The notes beneath the pieces are model-generated. The model searched no databases and was not told where the DNA came from. It saw nothing but the letters and a program-made list of their open reading frames with translations. A stretch of DNA of 64,000 nucleotides from Mayamaea pseudoterrestris (Eukaryota). Location: assembly GCA_027923505.1 (NCBI GenBank), contig BROI01000006.1, positions 930,001 through 994,000 of the forward strand, given 5' to 3'. Below, piece after piece: positions 1 through 64,000 of the stretch; position 1 is the first letter of the stretch, and the number at the start of each line of letters is the position of its first letter. A program made the position numbers and the translations under genes.

Positions 1-1203
1 ATGTCATGGCATCTGTGGGCTGAGACTGGTGACAAGTTGTCACCAAATACATTGCCATCCCCTGAGACACCAGCTAGGCATATGATCTTGTAGCGCAGCC
101 TGAAAAATGATGTTGGCACCATTCTGGTGTAATTTGGGCACCTACAGGGCTTGCTGTAGGGGCGTTTGAATGTCATGGCATCTGCGGGCTGAGACTGGTG
201 ACAAGTTGTCACCAATCACATTGCCATCCCCTGAGACACCAGCTAGGCATACCATCTTGTAGCGCAGCTGGAATAATGATGTTGGCACCATTCTGGTGTA
301 ATTTGGGCACCTAAAGGGCTTGCTGTAGGGGTGTTTGAATGTCACCGCATCTGTTGGCTGAGTCTGGTGACAAGTTGTCACCAAATACATTGCCATCCCC
401 GGAGACAACACCCAAGCCAACCATCTTGTAGTGTAGCTGGAATAATGATGTTGGCACCATTCTGGTGTAATTTGGGCACCTACAGGGCTTGCTGTAGGGG
501 CGTTTGAATGTCACAGCATCTGTTGGCTGAGTCTGGTGACAAGTTGTCATCAAATACATTGCCATCCCCGGAGACACCAGCTAGGCATACCATCTTGTAG
601 CGCAGCCTGAATAATGATGTTGGCACCATTCTGGTGTAATTTGGGCACCTACAGGGCTTGCTGTAGGGGCGTTTGAATGTCATGGCATCTGCGGGCTGAG
701 ACTGGAGACAAGTTGTCACAAAATACATTTCCATCCCCTGAGACACCAGCTAGGCATACCATCGTGTAGCGCAGCTTGAATAATGATGTTGGCACCCTTC
801 TGGTGTAATTTAAGCACCGACAGGGCTTGTTGTAGGGGCGTTTGATTGTCACGGCATCTGCAGGAAGAGACTGGTGACAAGTTGTCACCAAATACATTGC
901 CAACCCCTGAGACACCAGCCAAGTCTACCATCTTGTAGCGCAGCCGGAAAAATGATGTTGGCACCATTCTGATGGAATTTGGGTACCTACAGGGCTTGCT
1001 GTAGGGGCGTTTGAATGTCACGACATCTGCGGGCTGAGACTGGTGACAAGTTGTCACCAATCACATTGCCATCCCCTGAGACACCAGCTATGCATACCAT
1101 CTTGTAGCGCAGCCTGAATAATGATGTTGGCACCATTCTGGTGTAAATTGGGCACCTACAGGGCTTGCTGTAGGGGCGTTTGAATTTCACAGCATCTGCG
1201 GGC
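1..1203. repeat. Tandem satellite, 169-bp unit, about 7 copies (truncated at window start)
   Basis: The unit start ATGTCA(T/C) recurs at 1, 170, 339, 508, 677, 846 and 1015. Each unit contains the palindrome TGGTGACAAGTTGTCACCA. Confidence 0.95.
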
Positions 1204-1209
1204 ACCAGC

Positions 1210-1895
1210 TGATGTAGTCTCCAAGTTCTGCCAGTAGGATGGCCTGCATTCTGTGGCCCCAGGCTTGTGCACAGTAGCTGGCTCCCATGACCTGCTCCAA
1301 CGGCCAGAGAGGTATACATGGATAGCTGGCAGTTGCCAGGCATTGTTTCATGATGTAGAAAGTGCAATCCATTCATCACTAGTCCATATAGTCTCCAGTT
1401 CTGCCAGTAGGACTGCTTGAATTTTGTGGCCCCAGGCTTGTCTACAGTAGCTGGCTGCCATATCCCACTTCAGCACCAATGAGGTATAAATGGGTAGCTG
1501 GCAGCTGACAGGCATTGTTTCATGATGTAGAAAGTGCAATCCATTCATTGCTAGTCCATAAATCTCCAAGTTCTGCCAGTAGGACCGCTTGAATTTCGTG
1601 GCCCAAGGCTTGTCCACCGTAGCTGGCTGCCACGACCCACTCCAACTGATGGGGAGGTTTAAATTGATAGCTGGCACTTAACAGGCATTGTTTCATGATA
1701 TATATAGTGCAATCCATTCATCACTGGTCCATGTAGTCTCCAAGTTCTGCCAGTAGGACTGCCTGATTGTGTGGCCCGAGGCTTGTCCACAGTAGCTGAC
1801 TGCCAGGACCCACTCCGTTGACAGGCATTGTTTCATGATGTCAAAAGTCAAATGCATTCATCACTATAGTCTGTGTAGTCTCCAAGTTCTGCAAG
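1210..1895. repeat. Second, more degenerate tandem repeat, about 173-bp unit, about 4 copies
   Basis: AGTCTCCAAGTTCTGCCAGTAGGA-like anchor near 1215, 1390, 1562, 1735 and (shortened) 1876. GGCATTGTTTCATGAT recurs in each unit. Confidence 0.88.
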
Positions 1896-2201
1896 TAGAG
1901 AAAATAGGAACGGCTCTGATTGTTTGGCTCACCAGCAGCTGTTGACATTTTTTGGTTTGAATACCGGGTGTACGTAACGACTTTGCAATCCCGTTGCGAC
2001 ATGCCCTGTAAGACTATAGCAAGGCTATCATAATGATACAAAGCGACGGCGGTTTTGATGCCTCTCCTTTCAGCATCGCCGCTTTGGAGGAAAGCAGTGC
2101 TAGCACGTATATCCTATGTCACAACTTTGCTCATAAACAAATCAAAAACTTAGTAGAGTAGCCTACAGCATATAGCTCATTGTTTGCGCAGGGTGAAATA
2201 T

Positions 2202-5069
2202 TTAGAAAGCAAAGATGCTCTTCTTGTCGTGACCAAGTGTCTGCAACGCCGGTGTCACTCCCTTCTCCAACATGATTGGAGGGCCGCAAAGAAGATTGTG
2301 CACACCCTTGGCTGGCTCAAACAAATGCTCCTGGAAGAGCTGCTTGTCGACAAAACCAGTGCTGTACTTCCAATCCTTCGGGTGGTCTTCCGACAAGATG
2401 TAATGCACCTTGAACTTCTCGGGGTACTTGGATGCCCACTCGTCCAACGTGGAGCGCATGAGCAATTCTTCCTCGATGCGGGCGGCAAAGATCAGGCTCA
2501 TCTTCGTCGGGTCATCCTCATGCCGAAGAATCTCAGATGCAATCTGCATGATAGGTGTAATTCCAGTGCCACCAGCCACCATGTTGAAACACTTTGCCTT
2601 TTCTGGTTCATTATCAATCTTGAAGTTACCATTCTTGGTGTATTCGAACTCTCCGACTGGTCCACGCATATTCAAGGAGTCGCCAACTTTGAGCGTGTCC
2701 ACATATTGACTCATCTTGCCACCCTTGGGGAATCGATCGCATGGATGGTAGACTTTGATGACAAACTTGACGCACCCAAGATCATGGTTTGACGAGATTG
2801 GGGTGTAACGCCGAATGACAGTCTCGCCATCAATGTTGGCCGACAAAAACATGTGCTTGCCGGTCGGCAATCCAAGAACGTGCTCCGGCGTCGGGAGAGC
2901 AAAGTTGAGTAGGATTGTGTCGCGACTAAGAACTTCCTTGTGCTGAAGTTTGAACGGTGTCTTTTTGCGAGGGTTAAGAGCAATCTTGTGTCCTTGCTCG
3001 TCGACTTGCTCCTCTTCTGGTGGAGTTTCCTCTTCCTTGCCATCTCCCTTCTTGTCCTTGTCAAGATCGCCAATGTAGTACTTCTCGAGCATCTTGTGTG
3101 CCTTCATGGAGTGAATCGCAACAAAGTCCTCGGTCGCATCTTCACCGGCATTGATCGTGATAGCCTCCATGCCACCGGGGTGCATGTCCAAGTATTCTGT
3201 CGCGTCGTAAACACGGTCCTTGACAATGATCCAGCAATCCTTTTCTGTATTGTGCTTGCGCACTTCCTGAAGCGAAAACGTCTTGCCATTTTCCTTCTTG
3301 GCAGGTTCTTCGTCCTCCTTGCTGCCGACTTCGACTTCGTCCAAGATTTTGCCGTAGCCTGCCGATTCTGGCTTGTCGGAGATGCGCGTCATCCAACCAC
3401 CCGTCTGCTGCCCAGGTTGCGTCGGATGCTCAAAGCGAAACTCAAAGTCGCCAGAGTCATTCTTCTCCAAGTGCACCTTGACGCGGAAAATTTGATTGTT
3501 TCCCATGCCCATCAAGTTCCACGTTGGTTGATGCGGCTGTGTATTGTTCGACTCGTCCCAGGCCCTGCACCATATTTCCTTGGCGCCTACCAAATCTGCC
3601 ACAGGCAAATCATACGTCCACCAGACCCAGCACCATTGCATGCCGTGCGGGGTGGGCCGCTCCTTGACGTTTAGTTTCGCAAGGTCCCAGTTGCGTCCGC
3701 CGTCGGTGCTGACTTCGACGCGAGTAATCTTGCGTCCGCCACCCGAGTAAGCATATCCAGTGACGGGGAAGGTGTTTTTGATATTCTTGGCGAGCGAAAG
3801 GGTTTCATTGTGATCGGGCTTGCTCATGGCCGAATTAATGTTGAGTTCATTAAAAATGTACTCTGGCTTGTAGAACCAATCGTTCTTGCTTGCCTCCTCG
3901 GCTGTGACATGCGGCGGCAATATGCGATTGTCGTTGTAGTGATACATGTTGTGCGTCTCGTGCTCAATGACATTAATCTTGGCGAGCCACTGTATAACAA
4001 GATATGAATTTAAGTTGCTGGTGAGAAATTATTTGCCGTCGTCATCAAAAGGGCCGAACTTTTTCATTTGTATGGAACGTACCTTGATCATGCGACCACC
4101 AATATAACCAGGAATGATCAAACGAACCGGAAAGCCATGATCCGGCTGCAGCTTTTGCCCATTCGCCTCGTAGGCAATCAACACATCGTAGGCTGGATTC
4201 ATGGCACGCGCCAAGGGAATACTCGTTCCATACTTGACTTGCTTGCCCCACTGCTCATCTTCAAACGGTCCCGGTCCAACCTTGTTGGGCAAGTCTTCCG
4301 TTCCAATGAATTCCACATGCTTCAAGTGCGCGTTACTCGCATCGACACCAGCGCGCAGCAATACGTCGCGCAGCAAGACTCCCTTCCAAACGTTGGTACT
4401 CACACCGGCTGGTCCCCAATTAAAGCCAATGGTTTGCCGCATCATGTTTTGCTCCTTGCGGCGATTGCCGGCGCACACCAATGTGACTGGGAACTCGCGC
4501 GGATCAAACTGTTTCACCAAGTCGTCCATCTTTAGTGTGAGTGAATGATGCACGCAAGTGCCGCCGACTTGTATTTCATGCTTGTCCCATTCCAGTTGCG
4601 GACAGGCGCCGTGGTTGCGCACGTAGTGTAGACTGGACGGCGTAATGAACTGGTACTGATGGTGAATCGCCAGTGGCGGTTCGCAGTTGAAGGGGTGCTT
4701 GCCGGTGAGTCGCACCAAACGGCCGTCGCGCTTGACCCAGGCGTCGGGCGTCTTGTCGTCGCGCGCATCCGGAGGTAGCTGCTGGAGAATGGAATCCATG
4801 TCAGTCTTGCTTTCGTCAGTGGACGGAGCAGTCGCCACGTCTCCCTCGCGGCCTTCGTTGCGAATGTTGGAGACGAAGGGAGTTGGAATCGCACGTGGGT
4901 AGGGACCGTACAGCTTTTCGCAGGATGGTTCTTGGGGAGTCGCGTCGTCGTTCATCTTGTTTGACTTGTCCGAAACATCACCGTCGTCCAGCATGGAGGA
5001 GGAGCTGCTCGTTGGACTGCTCGTCGGCGAGGTGCTGCCGCTGTTACTATCTTGAAGTTTGGGCGCCAT
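2202..5069 (-). CDS. NIA: Assimilatory NAD(P)H nitrate reductase, 2 exons (5069-4083, 3989-2202), about 924 aa
   Basis: Moco domain (LVCAGNRRKEQN, DHGFPVR), dimerisation domain (WCWVWW, WNLMGMGNN), cytochrome b5 (HPGG) and FAD/NADH domains (RRYTP, GKMS, GGTGITP, LCGPP). A GT-AG intron at 4082-3990 joins GGRMIK|WLAKI in frame. Confidence 0.97.
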
Positions 5070-5492
5070 GGTGCTAGTTGTAGTCGTTTGTCGCAATTTA
5101 TGAACCCGTTTGCTTCCCGTCTTTCCGCCTTCTTCCTGCAGAGAGACGAGGGGAGTTCGATGCCACCACCTCGTACCTTTGCTTCGCGAACTGAAGCTTC
5201 TTCCCGCAGTTTGGGTGTATGCTCCTCTAGCAATCAAATGTGATCGAGTCACATCGAGTCTAGTGACTGTTAGCGGTCACGCACGATCCCTTTGGGAATA
5301 GGCTTTTCTCGAACACTCAATGCCATAGTAGAAAACACGTCATTGGCGCGGCGGATTGAACCTCCGTCGTCCGTTCATCCATCACCATGAAGAATATTGG
5401 TGCATCAAACGAGCAGCAACAACGGCTTAAGCACTGACAACTACGGTATCAAACAATCTTTAAAAATACAATCTGCTGTCCTCTAATTTACT

Positions 5493-5867
5493 ATGAAACA
5501 AACTAGCGCATTACCTTATTTACTCGCCATGCTACTGGCCCTTGCTTTGACTGAATTGACCACTGCATTCGTCGTTGCGCCATCACAGGTTGCTGTCCGA
5601 CAAACCATGCAAGCCAGTCTGCAATTACATGCAATGTCGACGCACGCTATTGACCTTATGCAGCAGCAATTTCTATCTTCTATCTCATCATCATCATTGA
5701 CACTGGGTGCGTCCACGGTCGATCCAACCTCCTTTCTCTCCAATGTTCTCGGATCATTGCTCAATACTCCCATTATACTATTGGTACCAATTTTTGCGGC
5801 GCTTGGAGTTGCCGGACTATTGGCCTTTTTGCTAGTCAAGTCGAGTGAACCGGAGGAGGATGAATAG
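5493..5867 (+). CDS. Small putative plastid-targeted membrane protein of unknown function (124 aa)
   Basis: Signal peptide ending TTA|FVVAP (ASAFAP-like), Ser/Ala-rich transit peptide, one hydrophobic C-terminal helix and an acidic tail. Confidence 0.75.
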   Translation: MKQTSALPYLLAMLLALALTELTTAFVVAPSQVAVRQTMQASLQLHAMSTHAIDLMQQQFLSSISSSSLTLGASTVDPTSFLSNVLGSLLNTPIILLVPIFAALGVAGLLAFLLVKSSEPEEDE

Positions 5868-6059
5868 ATTTGAAATGATGAAATTGAAAATGGAACGACG
5901 TGGTAATTGCTGGAAGGAGCGATGAAGTTAAAAAATTCCACAGTCAGTCGGTAGAACTTGCGCAATAGCAAGCTAACATAAAGTAACTATTTCAGAAAGC
6001 TAGCATTTAAATGTAATATTCAAGCATATCATGTAGACACATTCTCCTGACGTCGTGTT

Positions 6060-7589
6060 TCAACCACCAATCAACGTCATGGGCCGATTGTTTCCCGCGT
6101 CCTTCGATATATCCAACGCATCCAAATGTCCACCGAGCGCCCACGGCTTGCTTTGCACCGCGGCATATACAATGCGATGCAAGTCGTCTTCCGATAGACC
6201 CGCCCTCATGGCGTTGCGCAGCGACACCATGTGCGATCCCGCGTCAAAGAGGCACACCTTGATTTGACCGTCGGCCGAAACGCGCAACCGGTTGCAGCCG
6301 GCGCAGAAATGGTGCGACATGCTGGTGATGAAACCAACCGTGGTGCTAGCTGATGCTAATGTTGTATCGTTGTTGTCACCACGAAACGTCGCCTTGTACC
6401 ACTTGGTGGTATCGTGCGGATCCCGTTCGGGTAGTTGCTCCCAGTGCAGCCTGTCGCTCGTTCGCTCCATCATTTCCGTGTAGCTCATGAACGTGTTCGT
6501 GTTCCATCCATTGTTTGTAAAGGGCATGTATTCTATGAATCGAATGACGACATTCTTTTCAGATCCAAGTTTCACAAAATCAACTAGTTCATCGTCGTTT
6601 TGTCCGCGCATGACGACAATGTTCACCTTGACGGATACATTACTGCTATTATCGTGGTTGCGACGACTCGCATCCAAAACACTCAACACCTTTGGTAGAT
6701 AGGAGGCTGGTCGTCGCGTAATGCGGGCAAACTTTTCTGGCTCCAAACTGTCGAGTGAAACGTTCATGGAGTCAAGCCCCGCCGCCATCAACTGCTCCAG
6801 TAGCTTTGGTTTTTGCCCCAACAAAAATCCATTCGTGGTAATGCCAACACTCACATTCATACGCTTGAGCTCCGTGACAATGTCCAGTAAATGTGGATTC
6901 AAGGTTGGCTCGCCGCCCGTCAGTCGAATCTTGTTTACACCAAGACTACAAAAGTGTTTGGCCAATGTCAATAGTTCCGTAGTGGTGAGTAGCTGCTCCT
7001 CGGGTTGCAGCGCGACGCCTTCGATTGGCATGCAGTAGGTGCATCGAAAGTTGCATCGCTCCGTCAGCGAAAAGCGCAAGTAGTTGTGTCTGCGGCCGTA
7101 GGAATCTTGGAGGACGTGCTGTCTCGAAGGAGGATGGGGTAGTTTGGCGAGTATTGCTTGCCAATCTTGGTAGGATTCGGGTGAATGCGTAATGAGAATT
7201 GGTGGAGGAGGTAGTTGCTGCTCGTTACTTATGGTATTGTTGTTGCTATGAAAGGGTTGATGATTCGATGTTTTTGTTGTCGTTAATGGCGTCGTCGTTT
7301 GGTGAACATGAATGTTCCGTGGCGGAGCGCCTCGCGGTGCTCGCAGCGATATCCGTTCACCTGCTAATACATCATCTTCCAGTTGTTTCCGCAGTGCTTC
7401 CAGGCGCGGCTGCTGTCGAGGTCTTCTCGTGTCCTTGTCGCGATCGGATGATGGTGGAGACTCGTCGTCGTATGCTGCTGCATCATCAATGGTGCAGGCT
7501 GCGGTTGAGCTAAACGCGTGCGTTTGCCTCCTCCAAGCGTCGCAACCACGTCGTCCATGGTTCAACTGCTTTATTACTTGTCGTATCAT
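6060..7589 (-). CDS. CNX2: GTP 3',8-cyclase (molybdenum cofactor biosynthesis, MoaA/CNX2/MOCS1A type) with probable mitochondrial presequence
   Basis: Radical SAM motif CNFRCTYC, KIRLTGGEP, RFIEYMP, second cluster motif FCAGCNRLR...KVCL and C-terminal IGG. Confidence 0.96.
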   Translation of the reverse strand: MIRQVIKQLNHGRRGCDAWRRQTHAFSSTAACTIDDAAAYDDESPPSSDRDKDTRRPRQQPRLEALRKQLEDDVLAGERISLRAPRGAPPRNIHVHQTTTPLTTTKTSNHQPFHSNNNTISNEQQLPPPPILITHSPESYQDWQAILAKLPHPPSRQHVLQDSYGRRHNYLRFSLTERCNFRCTYCMPIEGVALQPEEQLLTTTELLTLAKHFCSLGVNKIRLTGGEPTLNPHLLDIVTELKRMNVSVGITTNGFLLGQKPKLLEQLMAAGLDSMNVSLDSLEPEKFARITRRPASYLPKVLSVLDASRRNHDNSSNVSVKVNIVVMRGQNDDELVDFVKLGSEKNVVIRFIEYMPFTNNGWNTNTFMSYTEMMERTSDRLHWEQLPERDPHDTTKWYKATFRGDNNDTTLASASTTVGFITSMSHHFCAGCNRLRVSADGQIKVCLFDAGSHMVSLRNAMRAGLSEDDLHRIVYAAVQSKPWALGGHLDALDISKDAGNNRPMTLIGG

Positions 7590-7776
7590 TGAATATAGCA
7601 GGTCAATTGCTCCAGAGTCAAATTGGTGTTTGATCCCTTTCGAAAATTGGGCGAATGCTCGAGCTTCGTCTCACGTCGCGGATGGTTCGGCATGTTCCGG
7701 CATCACGCGGCGTCGTCATCTTCTGTCTTACCGTTATACACCTTCACTGACGTAGGCAAAACCGGTCGGACCTTTC

Positions 7777-7902
7777 AAAAATCAAAATTTTTGGCAGTAC
7801 ACTTCACGCTACAGTGCCAAAAACTTTGAAAATCGAAGTTTTTGGCAGTACACTTCACGCTACAGTGCCAATAACTTTGATTTTCAAAAGTACACTTTAC
7901 GC
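7777..7902. repeat. 51-bp direct repeat (2 copies plus a partial third) in the divergent CNX2/aminopeptidase intergenic region
   Basis: GGCAGTACACTTCACGCTACAGTGCCAA at 7793 and 7844; partial AGTACACTTTACGC at 7889. Confidence 0.85.
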
Positions 7903-8086
7903 CATAGTACTATATCGGTGCGACAATTGTGCGTGACGAGCGACGGAGTCATTCGACCGCATGTTTCACCATGGCAATTTTCATAGACACGACGCATCCG
8001 CAGAATCGGTCCTTTGCTAAACATCTTACAGCATATCAGCTTCAAAACCCTGTCGCGTCCCATTATATCGAATTTCGTCGTCTCCA

Positions 8087-9706
8087 ATGACGCGTCGCAC
8101 GCTCAGCATGACTCGATTTCAATCGAGTCGACTCGCGATAGCCTTGAGCATGTTGCTCACAATGTCATCATTCTTAAGCTCTTGCTGTCACGCCTTCGCC
8201 GCACAGCCTCCGCTCCATCCAGTCAGTCCCATGCAGACGGAACTCGCACGAAAAGCCATGAAATTCATTGACGCTTCTCCCGATCCCTTTCACGCTGTTC
8301 AAACATCCATTCAGTTGCTGAAGCAGGCTGGTTTCGTTCAACTAAAGGGTCCCTACAAGAATCTGATAAAAGCTGGCGGAAAGTACTACTTTACCAAGAA
8401 CAAGTCGACGCTGGTTGCCTTTTGCATTGGAAATCAATACTCTGCAGATACAGCTGCTGCTGGTTTCAAAATCATTGGCGCGCACACGGACAGTCCCAAC
8501 CTGCGCGTCAAGCCGCGCTCCAAGCGAAAGAGTGCTTCCGGCAATCTCGTGCAGCTCGGAGTGGAATGCTACGGAGGCGGTTTGTGGCACACGTGGTTCG
8601 ACCGCGACTTGGGAGTGTCGGGTCGGGTGCTGGTGCGAATTAATCATGGTAATGATGGTAACGACGACACTACGATCAAGGTGCAGCAACGATTGGTGCA
8701 CATGGCGAAACCACTGCTGCGGATAGCCAACCTTGCCATTCATTTGCAAACGACAAAGGAACGAGAAGCGTTTGTAGTCAACAAGGAGGATCACCTTTCG
8801 CCTATACTGGCCATGGAAGTCAAGAAGCAATTGATTGGTGAGCGAAATGGGGCCAAGGAAGAAGATGACACCAAGAAGGATAATGACAAGGATTCAAACG
8901 ACGACGGCTGGACGGAATATCAGAGTCCTGCGTTACTGCAGATTCTTGCCAAAGAGCTGAATGTTCAAGCGAGCGACATTGTAGACTTTGAGCTATCCCT
9001 CTTTGACGTTCAACCAGCGGCACTTGGTGGCATGCACAATGAATTTATTCACTCGGCTCGTCTCGACAATCTTGCCTCCTGTTTCATGGCCGTACAAGCG
9101 CTCGTCAACCACGTGGAGCAAGGCAAGCTGGAACGCGACCAGGATATTTCCATGATTGTCTTGTACGACCACGAGGAAGTCGGTAGCACCTCGGCGGTTG
9201 GCGCGGCGAGCCCCATCATGGCCGAAACCATGAAACGCGTAACGGCAGCCTTGCAGACGGACGATTTTGATGCGTACGACGCATGCATTCAAAGGAGCTA
9301 CGTCTTGAGCTGCGACCAGGCGCACGCCGTCCACCCCAACTACGCAAGCAAGCACGAAAAGTCGCACCAGCCAAAGATGAACCAGGGCATGGTCATTAAG
9401 CGCAATGCCAATCAGCGGTACGCCACCACAACCATGACGGGTGCCATTATGCGGGAGATTGCTCGCAAAGCCAAGCTACCGCCGATTCAAGAGTTTGTCG
9501 TGCGACAAGACTGCGGATGCGGATCAACGATTGGTCCTGTCATTAGCGCGGCCACTGGCATTCGTGCCATTGACATGGGCTGTCCTCAACTGTCCATGCA
9601 CTCGATTCGAGAAACCATGGGTACCATGGACATTGAGAATGGCGTTAAGCTATTCGAGGCGTTTTTGGAACATTTTCGGGCAGTGGATGACTCCATTGAG
9701 CAGTAA
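8087..9706 (+). CDS. DNPEP: Aspartyl aminopeptidase (peptidase M18), probably plastid-targeted
   Basis: Motifs AHTDSP, YGGGLWHTWFDRDL, RLDNL, DHEEVGS, DQAHAVHPNY, CGSTIGP and MHSIRE. N-terminal hydrophobic stretch ending CHA|FAAQP. Confidence 0.93.
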   Translation: MTRRTLSMTRFQSSRLAIALSMLLTMSSFLSSCCHAFAAQPPLHPVSPMQTELARKAMKFIDASPDPFHAVQTSIQLLKQAGFVQLKGPYKNLIKAGGKYYFTKNKSTLVAFCIGNQYSADTAAAGFKIIGAHTDSPNLRVKPRSKRKSASGNLVQLGVECYGGGLWHTWFDRDLGVSGRVLVRINHGNDGNDDTTIKVQQRLVHMAKPLLRIANLAIHLQTTKEREAFVVNKEDHLSPILAMEVKKQLIGERNGAKEEDDTKKDNDKDSNDDGWTEYQSPALLQILAKELNVQASDIVDFELSLFDVQPAALGGMHNEFIHSARLDNLASCFMAVQALVNHVEQGKLERDQDISMIVLYDHEEVGSTSAVGAASPIMAETMKRVTAALQTDDFDAYDACIQRSYVLSCDQAHAVHPNYASKHEKSHQPKMNQGMVIKRNANQRYATTTMTGAIMREIARKAKLPPIQEFVVRQDCGCGSTIGPVISAATGIRAIDMGCPQLSMHSIRETMGTMDIENGVKLFEAFLEHFRAVDDSIEQ

Positions 9707-10181
9707 TTCATGTTGAAATTGTTTTAATTACCTTGGCTACACTTATAAGCACCGAGAGAGAGCGTATTAGACTGCATAAGGACTAATATGATCCCGCAGA
9801 ATCGTTTCTACCGGTCCGGTACGTACGTATGCACTTTCGATTCGGCCGTTCAGTAGTCGTGTGTGGTTGCATGTGTGACTGACGTGAGTTTTCCTCCTCG
9901 TCACAGCAAGAATTCATTTGGACAAGGCTTAACTATCGTCATTAATTGCACCATCAATGGATAATGACGTGGGAAATCATGACGACCAAGGCAATTACAC
10001 GAAGGTAGTGCTGGCGCCTTTGGATGGTGCTGGCGTTCAAAATATGAGTATGCCAACAATGCTAATCGACTTTCACCACTTTCGGCCCGAGCTTTCAAGT
10101 TTCAACCTTCTCCTCCTTACTTTTCCTGAGTTGAGGTGTTGCTAAAGCTTCTATATATCGTGCTTGTCTTTCTCGTTGGAC

Positions 10182-11953
10182 ATGGAATTGAAGGTGACCA
10201 GTACAACCGAGAAGTTGAATAACAACGACAAAGTTCGCTGCAATGCCCGATGTTTGATTCCTCCGTTCGTTTTGTGCAACAGCATCAACGAGCAACCTTT
10301 GAATTTGAAATCCAAGAACGCTCCTACCGGTAGTATCCAAGAAAAGGACGTGACCAACCGAACTACTCCTAGCAAGCTTGACGATCCAAAACCAACGGCC
10401 GACACCAAGCTTCCCTTGAACGGCGGGCTTGGGGATAACAGTGATGATACCAACACGGAGGTAACCTATTTTTCGCTTCTCAGATCCAATCGAAACTTCC
10501 GTCTGTTTCTCATGAGCTACATTGTCGCACACTTGGGCGAATGGCTTACCTACTTGGCCAGCATGTCGGCTATTGCGGAAATTCAGAACGAGCAGATTGG
10601 AAATGTTGAAGGTGACAGCAGTAGTCGCATGGCGATCAGTTTACTGATTGTGATTCGCCTGATACCCAACATACTTCTTAGTCCGATTGGGGGAGCTCTC
10701 GCCGACGGACGGGATCGTCGACACATAATGATGGGTCTTGATGTTTGCGGAAGTCTAACGGCTTTGTTGTTCATGTTTGCGTTTCATCAACGATCAGTTC
10801 CTCTCATCTATCTGGCCACATTCCTGCAAGAGTGCGTCGCTGGCTTGTACGAGCCAAGTCGCTCCGCAATTATCCCGCTGATGTGCCCGGGCGATGAGGA
10901 GATGAAAAAGGCCACGACAATGGCAGGTGTTGCCTGGAGCGTGATTGCTGCCTTTGGATCGGCAGCCGGTGGGTTTTTGGCTAGTCTCGTAGGAATTCAC
11001 GGTTGCTATAGTAAGTCCCGTATCAGAATATTGCATGTCCTTTCAAATTGGATGAACTCTTACATTATCTTGTTGCGCGTCACAACCCTTCAATAGAAAT
11101 GGACGTTGTCACCTACCTGGTCAGCGCTGCGCTAATGTTCTCCGTTGGAGGTAGCTGGACGGTGGAAGAAGAAAGGGAAAAGCCGTCGGGCAAAGCCGAG
11201 CAAAACATGGTGATCCAAGGAATTTCCTACTTACGCAACGCCTTTTTTGGTGGTCTCATCTTTTTGAAAGCCTCTGTCTTTATTATCAGTGGCGCTAATG
11301 ATGTTTTATATGTCTCATACTCGGAGCGGGGGCCGCCAGACTACCAGGCATCACGCTTGGGTATGCTGTTTGGAAGTATTGGCGTCGGAAGCTTCATTGG
11401 TCCACTTTTGATCGAGAGGTTCAACGACATGGACAACCCAAGGGTCATACAATCACTATGTCTCGTTGGTTTTGTTGTCATGATGGTGGGATGTCTCATG
11501 ATGGGAGCTTTGACGAGCTTTCCTTTAATCTTGTTTTCGAGCGCGTTTCTCTCCATGGGGCGCAGCGTCGTATGGATCAATTCGTCGTTGCTTTTGCAAA
11601 AGTTTTGTGCGCCCGAAATGCTTGGGCGAGTGTCATCGATCGAATACTCGGCGGCGCTGTTGGCAGAAGGCGTATCCGCTGTAATGGCTGGTTTCTTGCA
11701 GGATCGATTTAATGTCTCTGCCAACAACGTTTCTCTGCTGCAAGGTTTTGGTTGTGCCTTGCTGCTGACCGCCTGGTCGTTCTATCATTTTAGTGGCGGT
11801 GGAGCTACATATGATGCTTTGGACAAGGATGACTCTTCGACCGTCTCGTTAACTGAGCAGGAAGACTCATCAAGCGTGTCGTCGACGGACATTGAGGCCG
11901 ATGCGGATACATCGGCATTGCTTTTGACCCCTCATTGCATGGAAGTCGTTTGA
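10182..11953 (+). CDS. Major facilitator superfamily transporter, 2 exons (10182-11010, 11097-11953)
   Basis: MFS motif A-like GALADGRDRR, PSRSAIIP and LGRVSS, with multiple TM helices. A GTAAGT...TAG intron at 11011-11096 joins GCY-K-MDVVTY in frame. Start codon uncertain. Confidence 0.88.
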
Positions 11954-12520
11954 GATTATAACTTACAACTAGGTTGACCTTTTCAAATATTCTTTGCTGG
12001 GGTTGCACACGATATACTTCAGGCGTCAAAATTGTATACCGTATGTATAAACGAGCCGCGACATTTTGGAATGCGCTTTTCACTTTGCCGATTGACGCTG
12101 CGAGTACCTACTACCGTATAGCTGGGCGGACAATGAAGTCAACTTTCATTCCATGCTAGTATGCTGCTCTAACAGTAAATCGAGATTTACATAGCTGCGC
12201 TATATCGACCACTTGGAGTGTCCGTATCACATTACATATCCATACTTTACTACTCCTACTCTGTACTACCGGTAGCAAATCAGTCGTATTCGTGCAACAA
12301 CGGTGGATTTCACGATCCGGGGATCGGGCCCGATGCACGGGCATAGATAATCTGGTTCAACAACAAAATGTCGTTTTGACTCAAGGGCAATTCATGGGAT
12401 CGTAGTCTCATTACTGCGAAGAACCGTCAGCGGTTCTGAAGCGTGCTGGACTTCATGCAGGAATGTGAATGAAAAACGAGCGCTCATTCACACTTTCCAG
12501 CTGCAGGGCTGCCGGTCACC

Positions 12521-13132
12521 ATGACGGCTGATCGACCTTCCGTAGTTGCTTCTCGGCGGCGCTGGCCCGCTAATACAGCTGTAACAGTCGATGTCCAGAG
12601 CAGTACTTTTTTCAACAGTTCTTTTTGTACGGGAAAGGGCTTGGAGCTCAAGTCTGCTTCGCATCAGGATTCCAAATCATCTACAGTCGCACCTGCATCC
12701 GATGGAGGTTCGGTCATGTACCACGACGAAACGCCGACAATCTTCCTTGATTTCTCCACTGCATCTCCGTCTTTTAAAAAGAAGGGTGTCGTCAGAGCCT
12801 TTCATTCCATTGTTTCGCCATTGGCAAATCCCGAGTTTGCGCCGCGGGTGCCTCGACGAATCCCGTCCTCGGACAGCAGCAACTTGTTTCTCAGTCAAAC
12901 GGCTCATGGAAGACTTGAACGAACAACGAAACGAAACGGACGGCCAAAGATTGATGCAGGTGCCTTACCAGCCGAGCTGGCGCTGGATAGCTTGAATGGC
13001 GATTCTCCGTCGCGACGCGGTAGTGGTGCGCCCCGTCGACCGGTTCGAAAACCGACGAACGAAAGCGAGCTGGAGCAGGTGGCTCGCGCTGCCACGAGAA
13101 TGGCGCAACTGAAACAAACTCAAAGCTGTTGA
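12521..13132 (+). CDS. Hypothetical low-complexity protein (203 aa)
   Basis: ATG in ACC-ATG context and an open frame of 203 codons. Two PxxPxR motifs (PRVPRR, PRRPVR). No recognisable domain. Confidence 0.5.
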   Translation: MTADRPSVVASRRRWPANTAVTVDVQSSTFFNSSFCTGKGLELKSASHQDSKSSTVAPASDGGSVMYHDETPTIFLDFSTASPSFKKKGVVRAFHSIVSPLANPEFAPRVPRRIPSSDSSNLFLSQTAHGRLERTTKRNGRPKIDAGALPAELALDSLNGDSPSRRGSGAPRRPVRKPTNESELEQVARAATRMAQLKQTQSC

Positions 13133-13426
13133 ACAGGAGTATGTGCAAGCGTCTTTGAATGTCAGATTCACACTGAAACTTTAGAATTCTTTCGGTCGAA
13201 AGAGGCCATGACCCACCATTCTACATCTTAATAAACTACATTCATCAGCAGTTATAATGCATCAGTTCAATGTTCTTGTATGCGTCTTTCATTGCACATC
13301 TTATAGCTTTAGCAGACGTTTGTAATCGCGCGTATTATGCAATACTCAGTAGCAGATTTTCCGGAAACAGGATAGCAAGTCTCCATTACCCTCTGCGACG
13401 AGGCGTTGCATAACAGTAAACTGCAA

Positions 13427-15568
13427 TCACTTAATACCTTGCGTCAACGCAGTATCCGCAATCGTCAGACCGTGATTATGCAGCTCTTGAATTTGCTCGT
13501 CTGTAATTCCAATCATGTGCGCCAAGTCTCGCATCGTTTCCGAGTTTGGGCGGCTCTTGTCGAATGAAACATTGCCTTCACCTCTCAAAGGCGATTGAAG
13601 TGCCATGCCAATGCCGTGTCCAACACCTTTGAAAATCTTGCTTGCCCGCCGAGCATTCTTGCGCGGGCTCACAATCGGCCCCATTGTGTGCTTCATGCCA
13701 TCGTACGCTCGACTCAAACCACCGCCGTCGCTCATGCGGCGAGACTGACGCCGAGGCTTTTCCGTGATTGGCGCTTCGTTTGTCATCTGGGCACACTCTG
13801 CCATGCTTGCATCATTACCAGCACTGGCACTCGCCCGACGGCGAAACAGGCGACGTTCAGAACCTGGTGAGACTTGAAACATTGAGCTCAACTTTGCGAC
13901 AGTCTTGGATCCCTTTGTCGACGCAGTGTTCATTGTTGTTTGTGATGCTCCAGAAGCTGGCGTCGAATAAAGACTTTGCTTGACCGACTTTGCCTCGGCT
14001 GGCAGCGTTTGCAACTGTGTGAAAGCTTTCCCGAGCGCATATTTGGGCAATTGTATGGTATCCAACTGAAATTCTTGCGATGGAAATCCGCCAACGGAAT
14101 GGCGCCGCTCAATTCCGCTAGTAGCTGTAGATTGTGTCTCAAATGCGTGTTCATCGGACATGTCCACCAATGCAGCTCCTGTGCTCGCCCTTCGGTGCCT
14201 CAATGGACCGTCGTGCTGATTTGCGGATGGTGGTGCCTGCACTGGCGAGTTGTCCGGCTTTGACGTGGTGGGTTGTTCGACAGGTTTCCGTGCTTTACTG
14301 GCAGCTGCTATCGTCTTCCCGGAAGTTTGTTTCACCGAAAATTTTCGCGCCGCACCATTGCTTGAAGTTCTATGCGGAGACAGAGAACGTCTCTTATTAG
14401 AGCTATCGTTACTGGAATCTCTGGACCGATTCATGCTGCTGCTGCGCCCTTGCTCGGGTTGTGACTCGAGGCGAATAGCCAAATTACTTTTCAGATCACC
14501 GGCGGACACTAATCGCTCTTTCTTCGATCCTGGGGACGAAGATGAAGGTCGTGGTGACGACGAAGCTGGATGACGGTGGTGGTGTCTCTGTGATCCATCG
14601 TGCTTGAGGACTGAGGAAGTGGTCGCCTGTTTTGATTTACGGAGAATGCCAGGCTTGGCCTTACCCGGTTGATCCGACGACAATGGCAATTTGTCCAATG
14701 TTTGTTTTGTATGCTTGACCCGTTGCTCCTGCGTCTCTAGGGTGGCTGGACTGCTTGCAGCAGTGGCGTTGCTGGATACAACCTGGACATGTTTCCGTCG
14801 CTCCGTAATCACCGGTAAGTGAGACAACGACTTTGCTCTCTTTCTAATAGACTGTACTTGCATATTTCGTTGACGATGCGGCGAAATTTTCGTGGTGTGC
14901 CGCCGAGGATGGCACGCATTGGTTTCGTTAGCTATCGTCTCGAGAGATTGGGATGTGAAAATGTTTTCCGTCGTTGCAATTGGTTCGACGGTAGCCTTCT
15001 TCCAATCTAGTTCCGAAAACTTTTTTAACTCGTCAGCGCATTCTACTTCATTAGGTTCCTCTTGCGTAACTCCATCCTCCAATCTATACTGAAACTCGGA
15101 GCTTGAGCCTTGGTTCGCGAAGGCAGGTGCCGACTGGATGGATCTGATTGACGTATGCAAATTCTCGAGTCTGCTTCCATTCAGTATGGCTAGCTCAATC
15201 CGATCAATTTCTGATTGAATCATTCCCAGCTTCAGTTCATTGTCTTGACAAAATGCTTCGGATAGAATCGAGCGCATCTCCTGCTCAGAAGCGCTGTTGT
15301 CAAACTTGCTGCTGAATCTCTGGTGGTAGGTGAGTGTACTTGCATTCGATTCATCTTTATGCTCGTTCGTTTCTTTTCGTCTCGATGGACTTGACTTTCG
15401 GGTATGCCTCGGAGTGGAGCCGTTGCGATGGGAAGGAGGGCTTCGCCGCCTTGGCGATCGAGCGACGGATGGGTCTTGTTGTTTCACGATCGTCGTCATT
15501 TTGAGTGAGTTGCTGGAAGATAATCTAGTCGCAGGCCATTTAGACTCGTCACTTTGGATGTAACTCAT
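13427..15568 (-). CDS. Ser/Arg-rich low-complexity protein, clustered family member 1
   Basis: 713-codon intronless ORF. C-terminal GITDEQIQELHNHGLTIAD matches four other genes in the window. Confidence 0.82.
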   Translation of the reverse strand: MSYIQSDESKWPATRLSSSNSLKMTTIVKQQDPSVARSPRRRSPPSHRNGSTPRHTRKSSPSRRKETNEHKDESNASTLTYHQRFSSKFDNSASEQEMRSILSEAFCQDNELKLGMIQSEIDRIELAILNGSRLENLHTSIRSIQSAPAFANQGSSSEFQYRLEDGVTQEEPNEVECADELKKFSELDWKKATVEPIATTENIFTSQSLETIANETNACHPRRHTTKISPHRQRNMQVQSIRKRAKSLSHLPVITERRKHVQVVSSNATAASSPATLETQEQRVKHTKQTLDKLPLSSDQPGKAKPGILRKSKQATTSSVLKHDGSQRHHHRHPASSSPRPSSSSPGSKKERLVSAGDLKSNLAIRLESQPEQGRSSSMNRSRDSSNDSSNKRRSLSPHRTSSNGAARKFSVKQTSGKTIAAASKARKPVEQPTTSKPDNSPVQAPPSANQHDGPLRHRRASTGAALVDMSDEHAFETQSTATSGIERRHSVGGFPSQEFQLDTIQLPKYALGKAFTQLQTLPAEAKSVKQSLYSTPASGASQTTMNTASTKGSKTVAKLSSMFQVSPGSERRLFRRRASASAGNDASMAECAQMTNEAPITEKPRRQSRRMSDGGGLSRAYDGMKHTMGPIVSPRKNARRASKIFKGVGHGIGMALQSPLRGEGNVSFDKSRPNSETMRDLAHMIGITDEQIQELHNHGLTIADTALTQGIK

Positions 15569-16135
15569 CAATCAGAAAGCGAGCGAGCTGAGTATGGAGC
15601 TGATGTGCATCAGCAGTTGTCCGCAAGCACCGAGAGTGACAGCTTTGATCGTGAGGTTACAGCGACATTCGTCGAGCGATTAGTGCTGGCCAAAGGTTTT
15701 GCAAGACCCAATTGTTCTACCGGCGATCGTGAAATGACTCCACAGAAGATGAATCGAGTACTGTTATGTCTATAGTAATGACTCCTCGATGCGTGTCGCG
15801 TCAATTCGGATTGTTCTCTTAGCTACCGTAGGAGTATGCATAATATCATATGATGCTTTACTCATCCCAATAGCAAGAGGTTGCTGGTCCCATAGGCGGG
15901 CAACTGTGCCGTCAAGAACCGTGATTGGCTAACTGTAAGGTAGATGGAGTTCTAAAGCATCGACTGTCATTACATTTGTTCTTGACAACTTGCCATGGCT
16001 ATAACAACAAGGAACAAAGAACAGAATGAACAACTAGAATAAACATCATTTACCGCAAAATGGCCTGCATGCATGTATGCATTAATAAACCCTATACTAT
16101 TTGTTTTTGCTCATGCATCAAAGTCTGCTTTGTCC

Positions 16136-17134
<999 letters not shown>

Positions 17135-17559
17135 GATGGAGTCTTGAGCGAAGAACGATGTATTATAGAGCAAGGCAAGGCTGTCGACGGTTCCTCTACA
17201 GTTGTTACGGTATGTCGGATGGTGCGAAGCCTCGCAAGGATCCTCGTGGAACGAGTTGCGCGCGTGTCGAAGATCGCGGCTGAACCCTAACTTATCGAGA
17301 TGACTACGAAATTGGATAGCGACATACTTTATCGCGCGTTAGCTATCTCATATTTACTTTAATTTACAGCTCACATGCATCTTATAACACATTTTGCGGG
17401 TCAGGGAGGTGGTAGGATCAAGGGTTTTACAATGCCTGCAATGACTTTTGCGCGCTTCGTGCGCACAAACATTGCCGAACAGCAGATCCAGTATACTAAA
17501 TGAAAATTGACTACCAGTGGCCCAGGTAGAAGATGTCGCAGAAGCACCAATCATTTATG

Positions 17560-18993
17560 ATCCCCATCATTTGAAGCATTCCCAACTTTTATTAAACTTT
17601 TGCTAAGGTCAACCAAACTCTACAACCTTGGCGGTCATGCAAATCATTCAGGTTTAAGGAATAGACATGCTAGCTTCCACATAGCTAAATATCCTGTACA
17701 TCCAAACACCACAACATCAGGCATCCCCATCAATAACAAACATTGCCACCATATACCAAAGCATCAATGAGGCCAACAAACCCAAACAAACCTAGCAAGC
17801 TCAAGTTTTGGGAAAACCGTGGGAGTAGATGGGCCAAATAGAGCAACAGCGCAGTCTATGAAACCGAACCAATTAAACGGTGGCTTTGAATGTCATATTA
17901 GCCATTGCCACCTTTTGACAAGATATACGTAAAGCACTATGAAACATTCAATGTTGGACAACTCATGTTTTCCTGGCAAAACAGGAGTAGATACGCTGTA
18001 TTTTATGCGACTGTTGTCACACAGCAGCAGCGACTGCATCCACATAACTTTGGCCATCCCCATCATGTGAAGCATTCCCACCTTTCAAAAAGCTTTTGGT
18101 AAGGTCAATCAACCTCTACAACCTTGGCGGTCATGCAAATCCTTCAAGTTTTGGGAGTAGACATGCTAGCTTCCACATAGCTAAGTATCCCGTACGTCGC
18201 CACACCACACCACCATGTCCGCTGGGCATCCCCATCAATTACCAACATATCCACTGCGGGCCAAACTATCAATGAAGCCTAAAAACCAAACAAACCTGGC
18301 AAGCTCAAGTTTTGGGAAAGCTGTTGGAGTAGATGGGCTAGATAGAACAACAGCACAGTCTTTGAATCCAAATCTATCAAACCATGGCTCTGTTTGTCAT
18401 TTTAGCCAGTGCCACCTTTTGACAAGGTATACGTGAGGTACAATGACACATTCGATGTTGGACAACTCATGTGTTCCTGGCAAAACAGGAGTAGATACGC
18501 TGCATTTTGTGCAACTGTATGTCACACAGCAGCAGCGGCCGCATCCACAGAACTTTGGCCATCCCCATCATGTGAAGCATTCCCACCTTTCAAAAAGCTT
18601 TTGGTATGGTCAATCAACCTCTACAACCTTGGCGGTCATGCAAATCCTTCAAGTTTTGGGAGTAGACATGCTAGCTTCCACATAGCTAAGTATCCCGTGC
18701 GTCGCCACACCACACCACACCACCAGGTCCGCTGGGCATCCCCATCAATTACCAACATAGCCACCATGGGCCAAGCTATCAATGAGGCCTAAAAAACAAA
18801 CTTACCTGGCAAGCTCAAGTTTTGGGAAAGTGTGGGAGTAGATGGGCCAAATAGAACAACAGCGCAGTCTATGAATCCAAACCAATCAAACTATGGCTCT
18901 GATTGTCAATTTAGCCAGTGCCACCTTTCAACAAGGTATATGTGAGGTACTATGACACATTCAATCTTGGACAACTCATGTGTTCCTGGCAAA
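17560..18993. repeat. Tandem repeat, about 500-510-bp unit, about 2.8 copies
   Basis: CCATCATGTGAAGCATTCCCA-like anchor near 17563, 18060 and 18566; GGACAACTCATG at about 17956, 18460 and 18970. Confidence 0.9.
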
Positions 18994-19807
18994 CTTGGGG
19001 TGTTGGACATACCCATAGTGTAGACCATTCCATGGCGTAGGCTTCCGGGCAGTCTTTTTTGCACCGTTTGAGACTATGCTCGTGGCAATGGCACTCCCTG
19101 GAAAGGTTTTGCCTGATTCATTGGGTTTTTGATGGTTTGGCATCCAGGCAGCCCCTTTTGCACCTTTTTTGAGTCTATTCTCATGTATGTCCATTGTAAA
19201 GCTTTGAAGCCAGACCCCCACAGCAAAGTTATTTCACTGTTCCTTGCGGAGTGCCTAAGATGTAGGTCCTAAGTGAGTCTGAGCTTGCATCTTGTCCAAT
19301 ATCAAGCATTTATGTGTTACCTTGCACAAACTGATGTTGATCTGCTCTATACTATGATAAGACATCGGGAAGTAGCAGCAGCACCATTGTCACATCGTTC
19401 TACTGGTACACTCTACAGTAGTGACATGCGAAGGGTGGGGCAGTGCCACCGACCGTCAGGTCAGCTTATTTGTCTGCTAATGGTCGAAGCACGTGTGGAG
19501 CAGCACAGGAAGAGATTTGGAGACAATGTGTTGGCTTGCCTCTTGTTCAGATCGGACTTGCTTGGAAATAAACGCAGTTACTAAATTATAGTGTCATCAA
19601 TAATAATGTCAACTAGTTATATATGTGTACTAGAGAGAGAGATGAGAGAGTTTATGTCTTGTGTTTTGTACAGGCGCATTTGTGCAAGGGTCGCGCAGAA
19701 AATGTCGCACGAGGGGTGTCCTCGTCGTTTTGGAATTTTTTAGATTATGTGCATGGCTGGCCGATGAAGGAGTGTATGTAGTTTTCATCAGCTTGGCTTT
19801 GTTCAAG

Positions 19808-21565
19808 CTACTTGTGCATTTTGGAAAAGGCAAAGATAGTGCCGCGGTGACCTTGGACAATCCGCATGGTTTCGTCAACGTAGAGAGTATCAACATAGGC
19901 CGTTCCGTGACCACCAATCGGACGCGTAAAGGTGTACTCCATGCTGCCATCCTCATTCATGTCCGTCGGCATGGTTGCTCCCATGAGCAACTTGACGGCA
20001 AGAAACTTGGCTTGCTCGGAAAGAGACTTGACTGGTGGATGGACGGCAAAGAGTTGCTTCCAGTTGGCTTGATCGGCTGGATCGTTATTTGGCTCGATGC
20101 GTCCGCCCGTAATCCAAACCGATTGCCTTGATGGGACCTTGGGATCGGGTAGCGTGTAGCCATATGTAGTCATGATCCCCTTGATAGGTCGGTGCACATC
20201 CTTGTTGGGAGCGTTGCCTTCCGGTGAGTCGCACTCAATGGTAAAGGCGGTAACGATGCTGTTAAACAAACAAGAAAAAATGGTGCAGTGTAAGCGAAAA
20301 TGTTGCGTGGAGTATCATATGCATCACCCGCAGTGTAACACTTACTTGTACGTTTGCAACAAAGCATCACCTTGATCCACCTCGTCCTTCAAGCTCTTTG
20401 GAACAATCAAGTGAGCATCCTGCGAGCGCTCATCCGCACCAACGTCATGCACTTGGTTGAAAGAACCCTGCAAGCTGCAAACCAAGCTTGTCGGTGAAAA
20501 CATGTCAAAGGACATGCGTCCCAATGTATACAACGGATCGCCTTGATCGGTTTCTCCAAGGCAGCCAAAGAAGAGTGGCTTGGTGAGCGACAACCACATT
20601 CCCTTGCTTGCCTGTACTTCAGAATGCGGCGAGGATGCTTGCGCCGTGGCGGCATAGTGCTGCTTCAAAAAGTCGAGACAGCTGGAAAGTTCCGCATTGT
20701 CGACAGTTTCGCCGCGCGTACTTGCCAGCGCCTTTAGCACGCCATCATGTGCGTCTCGCACTGCAATCTGAATGCTAGTGGAAAAAGTTGGTTGGCGAAT
20801 GAGTATATGTGATGGAGCTTGATGCTGCTGCTGCTGCTCGGGAAGAATCAAGTGAACGCTTCGCTGCTGCGTCTGGCTCGGTCCAGAGTCAACGCTCGAG
20901 TTGGCCGATGGAAGCGAGAGGGGCGAAAGAGTGGCGTTATCCTGGCGCGGCATCACGTCAGCTGGAATCACGTGAACATGCTGCGTCTGTAACTGCTGTT
21001 GCGGCTGAGGACGCTGCACGCGAACGGCAATGGGTCGAACCAGATGGGGTCGATGAGAAGCTTGCTGTTGCTGCTGCTGCTCTGGCTGATGCGAATCCAC
21101 ATGATTCTTGCGCTTGTTTTGATAATGATTTTCTCGCCGGCTTCGCTCCTGCAATACCATCATGATGGATCCTTCGTCATGCCCATGTTCTTGCTCTTCC
21201 TCCTCCATGTGCTCTGGTGATGGATTGCGGGCGCCGCTGGATCGATCCGGAAGACCCGCCATGGGGTGCCACTTTTCGTTCCATGCGTGTGCATCGACAA
21301 CGCCTTGATGAATGTGCGTTCCAACTCTCTGCTCGTAGGCAAGCTGATACAGATCACCAGCCGCTGCTGATACTTTGACCGCAACGGGACGATGAAGAAT
21401 CGCCGGCGGCGATGCAATCGCTTCGGTTTCCTGGTAGTCGACGAGCACCAGTGCGGGTCGAGGTGCAGACGCTGCTGCAAGTTCGCTCTGCGTGGGTACA
21501 TCCTTTGCCGCATCGGACCAGGCCATTCTCCGCTTGCTCGAGGGAATAATCGAGTCCTCGTTCAT
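19808..21565 (-). CDS. Uncharacterised protein with a Gln-rich N-terminus and a C-terminal PAP/fibrillin-like domain, 2 exons (21565-20346, 20258-19808)
   Basis: GTAAG...CAG intron at 20345-20259 joins LLQTY-N-IVTAF in frame. C-terminal DTLYVDETMRIVQGHRGTIFAF resembles the fibrillin YLDxxLRIxRG signature (by eye). Confidence 0.72.
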
Positions 21566-22280
21566 GGTAGCTTGTATGTTGTGGCGCTATAAATAGTATT
21601 CGCAAGCTTGTATAATAACGATGAGCAAGAGGGCGCTGACGAAACGGTTTTGCTGCCGCGGCGATGCAACCGCCTTGAAGCTAGACTCGGGTGCTGACGG
21701 ACAATCCTCTCGCTCTCCTTTCGGTAATCAGTGAGGGAATGAAGAACAAGCTATGGGCTGTAGATAGATAGCCCCATTGTCAAGCTAGCAGATGGTTTAC
21801 TTGACGCAAGTGTAATGCGAGTGCGTGCGCTCCGAGCCACCAAAGGAAGAGCCGCCGAACGTGAGTGCCATCAAGCCTTGACATCCGATTGAACGACTCA
21901 GCGGCGCTCGATAACGTGATCTACTCGCGGACTCAACGCTTCCAAGTAATGTGGACGAGGCTTTTCAAACGCCATTGAGTACTTCAACGCTTCGGGGTAA
22001 TTCGGGTGGGGCAACGATAGAAACGAGGCATGGCCAGTCAGTGACGTACATCTTGGCTTATATAAATCGGAGAGGCATATCACAATGCCTCATAGTTCGG
22101 TAGTTTCGCCGCCGGCTGGAGACTCCGCGTCAGAATGACCATCTCTAATCGCGGATGAAAACACCTACGTGGGTACTTTGTGACGTATAGTTGGTTTGAA
22201 ATTCTATTCTAATGACGTACGTGAGTGATATTTTTGACGGCTAAAAATGTCATGGTAATCACGCCACGTGGGTGTATAGG

Positions 22281-22488
22281 CAATTTGGGTGCGCCATAGT
22301 CGACCGAAATATCGTGTAAGACTCGGATTGGAATATCGAGTCTTGTACACGAAGAGTCTTGCGAGCGGCAGGCTCGGATGTCGAGTAGTGTAATAGTCTC
22401 ACAATTTGGCTCGGATCTCTACGAGATCGAGTGTTGTCACACAATACAAATATACCGTATTCTCGTACACTACGACGTATATTTATTG
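22281..22488 (+). repeat. 5' LTR
   Basis: CAATTTGGGT...ATTTATTG, identical to 30010-30217. Confidence 0.93.
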
Positions 22489-23056
22489 GTTTATCAGCTA
22501 CCCATAGAACACTACACTTGTGTATGTTGCAAAGTTGGGCTTTACCATTGTCGGTACGCGCCAGGGATGGCAGGTAGAAAGAATATCCGATGCAATCAGA
22601 TGGACTTGATAGTAGCATCGCTCATACTGGAGGATCCATGGACGTGATCGCACGGTTCGTTCCCTTCATTAATGTCAGCTCATCCGGCTGAGTGATACCG
22701 CACGAGGTATTAATGGCAGAGCAAATATTGCGCGCGATGGACAGCGCAGCAGATCCTTTGGCCGTGCGCAAGGAAATCCATGTTGTTGCGCTTGAGACAG
22801 CGAACTCTCACTTGAACAATGAGTATCGGAGACATGGTGGCCAGGGCCTGACCCCGATGACGGCAATGCTGGTCGGCGGACGTTCGCGTCGCCAATAAAT
22901 GACTGAGATAAGTACAGAGATCGCACTCGTCGTACTAGTCAATCCGAGCGAATCGCGACAATGATGAGCGGCGTGCAAGTGCGCGTGCGCGACATGCATG
23001 ACTACGGACGAGAGTCAGTGCGTGAAAAGTCTGTGAATGAAAATGTGTCGCTAACA

Positions 23057-23656
23057 TTAGATTGCTCTATTGTAAGCGTTCATTGCAGCAATGTATCCTC
23101 TGGAATAATCCTTTTTGCCAGGAGGAATGACATAATGCAAGCCTCGGTACCCAGAGTCCAGGCTGTCCTGACTCTCTGACATCATCACAGAGTAGGGCGC
23201 GGAAGTGTCGTCGGAGTCGCTTGAACACGATAGCACTGCAGGATAATCATGAAGTTGATGGAACTGGCGCAAGCAATAGTCTCGGCACGTGAACTCGATG
23301 TTCCACGCAGCGAAGAAATAGTACTTGTTTGGGCCTTGTCCGTAAGGAAAGATAGCGCCGACGAGAACATTGTCGAATTTCTCCACGCCAGGGCGATGAC
23401 AGCTTGGTTCCAGAATCAACGAACGCGGAGGCGTCTTGTTCGCTTCGGCAACATCGAACATGAGTTCTTGGCAGTTGCGTCGCATGATCAGAATAGCGCC
23501 GTCCAACATTCCGAGTTCCTTGAGTGCAGCCTTAAGGGCGTCTTGGCTTTCGAATGGTTCGAAGGGGACGCGGCCCGTCTTGCTTGCCATGATGGCACGG
23601 GTGGACCTGTTGTGAAGTATCGAATTAACGCACGACATTCTTTCGCTGGCTCTCAT
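23057..23656 (-). CDS. Antisense extra ORF inside the retrotransposon leader (199 aa, or 177 aa from ATG 23590), unknown function
   Basis: ATG-initiated uninterrupted frame with globular-looking composition, lying between the 5' LTR and gag. Confidence 0.55.
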   Translation of the reverse strand: MRASERMSCVNSILHNRSTRAIMASKTGRVPFEPFESQDALKAALKELGMLDGAILIMRRNCQELMFDVAEANKTPPRSLILEPSCHRPGVEKFDNVLVGAIFPYGQGPNKYYFFAAWNIEFTCRDYCLRQFHQLHDYPAVLSCSSDSDDTSAPYSVMMSESQDSLDSGYRGLHYVIPPGKKDYSRGYIAAMNAYNRAI

Positions 23657-24036
23657 TTAATGAGAAAGAATTGTGTGGCGAATTCTCGGGCACGAAAACT
23701 TCAACGGTCGAAACGGTGTCGTTGGAATGACGTCGCCTGGCGTTGAACGCGAGGTGCGACGCGCGGTGCACGCACCGCGCACCGTAACGGGTGTGTCGCG
23801 CACCGAATAATTTCAAAACGCACGCGCGACAAGACTTAAGCTAAGTACACTCGTGGCGAATAAATGACTCAACTGCTACCGTTGAATCATGCCAAACTGC
23901 GCGTTGACACATGTGCACATTCGTTACACTCACAAATTTGCTGATCGTCTCGACAGATCGATCGTGTCAACGAAGCCGCACGCGCCATACCAAGAAATTA
24001 CCCTATACTACCATATAAGCCCAAGACACTTCTAAA

Positions 24037-25506
24037 ATGGCCCAAGTCATGAACAACGAACTCATTAACTACTTGCTACCGTTAGGCTTTACTGTGGACC
24101 AGATGTTTGCGATTGGTCGTCAAGGAGTTCTCTCGTTCGAGGGACTCAAGATCTTCGATGACAAGGCTATCGATTCGGTCGCAGCTGGATGCAAGAACCC
24201 TGGAGGAACTTCTGTGAATGCCGCTGGGGCCACGATACGTGATCCTGGAGTGTTGCTTCCGGTTCCATTTATCCTGACGCTGAAGGCGCTCGCATATGGC
24301 TTACGTCATTGCGACAAGACACAAGTCGTCTTCAATCCGATCATTCACGGGGCGGCATGGCTTAACTCGCTCATGCACTTTAGAACGTTTATCATCAAGG
24401 CCTACACGGCTCCAACGGACAAGCCGGCGAAGATGACGAAGGTGACGCTTATCCGCGATTCATTTGACGCGATCATCTTGTACTTGTCAACTTTGCGCGG
24501 CGTTGGCGAAACGTTTCTTGCATACGTCGTTCGCGACGAGTATGACCCTGAACCGGAACCAATCGGAGGTTGGTTGTCGTTGGACAAGGAGATGATTGCT
24601 AGAGCACCACTGCAAGGACCATTGTATGAGGCCGACAATCAATCTGTCTATCTGATCTTGAAGAGTGTGTTTGGTGGAACCGACGCTTACTCTTGGATGA
24701 TGGCTCATGAACGGGCTGGCGACGGTCGCGGAGCTTATCGCAGCGTCTACGATCATTACATGTCGATATCCAGTCGTTCGGCCACAAGACAGAAAGCGGA
24801 AGCGACGATTCGTTCGCTTGTCTACAGTAACGAAAACAAAATGACGTTTGAGCAGTACGTGTCGAAACTCCAGCTTGCGCATACTGACCTTGAAAGAGAG
24901 GGACATCCGATGAGTGATGACGACAGAGTCTTACATCTCAACACTGGGATTTTGAGCGACGTGTTGTCGGCGGCGAAGCACAGCCACACTTTGGATGAAG
25001 CAAGAGAGCCGGATGACCGTACTTTGGACACTTTTGATAAAGTTGTCAGCTTTTACCAGTCCATTATCTCCAAGCACCTGGCGAGTTCTGCAACTGCAGC
25101 GAAGCGTCGCAACGTTTCGTGGGCAGGAACTACGCATGAAGGCGGAGGCCGCGGAGGCGGTGGGCGCGGCGGACGTGGAGGCCGAGGCGGACGTGGCGGA
25201 AGAGGCCGCGGCGCCGGCAGAAACGTGCCAGCAGCCGAATGGAATAAGCTCAGCCATGAGCAGAAGGCCAAGGTCATTAGTGATCGCAAGAAGAAGCAGA
25301 AGACTGGCAATGGTAGTGGTGGTGGCGGTGCTGGCGGAACTCAAGGAGCAGGCAGCTACAATTCCCAAATTGCTGCGCTCAACTCCTCGATGCTCCAAGT
25401 CCAGCAGCAGCTTGCGGAGCGTGCTGAAGGGACGGATGAAGCGCCTCCTGCGGGAGGCGGCGGCAGTGGTACGCAGCTTGGCGCAGCCATGGGCGGACGC
25501 CGTTGA
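24037..25506 (+). CDS. gag: Retrotransposon Gag
   Basis: Position upstream of pol, copia-Gag-like motifs (LAYVVR, DGRGAY, FEQYVSKL), an RGG-rich tract and EWNKLSHEQK. Confidence 0.87.
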   Translation: MAQVMNNELINYLLPLGFTVDQMFAIGRQGVLSFEGLKIFDDKAIDSVAAGCKNPGGTSVNAAGATIRDPGVLLPVPFILTLKALAYGLRHCDKTQVVFNPIIHGAAWLNSLMHFRTFIIKAYTAPTDKPAKMTKVTLIRDSFDAIILYLSTLRGVGETFLAYVVRDEYDPEPEPIGGWLSLDKEMIARAPLQGPLYEADNQSVYLILKSVFGGTDAYSWMMAHERAGDGRGAYRSVYDHYMSISSRSATRQKAEATIRSLVYSNENKMTFEQYVSKLQLAHTDLEREGHPMSDDDRVLHLNTGILSDVLSAAKHSHTLDEAREPDDRTLDTFDKVVSFYQSIISKHLASSATAAKRRNVSWAGTTHEGGGRGGGGRGGRGGRGGRGGRGRGAGRNVPAAEWNKLSHEQKAKVISDRKKKQKTGNGSGGGGAGGTQGAGSYNSQIAALNSSMLQVQQQLAERAEGTDEAPPAGGGGSGTQLGAAMGGRR

Positions 25507-25587
25507 CTCATTGGGGTCGACAATTGTAACGAGGAGGGAAGTCAAGAGCCGGGGGACAAGGACAATAAGGAAGTAAGAGAGCAAAGC

Positions 25588-28500
25588 ATGCTTGATATAG
25601 AGAAATCTCTAGAGCAAGTTGCACTTTACTCGCCTGTTGTTGGACTCTTGAATTCTAGTCGTACATTTGGACCGAGTCAGAAATTCATCAAAGCGTTCTC
25701 CACGGAGAGAACAGTAGCGCGCGCGGCATCTGAGAGGCCTTCGGAAGGACAAGCTTTTCCAATTGAGTTGGATTCGCACGCAGACACATGTTGCTTTGCA
25801 AGGGCGCATGTGAGCATACTTGCCGAAAGGGATCAGACAGTCACCGTGACGCCGTTCCTGGAAGGAATGGGAAGGATCAAGAACGTCAGAGTCTGCGATG
25901 TACTCGTGGCGTATGATCATCCGATTGATCTGAAGACGTTTTGTCTGCGATTTAATCAAGTACTTGTGTTCGATGCCTTAACGTCGCATCTGCTCAGCCC
26001 GAACCAAATGCGCTTGAACGACATCGAAGTTAACGAATGTCCAAGGCACTTGAGCAGCAAGCGAGACAAGGATACACATACGATCAAAGTACCGGACGAA
26101 GATTTGACGATTCCACTCTACGTTCATGGAGTAATCAGTCAGTTTCACGTTCGGAAGCCGACGGAGGATGATAAGGAAGAGTGTCCCTGGATTGACATGA
26201 CCTACGAGAATCCACCGTACGATCCATACGACAAGAGCATGGCGGATCGTGAAGCAGCCCTTATCGGAATCGAATATCCTGGCGCCAACATTGACAATTT
26301 CGATCGTAATGTTGCGGCAGCCTTGACAGCGGAGTTTGCCAATGCACCACACTGGCTTACTGATCAAGATGTGTTGGAAGAGGATCTACTGGCTCAAGAG
26401 ACCTTTACACATGAGGATATGATAAGGATCCAGTCTGCAGTTCGAACCAGGAAAAGAGAAGGAGTTGTGACAGCCGAGAAACTCCAGCAGAGGTGGAACA
26501 TTGGCCTGGAGACGGCACGGAATACTCTCAAGGTTGTCACACAGAAGGGCGTTCGTCGCTTCGCTGGCGATAGACCTTTGAAGAGGATGTGGTCGCGCGC
26601 GGAAGCGCTGCGCTTCCGGCAGTTAAACTGCGAGATGTTCACCGATACAATGCAGGGTCCTTGCAAATCAAGGAAAGGCTACAAGTACCTTCAAGTCTAC
26701 ACGACAGACGCCAGCTTCACAACAGTATACCCCATGAAAAAGAAGAGCGAAGCCCCGGAGACACTGGACTTATTACACAGGGAATTTGGTGTACCAAGTG
26801 TTCTGGTGCCGGACAACGCTCCAGAGCTTGTTGCAGGCGACTTTTTAAAGAAGGCTCGCGCTGCAGGCTCACATATCCACTCGATTGAACCCTACACACC
26901 CAACCATCAGCGTGCAGAATCCACCAACAATGTGCTAAAGCAAATGTACAGGCGGGCTATGCGCAAGTCAAACTCGCCGGCGGTATTTTGGGCTGATTGC
27001 TTTGTGCTGCAAGCTGCTATTTACAGTCGCCTTGCGCATGACAGAGTAGTACTCGATGGAGACACTCCGTATAAGCATTTAATGGGAGACTCGGCTGATA
27101 TTTCGCATCTGGCGGAATTCAGCTGGTATGAGTACGTGTGGTTCTGGAATCAAGATGGAGACGATAATTACGCTCTGGGGAGATACTTGGGGCCATCTCG
27201 CGACGTTGGTCAGGCCATGACGTCGCAGATCCTCACTGAGAAAGGCACGGTTGTGCATCGCTCGTCGACATTTCCATTGTCGGACGAAGACCTTCGTAGC
27301 GAACCGCTGAAGGCCCGGATGAAAGCTTTTGATGAAGCAATCCAAGAGCGATATGGAGCTGGATATAATGATGATCCACAGCTTGTGGAAACGCCAGAAT
27401 ATCCTGAGTTTGAACCTCCTACCTACGAGCCCTACGAGGACGAGGAAAGGAAAGAGGAAGAGGTTCCGGATGCAGATGACATTGATCACGATGCAGTTGA
27501 CAAGTATCTGACGACGGAAGTGCTCTTACCTGACGGCAACGGTACGGCAATTGGCACCGTGGTTGGCCGCAAAAGAGACGTTCACGGTAACCCCGTGGGA
27601 CGGTCAAACATTAATCCGCTCCTTGATACGGCGATTTACAGTGTCGCTTTCCCGGATGGGCGAATCAAGGAGTACTCTGCTAACGTAATTGCAGAGCACA
27701 TCTACTCCAGTGTCGATGACGCAGGGCACAGACACATGCACCTGAGGGAGCTCATTGATCACAAGAGTGATGCTACAGCAGTCTCGCAAGAAGACAAGTA
27801 CGTTCGCAACACAGACGGCAGTCTCTTCCAAGGCCGAGAGCAGCTGCGCAAAACAACCAAGGGTTGGTGGCTATTGGTCAAATGGAGTGATGAGACTGAG
27901 TCGTGGGAGCGATTGGCTGACCTAAAGGAATCCTTTCCGATCCAGGTAGCGGAGTATGCAGTTGGAAACCGCATCTCAATGGAGCCAGCTTTCGAGTGGT
28001 GGGTTCCGCAGTTTCTCAAGGACAGAGACCGGATAATCAAACTCGTCAAGGCCAGAGTTGCCAAGAAGACGCATAAGTTTGGCGTCGAAGTACCGCGCAG
28101 TGTCAAGCACGCAATTGAAATTGACGAGGCTACCAAAACGACGTTTTGGACGGACGCTATTAATCTGGAGATGACTAATGTGAGTCCAGCGTTTAAAATC
28201 CTGGAGAAGGATGCGCCAACTCCGATTGGGCATCAACACATTCGGTGTCATATGATCTTTGATGTCAAGGGGACTCTGCAGCGCAAGGCACGGTTCGTCG
28301 CAGGAGGGCACGTCACAGACACGCCTTCGGCTATGACTTACCAGAGTGTCGTTTCGCGAGAGAGCGTCAGAATTGCGTTTCTGATCGCAGCTCTAAATGA
28401 CTTGGATATCTGCGCGGCAGACATTCAGAACGCCTACATTACTGCTCCATGCCGCGAAAAGATCTGGACTGTTCTCGGACCAGAATTCGGCGCGCAATTA

Positions 28501-29769
28501 CAAGGACGCAAGGCTGTTATAGTCAGGGCATTGTACGGTTTGAAGTCGGCTGCAAGAGCTTTTGGCTCGTTTCTTGCGGAGAAACTGCAGGACTTAGGCT
28601 GGATGCCATGTCGTGGGGAGTCAGATGTGCGGATGAGGTCACGAACCAAGGAAAATGGGGAGAAGATTTGGGAGTATCTCCTGGTCTACACAGATGACCT
28701 GTTGTGCGTGGCGGTAGACCCGACAGCAGCGATTAAAGAAATTAATGAACATTTCACCCTCAAGAAGACTTCCATCGGTGAGCCTACATCATATCTTGGG
28801 AGTACCATCTCCAAGTACAGTCACGCGCATGACCCGACGAAAGAATACTGGGCAATGGGCTCAGAGAAATACGTGCGAGAGGCTATTAAAGTCGTCGAGA
28901 TGCACTTGGAAAAGGACAATTTAATATTGCGGAAGAATCCGACAGTTCCTTTACCACCAGGCTATGCACCAGAGATGGACGTCTCGCCGGAGCTGGAGAA
29001 CGATGAAGCAACATTCTTCATGTCGCAAGTCAGCGTACTGCGATGGGCTGTTGAGCTTGGAAGGATAGACATTGCTGTCGAAGTCTCTATGCTGGCGTCG
29101 CACATGGCTTTGCCAAGGCGAGGGCACCTGGACGCAGTGTATCACATTTTCGCGTATCTAAAGAAGCATGATCGCTCTAAGATTGTCTTTGACTCGAGAT
29201 ACATGGAACTTGAAACTCGAGAGTCACCTCAAGAATGGTCGGAATTCTATCAGGGAGCTGAAGAGAAGATTCCAACCGACATGCCCGAACCACGGGGCAA
29301 GCCAGTGCAAATGATTGTTTTCGTTGATGCGAGTCATGCATGTGATAAGCTGACGAGAAGATCGCGAACGGGGGTTCTAATGTACTTGAACCGGGCACCA
29401 ATCGCATGGTTATCCAAGAAGCAAAGCACTATCGAGACGAGTAGTTTTGGATCGGAATTCACAGCTATGAAAGTCGCTGCTGAAATGATTCTTGCTCTAC
29501 GGTTTAAGCTGCGCATGATGGGTATACCGCTGGATGGCGCAGCGCACGTTCGCTGTGACAATGAGGCTGTCGTGAAGAACACTTCAATTCCGGAGTCGAC
29601 ATTACAGAAGAAGCACAATGCGGTGAATTATCACTTTGCGCGAGAGCGAGTCGCTGAGGGTACGATGCAGGTCTTCAAGGAGGACGGCAATACCAATCTC
29701 GCGGATATGCTCACGAAATGTCAACCTGGACCGAAGCGTCAGGAGATGGCAAGCCATGTTTTGAAGTAG
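25588..29769 (+). CDS. pol: Retrotransposon Pol (protease, integrase with chromodomain-like module, RT, RNase H), in frame with gag
   Basis: Protease ELDSHADTC; integrase FTDT...VPDNAPE...RAE; RT ADIQNAY, LYGLKS and YTDD; RNase H FVDASHA, SSFGSEF, CDN and NLADMLTK. Confidence 0.96.
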   Translation: MLDIEKSLEQVALYSPVVGLLNSSRTFGPSQKFIKAFSTERTVARAASERPSEGQAFPIELDSHADTCCFARAHVSILAERDQTVTVTPFLEGMGRIKNVRVCDVLVAYDHPIDLKTFCLRFNQVLVFDALTSHLLSPNQMRLNDIEVNECPRHLSSKRDKDTHTIKVPDEDLTIPLYVHGVISQFHVRKPTEDDKEECPWIDMTYENPPYDPYDKSMADREAALIGIEYPGANIDNFDRNVAAALTAEFANAPHWLTDQDVLEEDLLAQETFTHEDMIRIQSAVRTRKREGVVTAEKLQQRWNIGLETARNTLKVVTQKGVRRFAGDRPLKRMWSRAEALRFRQLNCEMFTDTMQGPCKSRKGYKYLQVYTTDASFTTVYPMKKKSEAPETLDLLHREFGVPSVLVPDNAPELVAGDFLKKARAAGSHIHSIEPYTPNHQRAESTNNVLKQMYRRAMRKSNSPAVFWADCFVLQAAIYSRLAHDRVVLDGDTPYKHLMGDSADISHLAEFSWYEYVWFWNQDGDDNYALGRYLGPSRDVGQAMTSQILTEKGTVVHRSSTFPLSDEDLRSEPLKARMKAFDEAIQERYGAGYNDDPQLVETPEYPEFEPPTYEPYEDEERKEEEVPDADDIDHDAVDKYLTTEVLLPDGNGTAIGTVVGRKRDVHGNPVGRSNINPLLDTAIYSVAFPDGRIKEYSANVIAEHIYSSVDDAGHRHMHLRELIDHKSDATAVSQEDKYVRNTDGSLFQGREQLRKTTKGWWLLVKWSDETESWERLADLKESFPIQVAEYAVGNRISMEPAFEWWVPQFLKDRDRIIKLVKARVAKKTHKFGVEVPRSVKHAIEIDEATKTTFWTDAINLEMTNVSPAFKILEKDAPTPIGHQHIRCHMIFDVKGTLQRKARFVAGGHVTDTPSAMTYQSVVSRESVRIAFLIAALNDLDICAADIQNAYITAPCREKIWTVLGPEFGAQLQGRKAVIVRALYGLKSAARAFGSFLAEKLQDLGWMPCRGESDVRMRSRTKENGEKIWEYLLVYTDDLLCVAVDPTAAIKEINEHFTLKKTSIGEPTSYLGSTISKYSHAHDPTKEYWAMGSEKYVREAIKVVEMHLEKDNLILRKNPTVPLPPGYAPEMDVSPELENDEATFFMSQVSVLRWAVELGRIDIAVEVSMLASHMALPRRGHLDAVYHIFAYLKKHDRSKIVFDSRYMELETRESPQEWSEFYQGAEEKIPTDMPEPRGKPVQMIVFVDASHACDKLTRRSRTGVLMYLNRAPIAWLSKKQSTIETSSFGSEFTAMKVAAEMILALRFKLRMMGIPLDGAAHVRCDNEAVVKNTSIPESTLQKKHNAVNYHFARERVAEGTMQVFKEDGNTNLADMLTKCQPGPKRQEMASHVLK

Positions 29770-30009
29770 ACATGGAGATTACAGGGTTTGGAGGTTTTTC
29801 CCTTGATTCGATGCACTGAATCAGAAGTCACGCTAATGTACCTGCTGGCACCTTACAACCAAGTTGGACAACTTGGACCAATGAGTAAAGATTAAAGGAG
29901 ACACTATTCATCGAGAGATGTGGGGCATGAATGGCTTACGGGTGAAATCGATTGATCTCAGTAACTGCTTGAGGCGGCAGGAATGAGATGCAGATCAATT
30001 CCAGGGGAG

Positions 30010-30217
30010 CAATTTGGGTGCGCCATAGTCGACCGAAATATCGTGTAAGACTCGGATTGGAATATCGAGTCTTGTACACGAAGAGTCTTGCGAGCGGCAG
30101 GCTCGGATGTCGAGTAGTGTAATAGTCTCACAATTTGGCTCGGATCTCTACGAGATCGAGTGTTGTCACACAATACAAATATACCGTATTCTCGTACACT
30201 ACGACGTATATTTATTG
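30010..30217 (+). repeat. 3' LTR
   Basis: Identical to 22281-22488. Confidence 0.93.
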
Positions 30218-30692
30218 TAGGTGCTGCCCAAGAAACCGTGATTGGAGTTCGACTGCTTCGGAATAGGCTATAGTAAAACTTTTGTGTCGGCAGTGGGCCA
30301 TGTTGGGGGTGTGCATTTCTGAATGCTTGGAACGTTCTACATAAGCCATGAGTCGCTTGCTTTTCATTCGGTCATTAATTTGGAAACGGAGTCGTTTTTG
30401 TCTTGCTTTGGATGCTTGGGCTTATCAAATCTTGAGTGTTCATTAGGCCCAACAGGTTTGATTGGCCTCCATCGCCATTGGTAATCGTGCCATGAATTCG
30501 AAGAAGGACGTTGCGTCTTGGTCAGCAGCGTGTCAGCATCGTTGGATCGATTGCCAATGTCCACCAGCAACCGGGCCGAGAGGGAGCAGGAGCAGGAAAC
30601 GGAACGGGAGAGCTTCGTCATCATCCACCTCCAGTAGCTAACCAGTCAGGGATCTGAGAAGGGCTAAAAACCTGCAGCAGGAAATCGAAACC

Positions 30693-33149
30693 ATGATGGT
30701 GTTGGAACATCAGCCCGTCAATAACAACAAAAAGCTGACGGACTTTTTCACGCTGGACAATATACAGAGCAAGAGAACTGCCCTCGACTGTCGATCGCTG
30801 CCCGCCCTGTCGCTCGGCAAGAGTACCGACAGCTCCTTGAAGGATCCGAACAATCGCAAAGAGTCATTGTCAGCAGCAAGACGAACCAAAGGATCATCCT
30901 CCAAGCAGCAGCAGCGACGAACTCCAGCTAGCACTCAAACAGTTCGAGGCAAGTTCAACGCCTCCATGCCAAACATGACCTTCAATATGGATGACGAGAG
31001 TGATTCTGAATTTTCTGATATTGAATGGACCGACGGCAAGCAGCAAAACTCCAAGACTAAAAAGAAGAATGCCCAGTCATCACCAAAGCGAGAAACAGAC
31101 AAGTCATTAAAGAGTTTGCTCGAACGAAAGGAACTAAAGGCAGCCATGAGTAGAAACGCAATCAGTGATGATGACTGCATCATCAAGGCGCAGCAGCGCC
31201 AGCAACGACGAGTCAGTTCCATGTCCGTGGCGAAGAGCTTAATGAGCGCTTCCTCGGACGATTCTTCCACCTTTGATGCGAATGGCATGAAGAAGAAACG
31301 AGTATTAAAGGTTCGAGCGAGCGACGTTTCCAAGTTGCCTGGTCGGCTGCGCGATACTCTTGCCTCTAAATCACCATCAGCTGTAGTAGACGCCGACGAC
31401 GCCTCCTGCGCCTTCTCCGTCGTGAGCAAAAACAGTATTGGTGCGCTGGCGCCAAGCCGCAAGGATTCCGATCGCTCGCGAAGCATGAGTCGACGACAAA
31501 CCATGGAGCAAGCATTGGCGCCGCCAGCACCTCCAGTGCGAGGCGTGTTGCGACAACGCAGCATGGATGGCGGGCCATTGATGCTCATGAACCCCCGACA
31601 AAAACCAGTTGGGTTGAATGGAGTGGCAGCGCGTCGCCAGCAAAGTATGAGCGTAGTGCCGTCCAATTCCTCCAGCTTGCGCGGACGCAGCGTCGAACGC
31701 TACGCTCCTCCTACAACGAATACAAGTTTCGTCGCACCAAGTGGTCGGGTGCGATCAATGTCACGCGTCAAGCGGCCCGCCAGAAGTGGCAGTTTCTCAG
31801 AAGACGAGCCTTCCGTCAAGCCTCTTTCTCCGAGCAAGCATTCAAACCTGTTCATGTCCAATGTTTTGACGGATCGACTCTGGGCATCGGCTGACAATTT
31901 AAATTTCGTGCCAGATTCGTTTGAAGCGCAGGGAGAAAGCCCGCGCCGGGGCGTTCGACGTAGCCAGTCGGACGATGCCATGATGCACTCCGCGACGCCC
32001 CGGCGTGGTTTGCGGCGGAGCCGCAGCATTGACCCGCGTGCCGGCGCTGCGGAGCAAGTGGCGGCAAAAACTAATGCTGCCAAGGTGGCTTGCAAGCCAA
32101 CAAAACCACCCGCTTCGTCTTCGCGACGATCTAAAAGCGTTGATTGCCGGCAACCTGACGTTGCTGCAGGACGTCCTGCTCTCAGCAGCAGCTCAGCAAT
32201 GAATTCTCCTTCTGCCAAGACGGATGTTGCTCCGTCGAAACCGCGGAGCAAATCAACCAGCCGCAAAGCTCGTCCAGAGGAGTTAAAACCAGATGAGCCG
32301 AGCAGTCCTCGTCGCAAAAGCCGTCCTGATGCTAGTTGGAGAATTAGTGAAACGAAGGATGATGAAACGAATGCAAAGAGCAATGAGACTGCTCGTAGTC
32401 GCAGTCGAGTGCGAAGGCCCACTCGTGGGGATGGCCAAGTTGAAAGCAGCGCTAATGATGCAGCGAAGGTACGGAGCAAGAGTAAAAGCACTCGGTCGTC
32501 CAAGGAAGACATTGTGGAGCGAAAACAATCATCTCGACCGACAGGCGAAGAAAAAGGATTGCGTTCAAGCAGGTCGAAAAGCCGACCGCAAAGTAGTCGC
32601 AGCAAGTCAGTGGCACGAGACAAGAGCCGAGACAGTCGATCCGTTACCAATAGGCAAACTTCCCTTACGAGTTCGAGTCCTCGCGACGAACAACAATGCC
32701 TGAATACGCCGGCGCCTACAACTGACGGCAAGTCAAGTAGTAGATCCAAGTCTGTCGCTCGACCAAGCAGCAAGTTTAACAAGGAGTCCAACGCTTCTCC
32801 GACGCCATCGATAACATCCAACCCAGTCGGCGCCATACTTAAGACGCTTGCGGATGTTCCTGCTCTGGATATCAGTCCGCGCAAACGCTTGACACGACTC
32901 CTTGGCAAGCACCATGCCTCGTCACCAAAAAAATCTAGCGAGGGCAACTCGTTAACGTCTGGTAGTTCCTTGTCCAAAATATCACGAACCGACTCGCAGG
33001 CCACTTCCAGCACGTCGGCATCCACCTACGAGCCAACCGAACTTACTCCAGGCGCCATGTCGCGCATCAAAGATCTTGGTATCACGCCCGAGCAGTTGGC
33101 GCTTTTGAATAATATGGGATTGAAGATTGCCGAGCGACCGTCGAACTGA
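30693..33149 (+). CDS. Ser/Arg-rich low-complexity protein, clustered family member 2
   Basis: 818-codon intronless ORF with many RS[KR]S motifs. C-terminal GITPEQLALLNNMGLKIAE. Confidence 0.85.
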   Translation: MMVLEHQPVNNNKKLTDFFTLDNIQSKRTALDCRSLPALSLGKSTDSSLKDPNNRKESLSAARRTKGSSSKQQQRRTPASTQTVRGKFNASMPNMTFNMDDESDSEFSDIEWTDGKQQNSKTKKKNAQSSPKRETDKSLKSLLERKELKAAMSRNAISDDDCIIKAQQRQQRRVSSMSVAKSLMSASSDDSSTFDANGMKKKRVLKVRASDVSKLPGRLRDTLASKSPSAVVDADDASCAFSVVSKNSIGALAPSRKDSDRSRSMSRRQTMEQALAPPAPPVRGVLRQRSMDGGPLMLMNPRQKPVGLNGVAARRQQSMSVVPSNSSSLRGRSVERYAPPTTNTSFVAPSGRVRSMSRVKRPARSGSFSEDEPSVKPLSPSKHSNLFMSNVLTDRLWASADNLNFVPDSFEAQGESPRRGVRRSQSDDAMMHSATPRRGLRRSRSIDPRAGAAEQVAAKTNAAKVACKPTKPPASSSRRSKSVDCRQPDVAAGRPALSSSSAMNSPSAKTDVAPSKPRSKSTSRKARPEELKPDEPSSPRRKSRPDASWRISETKDDETNAKSNETARSRSRVRRPTRGDGQVESSANDAAKVRSKSKSTRSSKEDIVERKQSSRPTGEEKGLRSSRSKSRPQSSRSKSVARDKSRDSRSVTNRQTSLTSSSPRDEQQCLNTPAPTTDGKSSSRSKSVARPSSKFNKESNASPTPSITSNPVGAILKTLADVPALDISPRKRLTRLLGKHHASSPKKSSEGNSLTSGSSLSKISRTDSQATSSTSASTYEPTELTPGAMSRIKDLGITPEQLALLNNMGLKIAERPSN

Positions 33150-33381
33150 CTGTGAATGTTTTTGAATGACTACTGGCTGCAGTTTTATAGGTGCGCTGTA
33201 ATTAATGTTCACGTTTTAGTTTTAGAATACTCTAATACTATAATTCATTGTATGGAGAATAAAGATCTTAAAGCCATTGTTTAATGATGGCATTTTAAAT
33301 AGCTATCGTCGCCTCCCACGTTGTGACGAGACGTTCCTACGTTCTGATCAGTCCACGTGCTGTAATTAACTGTAAATCAGT

Positions 33382-34824
33382 CTATGGCGTCTCCAAACTG
33401 TTTGCATGTTTTGCGCTGACTGGTAGTAGCGAGCTCAGCTGCTTGGGTTTTAAGATTCGCTTTGCTTTGGAGTGTGAAAACGCCATGAATCCTGCAAACG
33501 AGCAAACAATGCCAACCACTCCGGTGAAGGTGATCGGAATGCCAAAATAAATGCTCGTGACTATAATGGCAAAGATGCGCCGTATGCAGTTCAACGCAGC
33601 ATGGTGAACAACCGATATTCTTGTCAAAATGTACGTGGATGCCAAATTGTAGCATGTAAACGCACAGCCATTCAAAAGCGCCAGTGTCGCGTAACGATAG
33701 AGTAATCCACTCCGCAGTATGCCAACGTGTCGGACAATGGTCCACAACGAACGAAGTATACCAGGCATGTCCCAAAGTAGCACTGGCACTGCCAACACAA
33801 CGACTCCAAGTTGCTGCATGCGAAACTGTAGATTCAAGTCGTCAACCATTGCGACGCTTCCTTCCGGAGTTGCGCGAAACAGTTTTTGGTGTAAACCTCG
33901 AAAGGAGAAGCACAAGTTGGAAGCCATGACCACCAAGGATGATAACACGGAACTGAATAATGTGGATTGCACATGGTCTGCTGCTGCAAGTTGTTCGCTC
34001 ATTGGTTCAGCAGCCGACGCATGATAGTTTCCCACTGTGGAAAGCAACACGCCCAGCACAATCACCAAAAGACTAGTCGCTTCCTGCTTGCTCAAGGTTT
34101 CAATGCCAAACCAAACAGCAACAGAAGCACTTGTGATTGGCTCCGACGCCTTGATGGTTTCGACAAAGGCTGCCGATGAGCCGGCGAATCCATAGTTCGT
34201 GGCGAGAAAGCCAAAGGTAAAGTAGATGGAAGCGTACACTAGTGATGGATTCGGAGTGAATTGCTCCAGTGCTTGCGTGAACGACTGTTTCGATTGCGGT
34301 GAATATGAAGCAGCAGTCCGACTACCTGGCCATGGCTGTAAGCCCGCGCTGCCCAAGAATCGAACTTGAAGCAGCAATCGCAGCAGGGAAGAACCAATGA
34401 GTAGCTGTTGAATGGTGAGAAACAATGGCGGAACGCTTCCAAAGTGATCATTCTTATCATGCTTCATTAACAGAATTTTGGAGCTTCCAATGGAAACGAC
34501 TCCAAGTGAAAACCAAAGAACAATCGCCAGCAACAAACGCGAGTGTTTGCCAAGGTTGCGTGAAACGCCTTTTCGCTTGCACCACCTGGAGTAGAATCGA
34601 TACCAAAATGCGTTTCGTTGACTGGATCCACCAGTGACTCGTTTTCGTCGTGTTTGGCCTGGTAGTACAGGCGGCAGATGACTTTTGCTACGAATAGCTT
34701 GTTGTTGTCGTCGAACGCTTGATGGGCTGGGAATAGAGTAGGACAAGGGAAATGGATTCGGAGCAGTTATTCTGCTGCCGTCATCAATATCCAAATGAGA
34801 CGATCGTCTCATGGTGGTAGTCAT
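33382..34824 (-). CDS. Triose-phosphate translocator / SLC35E-like transporter (DMT superfamily)
   Basis: AFVETIKASEP, SNLCFSFR and YNLASTYILTRISVVHHAALNCIRRI, with multiple TM helices. Confidence 0.88.
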   Translation of the reverse strand: MTTTMRRSSHLDIDDGSRITAPNPFPLSYSIPSPSSVRRQQQAIRSKSHLPPVLPGQTRRKRVTGGSSQRNAFWYRFYSRWCKRKGVSRNLGKHSRLLLAIVLWFSLGVVSIGSSKILLMKHDKNDHFGSVPPLFLTIQQLLIGSSLLRLLLQVRFLGSAGLQPWPGSRTAASYSPQSKQSFTQALEQFTPNPSLVYASIYFTFGFLATNYGFAGSSAAFVETIKASEPITSASVAVWFGIETLSKQEATSLLVIVLGVLLSTVGNYHASAAEPMSEQLAAADHVQSTLFSSVLSSLVVMASNLCFSFRGLHQKLFRATPEGSVAMVDDLNLQFRMQQLGVVVLAVPVLLWDMPGILRSLWTIVRHVGILRSGLLYRYATLALLNGCAFTCYNLASTYILTRISVVHHAALNCIRRIFAIIVTSIYFGIPITFTGVVGIVCSFAGFMAFSHSKAKRILKPKQLSSLLPVSAKHANSLETP

Positions 34825-35351
34825 TGCGTTTGTATGAAGTTTTGCTTGCCTTATGAAAGCTGCAAGTGTAGTCTCACTGGACCTTTTCGAACGGCTCTCT
34901 CATTCACCTTGCGCCATGGTCGGCGTGGCGGCATACGAATGTCGTTTCATAACCGGTACGATGCGTGTGACGTCATCAAACTCAACGCGCGCGGGTGCGA
35001 ACGCGAGCCGTTTCTTGAAAATGTGAAACGCACCATGGAAAACGACGCTACAACATGTCATCCTTGAACGCACCGCATTATCACGACTAGCTTGCACAGT
35101 GGCGCCGAAACTAGACGCAGCATATACAGCAGCGTATCGATCATCTCGAGACGTTGAAAGAGAGGAGCATTTACGATTTAGCGACTCTCCGTACACGGGC
35201 TTTCGCATCTTTTTTGAATTGGAATTTCGTTGCAAAGAACATTTATTTTGTGACGAGACCACAAAAAAGATTCACGCCTCCATATTCAAATACATGCGAG
35301 CTTCCTATAGCTAGTCGGACAGTAGCTTTTGGGAAACAGACGCAAACGAGT

Positions 35352-38054
35352 ATGACTACTACGTCATTGAGCAATCAACTGAATGCTGCGGCGCGAGAAC
35401 AAGAGGAAGAAGAAAATTGCAGTATTCAACGATCACTGCACTGTCGGCAAAGCCATGGATTGAACCAGATTGCTACATCTCCAAATCAAAAGGATGAGAG
35501 CCGCCAAAAGCTTCCAGCTAGTGGTGGAATCTCCATGGAAAGCAGCAGCAACAATGGGCACTTCGCCGTCAGTACGGCGCCATTGACGCCACCTCTATAT
35601 GAATCGCACTCTTCCCTTCAGAGTCAGACGGAGGAAAATGCATTTCTGGAGGAGCTGAATGACTCATTGACGCTTGACCAAATATGGCATTCCGACTTGC
35701 TTGATCAAGCTGCGGCTACTGCAAATGGGACGGCAAATGCTACTGGAAATGCTCAAAGTAAAATTGCTGGAGACGAGGCCAATATACCTGCCACTCCAGT
35801 TGCAACGACGAAACCAAAACGCAGAAAGCAACGCATGACTGAGCGACTCGATAAGCGTTCGCAGTCGGCTCCTCAACTCGGCAGTGACGACGATGAAGAA
35901 AGCTTTGATTTTAGCGAGGTGGAGTGGAAGGATCATGACGTTGCGGCAAAGTCGGCGCTGCTGGGCAACAAGCTTGAAATGATTTCAAAGTATGCGGCTG
36001 GCGACATGTGCGGAATGACGAGTCATAGATCGCCGACGACGCCGCCGTCATTGAATTCAAAACGATTGTCGAATCAGCTGCGTGCTCGTGCACGCCGACA
36101 ACACACCAAGACGTTGTACTCGTCTGACTCGGATTTAAGAAGACGACACCAAGGTGGAGACGATGAGAAACTTGACAAAAGTCCCCCGTCGGCTCGACCA
36201 AAGATGGAAACGAATCGCAAAAAGATCAAGCTCCGCGCATGCGACTTGGGGCTGACTTCTTTGAAGAACATGGGTCCAGCGGCTTTGCAGGAGGCCATTG
36301 CCAAGTGGAAGGATGAAAGTGGGCACGTTGGTGTCGTCAAGAGCATTAAAGTGCAAAAAGTCAAGGACGACGTGGCTGATAGCGCTGCAGCGGAGCAGCA
36401 AAGGCGGCGCGCACTGGAGGAGAAGCTTTGGTCGTCCGGTTTGGAAAAGGTTCCATCGGACGAGCGGTCTCGTGCGCGCAGTATCAGCAGCGAAAAGACT
36501 GTCAAGCGCAGCAACAGCGCCACTCGGTCGAATGCGCGGAGGAGCCTACTGGACAAGTTAAATGGGAAGACATTAAAAAGCAACCAAAAGCGAAACGCAA
36601 TGTCGCCCTATGGTGCCTTGACCAAGGCTGGCCTGCGGTCAGTTGGGTCGCTCGATGATTCATTACACGGTCGGCAACTTGCGTCGGAAATGCAATTAAA
36701 ACGACCGGAGCGATCTGCCAGCGAAGATTTAGTCAAGTCGGCTGGCGAAATAGTAAGCGAAATTGACCAGAAAAGCAAGTCTTTGCTGGCATCGCCGAGA
36801 CGAACATCAACGAGTGACCCTGTGAAGCAAGTTGGACCGGCGGTCTTGTATTCACCGCAGCTGATTGTTGCTCCATTTGAAGGTGGTGACGGAGCAATTT
36901 CTTCAGTCACTTGTTCCAAAAAAGGCATGAAGATTCGGCGGATAAAAGATCCGCCAGCGATACCGCCATCGCCTGTTGGTGCTTCATTGAAATTACAACT
37001 GCCCAAGCAGCTCCCGCTTGCAGTGACGGATGAGTGGAATGATTCCCAACGACAACGAGCAAAGTCAATGACAGAATCGAAGCTTAAACAAGCTGTGGAA
37101 AGGACACCAATTGCCAACACCAAGGCACGTCTGCGTTCGAAGTCAACAGGAAGACATGAGAAACAGCCTTATAAAGTGACTAGCGTGAGCACTGCTACTT
37201 CTGGTCGCAAGGTCAAGGACGACGTGAACCAGGAAATTGAGGAATTGACACCTCGAAGGAGGAGTACCTCAAATTCGCGGTTGGCTGCTAGTTCGAAAGA
37301 TGGCGATGCGAGACGAGGCCGTAGCGTAAATGGTGACGGTATTCAGTCTAGCGACAATAAACCAAAACGTTCCGTCTCCGCTGGGCGAAAGCAAGCGGGA
37401 AGCACATTGTCTGAAAAACGAGATGGATCTGTTCAGCTGATGCCAAAGAAGCCATCGACAAGAGATGCTGATGAAACAAGGGGAAGATGCGAAACTTCGT
37501 CAAAGATGTTACGATCTCGCGGTAGATCGGCTGGACCTGCGCCGCGAGCAAGCCAAGAACCTAACACTTTCCAGAAAAACGAGAAAAAGCGAAGCAAGAG
37601 TGTTGTTACCTTTAACAAAATGGATATGGAGGATCGAATAACTGCCAAAGCTAACAAAGAAGTGCTAGGAAATCGGCCCCCAACGCGCCAAGCGGCACAC
37701 TTCCGGTCTGATGTAGGAGATTTGCTACGAAGTCCGTTTAGAGCCGTCAAGGGTGCTATACGCAGAGTGACAACAAAAGGTAAAATCAATTCCGACAACG
37801 ATGCACCTGAGTTACCCGTAGCAGTTCGCATCGATCAAGCGCCGCCAAGTAAAGTGCCGCAGTGTATGGATGATTCTAATTCTACAGACCCTGCCAGCGG
37901 AGCCAGTATCTGTGAGCATCGTCGGTGGTCAGACTTTTCACAGTATGGAGACGACGTGAAGGCGAAACTTGGGCGTGCTGGCGTTTCAGAAGATATGATT
38001 GAGTCCTTGCGGCGAATGGGGCTAATTATAACGGATATAGGTGGAGATGCGTAA
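35352..38054 (+). CDS. Ser/Arg-rich low-complexity protein, clustered family member 3
   Basis: About 900 codons from the first ATG (35352). C-terminal GVSEDMIESLRRMGLIITD. Confidence 0.84.
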   Translation: MTTTSLSNQLNAAAREQEEEENCSIQRSLHCRQSHGLNQIATSPNQKDESRQKLPASGGISMESSSNNGHFAVSTAPLTPPLYESHSSLQSQTEENAFLEELNDSLTLDQIWHSDLLDQAAATANGTANATGNAQSKIAGDEANIPATPVATTKPKRRKQRMTERLDKRSQSAPQLGSDDDEESFDFSEVEWKDHDVAAKSALLGNKLEMISKYAAGDMCGMTSHRSPTTPPSLNSKRLSNQLRARARRQHTKTLYSSDSDLRRRHQGGDDEKLDKSPPSARPKMETNRKKIKLRACDLGLTSLKNMGPAALQEAIAKWKDESGHVGVVKSIKVQKVKDDVADSAAAEQQRRRALEEKLWSSGLEKVPSDERSRARSISSEKTVKRSNSATRSNARRSLLDKLNGKTLKSNQKRNAMSPYGALTKAGLRSVGSLDDSLHGRQLASEMQLKRPERSASEDLVKSAGEIVSEIDQKSKSLLASPRRTSTSDPVKQVGPAVLYSPQLIVAPFEGGDGAISSVTCSKKGMKIRRIKDPPAIPPSPVGASLKLQLPKQLPLAVTDEWNDSQRQRAKSMTESKLKQAVERTPIANTKARLRSKSTGRHEKQPYKVTSVSTATSGRKVKDDVNQEIEELTPRRRSTSNSRLAASSKDGDARRGRSVNGDGIQSSDNKPKRSVSAGRKQAGSTLSEKRDGSVQLMPKKPSTRDADETRGRCETSSKMLRSRGRSAGPAPRASQEPNTFQKNEKKRSKSVVTFNKMDMEDRITAKANKEVLGNRPPTRQAAHFRSDVGDLLRSPFRAVKGAIRRVTTKGKINSDNDAPELPVAVRIDQAPPSKVPQCMDDSNSTDPASGASICEHRRWSDFSQYGDDVKAKLGRAGVSEDMIESLRRMGLIITDIGGDA

Positions 38055-38095
38055 ATGCAAGTGATGAAATTATTGTAACCATGGTTTGCAAACTA

Positions 38096-41000
38096 TTAAG
38101 ACTCTGTTATCTTAAGTCCGAGCTTATGCAGCCGCGTAAGTTGATCTTCCGTGATTCCTGCTAGTGCAACTTTCCTGAACATGGGGTCCTCTGTTATTTC
38201 ACTGACAGTTCTTTCGGGAACATGGCGGTAGTCTTCGTAAAGCGGAATCATGAGCTCTTTTACACCGACGCGGTAAGTCTTGGTTCGTGTTTTTGCTTCC
38301 GGTGGACGGGCCACTGGGGTCGAAAGGGAATCAGATGTACTTCCAAGATTTGTAGATGATTCATGTTGATTATCAGTCTTGCTGGGTGTTACCATTGCTG
38401 CTTTCGCTGATGTACTTTCAAAATGACGCATGAGACGAGGCAAATCTTTTATGGGCGACAAATTTGTAACTTCAGCCGTAAGATCCATGTGTGAACCTGA
38501 GATATCATGAGAGCAAGATCCACGCGACAATTGCAGCCCTCCTCTATCATCTTTTGCATAGTTGGAGCTTGTTGTCGACTTTCTCATGCGCGATCCGACA
38601 AAATCATAGGAGAAGTCACTCGAAGATCCGGTATGACCATCGTCTTGGACTTTGCTTTCTGAATGCGGCGGTGGACTACTTGTCGTGGTGCCATTGCTAT
38701 GATCCACTTGGGATGTTCTCTTGTCTATACTGCGTCTACTTTTTGATCTTGACTTGCGAACACTTTTGACACTCGTCTCCATTCCTTCTTGATAGCCATT
38801 GTTCTGTTTGTCGGGTGATCGAATTTTATCCTTCTCTATACCACGAGGAGGATCCAGCGTATTGTCCTTGCGGCCGCCGTTGCTTGAATCACTTCTGCCC
38901 GAACTCTTCGACATATTCGCCGAAGGATTCAACTGTTTGCCAGGATTCAAAGATCGGTTCCCGGTGCTCCTCCCTCTACTCTTTTTAACTTCCGTAGAGT
39001 TGCCCTCAAAAAAGACGGATGCCTCTTTCATCTCGGCTCTGTTCTGATGCGCGGTCCACTTCTTCCATGCATGTTGTACGATCGCAGGATTCATTTCGGT
39101 GGAAGATAACCCCAGGTCGCTCGCTTTCATCTTGATCCGCTTAGCTTTTGGCTTTTTTCCCGATGACTCATGCGCAGCAGCTTTTTTAGACATGGGATCA
39201 ATATCGGCACTGCAAACAGACTTTTGACGGCGAAGCCGGTTTGGTATCAGGGAGTTGTCCACCAGCATAGGTTGTAGTTCCGCAGGACAAAGGGTTTGTC
39301 GCCGGCTTCCAGTGGGCAATCGAACGATAGTTTTCGTCTTGGACGTCGATAGTGTCATTTCATCATTGAGCAAACCAGGTGCGCTCTTTGACCTAGCCAT
39401 GCTATTTCGACGATCAGCTTTCCATGAAGGCGACGAGTCCACTTTGCCTTCGACGCGGCTGCATCTTAAGTTTAAGGTCGAACTATGCATAACAAGTGTC
39501 CCTGGCTCAGGAACGTATCTCAGCGGATTTAAAGAAACCGAAGTTGTTGATGGAAATTCTTTATCAGCATTCATTTCGATAGAGGCAGCGCAATCCGTGA
39601 GTAAAGCAGCCAACGAGGAGGGATCCTCATTAACCTTTGCTCGCAAGAGAACCGACGACGGAGGCAAAGTGGGTGTCATATCCTGGACGAGTGAATTGAT
39701 GTCTGATGCCAAGGTTGTCATGCCGCCCGGTGAATTGAATACCGAAAGCTTATATTGGCTTTGCGCATCGTGTAATTTCCTTGGTAGGATGCGCATGTTA
39801 CGCGGTTGCCCAATGGACTCGTTTAAATCTGCTTTCTTGTCAGGAAACTCCTTGTCTTGTCTTATATCTGCCGTCTGTGCTTTACGGACTGCTGGAGAGG
39901 GATCAATTGCAGGCTGGCTTATCCTGTCGTCACTGGTCAACAACTGCGATTGAGCAAAGCCTTGACGAACATATCCTGCTTTTAAAAGCATTTGTATCCC
40001 TTGGCCCTGCTCACTTTTATTGCTCTTATTCTTTTGAACATGCAAATTGTTTGCAAGGCTTATGCTTTCGACCTCATTTTGCTCCTGGAATGTCAGTTTC
40101 GTAGGGACTGAGTGTTGCTTCCTCAGACCACGTTCCGTCCGGCGCATATTCCTGCTTCCACTGAGCGAAGCCGCCACGGACTGTTGCTTCCGCCTACGAA
40201 CTTTCTTGTCCGGTGAAGTCATAAGCTGCGACGTTGATGCGCTCAAATACGGCAATTCACCGAAAGATTTAGTGTTATTATTAACATTTTTTGCTGTCAT
40301 GCTACGCTTCTCCGCTTGCGCAGGCGTCCATAGAATCTCCGCAGCTTGAGCCGCATCTCCTTTGTTCGCCTCCGAAGCCATTCCATCTGCTGGGGCCCAG
40401 TCAATATCAGTCGATTCCTCATGTTGCGTGCTGACGGCATCACTACGTGGCGCAGCGACATTATCTTTAACCTGAGTCCGCCGACATGTTGTATAGGAAT
40501 CGGTAGTCGCTGCTGGCAATTTTGTGTCAGGATCACTATTTCGTTCTTCCAAATGCCGCAAGGCCAGCGAAGCCTCAGACCCGGGCGAGAAAACCATACC
40601 ATACAAACTCTCGTACAGCGCAGCATGGGATTGCTCATCATCCCCTGTCGGAGAAGCCTCCTGTAGCAGGTCACACAATGGAACCGGTGGCAGATTGAGC
40701 GACGACACCGTAGATTTCTCTTGATAGGTTGATGGCGTCAAAATCCCAAGCGTTGCCGTCGTAGCGCTTGTAGCGTCAACCATTGAAGCATACGTGTGAA
40801 GGGAGTGTAACTGTAGCTCGGAAGATTCCCCATCACTCATGGAGGCAAATGTATGCTGCGACAGTTTCAACATTGATGCCGGTGACCAGACAATGTCAGA
40901 AGCGGATACATCGGCAAATGTTTGCGCGTCATTTGCCGCTGTTGCCGCCGCCGCTGCCTCATGCTTCGCACCAACCTTCTGAAAATACGAATGCAAAGGT

Positions 41001-42082
41001 TGCGTTTGCGACTGCAATGTTGAAAAGGACTGGCGTTTCCTTGCATAGTTGCTTGCTCCATGCTGCATGTTGGGCACTGACATCTGCTTGGCCATTCGCT
41101 TTGACTTGGCTGGCTTGCTGTCGGTAGCCGAGGCTTGTCGAAACGATCTACGAGCACCTTCTTTGACAGGAATAGAACTATGTTGCATGGAATCTCTTCT
41201 CTCCGGCAAGTGTGGAGCTGATTGCTGCTTTTTCATGGATTCGCGTAACAATGCGCGTCCCTTGGTTGGAATAGACGTAGGCGTTGAAAAAGGTAACGAG
41301 ACTCGAGACCCTGTCGACGACTTATAGCTCGCCGCCTTGTTTGTAGCAATCGTTGTAGTCCCAGCAATATCTCTCTTGGATGCATCTTTAAAAGAACGAT
41401 CACAAGCGATCTGGATATTCGTTCGAGCTTCACCTTTGCCAATTCTATTTGCTGCGGCACTCAACGACCCTCGCCGCAGTGGCGCCTTCAATGAAAGGCA
41501 CGAGGAAGAATTCCTTCCTGTTACAGCAAACAGGTCTCGCTGGCTCAAGGAAATATGCTGCGCCGACGAGAGGACCACCTGTGGGCGCTCGCAGACGCTA
41601 TCAAGCTCACTGACGGTTGTTTCGTCCAAATCAATCATAATGTTTGGTCCGCAACTCAGCTGAGTACTGGAGGCTGTATTGTGCGAGGATGGTTCCTTTC
41701 GTTCGCATTTGTAGTCTAGAATGGGTGTTGATCCATACAGGTGAAGCATCTTTGGCAAAGATTCGTCATCAACTTCGGCTGCAGCTGATTCGAGTTCAAC
41801 CCCCGCCATGCTTGCTTCTTCGATAATCTCGTCTATTTCTGCTTCCAACCGCCGAGTCGATTTAGGCTGTATACATTCGTCAAGTGAAGGACTAACAACC
41901 GAAAGAACCTGGTCCGTTTCAGTTGGAGCAGTATCTTGCTGCGGCTGAGGATTCATGGTCAAGGCGCGACGTAAGTTGGTGCGGCTTAGAATGCTGCCCA
42001 GTCGCCATTTCTTGGGCGATTGGGTGCTGTCGGCAGGCGAGTGCATCAAGTCGCTTTGGCTATTTGACATCCACCAATCCAT
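38096..42082 (-). CDS. Ser-rich low-complexity protein, clustered family member 4
   Basis: About 1328 codons from the first ATG (42082). C-terminal GITEDQLTRLHKLGLKITE. Confidence 0.85.
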   Translation of the reverse strand: MDWWMSNSQSDLMHSPADSTQSPKKWRLGSILSRTNLRRALTMNPQPQQDTAPTETDQVLSVVSPSLDECIQPKSTRRLEAEIDEIIEEASMAGVELESAAAEVDDESLPKMLHLYGSTPILDYKCERKEPSSHNTASSTQLSCGPNIMIDLDETTVSELDSVCERPQVVLSSAQHISLSQRDLFAVTGRNSSSCLSLKAPLRRGSLSAAANRIGKGEARTNIQIACDRSFKDASKRDIAGTTTIATNKAASYKSSTGSRVSLPFSTPTSIPTKGRALLRESMKKQQSAPHLPERRDSMQHSSIPVKEGARRSFRQASATDSKPAKSKRMAKQMSVPNMQHGASNYARKRQSFSTLQSQTQPLHSYFQKVGAKHEAAAAATAANDAQTFADVSASDIVWSPASMLKLSQHTFASMSDGESSELQLHSLHTYASMVDATSATTATLGILTPSTYQEKSTVSSLNLPPVPLCDLLQEASPTGDDEQSHAALYESLYGMVFSPGSEASLALRHLEERNSDPDTKLPAATTDSYTTCRRTQVKDNVAAPRSDAVSTQHEESTDIDWAPADGMASEANKGDAAQAAEILWTPAQAEKRSMTAKNVNNNTKSFGELPYLSASTSQLMTSPDKKVRRRKQQSVAASLSGSRNMRRTERGLRKQHSVPTKLTFQEQNEVESISLANNLHVQKNKSNKSEQGQGIQMLLKAGYVRQGFAQSQLLTSDDRISQPAIDPSPAVRKAQTADIRQDKEFPDKKADLNESIGQPRNMRILPRKLHDAQSQYKLSVFNSPGGMTTLASDINSLVQDMTPTLPPSSVLLRAKVNEDPSSLAALLTDCAASIEMNADKEFPSTTSVSLNPLRYVPEPGTLVMHSSTLNLRCSRVEGKVDSSPSWKADRRNSMARSKSAPGLLNDEMTLSTSKTKTIVRLPTGSRRQTLCPAELQPMLVDNSLIPNRLRRQKSVCSADIDPMSKKAAAHESSGKKPKAKRIKMKASDLGLSSTEMNPAIVQHAWKKWTAHQNRAEMKEASVFFEGNSTEVKKSRGRSTGNRSLNPGKQLNPSANMSKSSGRSDSSNGGRKDNTLDPPRGIEKDKIRSPDKQNNGYQEGMETSVKSVRKSRSKSRRSIDKRTSQVDHSNGTTTSSPPPHSESKVQDDGHTGSSSDFSYDFVGSRMRKSTTSSNYAKDDRGGLQLSRGSCSHDISGSHMDLTAEVTNLSPIKDLPRLMRHFESTSAKAAMVTPSKTDNQHESSTNLGSTSDSLSTPVARPPEAKTRTKTYRVGVKELMIPLYEDYRHVPERTVSEITEDPMFRKVALAGITEDQLTRLHKLGLKITES

Positions 42083-43338
42083 AATTTCGTTTCTTTCCGC
42101 TATTTGCAAAAGGGCTATGTCGTCAATGCAGCTTGCTGATCGGATTTGTTGTACGAGTAGCTTCAAGGAGGGATCGGACTGGCTGAGCTCTGTTTAAAAG
42201 CTTTATGAGAGCATGCACTATCCAATCATATTTTTGTTCCCAAATAGGTTGTAGCTGTTAGTTGCTGCGTTGGTCCCTTTTTACTGGTAGACCAAGCCAT
42301 CTCATGTTGCAGCATTTTTTCACGAGCAAAGCAAGTCCAACCTTTCGCCACGCCACTTTTCATCATGCCATGCTGGCTTCGATGGATCAATGGGGCAATA
42401 CTCGCTGGTCATTTTTAGGTGTTTTATCAGTCGTGCCAAAATCTTAGAACGTCACAACGTCAGAAGGAGGACAAGTTGCGACTGGATAGAGAAGATTGAA
42501 TTGTTGACGCCAAGAATGGATTAACAGTAAAAAATCACTTGATGAACTATGTTGGTATACTTGGGGAAAACAAGGAAAGAGACTAGGAAGTCGGATGGGC
42601 AACCTTGCTCCAAATCGTCGTCATTATGCGGATCATTGCGAATTGACTTGACAAGTTCCTCGTCAACGACCATCGACCATTGGCATTATAACAGTCAACC
42701 TTGAGTCAAGTTCTATACATTTCGCTCGGATAACATGGCAATGGATTTTTTGCAAGACATGGGATGAATGGGTACATGGCCTGGAAGTTGGAGCGGGCCC
42801 CATGCCGGTCGTTTGTTCTTCACGCAAAGGTGCTCCACTGCTCCATTAATGGATGTGTACGACTTGATCAGTATCTACGCGTCTACGCATCGGATGGCAG
42901 AATCAATGTCGTCGCGGCTGTCGCACCAGATTTGACTGCCAGTTCAAGCCAGCCATGATAGCAGAAGATGGGGGTCCACGGTCCACTAACACATACTGGA
43001 TAAGTGCGGTTCCACCCGTGGCATCCGTGGAGTGCGACGCGAATGGATGAACGATGTTACGGAGAGTATTGGACGCCTAAGTTTTGGGAGCGACTTGCAG
43101 ATACCATGCCGGCGAGTTAAAACGTTGGCGTTTTATAAGGGGGGAATTGCGATGTATATAATATATCATCTTGGTCTGTTGCGCGCTAGGCAGCCCATAT
43201 TTTGTCTTGTTTGTTCTGGTTTGGCATCGAGATTCGCAGTATTTATGTAGACTACAAATACGTTAAGCCAACCGATATGTAAATGCTACATAAGCTTAAT
43301 CAATCATTGGTTCAGCGAGTCGAACAAGCCCACCAACA

Positions 43339-44847
43339 CTACTCACTCACCTCTTGGATGCTCACCAACTCTGCTGCCAGCCCCTCATGTATAAGACTTC
43401 CAAGCGCCGCTGCCGCTGCAACTGCTGCTCCGTCGATATCGCAAGGTTTTTCTTCGTCATTCTCAAGTGCCTGAATAAAGTACATGACTTCCTTATCGTC
43501 GCCTGGCATTGCGTTTGCGATTGGCGGAGACTTGGCAATTGAATGACAATCATTATGCACTGGTAAGCCTTCCTCTTCCTGGCCAAACATGACCGTAGAG
43601 TCACTCGCGAAAGTGAAAGAATTAAGCATCTCATTGTGCGCGTCTTGATCATTAGCAGCATACACATCAGGATCATCATTCGCCTTCTTCTCCTCCCCAC
43701 TTTCGATCTCATCGACAGTAAGATTTGCCGCTGCTACTGCACCCGTAATCAACGCAGATTGCGATCCATTTGCATTTTTCAAAGATGTTTCTAGTTCATG
43801 GCGAGCGTACAGAAAGCTCTTGAAGGCTTGTTCAAGATGGAGCTGCGTTGCAATCAAGTATTTATTCGAACTTGAGTGTGCGAGTTGGCACTGGTGAAAA
43901 TTTGCCGAAAGCTTGTTAATGCTTATATTCAACGTATCAATCTCAGTGTCTTTAAGCTCCAAGACTTCTCGTAGCGCATGAACATGTTGCTGCGACTGTT
44001 GTAGATCACTTTGCGTTTGTTCAAACTTGTGCTCGAGCTCTCGATTCTTCACCTTCCATGTTTCTTCTACCAGATGAAAGGCGTTAATGATTGTCTCCTG
44101 CTCGGATAACTGCGACGTCAAGTTCAATATTGTTCCAGTCAATTTGTCAGCTTCTCCTCGTAAAACGCTGTGTCGCTCATGTTCCACTCTGATATCGTCG
44201 TCATGTTGCTTCCGCATCGCCTCGAGCTCATTGGCATGCTCCTGCTCGACTTGCTCTAACTCGTTTTGATGTGTCAAACGGACCGCCTGATATGTTTCGG
44301 TTGCCCGCGTCAAGCTCTCCAGCACAATCTTTTGATCGTCATACTCCAAAAGCTCCGTTTCATGCAACACATCCAGAGGAGTCCGTCCCGATTGATCCGC
44401 CGCTTGTAAGGCGGAAACATTGGCGGCAATGAGTAGATTCACAACTTCCGGAGCCGCTCCACACTCCACGGCCAGATGCAGCGGCAAGGATCCAAACTGC
44501 GTCGGCTTGGATGCACTCTCGGAAAAGACGCTCAACAAGTGACTCACGAGCCAGGCTGGTGCCTGCCGTCGACAAGCTTCGTGAATGGGGAGTCGTTGCC
44601 AGACGCTCCAGACAAAGGTTGTTCCAATCGTGCCAGTGCTCTTGATCCACGTTCGGACTTGGCGAGGCGACTCCTTGGCAATGGAGAAGGCAAGCTTCCA
44701 ATTGCTTTCCTCAATCGCGGCGAATAGAGGACTTCCGCTGTTTTCGTGGTAGAATGCGAATTGTTCCAAGACAATTTCTTCGGTGCCGTCGTCATTTTCT
44801 TTGTCGTCACCATTGCGATTGTCGTTCGCTTGTCGAATGGATTCCAT
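43339..44847 (-). CDS. Ankyrin-repeat plus coiled-coil protein
   Basis: Ankyrin-type motifs SPLFAAI, RLPIHEAC, SLPLHLAVECGA and GRTPLD, followed by a long heptad-rich segment. Confidence 0.85.
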   Translation of the reverse strand: MESIRQANDNRNGDDKENDDGTEEIVLEQFAFYHENSGSPLFAAIEESNWKLAFSIAKESPRQVRTWIKSTGTIGTTFVWSVWQRLPIHEACRRQAPAWLVSHLLSVFSESASKPTQFGSLPLHLAVECGAAPEVVNLLIAANVSALQAADQSGRTPLDVLHETELLEYDDQKIVLESLTRATETYQAVRLTHQNELEQVEQEHANELEAMRKQHDDDIRVEHERHSVLRGEADKLTGTILNLTSQLSEQETIINAFHLVEETWKVKNRELEHKFEQTQSDLQQSQQHVHALREVLELKDTEIDTLNISINKLSANFHQCQLAHSSSNKYLIATQLHLEQAFKSFLYARHELETSLKNANGSQSALITGAVAAANLTVDEIESGEEKKANDDPDVYAANDQDAHNEMLNSFTFASDSTVMFGQEEEGLPVHNDCHSIAKSPPIANAMPGDDKEVMYFIQALENDEEKPCDIDGAAVAAAAALGSLIHEGLAAELVSIQEVSE

Positions 44848-45344
44848 TATCTAAAACGCTAATGTATAGCTGCAGCTACTTTCAACAATAAGATGTACCG
44901 TAGGAGCGAATCGTCGTTTGCGATGTTAGACACGGATGATGTTGTATGCGTTGATGCGGCGGCGCCACACGGAATCATCGAAACTCATAATCCTTGACGC
45001 CATTCACCACGCGGACGTAACACGACGGAAACTTGTAATGTTCGCTCCTCCATGCCAAGCGTGTCGGAGACGTTTCGAAAAAGGTGCTTGGTGGAACGCG
45101 TGATGAACGTTGCCGTCACGCTTCGATGAGAGAAAATAATGTGAGCGCCAAACGGCTCATGCGTTCCAACCGCCACAGCCACTTTGCTCTCAAGCGATCG
45201 AAAATTACGGTCGGTTTTCTCGTTCAGCTTAAAAACAATCCAGATTGCTTTGACCAAATTTAATTTAATAATAGATGATGGTCAGCTTTCTTTTAGGAGC
45301 AGCAATCGAATGCATGGTGGTTGTTTCAAGACGCTATTGCGAGC

Positions 45345-45388
45345 AAGCCTGGACGTTCGACGAAGCCTGGACATTCGACGAAGCCTAG
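45345..45388. repeat. 18-bp mini tandem repeat (about 2.4 copies)
   Basis: AAGCCTGGAC(G/A)TTCGACG at 45345 and 45363, partial at 45381. Confidence 0.7.
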
Positions 45389-45623
45389 ATAAAACAGCTG
45401 GTCATTTTTAAAACGTCAATGACGTTGTGGCAAGACTCGCGGAGTGTGACGATGGGTTGCAGTTTCGCACAATGGCCATGAACAAAACGGACTGGACCGG
45501 ACTGCTTGACATTGAAATCATACCCTCAGATACCGTCGTAAAAGCCAAGTAAGCCGATAGATCCATCACACTCAGTACGCTACATCTGTAAAGCCCGTCA
45601 GTACAAACGACCCTTTTTCTATC

Positions 45624-47033
45624 ATGACGAGCAGCAGCAGCCAGAAGGAATTCACCTTTCCAGTCGCCAGCACCAAGAATAGCCTTCGCGTCGTGCGACC
45701 GACGCGCAACCTTGGCGAGGCGCTCAAGGCAACGGCAAGCAGCAGCAAGAGCCGCAGCGGATCAGGAACCACGGCAAGCATGTCCGTCTCGTCGCGCAGT
45801 GAAATGTCGAGTGCTTCCAAAAAGTATACGCTGGCGCCGACGCGAAACAGTAGTAACAGCAATCATCATGGCAGCAACTCATCGCTATCCAATGCAAATA
45901 CTGCCATGCAGCGACGAAAGGAGCGACGGCAGCAGTCGGCATCGTCTGGAAAACCCATCGAGGCGCTCCCCGGCGGATCGTTTCACGCGTCCTTTCACTA
46001 TCAATCTACTTCAGAGCCTGACGACGATGACGACGACGCCTTTGAGAATCAAGACGAATGGTGGGATGAACAACATCATGGAACATCTTCAGACTTTGCA
46101 GCTGCAACGAATGAACGTAGAAATTCAATTCAGGTTCGAAAGACCAAGGTGCATCCAGAGGAATTTGGTGCCAACAATAACAAAAGTACAGCTAGCTCTT
46201 TGTTGAACGCTCGCCACAAGGAATCATTAGCAGCTGCACCAAAAGCGTCATCGAGTCGAAGACTAGATCAGGCACTGGCGAGTCAAAAGCCGCTGGCTGC
46301 GACTCCAGGCGACTGCTGCAAGTCGGTGCAAAGCAGCATGAGCTCGCGCGGCCGCAAACTCGAAAGCAGCGGCAGCAGGGCTCCAACCTCGCGCAGCGTG
46401 TCACGGAGTGGGCGCTCGAGTCTTGCCGTTCCAACGTCCAGTCTACTGGGAACATCATCCGTCGTCGAGTCGCCAGCGAAAGCATCATCGACACGTACTA
46501 GCGTAACTCGATCTTCGCGGCCCCGCGGCAAGAGTGTGGAAGCGCCGCGCGTCAATACGTTGCTGAGTCATGGGCGACCGCAGCGAAAAACTGGAGCTAC
46601 AAGTAGCGCGGGATCGGTCGTATCCGCGCCGGCGCAAATGAATGGACGGGTCAAGGTTGGTCGAGTGGCGCGGCCGAGTGGCAATGCAAGTAGTAGTACA
46701 AGTGCAGCCAACACGAGTGGCACGACTACTTCATCATCGTCATCAGCTGCGAATCGATATGGGTTCCCATCCTGTTTCTCTGGCAATGGCAGCTGTCGAA
46801 ATCTGGAAGCCTCCACGCATACAGTTTCCTTTGATCCATTTGCAGTGTCAGAGCACGAGCAGCGCCAACACCAAAAGGAACGCACGGCGCAACTTCCGCT
46901 GCAAGTTCAACGCAAGGGCAAGTATAGTGACAAGGAAAAAATGCTTCGCAAAATTAAAGAAATTGGAATATCAGAACACATGCTACAGAATATGAAGCAG
47001 GCTGGTTTGGTCATTACGGAAACGAAACGATGA
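45624..47033 (+). CDS. Ser/Arg-rich low-complexity protein, clustered family member 5
   Basis: 469-codon intronless ORF. C-terminal GISEHMLQNMKQAGLVITE. Confidence 0.82.
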   Translation: MTSSSSQKEFTFPVASTKNSLRVVRPTRNLGEALKATASSSKSRSGSGTTASMSVSSRSEMSSASKKYTLAPTRNSSNSNHHGSNSSLSNANTAMQRRKERRQQSASSGKPIEALPGGSFHASFHYQSTSEPDDDDDDAFENQDEWWDEQHHGTSSDFAAATNERRNSIQVRKTKVHPEEFGANNNKSTASSLLNARHKESLAAAPKASSSRRLDQALASQKPLAATPGDCCKSVQSSMSSRGRKLESSGSRAPTSRSVSRSGRSSLAVPTSSLLGTSSVVESPAKASSTRTSVTRSSRPRGKSVEAPRVNTLLSHGRPQRKTGATSSAGSVVSAPAQMNGRVKVGRVARPSGNASSSTSAANTSGTTTSSSSSAANRYGFPSCFSGNGSCRNLEASTHTVSFDPFAVSEHEQRQHQKERTAQLPLQVQRKGKYSDKEKMLRKIKEIGISEHMLQNMKQAGLVITETKR

Positions 47034-47184
47034 ACGAGCCCTGCGTCGCCATTCAGTACCAAGCAGTTGTGATTAGCTACTACTAATTCATACAAAGTGG
47101 CATGCCAGAATGGTACGCATAACCTAGAATACAAAGAAATTTCAGTTTGTAGTTAATCTAAGCTCATAGCCTTGTCTATGAGGG

Positions 47185-50100
47185 AGTGGGGCCCAACAAC
47201 ATGCCATGAGACTCCGCACATTCAGTGTTAACAAAAGGTTAAATTTGCCAGCAATGCATCCTTCTTGGCTCCAGGGATGATCAGTGTTGCCTGCTGAACC
47301 TGCCAATTCCATTGAATTCATGTTTGTTGACATGATGGGGCCAATGAGGTGGTTAAGTTGCACCTCCAGTCAATTTCATCACCATGTATGCCATGGTGAG
47401 ACTTAGCGGATCCAACAACTTGTTGGATCTGCTAGCAGTGCACCTCAAATTGCACTTCAGACTGCCAGAATTGGCCTGCCAATACTGGAATACAACGACC
47501 ACTGTGTTTCAATCTGATTAGGACTCAAAGGCTTGTCACCATGGGTGCGGAACCCATCCCTTTGCCATGAGCTTCCGCACATTCAACCAATGGTTGAATG
47601 TGCCAGCGGTGCACCCTTTTTGGCTACATGGATTATCAGCGCTGCCTTCTGAGCCGTGAAATCCTTTCCAATTCATGATTGGTGTCATGATGGGCCAATA
47701 ATTTGGTCAGTTGCACCCATCCCAGTCTCCATCACCATGTATGCCATGGTGCAACTCGGCTTGCAGATCCAACAACTTGTTGGATCTGCTAGCAGTGCAC
47801 CTCAAGTGGCACTTCAGACTGCCAGAACGGCCTGCCGAAACTGGAATACAAAGCGAATTGTGTTTCCATTTGATTAGGACTCAAAGGCTTGTCACCATGG
47901 GTGTGGAACCCATCCCTTTGCTAATGAGCTTCCGCACATTCAACCAATGGTTGAATGTGCCAGCGGTGCACCCTTTTTGGCTACAGGGATCATCAGCGCT
48001 GCCTTCTGAGCCCTGAAATCCTTTCCAATTCATGATTGGTGTCATGATTGGCCAATAATTTGGTCAGTTGCACCCATCCCAGTCTCCATCAAAATTGAAT
48101 GCCATGGTGCGACTCCGCTTGCAGATCCAACAACTTGTTGGATCTGCTAGCAGTGCACCTCAAGTGGCACTTCAGACTGCCAGAATGGCCTGCCAATACT
48201 GGAATACAATGAGCATTGTGATTCCATTTGATTAGGACTATAAGGCTTGTCACCATTGGTGCGGAACCCATCCCTTTGCCACAAGCTTCCACACATTCAA
48301 CCAATGGTTGAATGTGCCAGCGGTGCACCCTTTTTGGCTACAGGGATCATCAGCGCTGCCTTCTGAGCCCTGAAATCCTTTCCAATTCATGTTTGGTGTC
48401 ATGATTGGCCAATGATCTGGTCAGTTGCACCCATTCCTGTCTCCACCACCATGTATGCCATGGTGCGACTCAGCTTGCAGATCCAACAACTTGTTGGATC
48501 TGCTAGCAGTGCACCTCAAGTGGCACTTCAGACTGCCAGAATGGCCTGCCAATACTGGAATACAATGAGCATTGTGATTCCATTTGATTAGGACTATAAG
48601 GCTTGTCACCATTGGTGCGGAACCCATCCCTTTGCCATGAGCTTCCGCACATTCAACCAATGGTTGAATGTGCCAGTGGTGCACCCTTTTTGGCTACAGG
48701 GATCATCAGCGCTGCCTTCTGAGCCATGAAATCCTTTCCAATTCATGATTGGTGTCATGATGGGCCAATAATATGGTCAGTTGCACCCATCCCAGTCTCC
48801 ACCACCATGTATGCCATGGTGCGACTGAGCTTGCAGATCCAACAACTTGTCGGATCTGCTAGCAGTGTACCTCAAGTGGCACTTCAGACTGCCGGAACGG
48901 CCTGCCAGTACTGGAATACAAAACGCATTGTGTTTCCATTTGATTAGGACCCAAAGGCTTGTCACCATGGGTGTGGAACCCATCCCTTTGCCATGAGCTT
49001 CCGCACATTCAACCAATGGTTGAATGTGCCAGCGGTGCACCCTTTTTGGCTACAGGGATCATCAGCGCTGCCTTCTGAGCCCTGAAATCCTTTCCAATTC
49101 ATGATTGGTGTCATGATGGGCCAATAATTTGGTCAGTTGCACCCATCCCAGTCTCCACCACCATGTATGCCATGGTGCGACTCCGCTTGCAGATCCAACA
49201 ACTTGTTGGATCTGCTAGCAGTGCACCTCAAGTGGCACTTCAGACTGCCAGAACGGCCTGCCAATACTGGAATACAAAGCGAATTGTGTTTCCATTTGAT
49301 TAGGACTCAAAGGCTTGTCACCATGGGTGCGGAACCCATCCCTTTGCTAATGAGCTTCCGCACATTCAACCAATGGTTGAATGTGCCAGCGGTGCACCCT
49401 TTTTGGCTACAGGGATCATCAGCGCTGCCTTCTGAGCCCTGAAATCCTTTCCAATTTATGATTGGTGTCATGATGGGCCAATGATTTGGTCAGTTGCACC
49501 CATCCCAGTCTCCACCACCATGTATGCCATGGTGTGACTGAGTTGCAGATCCAACAACTTGTCGGATCTGCTAGCAGTGTACCTCAAGTGGCACTTCAGA
49601 CTGCGGGAACGGCCTGCCAATACTGGAATACAAAACGCATTGTGTTTCGTTTGATTAAGACTCAAAGGCATGTCACCATGGGTGCGGAACCCATCCCTTT
49701 GCCACGAGCTTCTGCACATTCAACCAATGGTTGAATGTGCCAGCGGTGCACCCTTTTTGGCTACAGGGATCATCAGCGCTGCCTTCTGAGCCCTGAAATC
49801 CTTTCCAATTCATGTTTGATGTAATGATTGGCCAATGATCTGGTCAGTTGCACCCATTCCTATCTCCACCACCATGTATGCCATGGTGCGACTCAGCTTG
49901 CAGATTTAACAACTTGTTGGATCTGCTAGCAGTGCACCTCAAGTGGCACTTCAGACTGCCAGAATGGCCTGCCAATACTGGAATACAATGAGCATTGTGA
50001 TTCCATTTGATTAGGACTCAAAGGCTTGTCACCATTGGTGCGGAACCCATCCCTTTGCCATGAGCTTCCGCACATTCAACCAATGGTTGAATGTGCCAGC

Positions 50101-52580
50101 GGTGCACCCTTTTTGGCTACAGGGATCATCAGCGCTGCCTTCTGAGCCCTGAAATCCTTTCCAATTCATGATTGGTGTCATGATGAGCCAATAATTTGGT
50201 CAGTTGCACCCATCCCAGTCTCCACCACCATGTATGCCATGGTGTGACTGAGTTGCAGATCCAACAACTTGTCGGATCTGCTAGCAGTGTACCTCAAGTG
50301 GCACTTCAGACTGCCGGAACGGCCTGCCAGTACTGGAATACAAAACGCATTGTGTTTCCTTTGATTAGGACCCAAAGGCTTGTCACGATGGGTGTGGAAC
50401 CCATCCCTTTGCCATGAGCTTCCGCACATTCAACCAATGGTTGAATGTGCCAGCGGTGCACCCTTTTTGGCTACAGGGATCATCAGCGCTGCCTTCTGAG
50501 CCCTGAAATCCTTTCCAATTTATGATTGGTGTCATGATGGGCCAATGATTTGGTCAGTTGTACCCATTCCAGTGTCCACCACCATGTATGCCATGGTGAG
50601 ACTCAGCTTGCAAGTTTAACAACTTGTTGGATCTACTAGCAGCGCACCTCAAGTGGCACTTCAGACTGCCAGAATGGCCTGCCAATACTGGAATACAATG
50701 ACCATTGTGTTTCCATTTGATTAGGACGCAAAGGTTTGTCACCATGGGTGTGGAACCCATCCCTTTGCCATGAGCTTCCGCACATTCAACCAATGGTTGA
50801 ATGTGCCAGCGGTGCACCCTTTTTGGCTACAGGGATCATCAGCGCTGCCTACTGAGCCCTGAAATCCTTTCCAATTCATGATTGGTGTCATGATGGGCCA
50901 ATGATTTGGTCATTTGCACCCATTCCTGTCTCCACCACCATGTATGCCATGGTGCGACTCATGGATCTGCTAGCAGTGCACCTCAAGTGGCACTTCAGAC
51001 TGCCAGAATGGCCTGCCAATACTGGAATACATAGCGAATTGTGTTTCCATTTGATTAAGACTCAAAGGCTTGTCACCATGGGTGTGGAACCCATCCCTTT
51101 GCCATGAGCTTCCGCACATTCAACCAATGGTTGAATGTGCCAGCGGTGCACCCTTTTTGGCTACAGGGATCATCAGCGCTGCCTACTGAGCCCTGAAATC
51201 CTTTCCAATTCATGATTGGTGTCATGATGGGCCAATGATTTGGTCAGTTGTACCCATTCCAGTGTCCACCACCATGTATGCCATTGTGAGACTGAGCTTG
51301 CAGATCCAACAACTTGTTGGATCTACTAGCAGTGCACCTCAAGTGGCACTTCAGACTGCCAGAATGGCCTGCCAATACTGGAATACATAGCGAATTGCGA
51401 TTCCATTTGATTAGGACTCAAAGGCTTGTCACCATGGGTGTGGAACCCATCCCTTTGCCATGAGCTTCCGCACATTCAACCAATGGTTGAATGTGCCATC
51501 AGTGCACCCTTTTTGGCTACAAGAGTCATCAGCGCTGCCGTTTGAGCCTGAAATCCTTTCCAATTCATGTTTGGTGTCATGATTGGCCAATGATTTGGTC
51601 AATTACACTCATTCCAGTCTCCACCTCCATGTATGCCATGGTGAGACTGAGCTTGCAGAACCAACAACTTGTTGGATCTGCTAGCAGTGCAACTCAAGTG
51701 ACACTTCAGACTGCCAGAACGGCCAGCCAATACTGGAATACAAAACGACCTGTGTTTCCATTCAATTAGGACTCAAAGGCTTGTCCCCATGGGTGTTGAA
51801 CCCATCCCTTTGCCACAAGCTTCCGCACATTCAACCAATGGTTGAATGTGCCAGCAGTGCACCCTTTTTGGCTACAGGGATCATCAGCGCTGCCTTCTGA
51901 GCCCTGAAATCCTTTCCAATTCATGATTGGCGTCATGATGGGCCAATGATTTGGTCAGTTGTACCCATTCCAGTCTCCACCACCATGTATGCCATGGTGA
52001 GACTCAGCTTGCAGATCCAACAACTTGTTGGATCTACTAGCAGTGCACCTCAAGTGGCACTTCAGACTGCCGGAACGGCCTGCCAATACTGGAATACAAA
52101 GCGAATTGTGTTTCCATTTGATTAGGACTCAAAGGCTTGTCACCATGGGTGTGGAACCCATCCCTTTGCCATGAGCTTCTGCACATTCAACCGATGTTTG
52201 AATGTGCCGGCGGTGCACCCTTTTTGGCTACAGGGATCATCAGCGCTGCCTTCTGAGCCCAACAAATCTAATCCAGGCATGTTTACTGACATGATGGGGC
52301 CAATGGTTTGGTCAGTTGCACCGCAAAGTCAGTTTTCATCACCATGTATGCCATGGTAAGACTTAGCGGATCCAACATCTTGTTGGATCTACTACCAGTG
52401 CATCTCAGTAACCAATCTGACTGCCAGAATGGTCCCCAGACCAAAAAAAGACCATTCAGTTTATAGTTGATTTAAACTCATACTCATAGTTTTGTCAATG
52501 AGGATGTGGGACCCATCAACATGCCATGAGACTCCGCAAATTCAACATAAGGTTGAACGTGCCAGCAGTGCACCCTTCTT
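47185..52580. repeat. Tandem satellite, about 356-bp unit, about 15 copies, with degenerate outer units
   Basis: AGCTTCCGCACATTCAACCAATGG recurs near 47570, 47927, 48283, 48640, 48996, 49353 and onward to 52174. Diverged copies near 47208 and 52528. Confidence 0.97.
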
Positions 52581-52766
52581 TGTTAAGGTATTTTGTGCTA
52601 TTATTGAAAATGAGACCAACCACTCATATCTTTTATTGATAGCTCAATAATTCGTGAGTGCAGTCACTTTGCCATAACAAGCTACTGCGGCATACTGTTA
52701 AAATGTACTTCTACTTTATATTAATTCATCGACTGGTCTATGTCCCTATGAAGACAAAAGGTGTGG

Positions 52767-55700
52767 TTACATGTCGCGATAGGATCGCTCCAAAGAACTG
52801 ACAACGATCAGTGCCTCCTGTGTTCTGTCCAGATTTGTAGTCTTACTGCTACCAATTGAGTTGTCGGTGACTGTCGGCTGATCGCTGTACTCGAATGTCG
52901 ATACAATTCGCTTACTATTTTTCCACTGATACAATACATCATTCTCGCCAGTGTAGCCGTAGAACAAGCCATTGCGCAAGCAAAACAATAGAAATTGTCG
53001 CCAGACGAAGTCGCGCATCATGGTACGGGGGTCGCCCACCACAATGAAAAGCTTCTGCGCTCGAGTCATGGCCACGTTAGAACGCTTTGGTTGATTAAAC
53101 ATTCCCATGCTATGCTGAACGTCATGGCCCACTAGGTTCCAGTTACTTCGAGTTAAACTGAGAAGAATCACATCCCGTTCAACGGCCTGATAGTCTTCGA
53201 CGAGGCCAACGTTGACAGCTCCCAATCCTCGTTGCCGCAGCAAATCACGAATCAGTACGACTTGCGCGCGGAACGGTGCCATGATCCCAATGGATTGCGT
53301 GGACACTTCTAAACTCGTTAGCTCAGCTGCCAATTCGACAACGACTTTAGCTTCATCCTCGTTCTGCCACGAGTTGCCAGCAAACCCAGATTGTATCGTA
53401 ACAGACCTGTCAGCACCCTTGACACCCCGCAAGTGAATCGGCCAACCATACTGCTTCTTCGCGCTAATAACATGCGGCACTGGATCCGACTGCGTCCCAT
53501 CTGAAACCACAACCACTGGCTCAGTTTGTAATTCTAAACGTCGAAGTTTTTCGCACCATCCCAGTCCGTCATTGATTGGAACTGCACTCTGCAACTTATC
53601 GTAGTAGAATAGGGCACTTGGCATCATCAGAAACGATGGATGTCCGCGATAATTGATTGTCAAGAAAATTGATAGGTTGTCTCGAAACGAAAGCTGGATA
53701 AAGTCAAGCATGCAGACCATGTCGGGTCCGAGCAAATGATTGTTGCCACCGCCAAGAGCCCCAACTGGTCGAAGGAGGAGGCGCTCCATCCAGGATTTAC
53801 CCATGCCGGCAGTCCGCGCCTGCGAAGAATATACCGAGGGTGATAGTTGCCGTGGGTCTCCACAGAGAACCAATTCCGCTTTGCGTACGCCAGGCGCTGT
53901 ATCAGCAACAACCGACACCGGAATAAGGGACTCGGGCTCTGTCGCTTGGGCCGCCTCGTCAATGAACAAATGAGTAAAATGGCACGAGTCAATTCCTTTC
54001 AAAATCACATCAACGTTGCATGACGCGCCAGCTTGTGCCACGTAATTAGCAAGATCTTTGCGGCGCACTCGAAGCTGCTGATTCGTCAAACCCTCCCCGT
54101 ACAGTATATGAGCGTCTTCGCATGTCGAAACAATCACCTTGAAGGCAAACAAGTCTTTACGCGACGGTATGCAAAATTCGCCCAATCCACCTGTGAGTTG
54201 TCGCGTGTATCCAAGAACTTGGACTGGAACAGTTTCAACTGCTCGTGAGCTGTCATAAAGTCGAAATAGTTGCAGTCGATCCAAATGTTTGCTAAGCCGC
54301 GTGATAATGTTGTCAGCTGCAGCATGTGACGGCGTGCACATCAAGATATGCGCCGACGGATCTGATGCCAGAACATGGCGGACGGCTGCCAGTTGGGTGT
54401 TGGTCTTGCCAGTCCCCGCTGGCCCTGTAAGAATGATCGGGCTCCGCATCGTGCCGAATTCAATATGGCGCGTGCGACGCAACACGAGTTTGAGAAAGTC
54501 TCGCTGCTGCAAATTCAAGTCTTCCGAATAGACGACTCCATGATCAAGCGGAACATCGTCGTTAGGCAAGACTGGAGCCAAAGACGGATATATGATCGGT
54601 GATAAATAGTCCAACGGCTGTTTGTAGAGCCAGTCTAATGCCGTAAGACATCTCGCGTGCTTCGTCACTTGGGGAACAAAGCGTATGTTGAACGTCGACA
54701 ACAGGGACGCCGCTGCCGTGAACAAAACGTTGTGCTTTGTTTGGTCAACCCATGTGCCGTGCACCAGGTCACCTTTTCGTTGAATTGATTGCACTGTGCA
54801 AAATATTTCAATAATGACGGGAGGGAAAAATCCAGCCGCCCGGCCCACTGCTGGATTGATGGGCAAGGCGATCGGACGCATCGAACGAACCAACATGACA
54901 TCGCCCACCTGCAGGGGTGGATTCGCGTCGGCAATACCAAGCACCGTCGTGGAGCAAACGTATACAACTGAGTCATCCTTCGTTTGCGCATGAAACGTGA
55001 CGGGGTGGTTGTACTGGGAGTATCGCTCGTAGAGCAACGCCATTTCTTGTCGCTCCGTGGTCAATAATCTGTCAAAGGTTGAACAGTAGCTCCCTAAATC
55101 CAAAGCGCTCTCTACTTGCGGCAGAGGAGGCAATTCATTGCTCGTCAAAGTCCCCATCAGTTTGCGGTGCCGGTGCTCTATGGCAAAGTAAAGCGAGTCG
55201 TCAACTGGAATAGTTCGGAAAGGACAGAGCTCATTATCGGGTACGGAAGCAAATTGCTGTGGAACCAAGATTACATCGCGACCAAACTGCATGCACGGTG
55301 GAGCAGATGCATACATGCGTGTGGCAAAAACTTCATTGATACGTCGAAATGATTCTGGCACATAGTTGGCGCTCAAGAGAGATGTCGATGCCAACTTCGT
55401 CGTAATCATTCCAATTTTATTGCCCTTCCCCTGAGGCTCTTTCGTCATGTTCTTGCTATTTCCCGGTAACTTGCCATTATATTCTGCAGCATCAGCTACG
55501 TGGGTCGCTATGGTCTGCAAAGCCGAATCAGCTTTCGAAGAACTCGCAGCAATCACCTTCTCAGACTTGCTTGGGGATTTTTCAATATGAGGATTGCTGC
55601 TTTCTGCATTCTTTTCAATGTCAGCGTTCCCGCCATTTGCGCAAGAGAGCGATGTGTCTTTTATATTATATAAAATCGTTTCAGAACTACCGCCACACTC

Positions 55701-56357
55701 AAGCTGTTGTTGTGCAACGAAATTGCTGTCGTGTACTATCAAAGTAAGAACATCTTGAACGTCACCTTCGCTCGAAATTGAGGTTGACTCCAATGTCGGC
55801 GAAAGTTCCTTTTCATTCGACTCGGCCTCATCCGCTGCTGGCTTGGGGTTACTGCTTGCGGTATCAGAAGCAAGTTTGCGGCCTTTTTTCAAGCGCTTGG
55901 GCTCCCCAATGCGAGCTTGCTCGCCTTTTACAAGAGTCAGGTCTGCAATTGCCACGTACGGCCACTCTGAATCTTCTTCAAAGGTGACAAGGACAATGGA
56001 AAGCTGTGCAATATCGCTGCTTTCGTTGAGGCAGCTTATACTGCTTTCAACAACCTTGTCAGCCTTGATTCGCATTGAGTAAATCCCATCGGAGAGGAGC
56101 AACTGCATGAAGAAAAGTGAGGAGAAGATGATTAGGGATGCGCTGCGCCAACTACCAAGGAAGAACCTTCAATCTGCTCGACTCACCGTATTTGGATATA
56201 TGCTAATATCCTGTCCAGCGTTGAAACAAATCGAAAGCACTTGCAGCAAATGCTCTTGTCCGACGACTTCATTCTTGCATTCCGATTGATTCGCAGGCGA
56301 AGTCGCCGCCAAGGAGGCGATTGACGACAGCAAACCAGAAGAAAGCGTCGTTGACAT
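52767..56357 (-). CDS. UPF1-like SF1 RNA helicase (MOV10/Armitage/SDE3-like) with an RPA70N-like N-terminal domain, 2 exons (56357-56187, 56102-52767)
   Basis: Helicase motifs TGPAGTGKT, CTPSHAAAD, FIDEAAQATEPE, GDPRQL, NYRGHP, MAPFRAQV, VEDYQAVERD and NVAMTRAQ. A GTGAGT...CAG intron at 56186-56103 keeps frame. Confidence 0.87.
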
Positions 56358-56672
56358 TATAAATACGTTTTTAGTCAATCTTTCCTTGCTATACCTGTAC
56401 GTGCAGGTATCTCTCGGAAGCCTTTGCTTGTTTTCAATGTATGGATCGTTGCTTGAGTCGTTGAACAGTAACGCCAGAATGTGTCAACTTTTCGTCATCA
56501 AGTCGCTTGCAATCTCTTATTTCCCCCGTCAAGAGACTTTTAGAAGCTGTCTGGCCAAGGTAAACGCCCGATGAAACTTTCAAGGGAATGCATTGGGTGC
56601 CGGCGGGTTCGTTCTGATTATTTTTGGATCGCCATGGTTTGCGCCTGTCGACAATTTTGCGGTGCGACGCTG

Positions 56673-57062
56673 TGACGTAATTGACACTGGCACTCGTTTC
56701 GTACTATTGCCTTAATGACGTAATTGACACTGGCACTTGTTTCATACTATTGCCTTATGACGTAATTGACACTGGCACTCGTTTCATACTATTGCCTTTG
56801 TGACGTAGTTTTCACAAGCACTTGTTTCATACTATTGCCTTATGACGTAGTTTTCACTGGCACTCGTTTCATACTATTGCTTTGTGACGTAGTTTTCACT
56901 GGCACTTGTTTCACACTCCTGCCTTGTGACGTAGTTTTCACTGGCACTCGTTTCGTACTATTGCCTTGTGACGTAATTGACACTGGCACTCGTTTCATAC
57001 TATTGCCTTCTGATGTAATTGACACTGGCACTCGTTTCGTACTATTGCCTTGTGACGTAATT
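56673..57062. repeat. 42-bp minisatellite, 9 full units plus a partial tenth
   Basis: Units start with TGACGTA at 56673, 56716, 56758, 56801, 56843, 56885, 56927, 56969, 57011 (TGATGTA) and 57053. Confidence 0.95.
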
Positions 57063-57277
57063 ACCTTCTCAGTCACGAGTGTCACGTGACGCGCCTCGAG
57101 GTTCGAGCAGCTGCTGCCGGATCCATTCGCTGTCGCTCGCTTGCTGCTGCTCTTGAAAAGGATTCTTCCGTGCGAAGCACTTGGACGACTGGTCGCGAAG
57201 ACAGATATCTTCTCGCACTTTAACTCTCTGTATCTATCACTACTATAGCAGTGAAAGCAAGTCAATTAGCTAGGACC

Positions 57278-60175
57278 ATGATGATGCTTGCTCACCGCCG
57301 CGTTGCGGTTCGAAGCTTGTCGACCTTGATGGGTCGCGTGAGTGCCGGCCGCAATTTGATTCCAGCCACCTCTCGCATTGGAGCCATGTCTACGATGGAT
57401 GTCTCGATGTTGCAAGCCATTGGATCAAGTACATCGTCATCTACGTTTAATCGCTCGTTTCATTCATCGTCTCCAGTGACATTGTCAGCATCATCGCCAT
57501 TTTTGAGCGACTACCAAAAGCACGTTGACGAGCGCGCGCAAATGGCAGCCGGCTTTGGGATTGCGCCACTGCCACTCAATGCCTCGCAAGTTTCTACATT
57601 GCTCAACGAACTAGAAAAGGAACCAGTCGACTCTGCAACCGCCAAGCAGCTGTTGGAATTATTCACCGAGCGCGTTCCTCCAGGAGTCGATGAAGCCGCC
57701 TATGTCAAGGCGACGTGGCTGTCAAGCATTGCCAAGGGATCGACGACTAGTCCTCACATGGATCGTGCGCAAGCCATCAAGCTACTTGGAACCATGCAGG
57801 GCGGCTATAACGTTGCGGCGCTGGTGGAGTTGCTGGAAGATTCGGACGAAAGTCTTGCCGTGTTGGCGGGCGAGCAGCTGTCGCATACACTCTTGGTGTT
57901 TGACGCCTACTATGACGTGGAAGCGCTTCATAAAAAGGGCGTCAAAGCCGCTACAACCGTATTGGAAAGCTGGGCGAATGCCGATTGGTTTTTGAAAAAG
58001 CCAAAGGTTCCAACCAAAATGAGCGCCACCGTCTTTCGCGTCACTGGCGAAACTAATACCGACGACCTTAGTCCAGCCCAGGATGCTTGGAGTCGACCCG
58101 ATATTCCGCTCCACGCCGTCAGCATGCTCAAGAATGCCCGCGATGGCATTGTGCCAGTCAAGGATGGTGAGATTGGGCCGCTCAAACAAATCAAAGAGTT
58201 GCAAGCCAAGGGACTACCACTAGCCTACGTTGGTGACGTGGTTGGGACGGGTAGTTCGCGCAAGTCGGCTACCAACTCGGTGCTTTGGTACATGGGTGAT
58301 GCCATTCCATATACCCCAAACATTAAAGCAGGTGGTTTGTGCATTGGTCAAAAGATTGCGCCCATTTTCTTCAACACCATGGAAGACTCTGGTTCATTGC
58401 CGATTGAAATGTCAGTGGACGCTTTGAACATGGGTGATGCCATTGATGTATATCCATATGATGGCAAAGTTTGCAAGCATGGGACTGATGAAGTCATTTC
58501 CGAATTTACGCTCAAGACGCCAGTCATTTTGGATGAAGTTCGCGCTGGTGGACGCATTCCGCTCATTATTGGACGTGGATTGACGGCCAAGGCGCGCGAA
58601 ACGCTTGGCCGAGCATCAGACTTGACGGATGTTTTTGTCATGCCGCAGCTTCCTGAGGGAGCCAACGAGCCAAAGGGATTTACGCTGGCGCAAAAGATGG
58701 TTGCCAAGGCGTGTGGATTACCAGAGACGCAAGGTGTCGTCCCCAATCAGTACTGCGAACCCATGATGACCACGGTTGGCAGTCAAGACACGACGGGTCC
58801 GATGACTCGCGACGAACTACGCTCCTTGGCTTGCCTGGGATTTTCGGCCGACTTGGTCATGCAGTCGTTTTGCCATACAGCCGCCTACCCAAAACCAGTC
58901 GACGTTGTCACACACCATACGTTGCCCGAATTTATTCGCACGCGTGGTGGAGTTTCGCTGCGACCAGGTGATGGAATCATTCACTCATGGATCAATCGCA
59001 TGTTACTGCCTGATACGGTTGGAACCGGTGGTGACTCGCATACACGCTTTCCCATTGGTATTTCATTTCCAGCGGGTAGTGGATTGGTAGCGTTTGCGGC
59101 TGCGACGGGTATCATGCCGCTCGACATGCCGGAATCCGTCTTGGTGCGATTCAGTGGTGAAATGCAACCTGGTATCACGCTACGCGATCTTGTCCAGGCG
59201 ATTCCATACACAGCGATCCAAATGGGACTCTTGACGGTGGAGAAGAAGGGCAAGAAGAATGTGTTTTCGGGACGCATTTTGGAGATTGAAGGCTTGCCAG
59301 ACTTGAAGTGCGAGCAAGCTTTTGAGTTGTCGGACGCTTCGGCTGAGCGTTCAGCGGCTGGGTGCACTATTAAGCTGAACAAGGAACCGATTATTGAATA
59401 CATGAACTCGAACATTGTCATGCTCAAGTGGATGATTTCAGAAGGCTACGGCGATCGTCGCACATTGGAGCGCCGTATTGCTCGCATGGAGGAGTGGGTT
59501 GCGAACCCAATCTTGATGGAAGCTGACAAGCAGGCGGACTATGCGTGTGTCATTGATATTAATTTAAATGACTTGAAAGAGCCAGTGCTTGCCTTGCCAA
59601 ACGATCCGGATGCCTGCGCGCTACTGTCAGAGGTGGCTGGGTCCAAGATCGACGAAGTCTTTATTGGAAGCTGCATGACGAACATTGGTCACTTCCGCGC
59701 GGCAGGCAAGCTATTGAATCAGCTCCAAAAACCGCTTCCAACTCGTCTTTGGGTCGCCCCTCCCACCAAGATGGACGAAGCGCAGTTGATTGAGGAAGGA
59801 TACTATGGCATATTTGGAGCGAGTGGAGCCCGCACGGAAATGCCGGGCTGCTCCTTGTGCATGGGTAACCAAGCTCGTGTCGCTCCCGGATCAACGGTTG
59901 TTTCAACCAGTACGCGCAATTTCCCGAATCGCCTTGGACAAGGCGCGAACGTTTACCTCGCCAGTGCGGAATTGGCGGCCATTGCGAGCATCGAGGGTGA
60001 GCTTCCATCGGTTGATACCTACATGAAGTACATGAGCCAGGTCAATGCGACAGCTGCTGATACATACCGCTACTTAAATTTCGACGAGCTTCCAGACTAT
60101 GTCAACTCAGCCGGTTCAGTGGAGATTAGTGAGGAGATGAGAGCGGCGGCGCACAAGCTTTCAGCTGGACAGTAA
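57278..60175 (+). CDS. acnB: Aconitate hydratase 2 (bacterial-type AcnB) with mitochondrial-type presequence
   Basis: [49 protein letters not shown] and Fe-S ligands FIGSCMTN and [10 protein letters not shown]. The N-terminal extension is Arg/Ser-rich and acid-poor. Confidence 0.97.
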
Positions 60176-60295
60176 GGATGTGTATGGTGCGTTGAATTTA
60201 AATGTTAACTTCAGACTAAATATTTCGATGACGAATGCGACGCCATGATAATTTGGGTATTCGTTATGAGGTATATGTACGTCTTCGTTTTACGA

Positions 60296-62383
60296 TCAAT
60301 CTTCTTCCAGTGTTTGACTGCCATTACCAAAACCAACAGGCATGGCGACCTTGCTGCTACTCGCCAACGTTGGGAGGTCGACCAGATCTGGATCACGAAA
60401 CAGACGCCTTGATATGTCGCAATTAGCAAGATTGCTCGTGCTAGAACTTCTCGAGAGCGCATTTACTGTCAAATCAGTCTCAGACAAGCTTTCAGCATGT
60501 AGTCGCACAGGACATTCCACCATTTCCATATCCAGCCCATCATCACCGGCACCTAGTCCCCATTCATCATTTGCCGAATCGCTAGCGTCGTCATTCTTCT
60601 TCTTCCTCTTGCTCACGCGAGGAAGCGACGACTGAATTCCGCCCATGGACGAAGGAATAACATTTTTCATCAAGTTTGCCGCCTGTGACTGCTGGCCGCC
60701 TCGTATACTATCATCATTGTCGACCAGCAACATTCCATCACGCGTCGTGGCATTTGCATGGTGCATTGGATCGAACAAAAATCGCTGAAACTTGTAGAGC
60801 GGTCGAATCACTTGGTAGTTGCGTCCCATGACTTGTTGAAGCAGCAGTAAAAACCCGACCATGCTGAACATTAAAACCATGAGCGCCAATATGTAATCAC
60901 TGTAATCAGCGTCGGCAATCAACGAAGGGTGGGTTGCCGACGGCATGGCCGTGTTGACTGAAACGATCTGCAAATAGGGAGTCGTCAAATTCACTCGATA
61001 GTAGTACGACCCATCAAAGAATACATAGGCTCGCGCCGTGGTATTTGTCACTGCCAAGCCATATCTTGGATTCTGAAAACATTGCGCAATCGTTTGCACC
61101 ATGAGTGAACCATCACCATTCAGCAGCGCTGTTTGATACATGCCAGCGGCTTGGGTGTGCGTTGCGTTTGCAGCCTTTTTGGCCGCTTCGGCTGCGGCGG
61201 CAGCCGCCTGCGCCGCCTGCTCGTTTCCGGAGTGTTGCGCGTCCTCGGCAGCAGATTGTGCATCCTGTGCAGCTTCGGAAGCGTCTTGAGCAGCTTGACT
61301 GGCGTCATCCTTGTTGAGTGGAGCTACCGTCTTGAGCATGGTTGGTGCTAGAGAAACTGATGGTTGCAGCGTTGGTGATTGTGAAATAGTTGCATTGGTC
61401 GAGTCGTTGATTGTTGTCAATGGCGTTGGTGCAAAGTCCGTCAAGGATCCCAGCAGTAAGTCTTCCAGCGTCCGATGGTACATTCCATTGTCGTTTCTCG
61501 ACCGCTCCTTGCGCTTACGATTGCCGATGGTTCGATTGGTCTTGCGTGGTTGTTCATACATGCTGTAGTTGGCCGTGGCCATGGAGGTTAAGCAATTGTA
61601 AAGCTTGCTGTAAAACAGCGTCGGATCCAAACTATCAAAGTTATCATTGTTTCCTACATGAACACGCTGCACGTCACTGGCGATTAACCGCAGTTGCCAC
61701 CGGTTTGGAAGAATCAAAGGAGACAAGTCAACTCCAACATCTGCAAGATGCTGCAGAAGGGCAAGCAAAAAGTCTAGGTCACTGCTTGACTTTAGCAGCA
61801 GTTCGTTCGTAGATTTCTTGTAGACACTAAACGGCTGATACCGCCGTCGCGACTTTGTCGGATAAGCTACAGCCGTTTGCAGTAGATTCTTGAGGACGGC
61901 GCCAGTCATGGTGGCAACATAGGTGGCGGAATGATAGTCATTCGGACTGATTCTTGTGGTAAAGTAGATGCGCGCCTCATTGTCCCAAGCAACAAATTTC
62001 TGCTGTTGACTGCCTTCTCCTTCATCGTCATGCGTGACGAGTCGAGGAATGGCTTCATGCGTCAAGTCCAGTCCTTGTCGAAGCGGACCATACTCTAGCG
62101 TAAACTCGCGGCGGCGTTGTTCGAGCGACGAAAGTAAACTTGCACTTGGCGGTCGGTAGCGTAAACCCAGCGCCAGCTTTCGCACTGGGATTGTAGAATT
62201 GGCCAATCCATGCAAAAGTGCAGTTCGTTGGAGAACGTAGCATTCCAAAACGCTCGAAGCATCCAAGCCTTGGGTGAGTGATGGGATGAGCGAGGCTGTC
62301 AAAATTCGAGGAACTGTTGCAGGGTCGTTGCTGCTGCTGCTACTAGTGCTAGTTGCGGAGTTATCGCCTGCTGCAACGCTCAT
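60296..62383 (-). CDS. Uncharacterised single-pass membrane protein (695 aa)
   Basis: Long ORF with one hydrophobic helix (YILALMVLMFSMVGFLLLL), many N-x-S/T sequons and an Ala/Gln-rich AAQDA repeat. The true N-terminus is uncertain. Confidence 0.72.
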   Translation of the reverse strand: MSVAAGDNSATSTSSSSSNDPATVPRILTASLIPSLTQGLDASSVLECYVLQRTALLHGLANSTIPVRKLALGLRYRPPSASLLSSLEQRRREFTLEYGPLRQGLDLTHEAIPRLVTHDDEGEGSQQQKFVAWDNEARIYFTTRISPNDYHSATYVATMTGAVLKNLLQTAVAYPTKSRRRYQPFSVYKKSTNELLLKSSSDLDFLLALLQHLADVGVDLSPLILPNRWQLRLIASDVQRVHVGNNDNFDSLDPTLFYSKLYNCLTSMATANYSMYEQPRKTNRTIGNRKRKERSRNDNGMYHRTLEDLLLGSLTDFAPTPLTTINDSTNATISQSPTLQPSVSLAPTMLKTVAPLNKDDASQAAQDASEAAQDAQSAAEDAQHSGNEQAAQAAAAAAEAAKKAANATHTQAAGMYQTALLNGDGSLMVQTIAQCFQNPRYGLAVTNTTARAYVFFDGSYYYRVNLTTPYLQIVSVNTAMPSATHPSLIADADYSDYILALMVLMFSMVGFLLLLQQVMGRNYQVIRPLYKFQRFLFDPMHHANATTRDGMLLVDNDDSIRGGQQSQAANLMKNVIPSSMGGIQSSLPRVSKRKKKNDDASDSANDEWGLGAGDDGLDMEMVECPVRLHAESLSETDLTVNALSRSSSTSNLANCDISRRLFRDPDLVDLPTLASSSKVAMPVGFGNGSQTLEED

Positions 62384-62872
62384 TTCCTCTTTTAAAAGAA
62401 ATTCTTTCTATCTCTATGCTCTCTGCCATGTACAGTAACTGCCTGATAGGTGTAACAGGTGGATGAAAATGGCTACCGGTGGCTCATGGTCGCCATTCTC
62501 TCGGCCGTTTTTGGCTGTCGCATCGGTTTGCGATCCAAGACTCGAGCAAGCGCAAAGCGATGGCAACATTGGCAACAAGTTGGGTAGCTATCACGACTCA
62601 CCTGCGATACAGGTAGCTCTTCAAAGTCGAGCGATTCTAGCCTGATAGAAGCAGGTGGATACATCATAGAATTAGTGTATAAGTCCCTGTATGCTTGCGG
62701 GTCCGACCGACTTTTCTACGTACCTCCAGCTTGCGCTTGAAGCGGCATTTCGGTTTAGGCGTTGTGAAGGAAAACAACTGGCCGTACAATCCATGTGTTG
62801 GCTCAACTAAACAAATTATAGGAAGCAGATTGTTTCATATCAATATAAAGTTAATTATCCCGCTCCCGTCAT

Positions 62873-64000
62873 TTACGATGCATCCTCCGTCCCCAAGGAT
62901 ACTCGTCGGTTTTCACGCTTCAAATAGGCCAGCTCCAATAAATGGCCCTTTGGTGGAGTAGCTGCGGCGTCGTGGGATCCGGCGTTAAGCAGCTCCATCT
63001 CATGGCCGGGTATCATTGCCTTAGAGTCGTCGGTACACTCCTCGACAGCCGGCTCGGGCAAAATGGCCGCACTTGTCGAAGAATGTTTGTTCGCTCGGCG
63101 CTCTCTTGCCATCTCACCAATACTTTTGCGCTCAATTCTTACAGGAGTTGTCGGTAACGAAATCGGCTGCTGCAAACATTTATTCTCCACGTGACTGGCA
63201 TTGATGTTTCCTACCTCCTCGACTGCAGCGTCGACCGTCGGGAGTTTCTCTGCCGAACTCAGTGTTGGCACCACCAAATTGGCTATTTCAAGGTCATGAA
63301 CAGATCCAGAAAGACGACGCGCCGACACAAGCGGCAGCAATGCGCTCTTATGTGGTCGATTAGCGGCTTTCTCCATAGACATTCGGGCCCTTCTGGCTTC
63401 GCTGAGTAGCATAGGGCTACCCACCGGCTTGACTCCAGCGTCTGGAGCGGATGGTATTGTCGTAAGTGATGGTTCGTCCGTCGTGAAACAGTCGGGAGGC
63501 TCGACAAGATCCTCCTTTTCTTTTACTAAATTGTTGCAAGCAGTCTCTATCACATGTATCAGAGATGATTGACCTTCTGGCGAAAGTAAAGCCTCCTTTT
63601 TGAATGTGCATTCAACTCCGGGCATCGTTTCTGCATTTGCCGCATTGATAGGGACTGATTCGGTTGGCATGCTCTGACATTCAGCTTCATGAGCTTTTGC
63701 TGAATTGTGTGTCTCCGAAGAGGAATTGAAATGTGGTAGCTTGTCGGTGTGCTTGACAACTGTTGCTTTCATTGGAGAGTGAGATGCAATCGGCTTTGTT
63801 GGTGACCGAAGAATTAGATTTTCAAAAAGTGCTCGAGCATGTTGGACACCGGAGCTCGGAACATTTTCCGGGTCATAGCTTTGTGGAGGCTCTGGCGTTT
63901 CCAACACTACGTGCGTCCTGCTATCCTCATTACAAGCGTTCTTGTCCATGGTAGCCAACGTACTGACTTTGTTGTCGCTCGCCAAAGTACCAACACTCCC
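62873..64000 (-). CDS. 3' part of a hypothetical low-complexity protein, probably 5'-truncated by the window edge
   Basis: The frame stays open from 64000 to the stop at 62873. No recognisable domain. Confidence 0.6.
   Translation of the reverse strand, partial: GSVGTLASDNKVSTLATMDKNACNEDSRTHVVLETPEPPQSYDPENVPSSGVQHARALFENLILRSPTKPIASHSPMKATVVKHTDKLPHFNSSSETHNSAKAHEAECQSMPTESVPINAANAETMPGVECTFKKEALLSPEGQSSLIHVIETACNNLVKEKEDLVEPPDCFTTDEPSLTTIPSAPDAGVKPVGSPMLLSEARRARMSMEKAANRPHKSALLPLVSARRLSGSVHDLEIANLVVPTLSSAEKLPTVDAAVEEVGNINASHVENKCLQQPISLPTTPVRIERKSIGEMARERRANKHSSTSAAILPEPAVEECTDDSKAMIPGHEMELLNAGSHDAAATPPKGHLLELAYLKRENRRVSLGTEDAS

Follow-up and report, generated by a model that had tools for sequence, protein, structure and literature searches.

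A short C-terminal module shared by five predicted disordered proteins at one locus of the diatom Mayamaea pseudoterrestris

Diatom genomes encode many lineage-specific 'hypothetical' disordered proteins that offer no handle for study. In the window analysed here, a stretch of 64,000 nucleotides of the freshwater species Mayamaea pseudoterrestris, a first-pass annotation singled out five large proteins with the same short ending. Do they form a family, and what could such an ending do? Called and translated with the standard code, the five open reading frames exist at the coordinates and on the strands first assigned to them, and encode 713, 818, 900, 1328 and 469 residues:

13427..15568, minus strand: P0001, a 713-residue basic protein rich in S, R and K, type 1 (open reading frame and translation; disordered side by charge-hydropathy)
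30693..33149, plus strand: P0002, an 818-residue protein, type 2 (open reading frame, translation, listed variants)
35352..38054, plus strand: P0003, a 900-residue protein, type 3 (open reading frame, translation, charge-hydropathy)
38096..42193, minus strand: P0004, type 4, open reading frame with its ATG at 42082; in the public model, exon 2 of the 1864-residue MPSEU_000415900 (open reading frame, tblastn, AG acceptor)
43348..44847, minus strand: annotated exon 1 of the same gene as P0004, an ankyrin repeat and then a coiled-coil-like stretch, with a putative join to exon 2 (Pfam, tblastn, GTGAGT donor)
45624..47033, plus strand: P0005, a 469-residue protein, type 5 (open reading frame, translation, orthologues P0007 and P0052, AlphaFold model)

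All five genes lie inside 34 kb of the window, and P0001 has an exact match in the protein collection. The same stretch also contains a 356-bp satellite and a Copia element. The genes had been described as intronless, which does not hold for 38096-42082: the public model P0006 (1864 residues) adds an upstream exon at 44847-43348. By tblastn, P0006 residues 1-500 map to this exon at 100% identity and residues 500-1864 to 42193-38099. The annotated intron, GT..AG and about 1.16 kb long, has a GTGAGT donor and an AG acceptor, and Pfam places an Ank_5 match in exon 1 (E 1.9e-07). Sequencing runs, of a kind not given, cover the intron and intergenic DNA besides the open reading frames.

The five motif strings quoted in the first-pass annotation proved correct letter for letter, 1-8 residues before a stop. 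Their length, given as 19 residues, was underestimated: the conserved piece spans about 30 residues with the preceding helix included. Its consensus is [ML]-[FLY]-x-K-I-[KR]-x-A-G-[IV]-[TS]-x-E-Q-L-x-x-L-x-x-[AM]-G-L-x-I-[TA]-[ED], and we refer to it as the module:

13454..13549, minus strand: P0001 C-terminal module PNSETMRDLAHMIGITDEQIQELHNHGLTIAD, then 8 residues (motif regular expression, alignment)
33039..33134, plus strand: P0002 C-terminal module ELTPGAMSRIKDLGITPEQLALLNNMGLKIAE, then 4 residues (motif regular expression, alignment)
37941..38036, plus strand: P0003 C-terminal module QYGDDVKAKLGRAGVSEDMIESLRRMGLIITD, then 5 residues (motif regular expression, alignment)
38102..38197, minus strand: P0004 C-terminal module ITEDPMFRKVALAGITEDQLTRLHKLGLKITE, then 1 residue; the copy used for single and two-copy folding
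46926..47021, plus strand: P0005 C-terminal module SDKEKMLRKIKEIGISEHMLQNMKQAGLVITE, then 3 residues (motif regular expression, P0007 comparison, AlphaFold)

The strict consensus, written as a regular expression, finds exactly five matches when all 64 kb are translated in six frames, each near a stop. A profile of the five 35-mers gives the members 54.7-62.0 bits, which are training-set scores (the same 35-mers built the profile), and the best of 1329 other six-frame pieces 4.9 bits. The comparison with shuffled and unrelated sequences that the annotation had proposed was run with leave-one-out profiles: against 17.7-27.8 bits for the left-out member, 1000 shuffles of its 35-mer reach at best 7.3-11.3 bits and non-member pieces at best 3.6-5.6 bits.

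These scores bear on the reading that nothing here is functional, the frames being mis-predicted or non-coding and their ending a repeat-element remnant or a chance of composition. The protein bodies do lack a Pfam domain (the five whole proteins against the 24,736 models of Pfam-A give no family at E≤1), and the Copia element and the satellite share the stretch. The results already contradict this reading, however, and we regard it as hardly credible. The frames stay open for 469-1365 codons, and the members far outscore shuffles and other six-frame pieces. Synonymous variants are in excess: 18 of the 26 listed in the P0002 coding sequence, against 8 non-synonymous, and all three within its motif. 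Listed indels are multiples of three in 3 of 3 cases in P0002, and in 4 of 4 within the open reading frames versus 1 of 8 outside them. Orthologues occur in other organisms, where the module is the best-conserved part, and the modules are 34-38% identical among themselves, so they are not recent DNA copies.

Is the module all that the five proteins share? The first-pass annotation saw no long-range similarity, which is too strong: two more short islands are common to the proteins and follow in the same order. One is acidic, with the pattern F-S-[DE]-[IVL]-[DE]-W (in the form F-S-D-I-E-W), and the other basic, K-K-x-[IV]-K-[LV]-[RK]-A-x-D-[LM] (in the form K-K-I-K-L-R-A-x-D-L):

14990..15025, minus strand: acidic F..W island, P0001 KKFSELDWKKAT (23.8 bits)
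31002..31037, plus strand: acidic F..W island, P0002 DSEFSDIEWTDG (25.1 bits)
31293..31328, plus strand: basic K-K-x-[IV]-K-x-R-A-x-D island, P0002 KKRVLKVRASDV (14.3 bits)
35901..35936, plus strand: acidic F..W island, P0003 SFDFSEVEWKDH (20.4 bits)
36216..36251, plus strand: basic island, P0003 RKKIKLRACDLG (23.0 bits)
39110..39145, minus strand: basic island, P0004 AKRIKMKASDLG (21.5 bits)
46026..46073, plus strand: acidic W island, P0005 DDDDAFENQDEWWDEQ (island search, orthologue comparison)

The chains also carry many R-x-x-S/T sites. Because the terminal module and two collinear islands are shared, the five proteins are of common descent, and calling them a family was justified. The cluster thereby gains a family signature of three collinear islands with the terminal module.

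The family has members outside the window too. When 1.84 billion representatives were searched exhaustively with the profile, 50 matched at E≤0.001, among them the five window proteins and 17 proteins rich in S, R and K that match in a single stretch at their C-terminus or close to it. Altogether we collected 32 members, the module terminating about 27 further S/R/K-rich proteins outside the window; at most 8 residues follow it in 28 of the 32, and 13, 17, 17 and 72 in the others. Three outside carriers are from Fistulifera solaris or of its type, FisN_11Lh290 and FisN_11Hh290 included, so that the named carriers represent two species and two diatom orders. Extrapolating from these two species, the family so far appears restricted to raphid pennate diatoms.

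Over 32 residues, each window copy of the module is 44-84% identical to an outside protein and only 34-38% to its best paralogue in the window. As outside proteins are closer than window neighbours, the duplications are old, in line with the age first attributed to the family. Local expansion is borne out as well: five genes sit within 34 kb, and word-indexed searches of the protein collection found no further Mayamaea-named family protein. P0005 has the orthologues P0007 and P0052, and with P0007 it shares 89% identity over the last 19 residues versus 49% overall. Extra N-terminal domains were found by Pfam only in P0006 (Ank_5) and P0040 (zf-MYND). The module profile can be used to search other diatom proteomes.

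The module had been called unnamed, and it has no match to Pfam, solved sequences or solved folds. At E≤10 in Pfam-A, the only families to appear for the five modules were Homeodomain (0.052) and TAF (0.065), neither of which passed the cut-offs or hit more than one sequence, and no family was matched by more than one of 22 modules. With the monomer model, a 42-residue two-helix piece that gives fold searches low power, Foldseek returned nothing at E≤0.001 and VIA-align to solved folds reached a best Z of 2.5. Several candidates were rejected. None of the weak matches to the 22 modules is to a UBA or CUE profile (three-helix bundles), and the models show two helices followed by an extended end. 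Of the helix-extension-helix candidates, LEM appears once among the 22 (E 0.16) and SAP never. The villin headpiece (VHP, PF02209) is not matched by any of the 22 at E≤10; we take it to resemble the module in S-D-[DE]-D-F...G-M-T versus S-D-D-x-M-F...A-G-I-S, and by eye the module's helix 1 is two residues longer and its post-turn part five shorter.

Could the module be a degenerate helix-hairpin-helix (HhH) or helix-turn-helix (HTH) element that binds nucleic acids, on basic disordered bodies acting as chromatin or RNA binders? The net charge of the five proteins is +28 to +70, with K-K-x-K stretches resembling nuclear import signals; the helix-G-I-[ST]-helix pattern draws bacterial HTH-like and HhH-like repeat proteins into the profile matches, and the weak Foldseek rows are Cro and BldC (E 2.4-8.4). 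We nevertheless find this improbable. HhH and HTH models of Pfam match 0 of 22 modules even at E≤10, HHH_5 (PF14520) being seen only on the bacterial repeat proteins, whose matches are sums of many weak repeats of 3-10 bits each. A second glycine (G-hydrophobic-G) is typical of the HhH hairpin. The module turns on G-[IV]-[TS] instead: of 27 non-redundant modules, 17 have T and 10 have S in the third position, and none has G. No match to solved sequences or folds is significant.

What shape do these proteins take? By charge-hydropathy each of the five lies beyond the boundary, on its disordered side, and the AlphaFold model of P0005 has pLDDT <50 in 366 of 469 residues, in keeping with the disorder first suspected. 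Residues 441-460 form its sole block at pLDDT 73-83, and the helices lie at 435-447 and 451-459; AlphaFold predicts P0005 to be unstructured save for its C-terminal module. Folded alone, the 42-residue module gives pLDDT 72.4 and pTM 0.41, with helices at 14-21 and 26-34.

Modelled in two copies, the P0004 module scores ipSAE 0.35, 0.35 and 0.36, with 0.01 as the best of three controls, a partner pLDDT ≥71 and 100% of contacts agreeing between runs. The mark is 0.32, so that 0.35 lies barely above it; of proteins solved as one-chain pairs 21 of 30 reach it, versus 0 of 23 solved as single chains, and among eukaryotes 17 of 29 versus 0 of 30. The score is a model confidence, obtained for two copies of one paralogue with no alignment and with a tool uncalibrated on disordered chains. 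This one prediction test points to the oligomerisation that had been proposed, and the predicted fold agrees with the helix-helix-strand first suggested: two helices, and terminal G-L-x-I-T-E stretches that pair in the two-copy model. Contacts 39:39, 39:37 and 40:37 have the lowest expected error, and 37:41 is also present. The invariant G23, G36, L37 and I39 all lie inside the predicted interface, whose columns are more conserved (mean entropy 1.40 versus 2.45 bits, one-sided Mann-Whitney p=0.002), though part of this contrast is inherent, as the interface takes up most of the motif.

The best reading, to which we give about an even chance, is a raphid-diatom family of basic, S/R/K-rich disordered multi-motif proteins with an unnamed self-association module. 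Each chain carries, in fixed order, the acidic island, the basic island, many R-x-x-S/T sites and, at its end, the module, some 30 residues long. Helix 1 of the module leads through a tight G-I-T/S turn to helix 2, a second glycine and the short extended G-L-x-I-T-E. Most likely, going by the modelling, two modules would form a symmetric dimer in which the terminal stretches pair in antiparallel fashion, centred on the invariant isoleucine, while helix 2 from one side packs against the turn and helix 1 of its partner; such a dimer would make each disordered chain two-armed. Mixed pairs may form, because the interface residues are common to all five paralogues. The five proteins might act as scaffolds, as the first-pass annotation put it.

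The end position of the motif, with at most 8 residues following in 28 of 32 members, is not obviously needed for a dimer and fits a docking peptide at least equally well. Such a peptide would be unfolded alone, fold on a conserved partner and gather the five disordered proteins at one place or machine. Some eight hydrophobic positions in 30 are too few for a stable core of its own, confidence in the monomer is moderate, and one end piece sits on five paralogues with differing disordered bodies. No candidate partner emerged, however, the adjoining genes in the window being a triose-phosphate-type transporter, a Copia element and unrelated enzymes, and the invariant residues are already buried in the two-copy model, which passed its controls. 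We consider docking possible, if rather doubtful as the explanation; it can coexist with dimerisation.

A bolder version of self-association seems unlikely to us: a minimal new helix-helix-strand dimerisation fold, an inverted ribbon-helix-helix, that arose in raphid pennate diatoms. At least five paralogues would homo- and heterodimerise into a network or condensate, combinatorial and tuned by phosphorylation, whose linkers would be two-armed and multi-motif; one member would be anchored via ankyrin repeats and another via a MYND finger. It would serve some lineage-specific structure, for instance the raphe/gliding apparatus or the cytoplasmic side of valve morphogenesis. If the pairing is true, a very small, formerly unnamed self-association unit joins the catalogue and points to a raphid-diatom-specific network of disordered linkers; if the module is a docking peptide, it is a ready bait for partner discovery.

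How does the module compare with known systems? A C-terminal repeat unit of bacterial BlaR1/M56 proteins, L-x-x-[LM]-[KR]-M-x-G-V-T-P-E-Y-I-x-x-M-R-x-A-G-F, for which we found no Pfam name, spaces its hydrophobic residues, glycines and T-x-E cap almost as the diatom module does. It occurs in 4-7 tandem copies of 3-10 bits each in membrane-anchored, peptidase-like proteins, whereas the diatom module is single and terminal, ends in L-x-I-T-E and comes with no M56 domain; we therefore do not count it among these repeats. The designed repeat dTor_9x31L (4yxz) and the RxLR effector Avr-vnt11 (7xp9) share the local corner K-[LI]-[KR]-x-A-G-I-S-x-E-x-[LF], the best natural match to a solved sequence being 23 residues of 7xp9 (E 0.0038). 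Only helix 1, the turn and one half of helix 2 are matched; the G-L-x-I-T-E end is missing, the matched corners sit inside larger folds, and with such weak scores common descent cannot be claimed.

Ribbon-helix-helix proteins (Arc/MetJ/CopG) begin with a strand, their ribbon reads DNA, and paired strands with helix packing hold the dimer. The module has the same three elements, and its modelled dimer would likewise be held by paired strands and helix packing. Its order is helix-helix-extended end rather than strand-helix-helix with an N-terminal ribbon, which speaks against membership; the strand comes last, ending a disordered protein of 400-1800 residues, and the low-power fold searches of the monomer model (best Z 2.5) contained no ribbon-helix-helix chain. 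The p53-type tetramerisation domain is a strand-turn-helix of about 30 residues with an antiparallel strand pair and helices packed across it. Compared with it, the module is reversed in order, has one helix more and shows no sequence or fold match. Yet both are units of about 30 residues on a long disordered region, with a glycine at the turn between strand and helix, and the antiparallel strand pairing of p53 would match the modelled contacts 39:39 and 37:41 of the module.

The cluster consists of five open reading frames (ORFs), each read in the standard code, whose products share a C-terminal motif:

13427-15568, minus strand: P0001 (type 1), 713 aa
30693-33149, plus strand: P0002 (type 2), 818 aa
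35352-38054, plus strand: P0003 (type 3), 900 aa
38096-42082, minus strand: P0004 (type 4), 1328 aa
45624-47033, plus strand: P0005 (type 5), 469 aa

In a six-frame translation of all 64 kb, the regular expression of the consensus matches exactly five times, each time with a stop codon 1-8 residues beyond, and the strings are identical to those cited in the first-pass annotation. A profile of the five 35-mers gives its members 54.7-62.0 bits, all of them being training-set sequences, against 4.9 bits for the best among the other 1329 six-frame pieces. Leave-one-out profiles are the fairer test: the omitted member scores 17.7-27.8 bits, the top of 1000 shuffles of the omitted 35-mer 7.3-11.3 bits and the top non-member piece 3.6-5.6 bits. 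The C-terminal motif is real and not due to composition.

P0001, P0002, P0003 and P0005 occur as exact sequences in the protein database, on one contig of 1,237,716 bp; these four ORFs are thus public gene models, and here the description of the cluster as intronless stands. The P0004 ORF is only part of an annotated gene. When the five C-termini were used as queries, a word-indexed search found MPSEU_000415900 [Mayamaea pseudoterrestris], a hypothetical protein of 1864 aa (P0006) with 100% identity to P0004 across the query, which maps onto the window as follows:

44847-43348, minus strand: P0006 residues 1-500
42194-43347, minus strand: annotated intron of MPSEU_000415900, about 1.16 kb, with a GTGAGT donor and an AG acceptor
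42193-38099, minus strand: P0006 residues 500-1864

The added N-terminus contains an Ank_5 ankyrin repeat (Pfam, 1.9e-07 for the ORF, 3.2e-06 for P0006), followed by a weak coiled-coil-type Filament match (0.013), under its cut-off. Since the annotated splice is a prediction, the ankyrin/coiled-coil exon and the disordered exon could be separate genes. Single-base indels listed at 42320, 42427 and 42443, within the annotated intron, fit non-coding DNA. Contigs of four sequencing runs of unknown kind hold no canonical splice joints; they extend over intergenic DNA and the annotated intron too, and are therefore uninformative on transcription and on the 1.16-kb intron. According to the accessible text of the genome paper, its gene models are RNA-seq-based and were made with funannotate (PMC9724779); the accessible content of its two supplementary files has none of the six gene ids tried.

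The same contigs differ from the window at many positions. In a sample limited to the best-supported differences (40 of 401 substitutions, 12 of 40 indels), the P0002 coding sequence has 18 synonymous differences and 8 others, all three in the motif being synonymous; listed indels are divisible by three in 4 of 4 cases inside ORFs versus 1 of 8 outside. P0005 and its outside relative P0007 are 49% identical over their whole length and 89% in the last 19 residues. The idea that these ORFs are not genes, or that they share their ending by chance, deserves almost no credence: it is at odds with their open frames, with the pattern of variants and with the existence of orthologues.

The genes among and around the five had been called unrelated, and Pfam searches of the window ORFs agree:

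2202-3947 and 4029-5069: nitrate reductase domains, split over two ORFs
6060-7589: MoaA-type radical-SAM protein (molybdenum-cofactor synthesis)
10182-11096 and 11099-11953: MFS transporter, split over two ORFs
25588-29769: Copia-type reverse transcriptase ORF (RVT_2, 6.1e-12)
33382-34824: triose-phosphate-transporter-family protein
elsewhere in the window: M18 aminopeptidase, helicase and aconitase B
20342-21565, minus strand: ORF of 407 aa, no Pfam match
60296-62383, minus strand: ORF of 695 aa, no Pfam match
62873-63949, minus strand: ORF of 358 aa, no Pfam match

The last three lack the module (the C-terminal piece of about 30-32 aa that contains the motif) and both of the islands described below, and by profile the window holds no further carriers of these islands; Rfam has no match in it. 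With nitrate reductase domains adjoining the MoaA-type gene and the MFS transporter nearby, 2202-11953 may be a nitrate-assimilation neighbourhood. A Copia-type retroelement (24037-29769, with an extra upstream ORF at 24037-25506) is located between P0001 and P0002; the genome paper, in its accessible text, names Ty1-Copia elements as the main repeats (PMC9724779). About 200 bp past the P0005 stop begins a satellite (47230-52432) of 14.7 tandem copies of a 356-bp unit, with 91% matches. Word depth in the bin 46936-47500 is 2658 and 724 in two contig sets of the runs, compared with roughly 7-40 and 1-14 in other bins (107 and 21 in the first), so the unit seems highly abundant in those runs.

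An exhaustive profile search with the alignment of the five C-termini, against 1.84 billion representatives, returned 50 proteins at E<=0.001, five of them the window's own. Seventeen single-stretch matches lie in S/R/K-rich proteins, at the C-terminus or close to it. The remaining matches are mostly multi-stretch, and the 18 scanned are bacterial-type repeat proteins (M56/BlaR1 peptidases, HTH repeats, cadherin-like), rejected as members because their individual units reach only 3-10 bits; P0026, P0031, P0010 and P0019 were also excluded from the count. Further word-indexed searches added P0052-P0060, among them FisN_11Lh290 and FisN_11Hh290 of Fistulifera solaris, whose C-terminal end is ...NSDEIYSKIKHAGITQEQFLALTQAGLTITNEE. 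The named carriers are filed under Sellaphorales (Mayamaea) and Naviculales (Fistulifera). Word-indexed protein searches, which need shared 5-residue words, found no other Mayamaea-named member; protein searches alone thus suggest that the species' entire family lies within this 34-kb stretch. Metagenome contigs searched for synteny with A3 and P0053 gave pattern matches, none confirmed, and no locus; the ESM Atlas had no usable match to the last 50 residues of P0005.

Closest outside relative of each window module (identity over 32 aa)
P0001: P0056 and P0046 (tied), 0.44
P0002: P0035, 0.72
P0003: P0017, 0.72
P0004: P0013, 0.59
P0005: P0007, 0.84

Identity to the best window paralogue is only 0.34-0.38. 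The window modules are nearer to outside proteins than to one another, which dates the five types to before this lineage parted from those organisms; as first proposed, the cluster is old, with no recent burst.

The initial reading saw no long-range similarity among the five chains. This does not hold: a window-based comparison with outside relatives revealed two more islands, collinear and N-terminal to the module. Whole-protein pairwise BLAST had given long, low-identity, composition-driven alignments and was replaced by this search. Island 1 is acidic and contains F and W; island 2 is basic and also present in the outside proteins P0029, P0034, P0040, P0046 and P0048.

Island 1, P0002: DSEFSDIEWTDG
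Island 1, P0003: SFDFSEVEWKDH
Island 1, P0001: KKFSELDWKKAT
Island 1, P0005: DEWWDE
Island 1, outside protein P0048: DSNFSDIDWKDS
Island 2, P0003: RKKIKLRACDLG
Island 2, P0004: AKRIKMKASDLG
Island 2, P0002: KKRVLKVRASDV

The two islands bring to mind nuclear-import, LC3-interacting, kinesin-light-chain 'W-acidic' and Arp2/3 'acidic-W' motifs, a likeness on which we base no claim.

The bodies contain 13-20% S, 7-11% R and 6-8% K; the five proteins have a net charge of +28 to +70 and 8-31 R-x-x-S/T sites. The disorder proposed in the first-pass annotation is borne out by prediction: charge-hydropathy analysis classes all five as disordered, but none of four folded proteins encoded in the window. 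For P0005, an AlphaFold model that drew on its four relatives has pLDDT below 50 in 366 of 469 residues, and the sole block at 73-83 is the module (residues 441-460; helices 435-447 and 451-459). Type 5 (P0005, P0007 and P0052) keeps islands of its own: SQKEFTFPVAS (N-terminal), LPGGSFHASF, KSVQS, GSLLG, RVKVGRVARP and FDPFAASEH, the last directly preceding the module. In type 4 (P0004, about 38198-38224, minus strand, and the outside members P0034, P0029, P0013 and P0053), R-x-[IV]-S-[DE]-[IL]-[ST]-[DE]-D stands directly before helix 1, with variants ERTVSEITED, ERTVSEISDD, ERDISDVSND and TRSISDISDD. Its sequence resembles a basophilic-kinase site with acidic-kinase sites after it; lying beside the module, this stretch may act as a phospho-switch.

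Across 27 non-redundant modules the consensus is [ML]-[FLY]-x-K-I-[KR]-x-A-G-[IV]-[TS]-x-E-Q-L-x-x-L-x-x-[AM]-G-L-x-I-[TA]-[ED], with G23, G36, L37 and I39 invariant (numbering of a 42-aa P0004 piece). AlphaFold predicts helices 14-21 and 26-34 for this piece, at pLDDT 72.4. Two copies, modelled without an alignment, give ipSAE values of 0.35, 0.35 and 0.36 versus 0.01 for the best of three controls, with partner pLDDT of at least 71 and contacts agreeing 100% between runs. Of proteins whose structures were solved as homodimers, 21 of 30 reach the mark used for pairing, against 0 of 23 solved as single chains (17 of 29 and 0 of 30 for eukaryotes, only 1 of 7 among those without an older solved relative), a calibration made without disordered chains. 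The oligomerisation first proposed for the motif is thus favoured by the model, which supports pairing, short of showing it; the module is probably a self-association unit.

The contacts of lowest expected error are 39:39, 39:37 and 40:37. Both G-L-K-I-T-E ends would run antiparallel around Ile39, with helix 2 from one copy resting against the partner's turn and helix 1 (28/31/32 with 22-24; 35/32 with 18/19). Predicted interface columns are the better conserved ones, with a mean entropy of 1.40 bits versus 2.45 elsewhere (p=0.002), a contrast that is partly built in. Pairing would make each disordered chain two-armed, and mixed pairs among the five types are plausible in this model, since all share the interface residues.

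The motif is followed by at most 8 residues in 28 of 32 collected members (13, 17, 17 and 72 in the others). This strictly terminal position and the module's small size would also suit a docking peptide for a foreign partner, a less probable reading that deserves consideration and is compatible with dimerisation. We favour an unnamed terminal self-association module, probably lineage-restricted, on disordered multi-motif proteins.

The module had not been recognised as a named domain, and our searches leave it so. The whole proteins match no Pfam family at E<=1, and at E<=10 any given family matches at most one of 22 modules. Against all solved sequences, the profile finds a designed helical repeat (summed E 0.00059) and, over 23 residues, the RxLR effector Avr-vnt11 (E 0.0038); neither is a convincing relative, the overlap being only a common helix-AGIS-helix corner. 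Foldseek with the 42-aa model returns nothing at E<=0.001, and a wide structural search reaches a top Z of 2.5, a two-helix piece giving both searches little power. A helix-hairpin-helix has a second glycine in its hairpin; the module has T (17 of 27 sequences) or S (10 of 27) at that position and was rejected as such, as it was as a UBA, which has one helix more. That the module is a nucleic-acid-binding hairpin, as basic bodies and the sequence pattern might suggest, finds no supporting profile or fold match, and we consider it improbable. Gene ids and six motif strings had no occurrence in the literature searched, and titles and abstract openings on diatom disordered proteins, conserved C-termini and dimerisation held nothing relevant. 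The family and its module are real, old and undescribed.

Among the rejected matches, P0009, P0014, P0019 and others of bacterial type are M56/BlaR1 peptidase-like, and their C-termini repeat the unit L-x-x-[LM]-[KR]-M-x-G-V-T-P-E-Y-I-x-x-M-R-x-A-G-F 4-7 times in tandem, a unit that no Pfam family covers well. P0010 (2552 aa) has at least 16 near-identical repeats containing RVAKLKAAGLSDAMIAKMLASAKP, which yield many spurious-looking summed Pfam matches, e.g. SAM_DprA and mTERF.

The module belongs to none of the families tested. Very small strand-plus-helix oligomerisation units are known in the p53 tetramerisation domain and in ribbon-helix-helix dimers. The predicted module would work like both, but the order of its elements differs from either. 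One unit of the unnamed bacterial M56-protein repeat is strikingly similar in spacing to the diatom module, by descent or by convergence.
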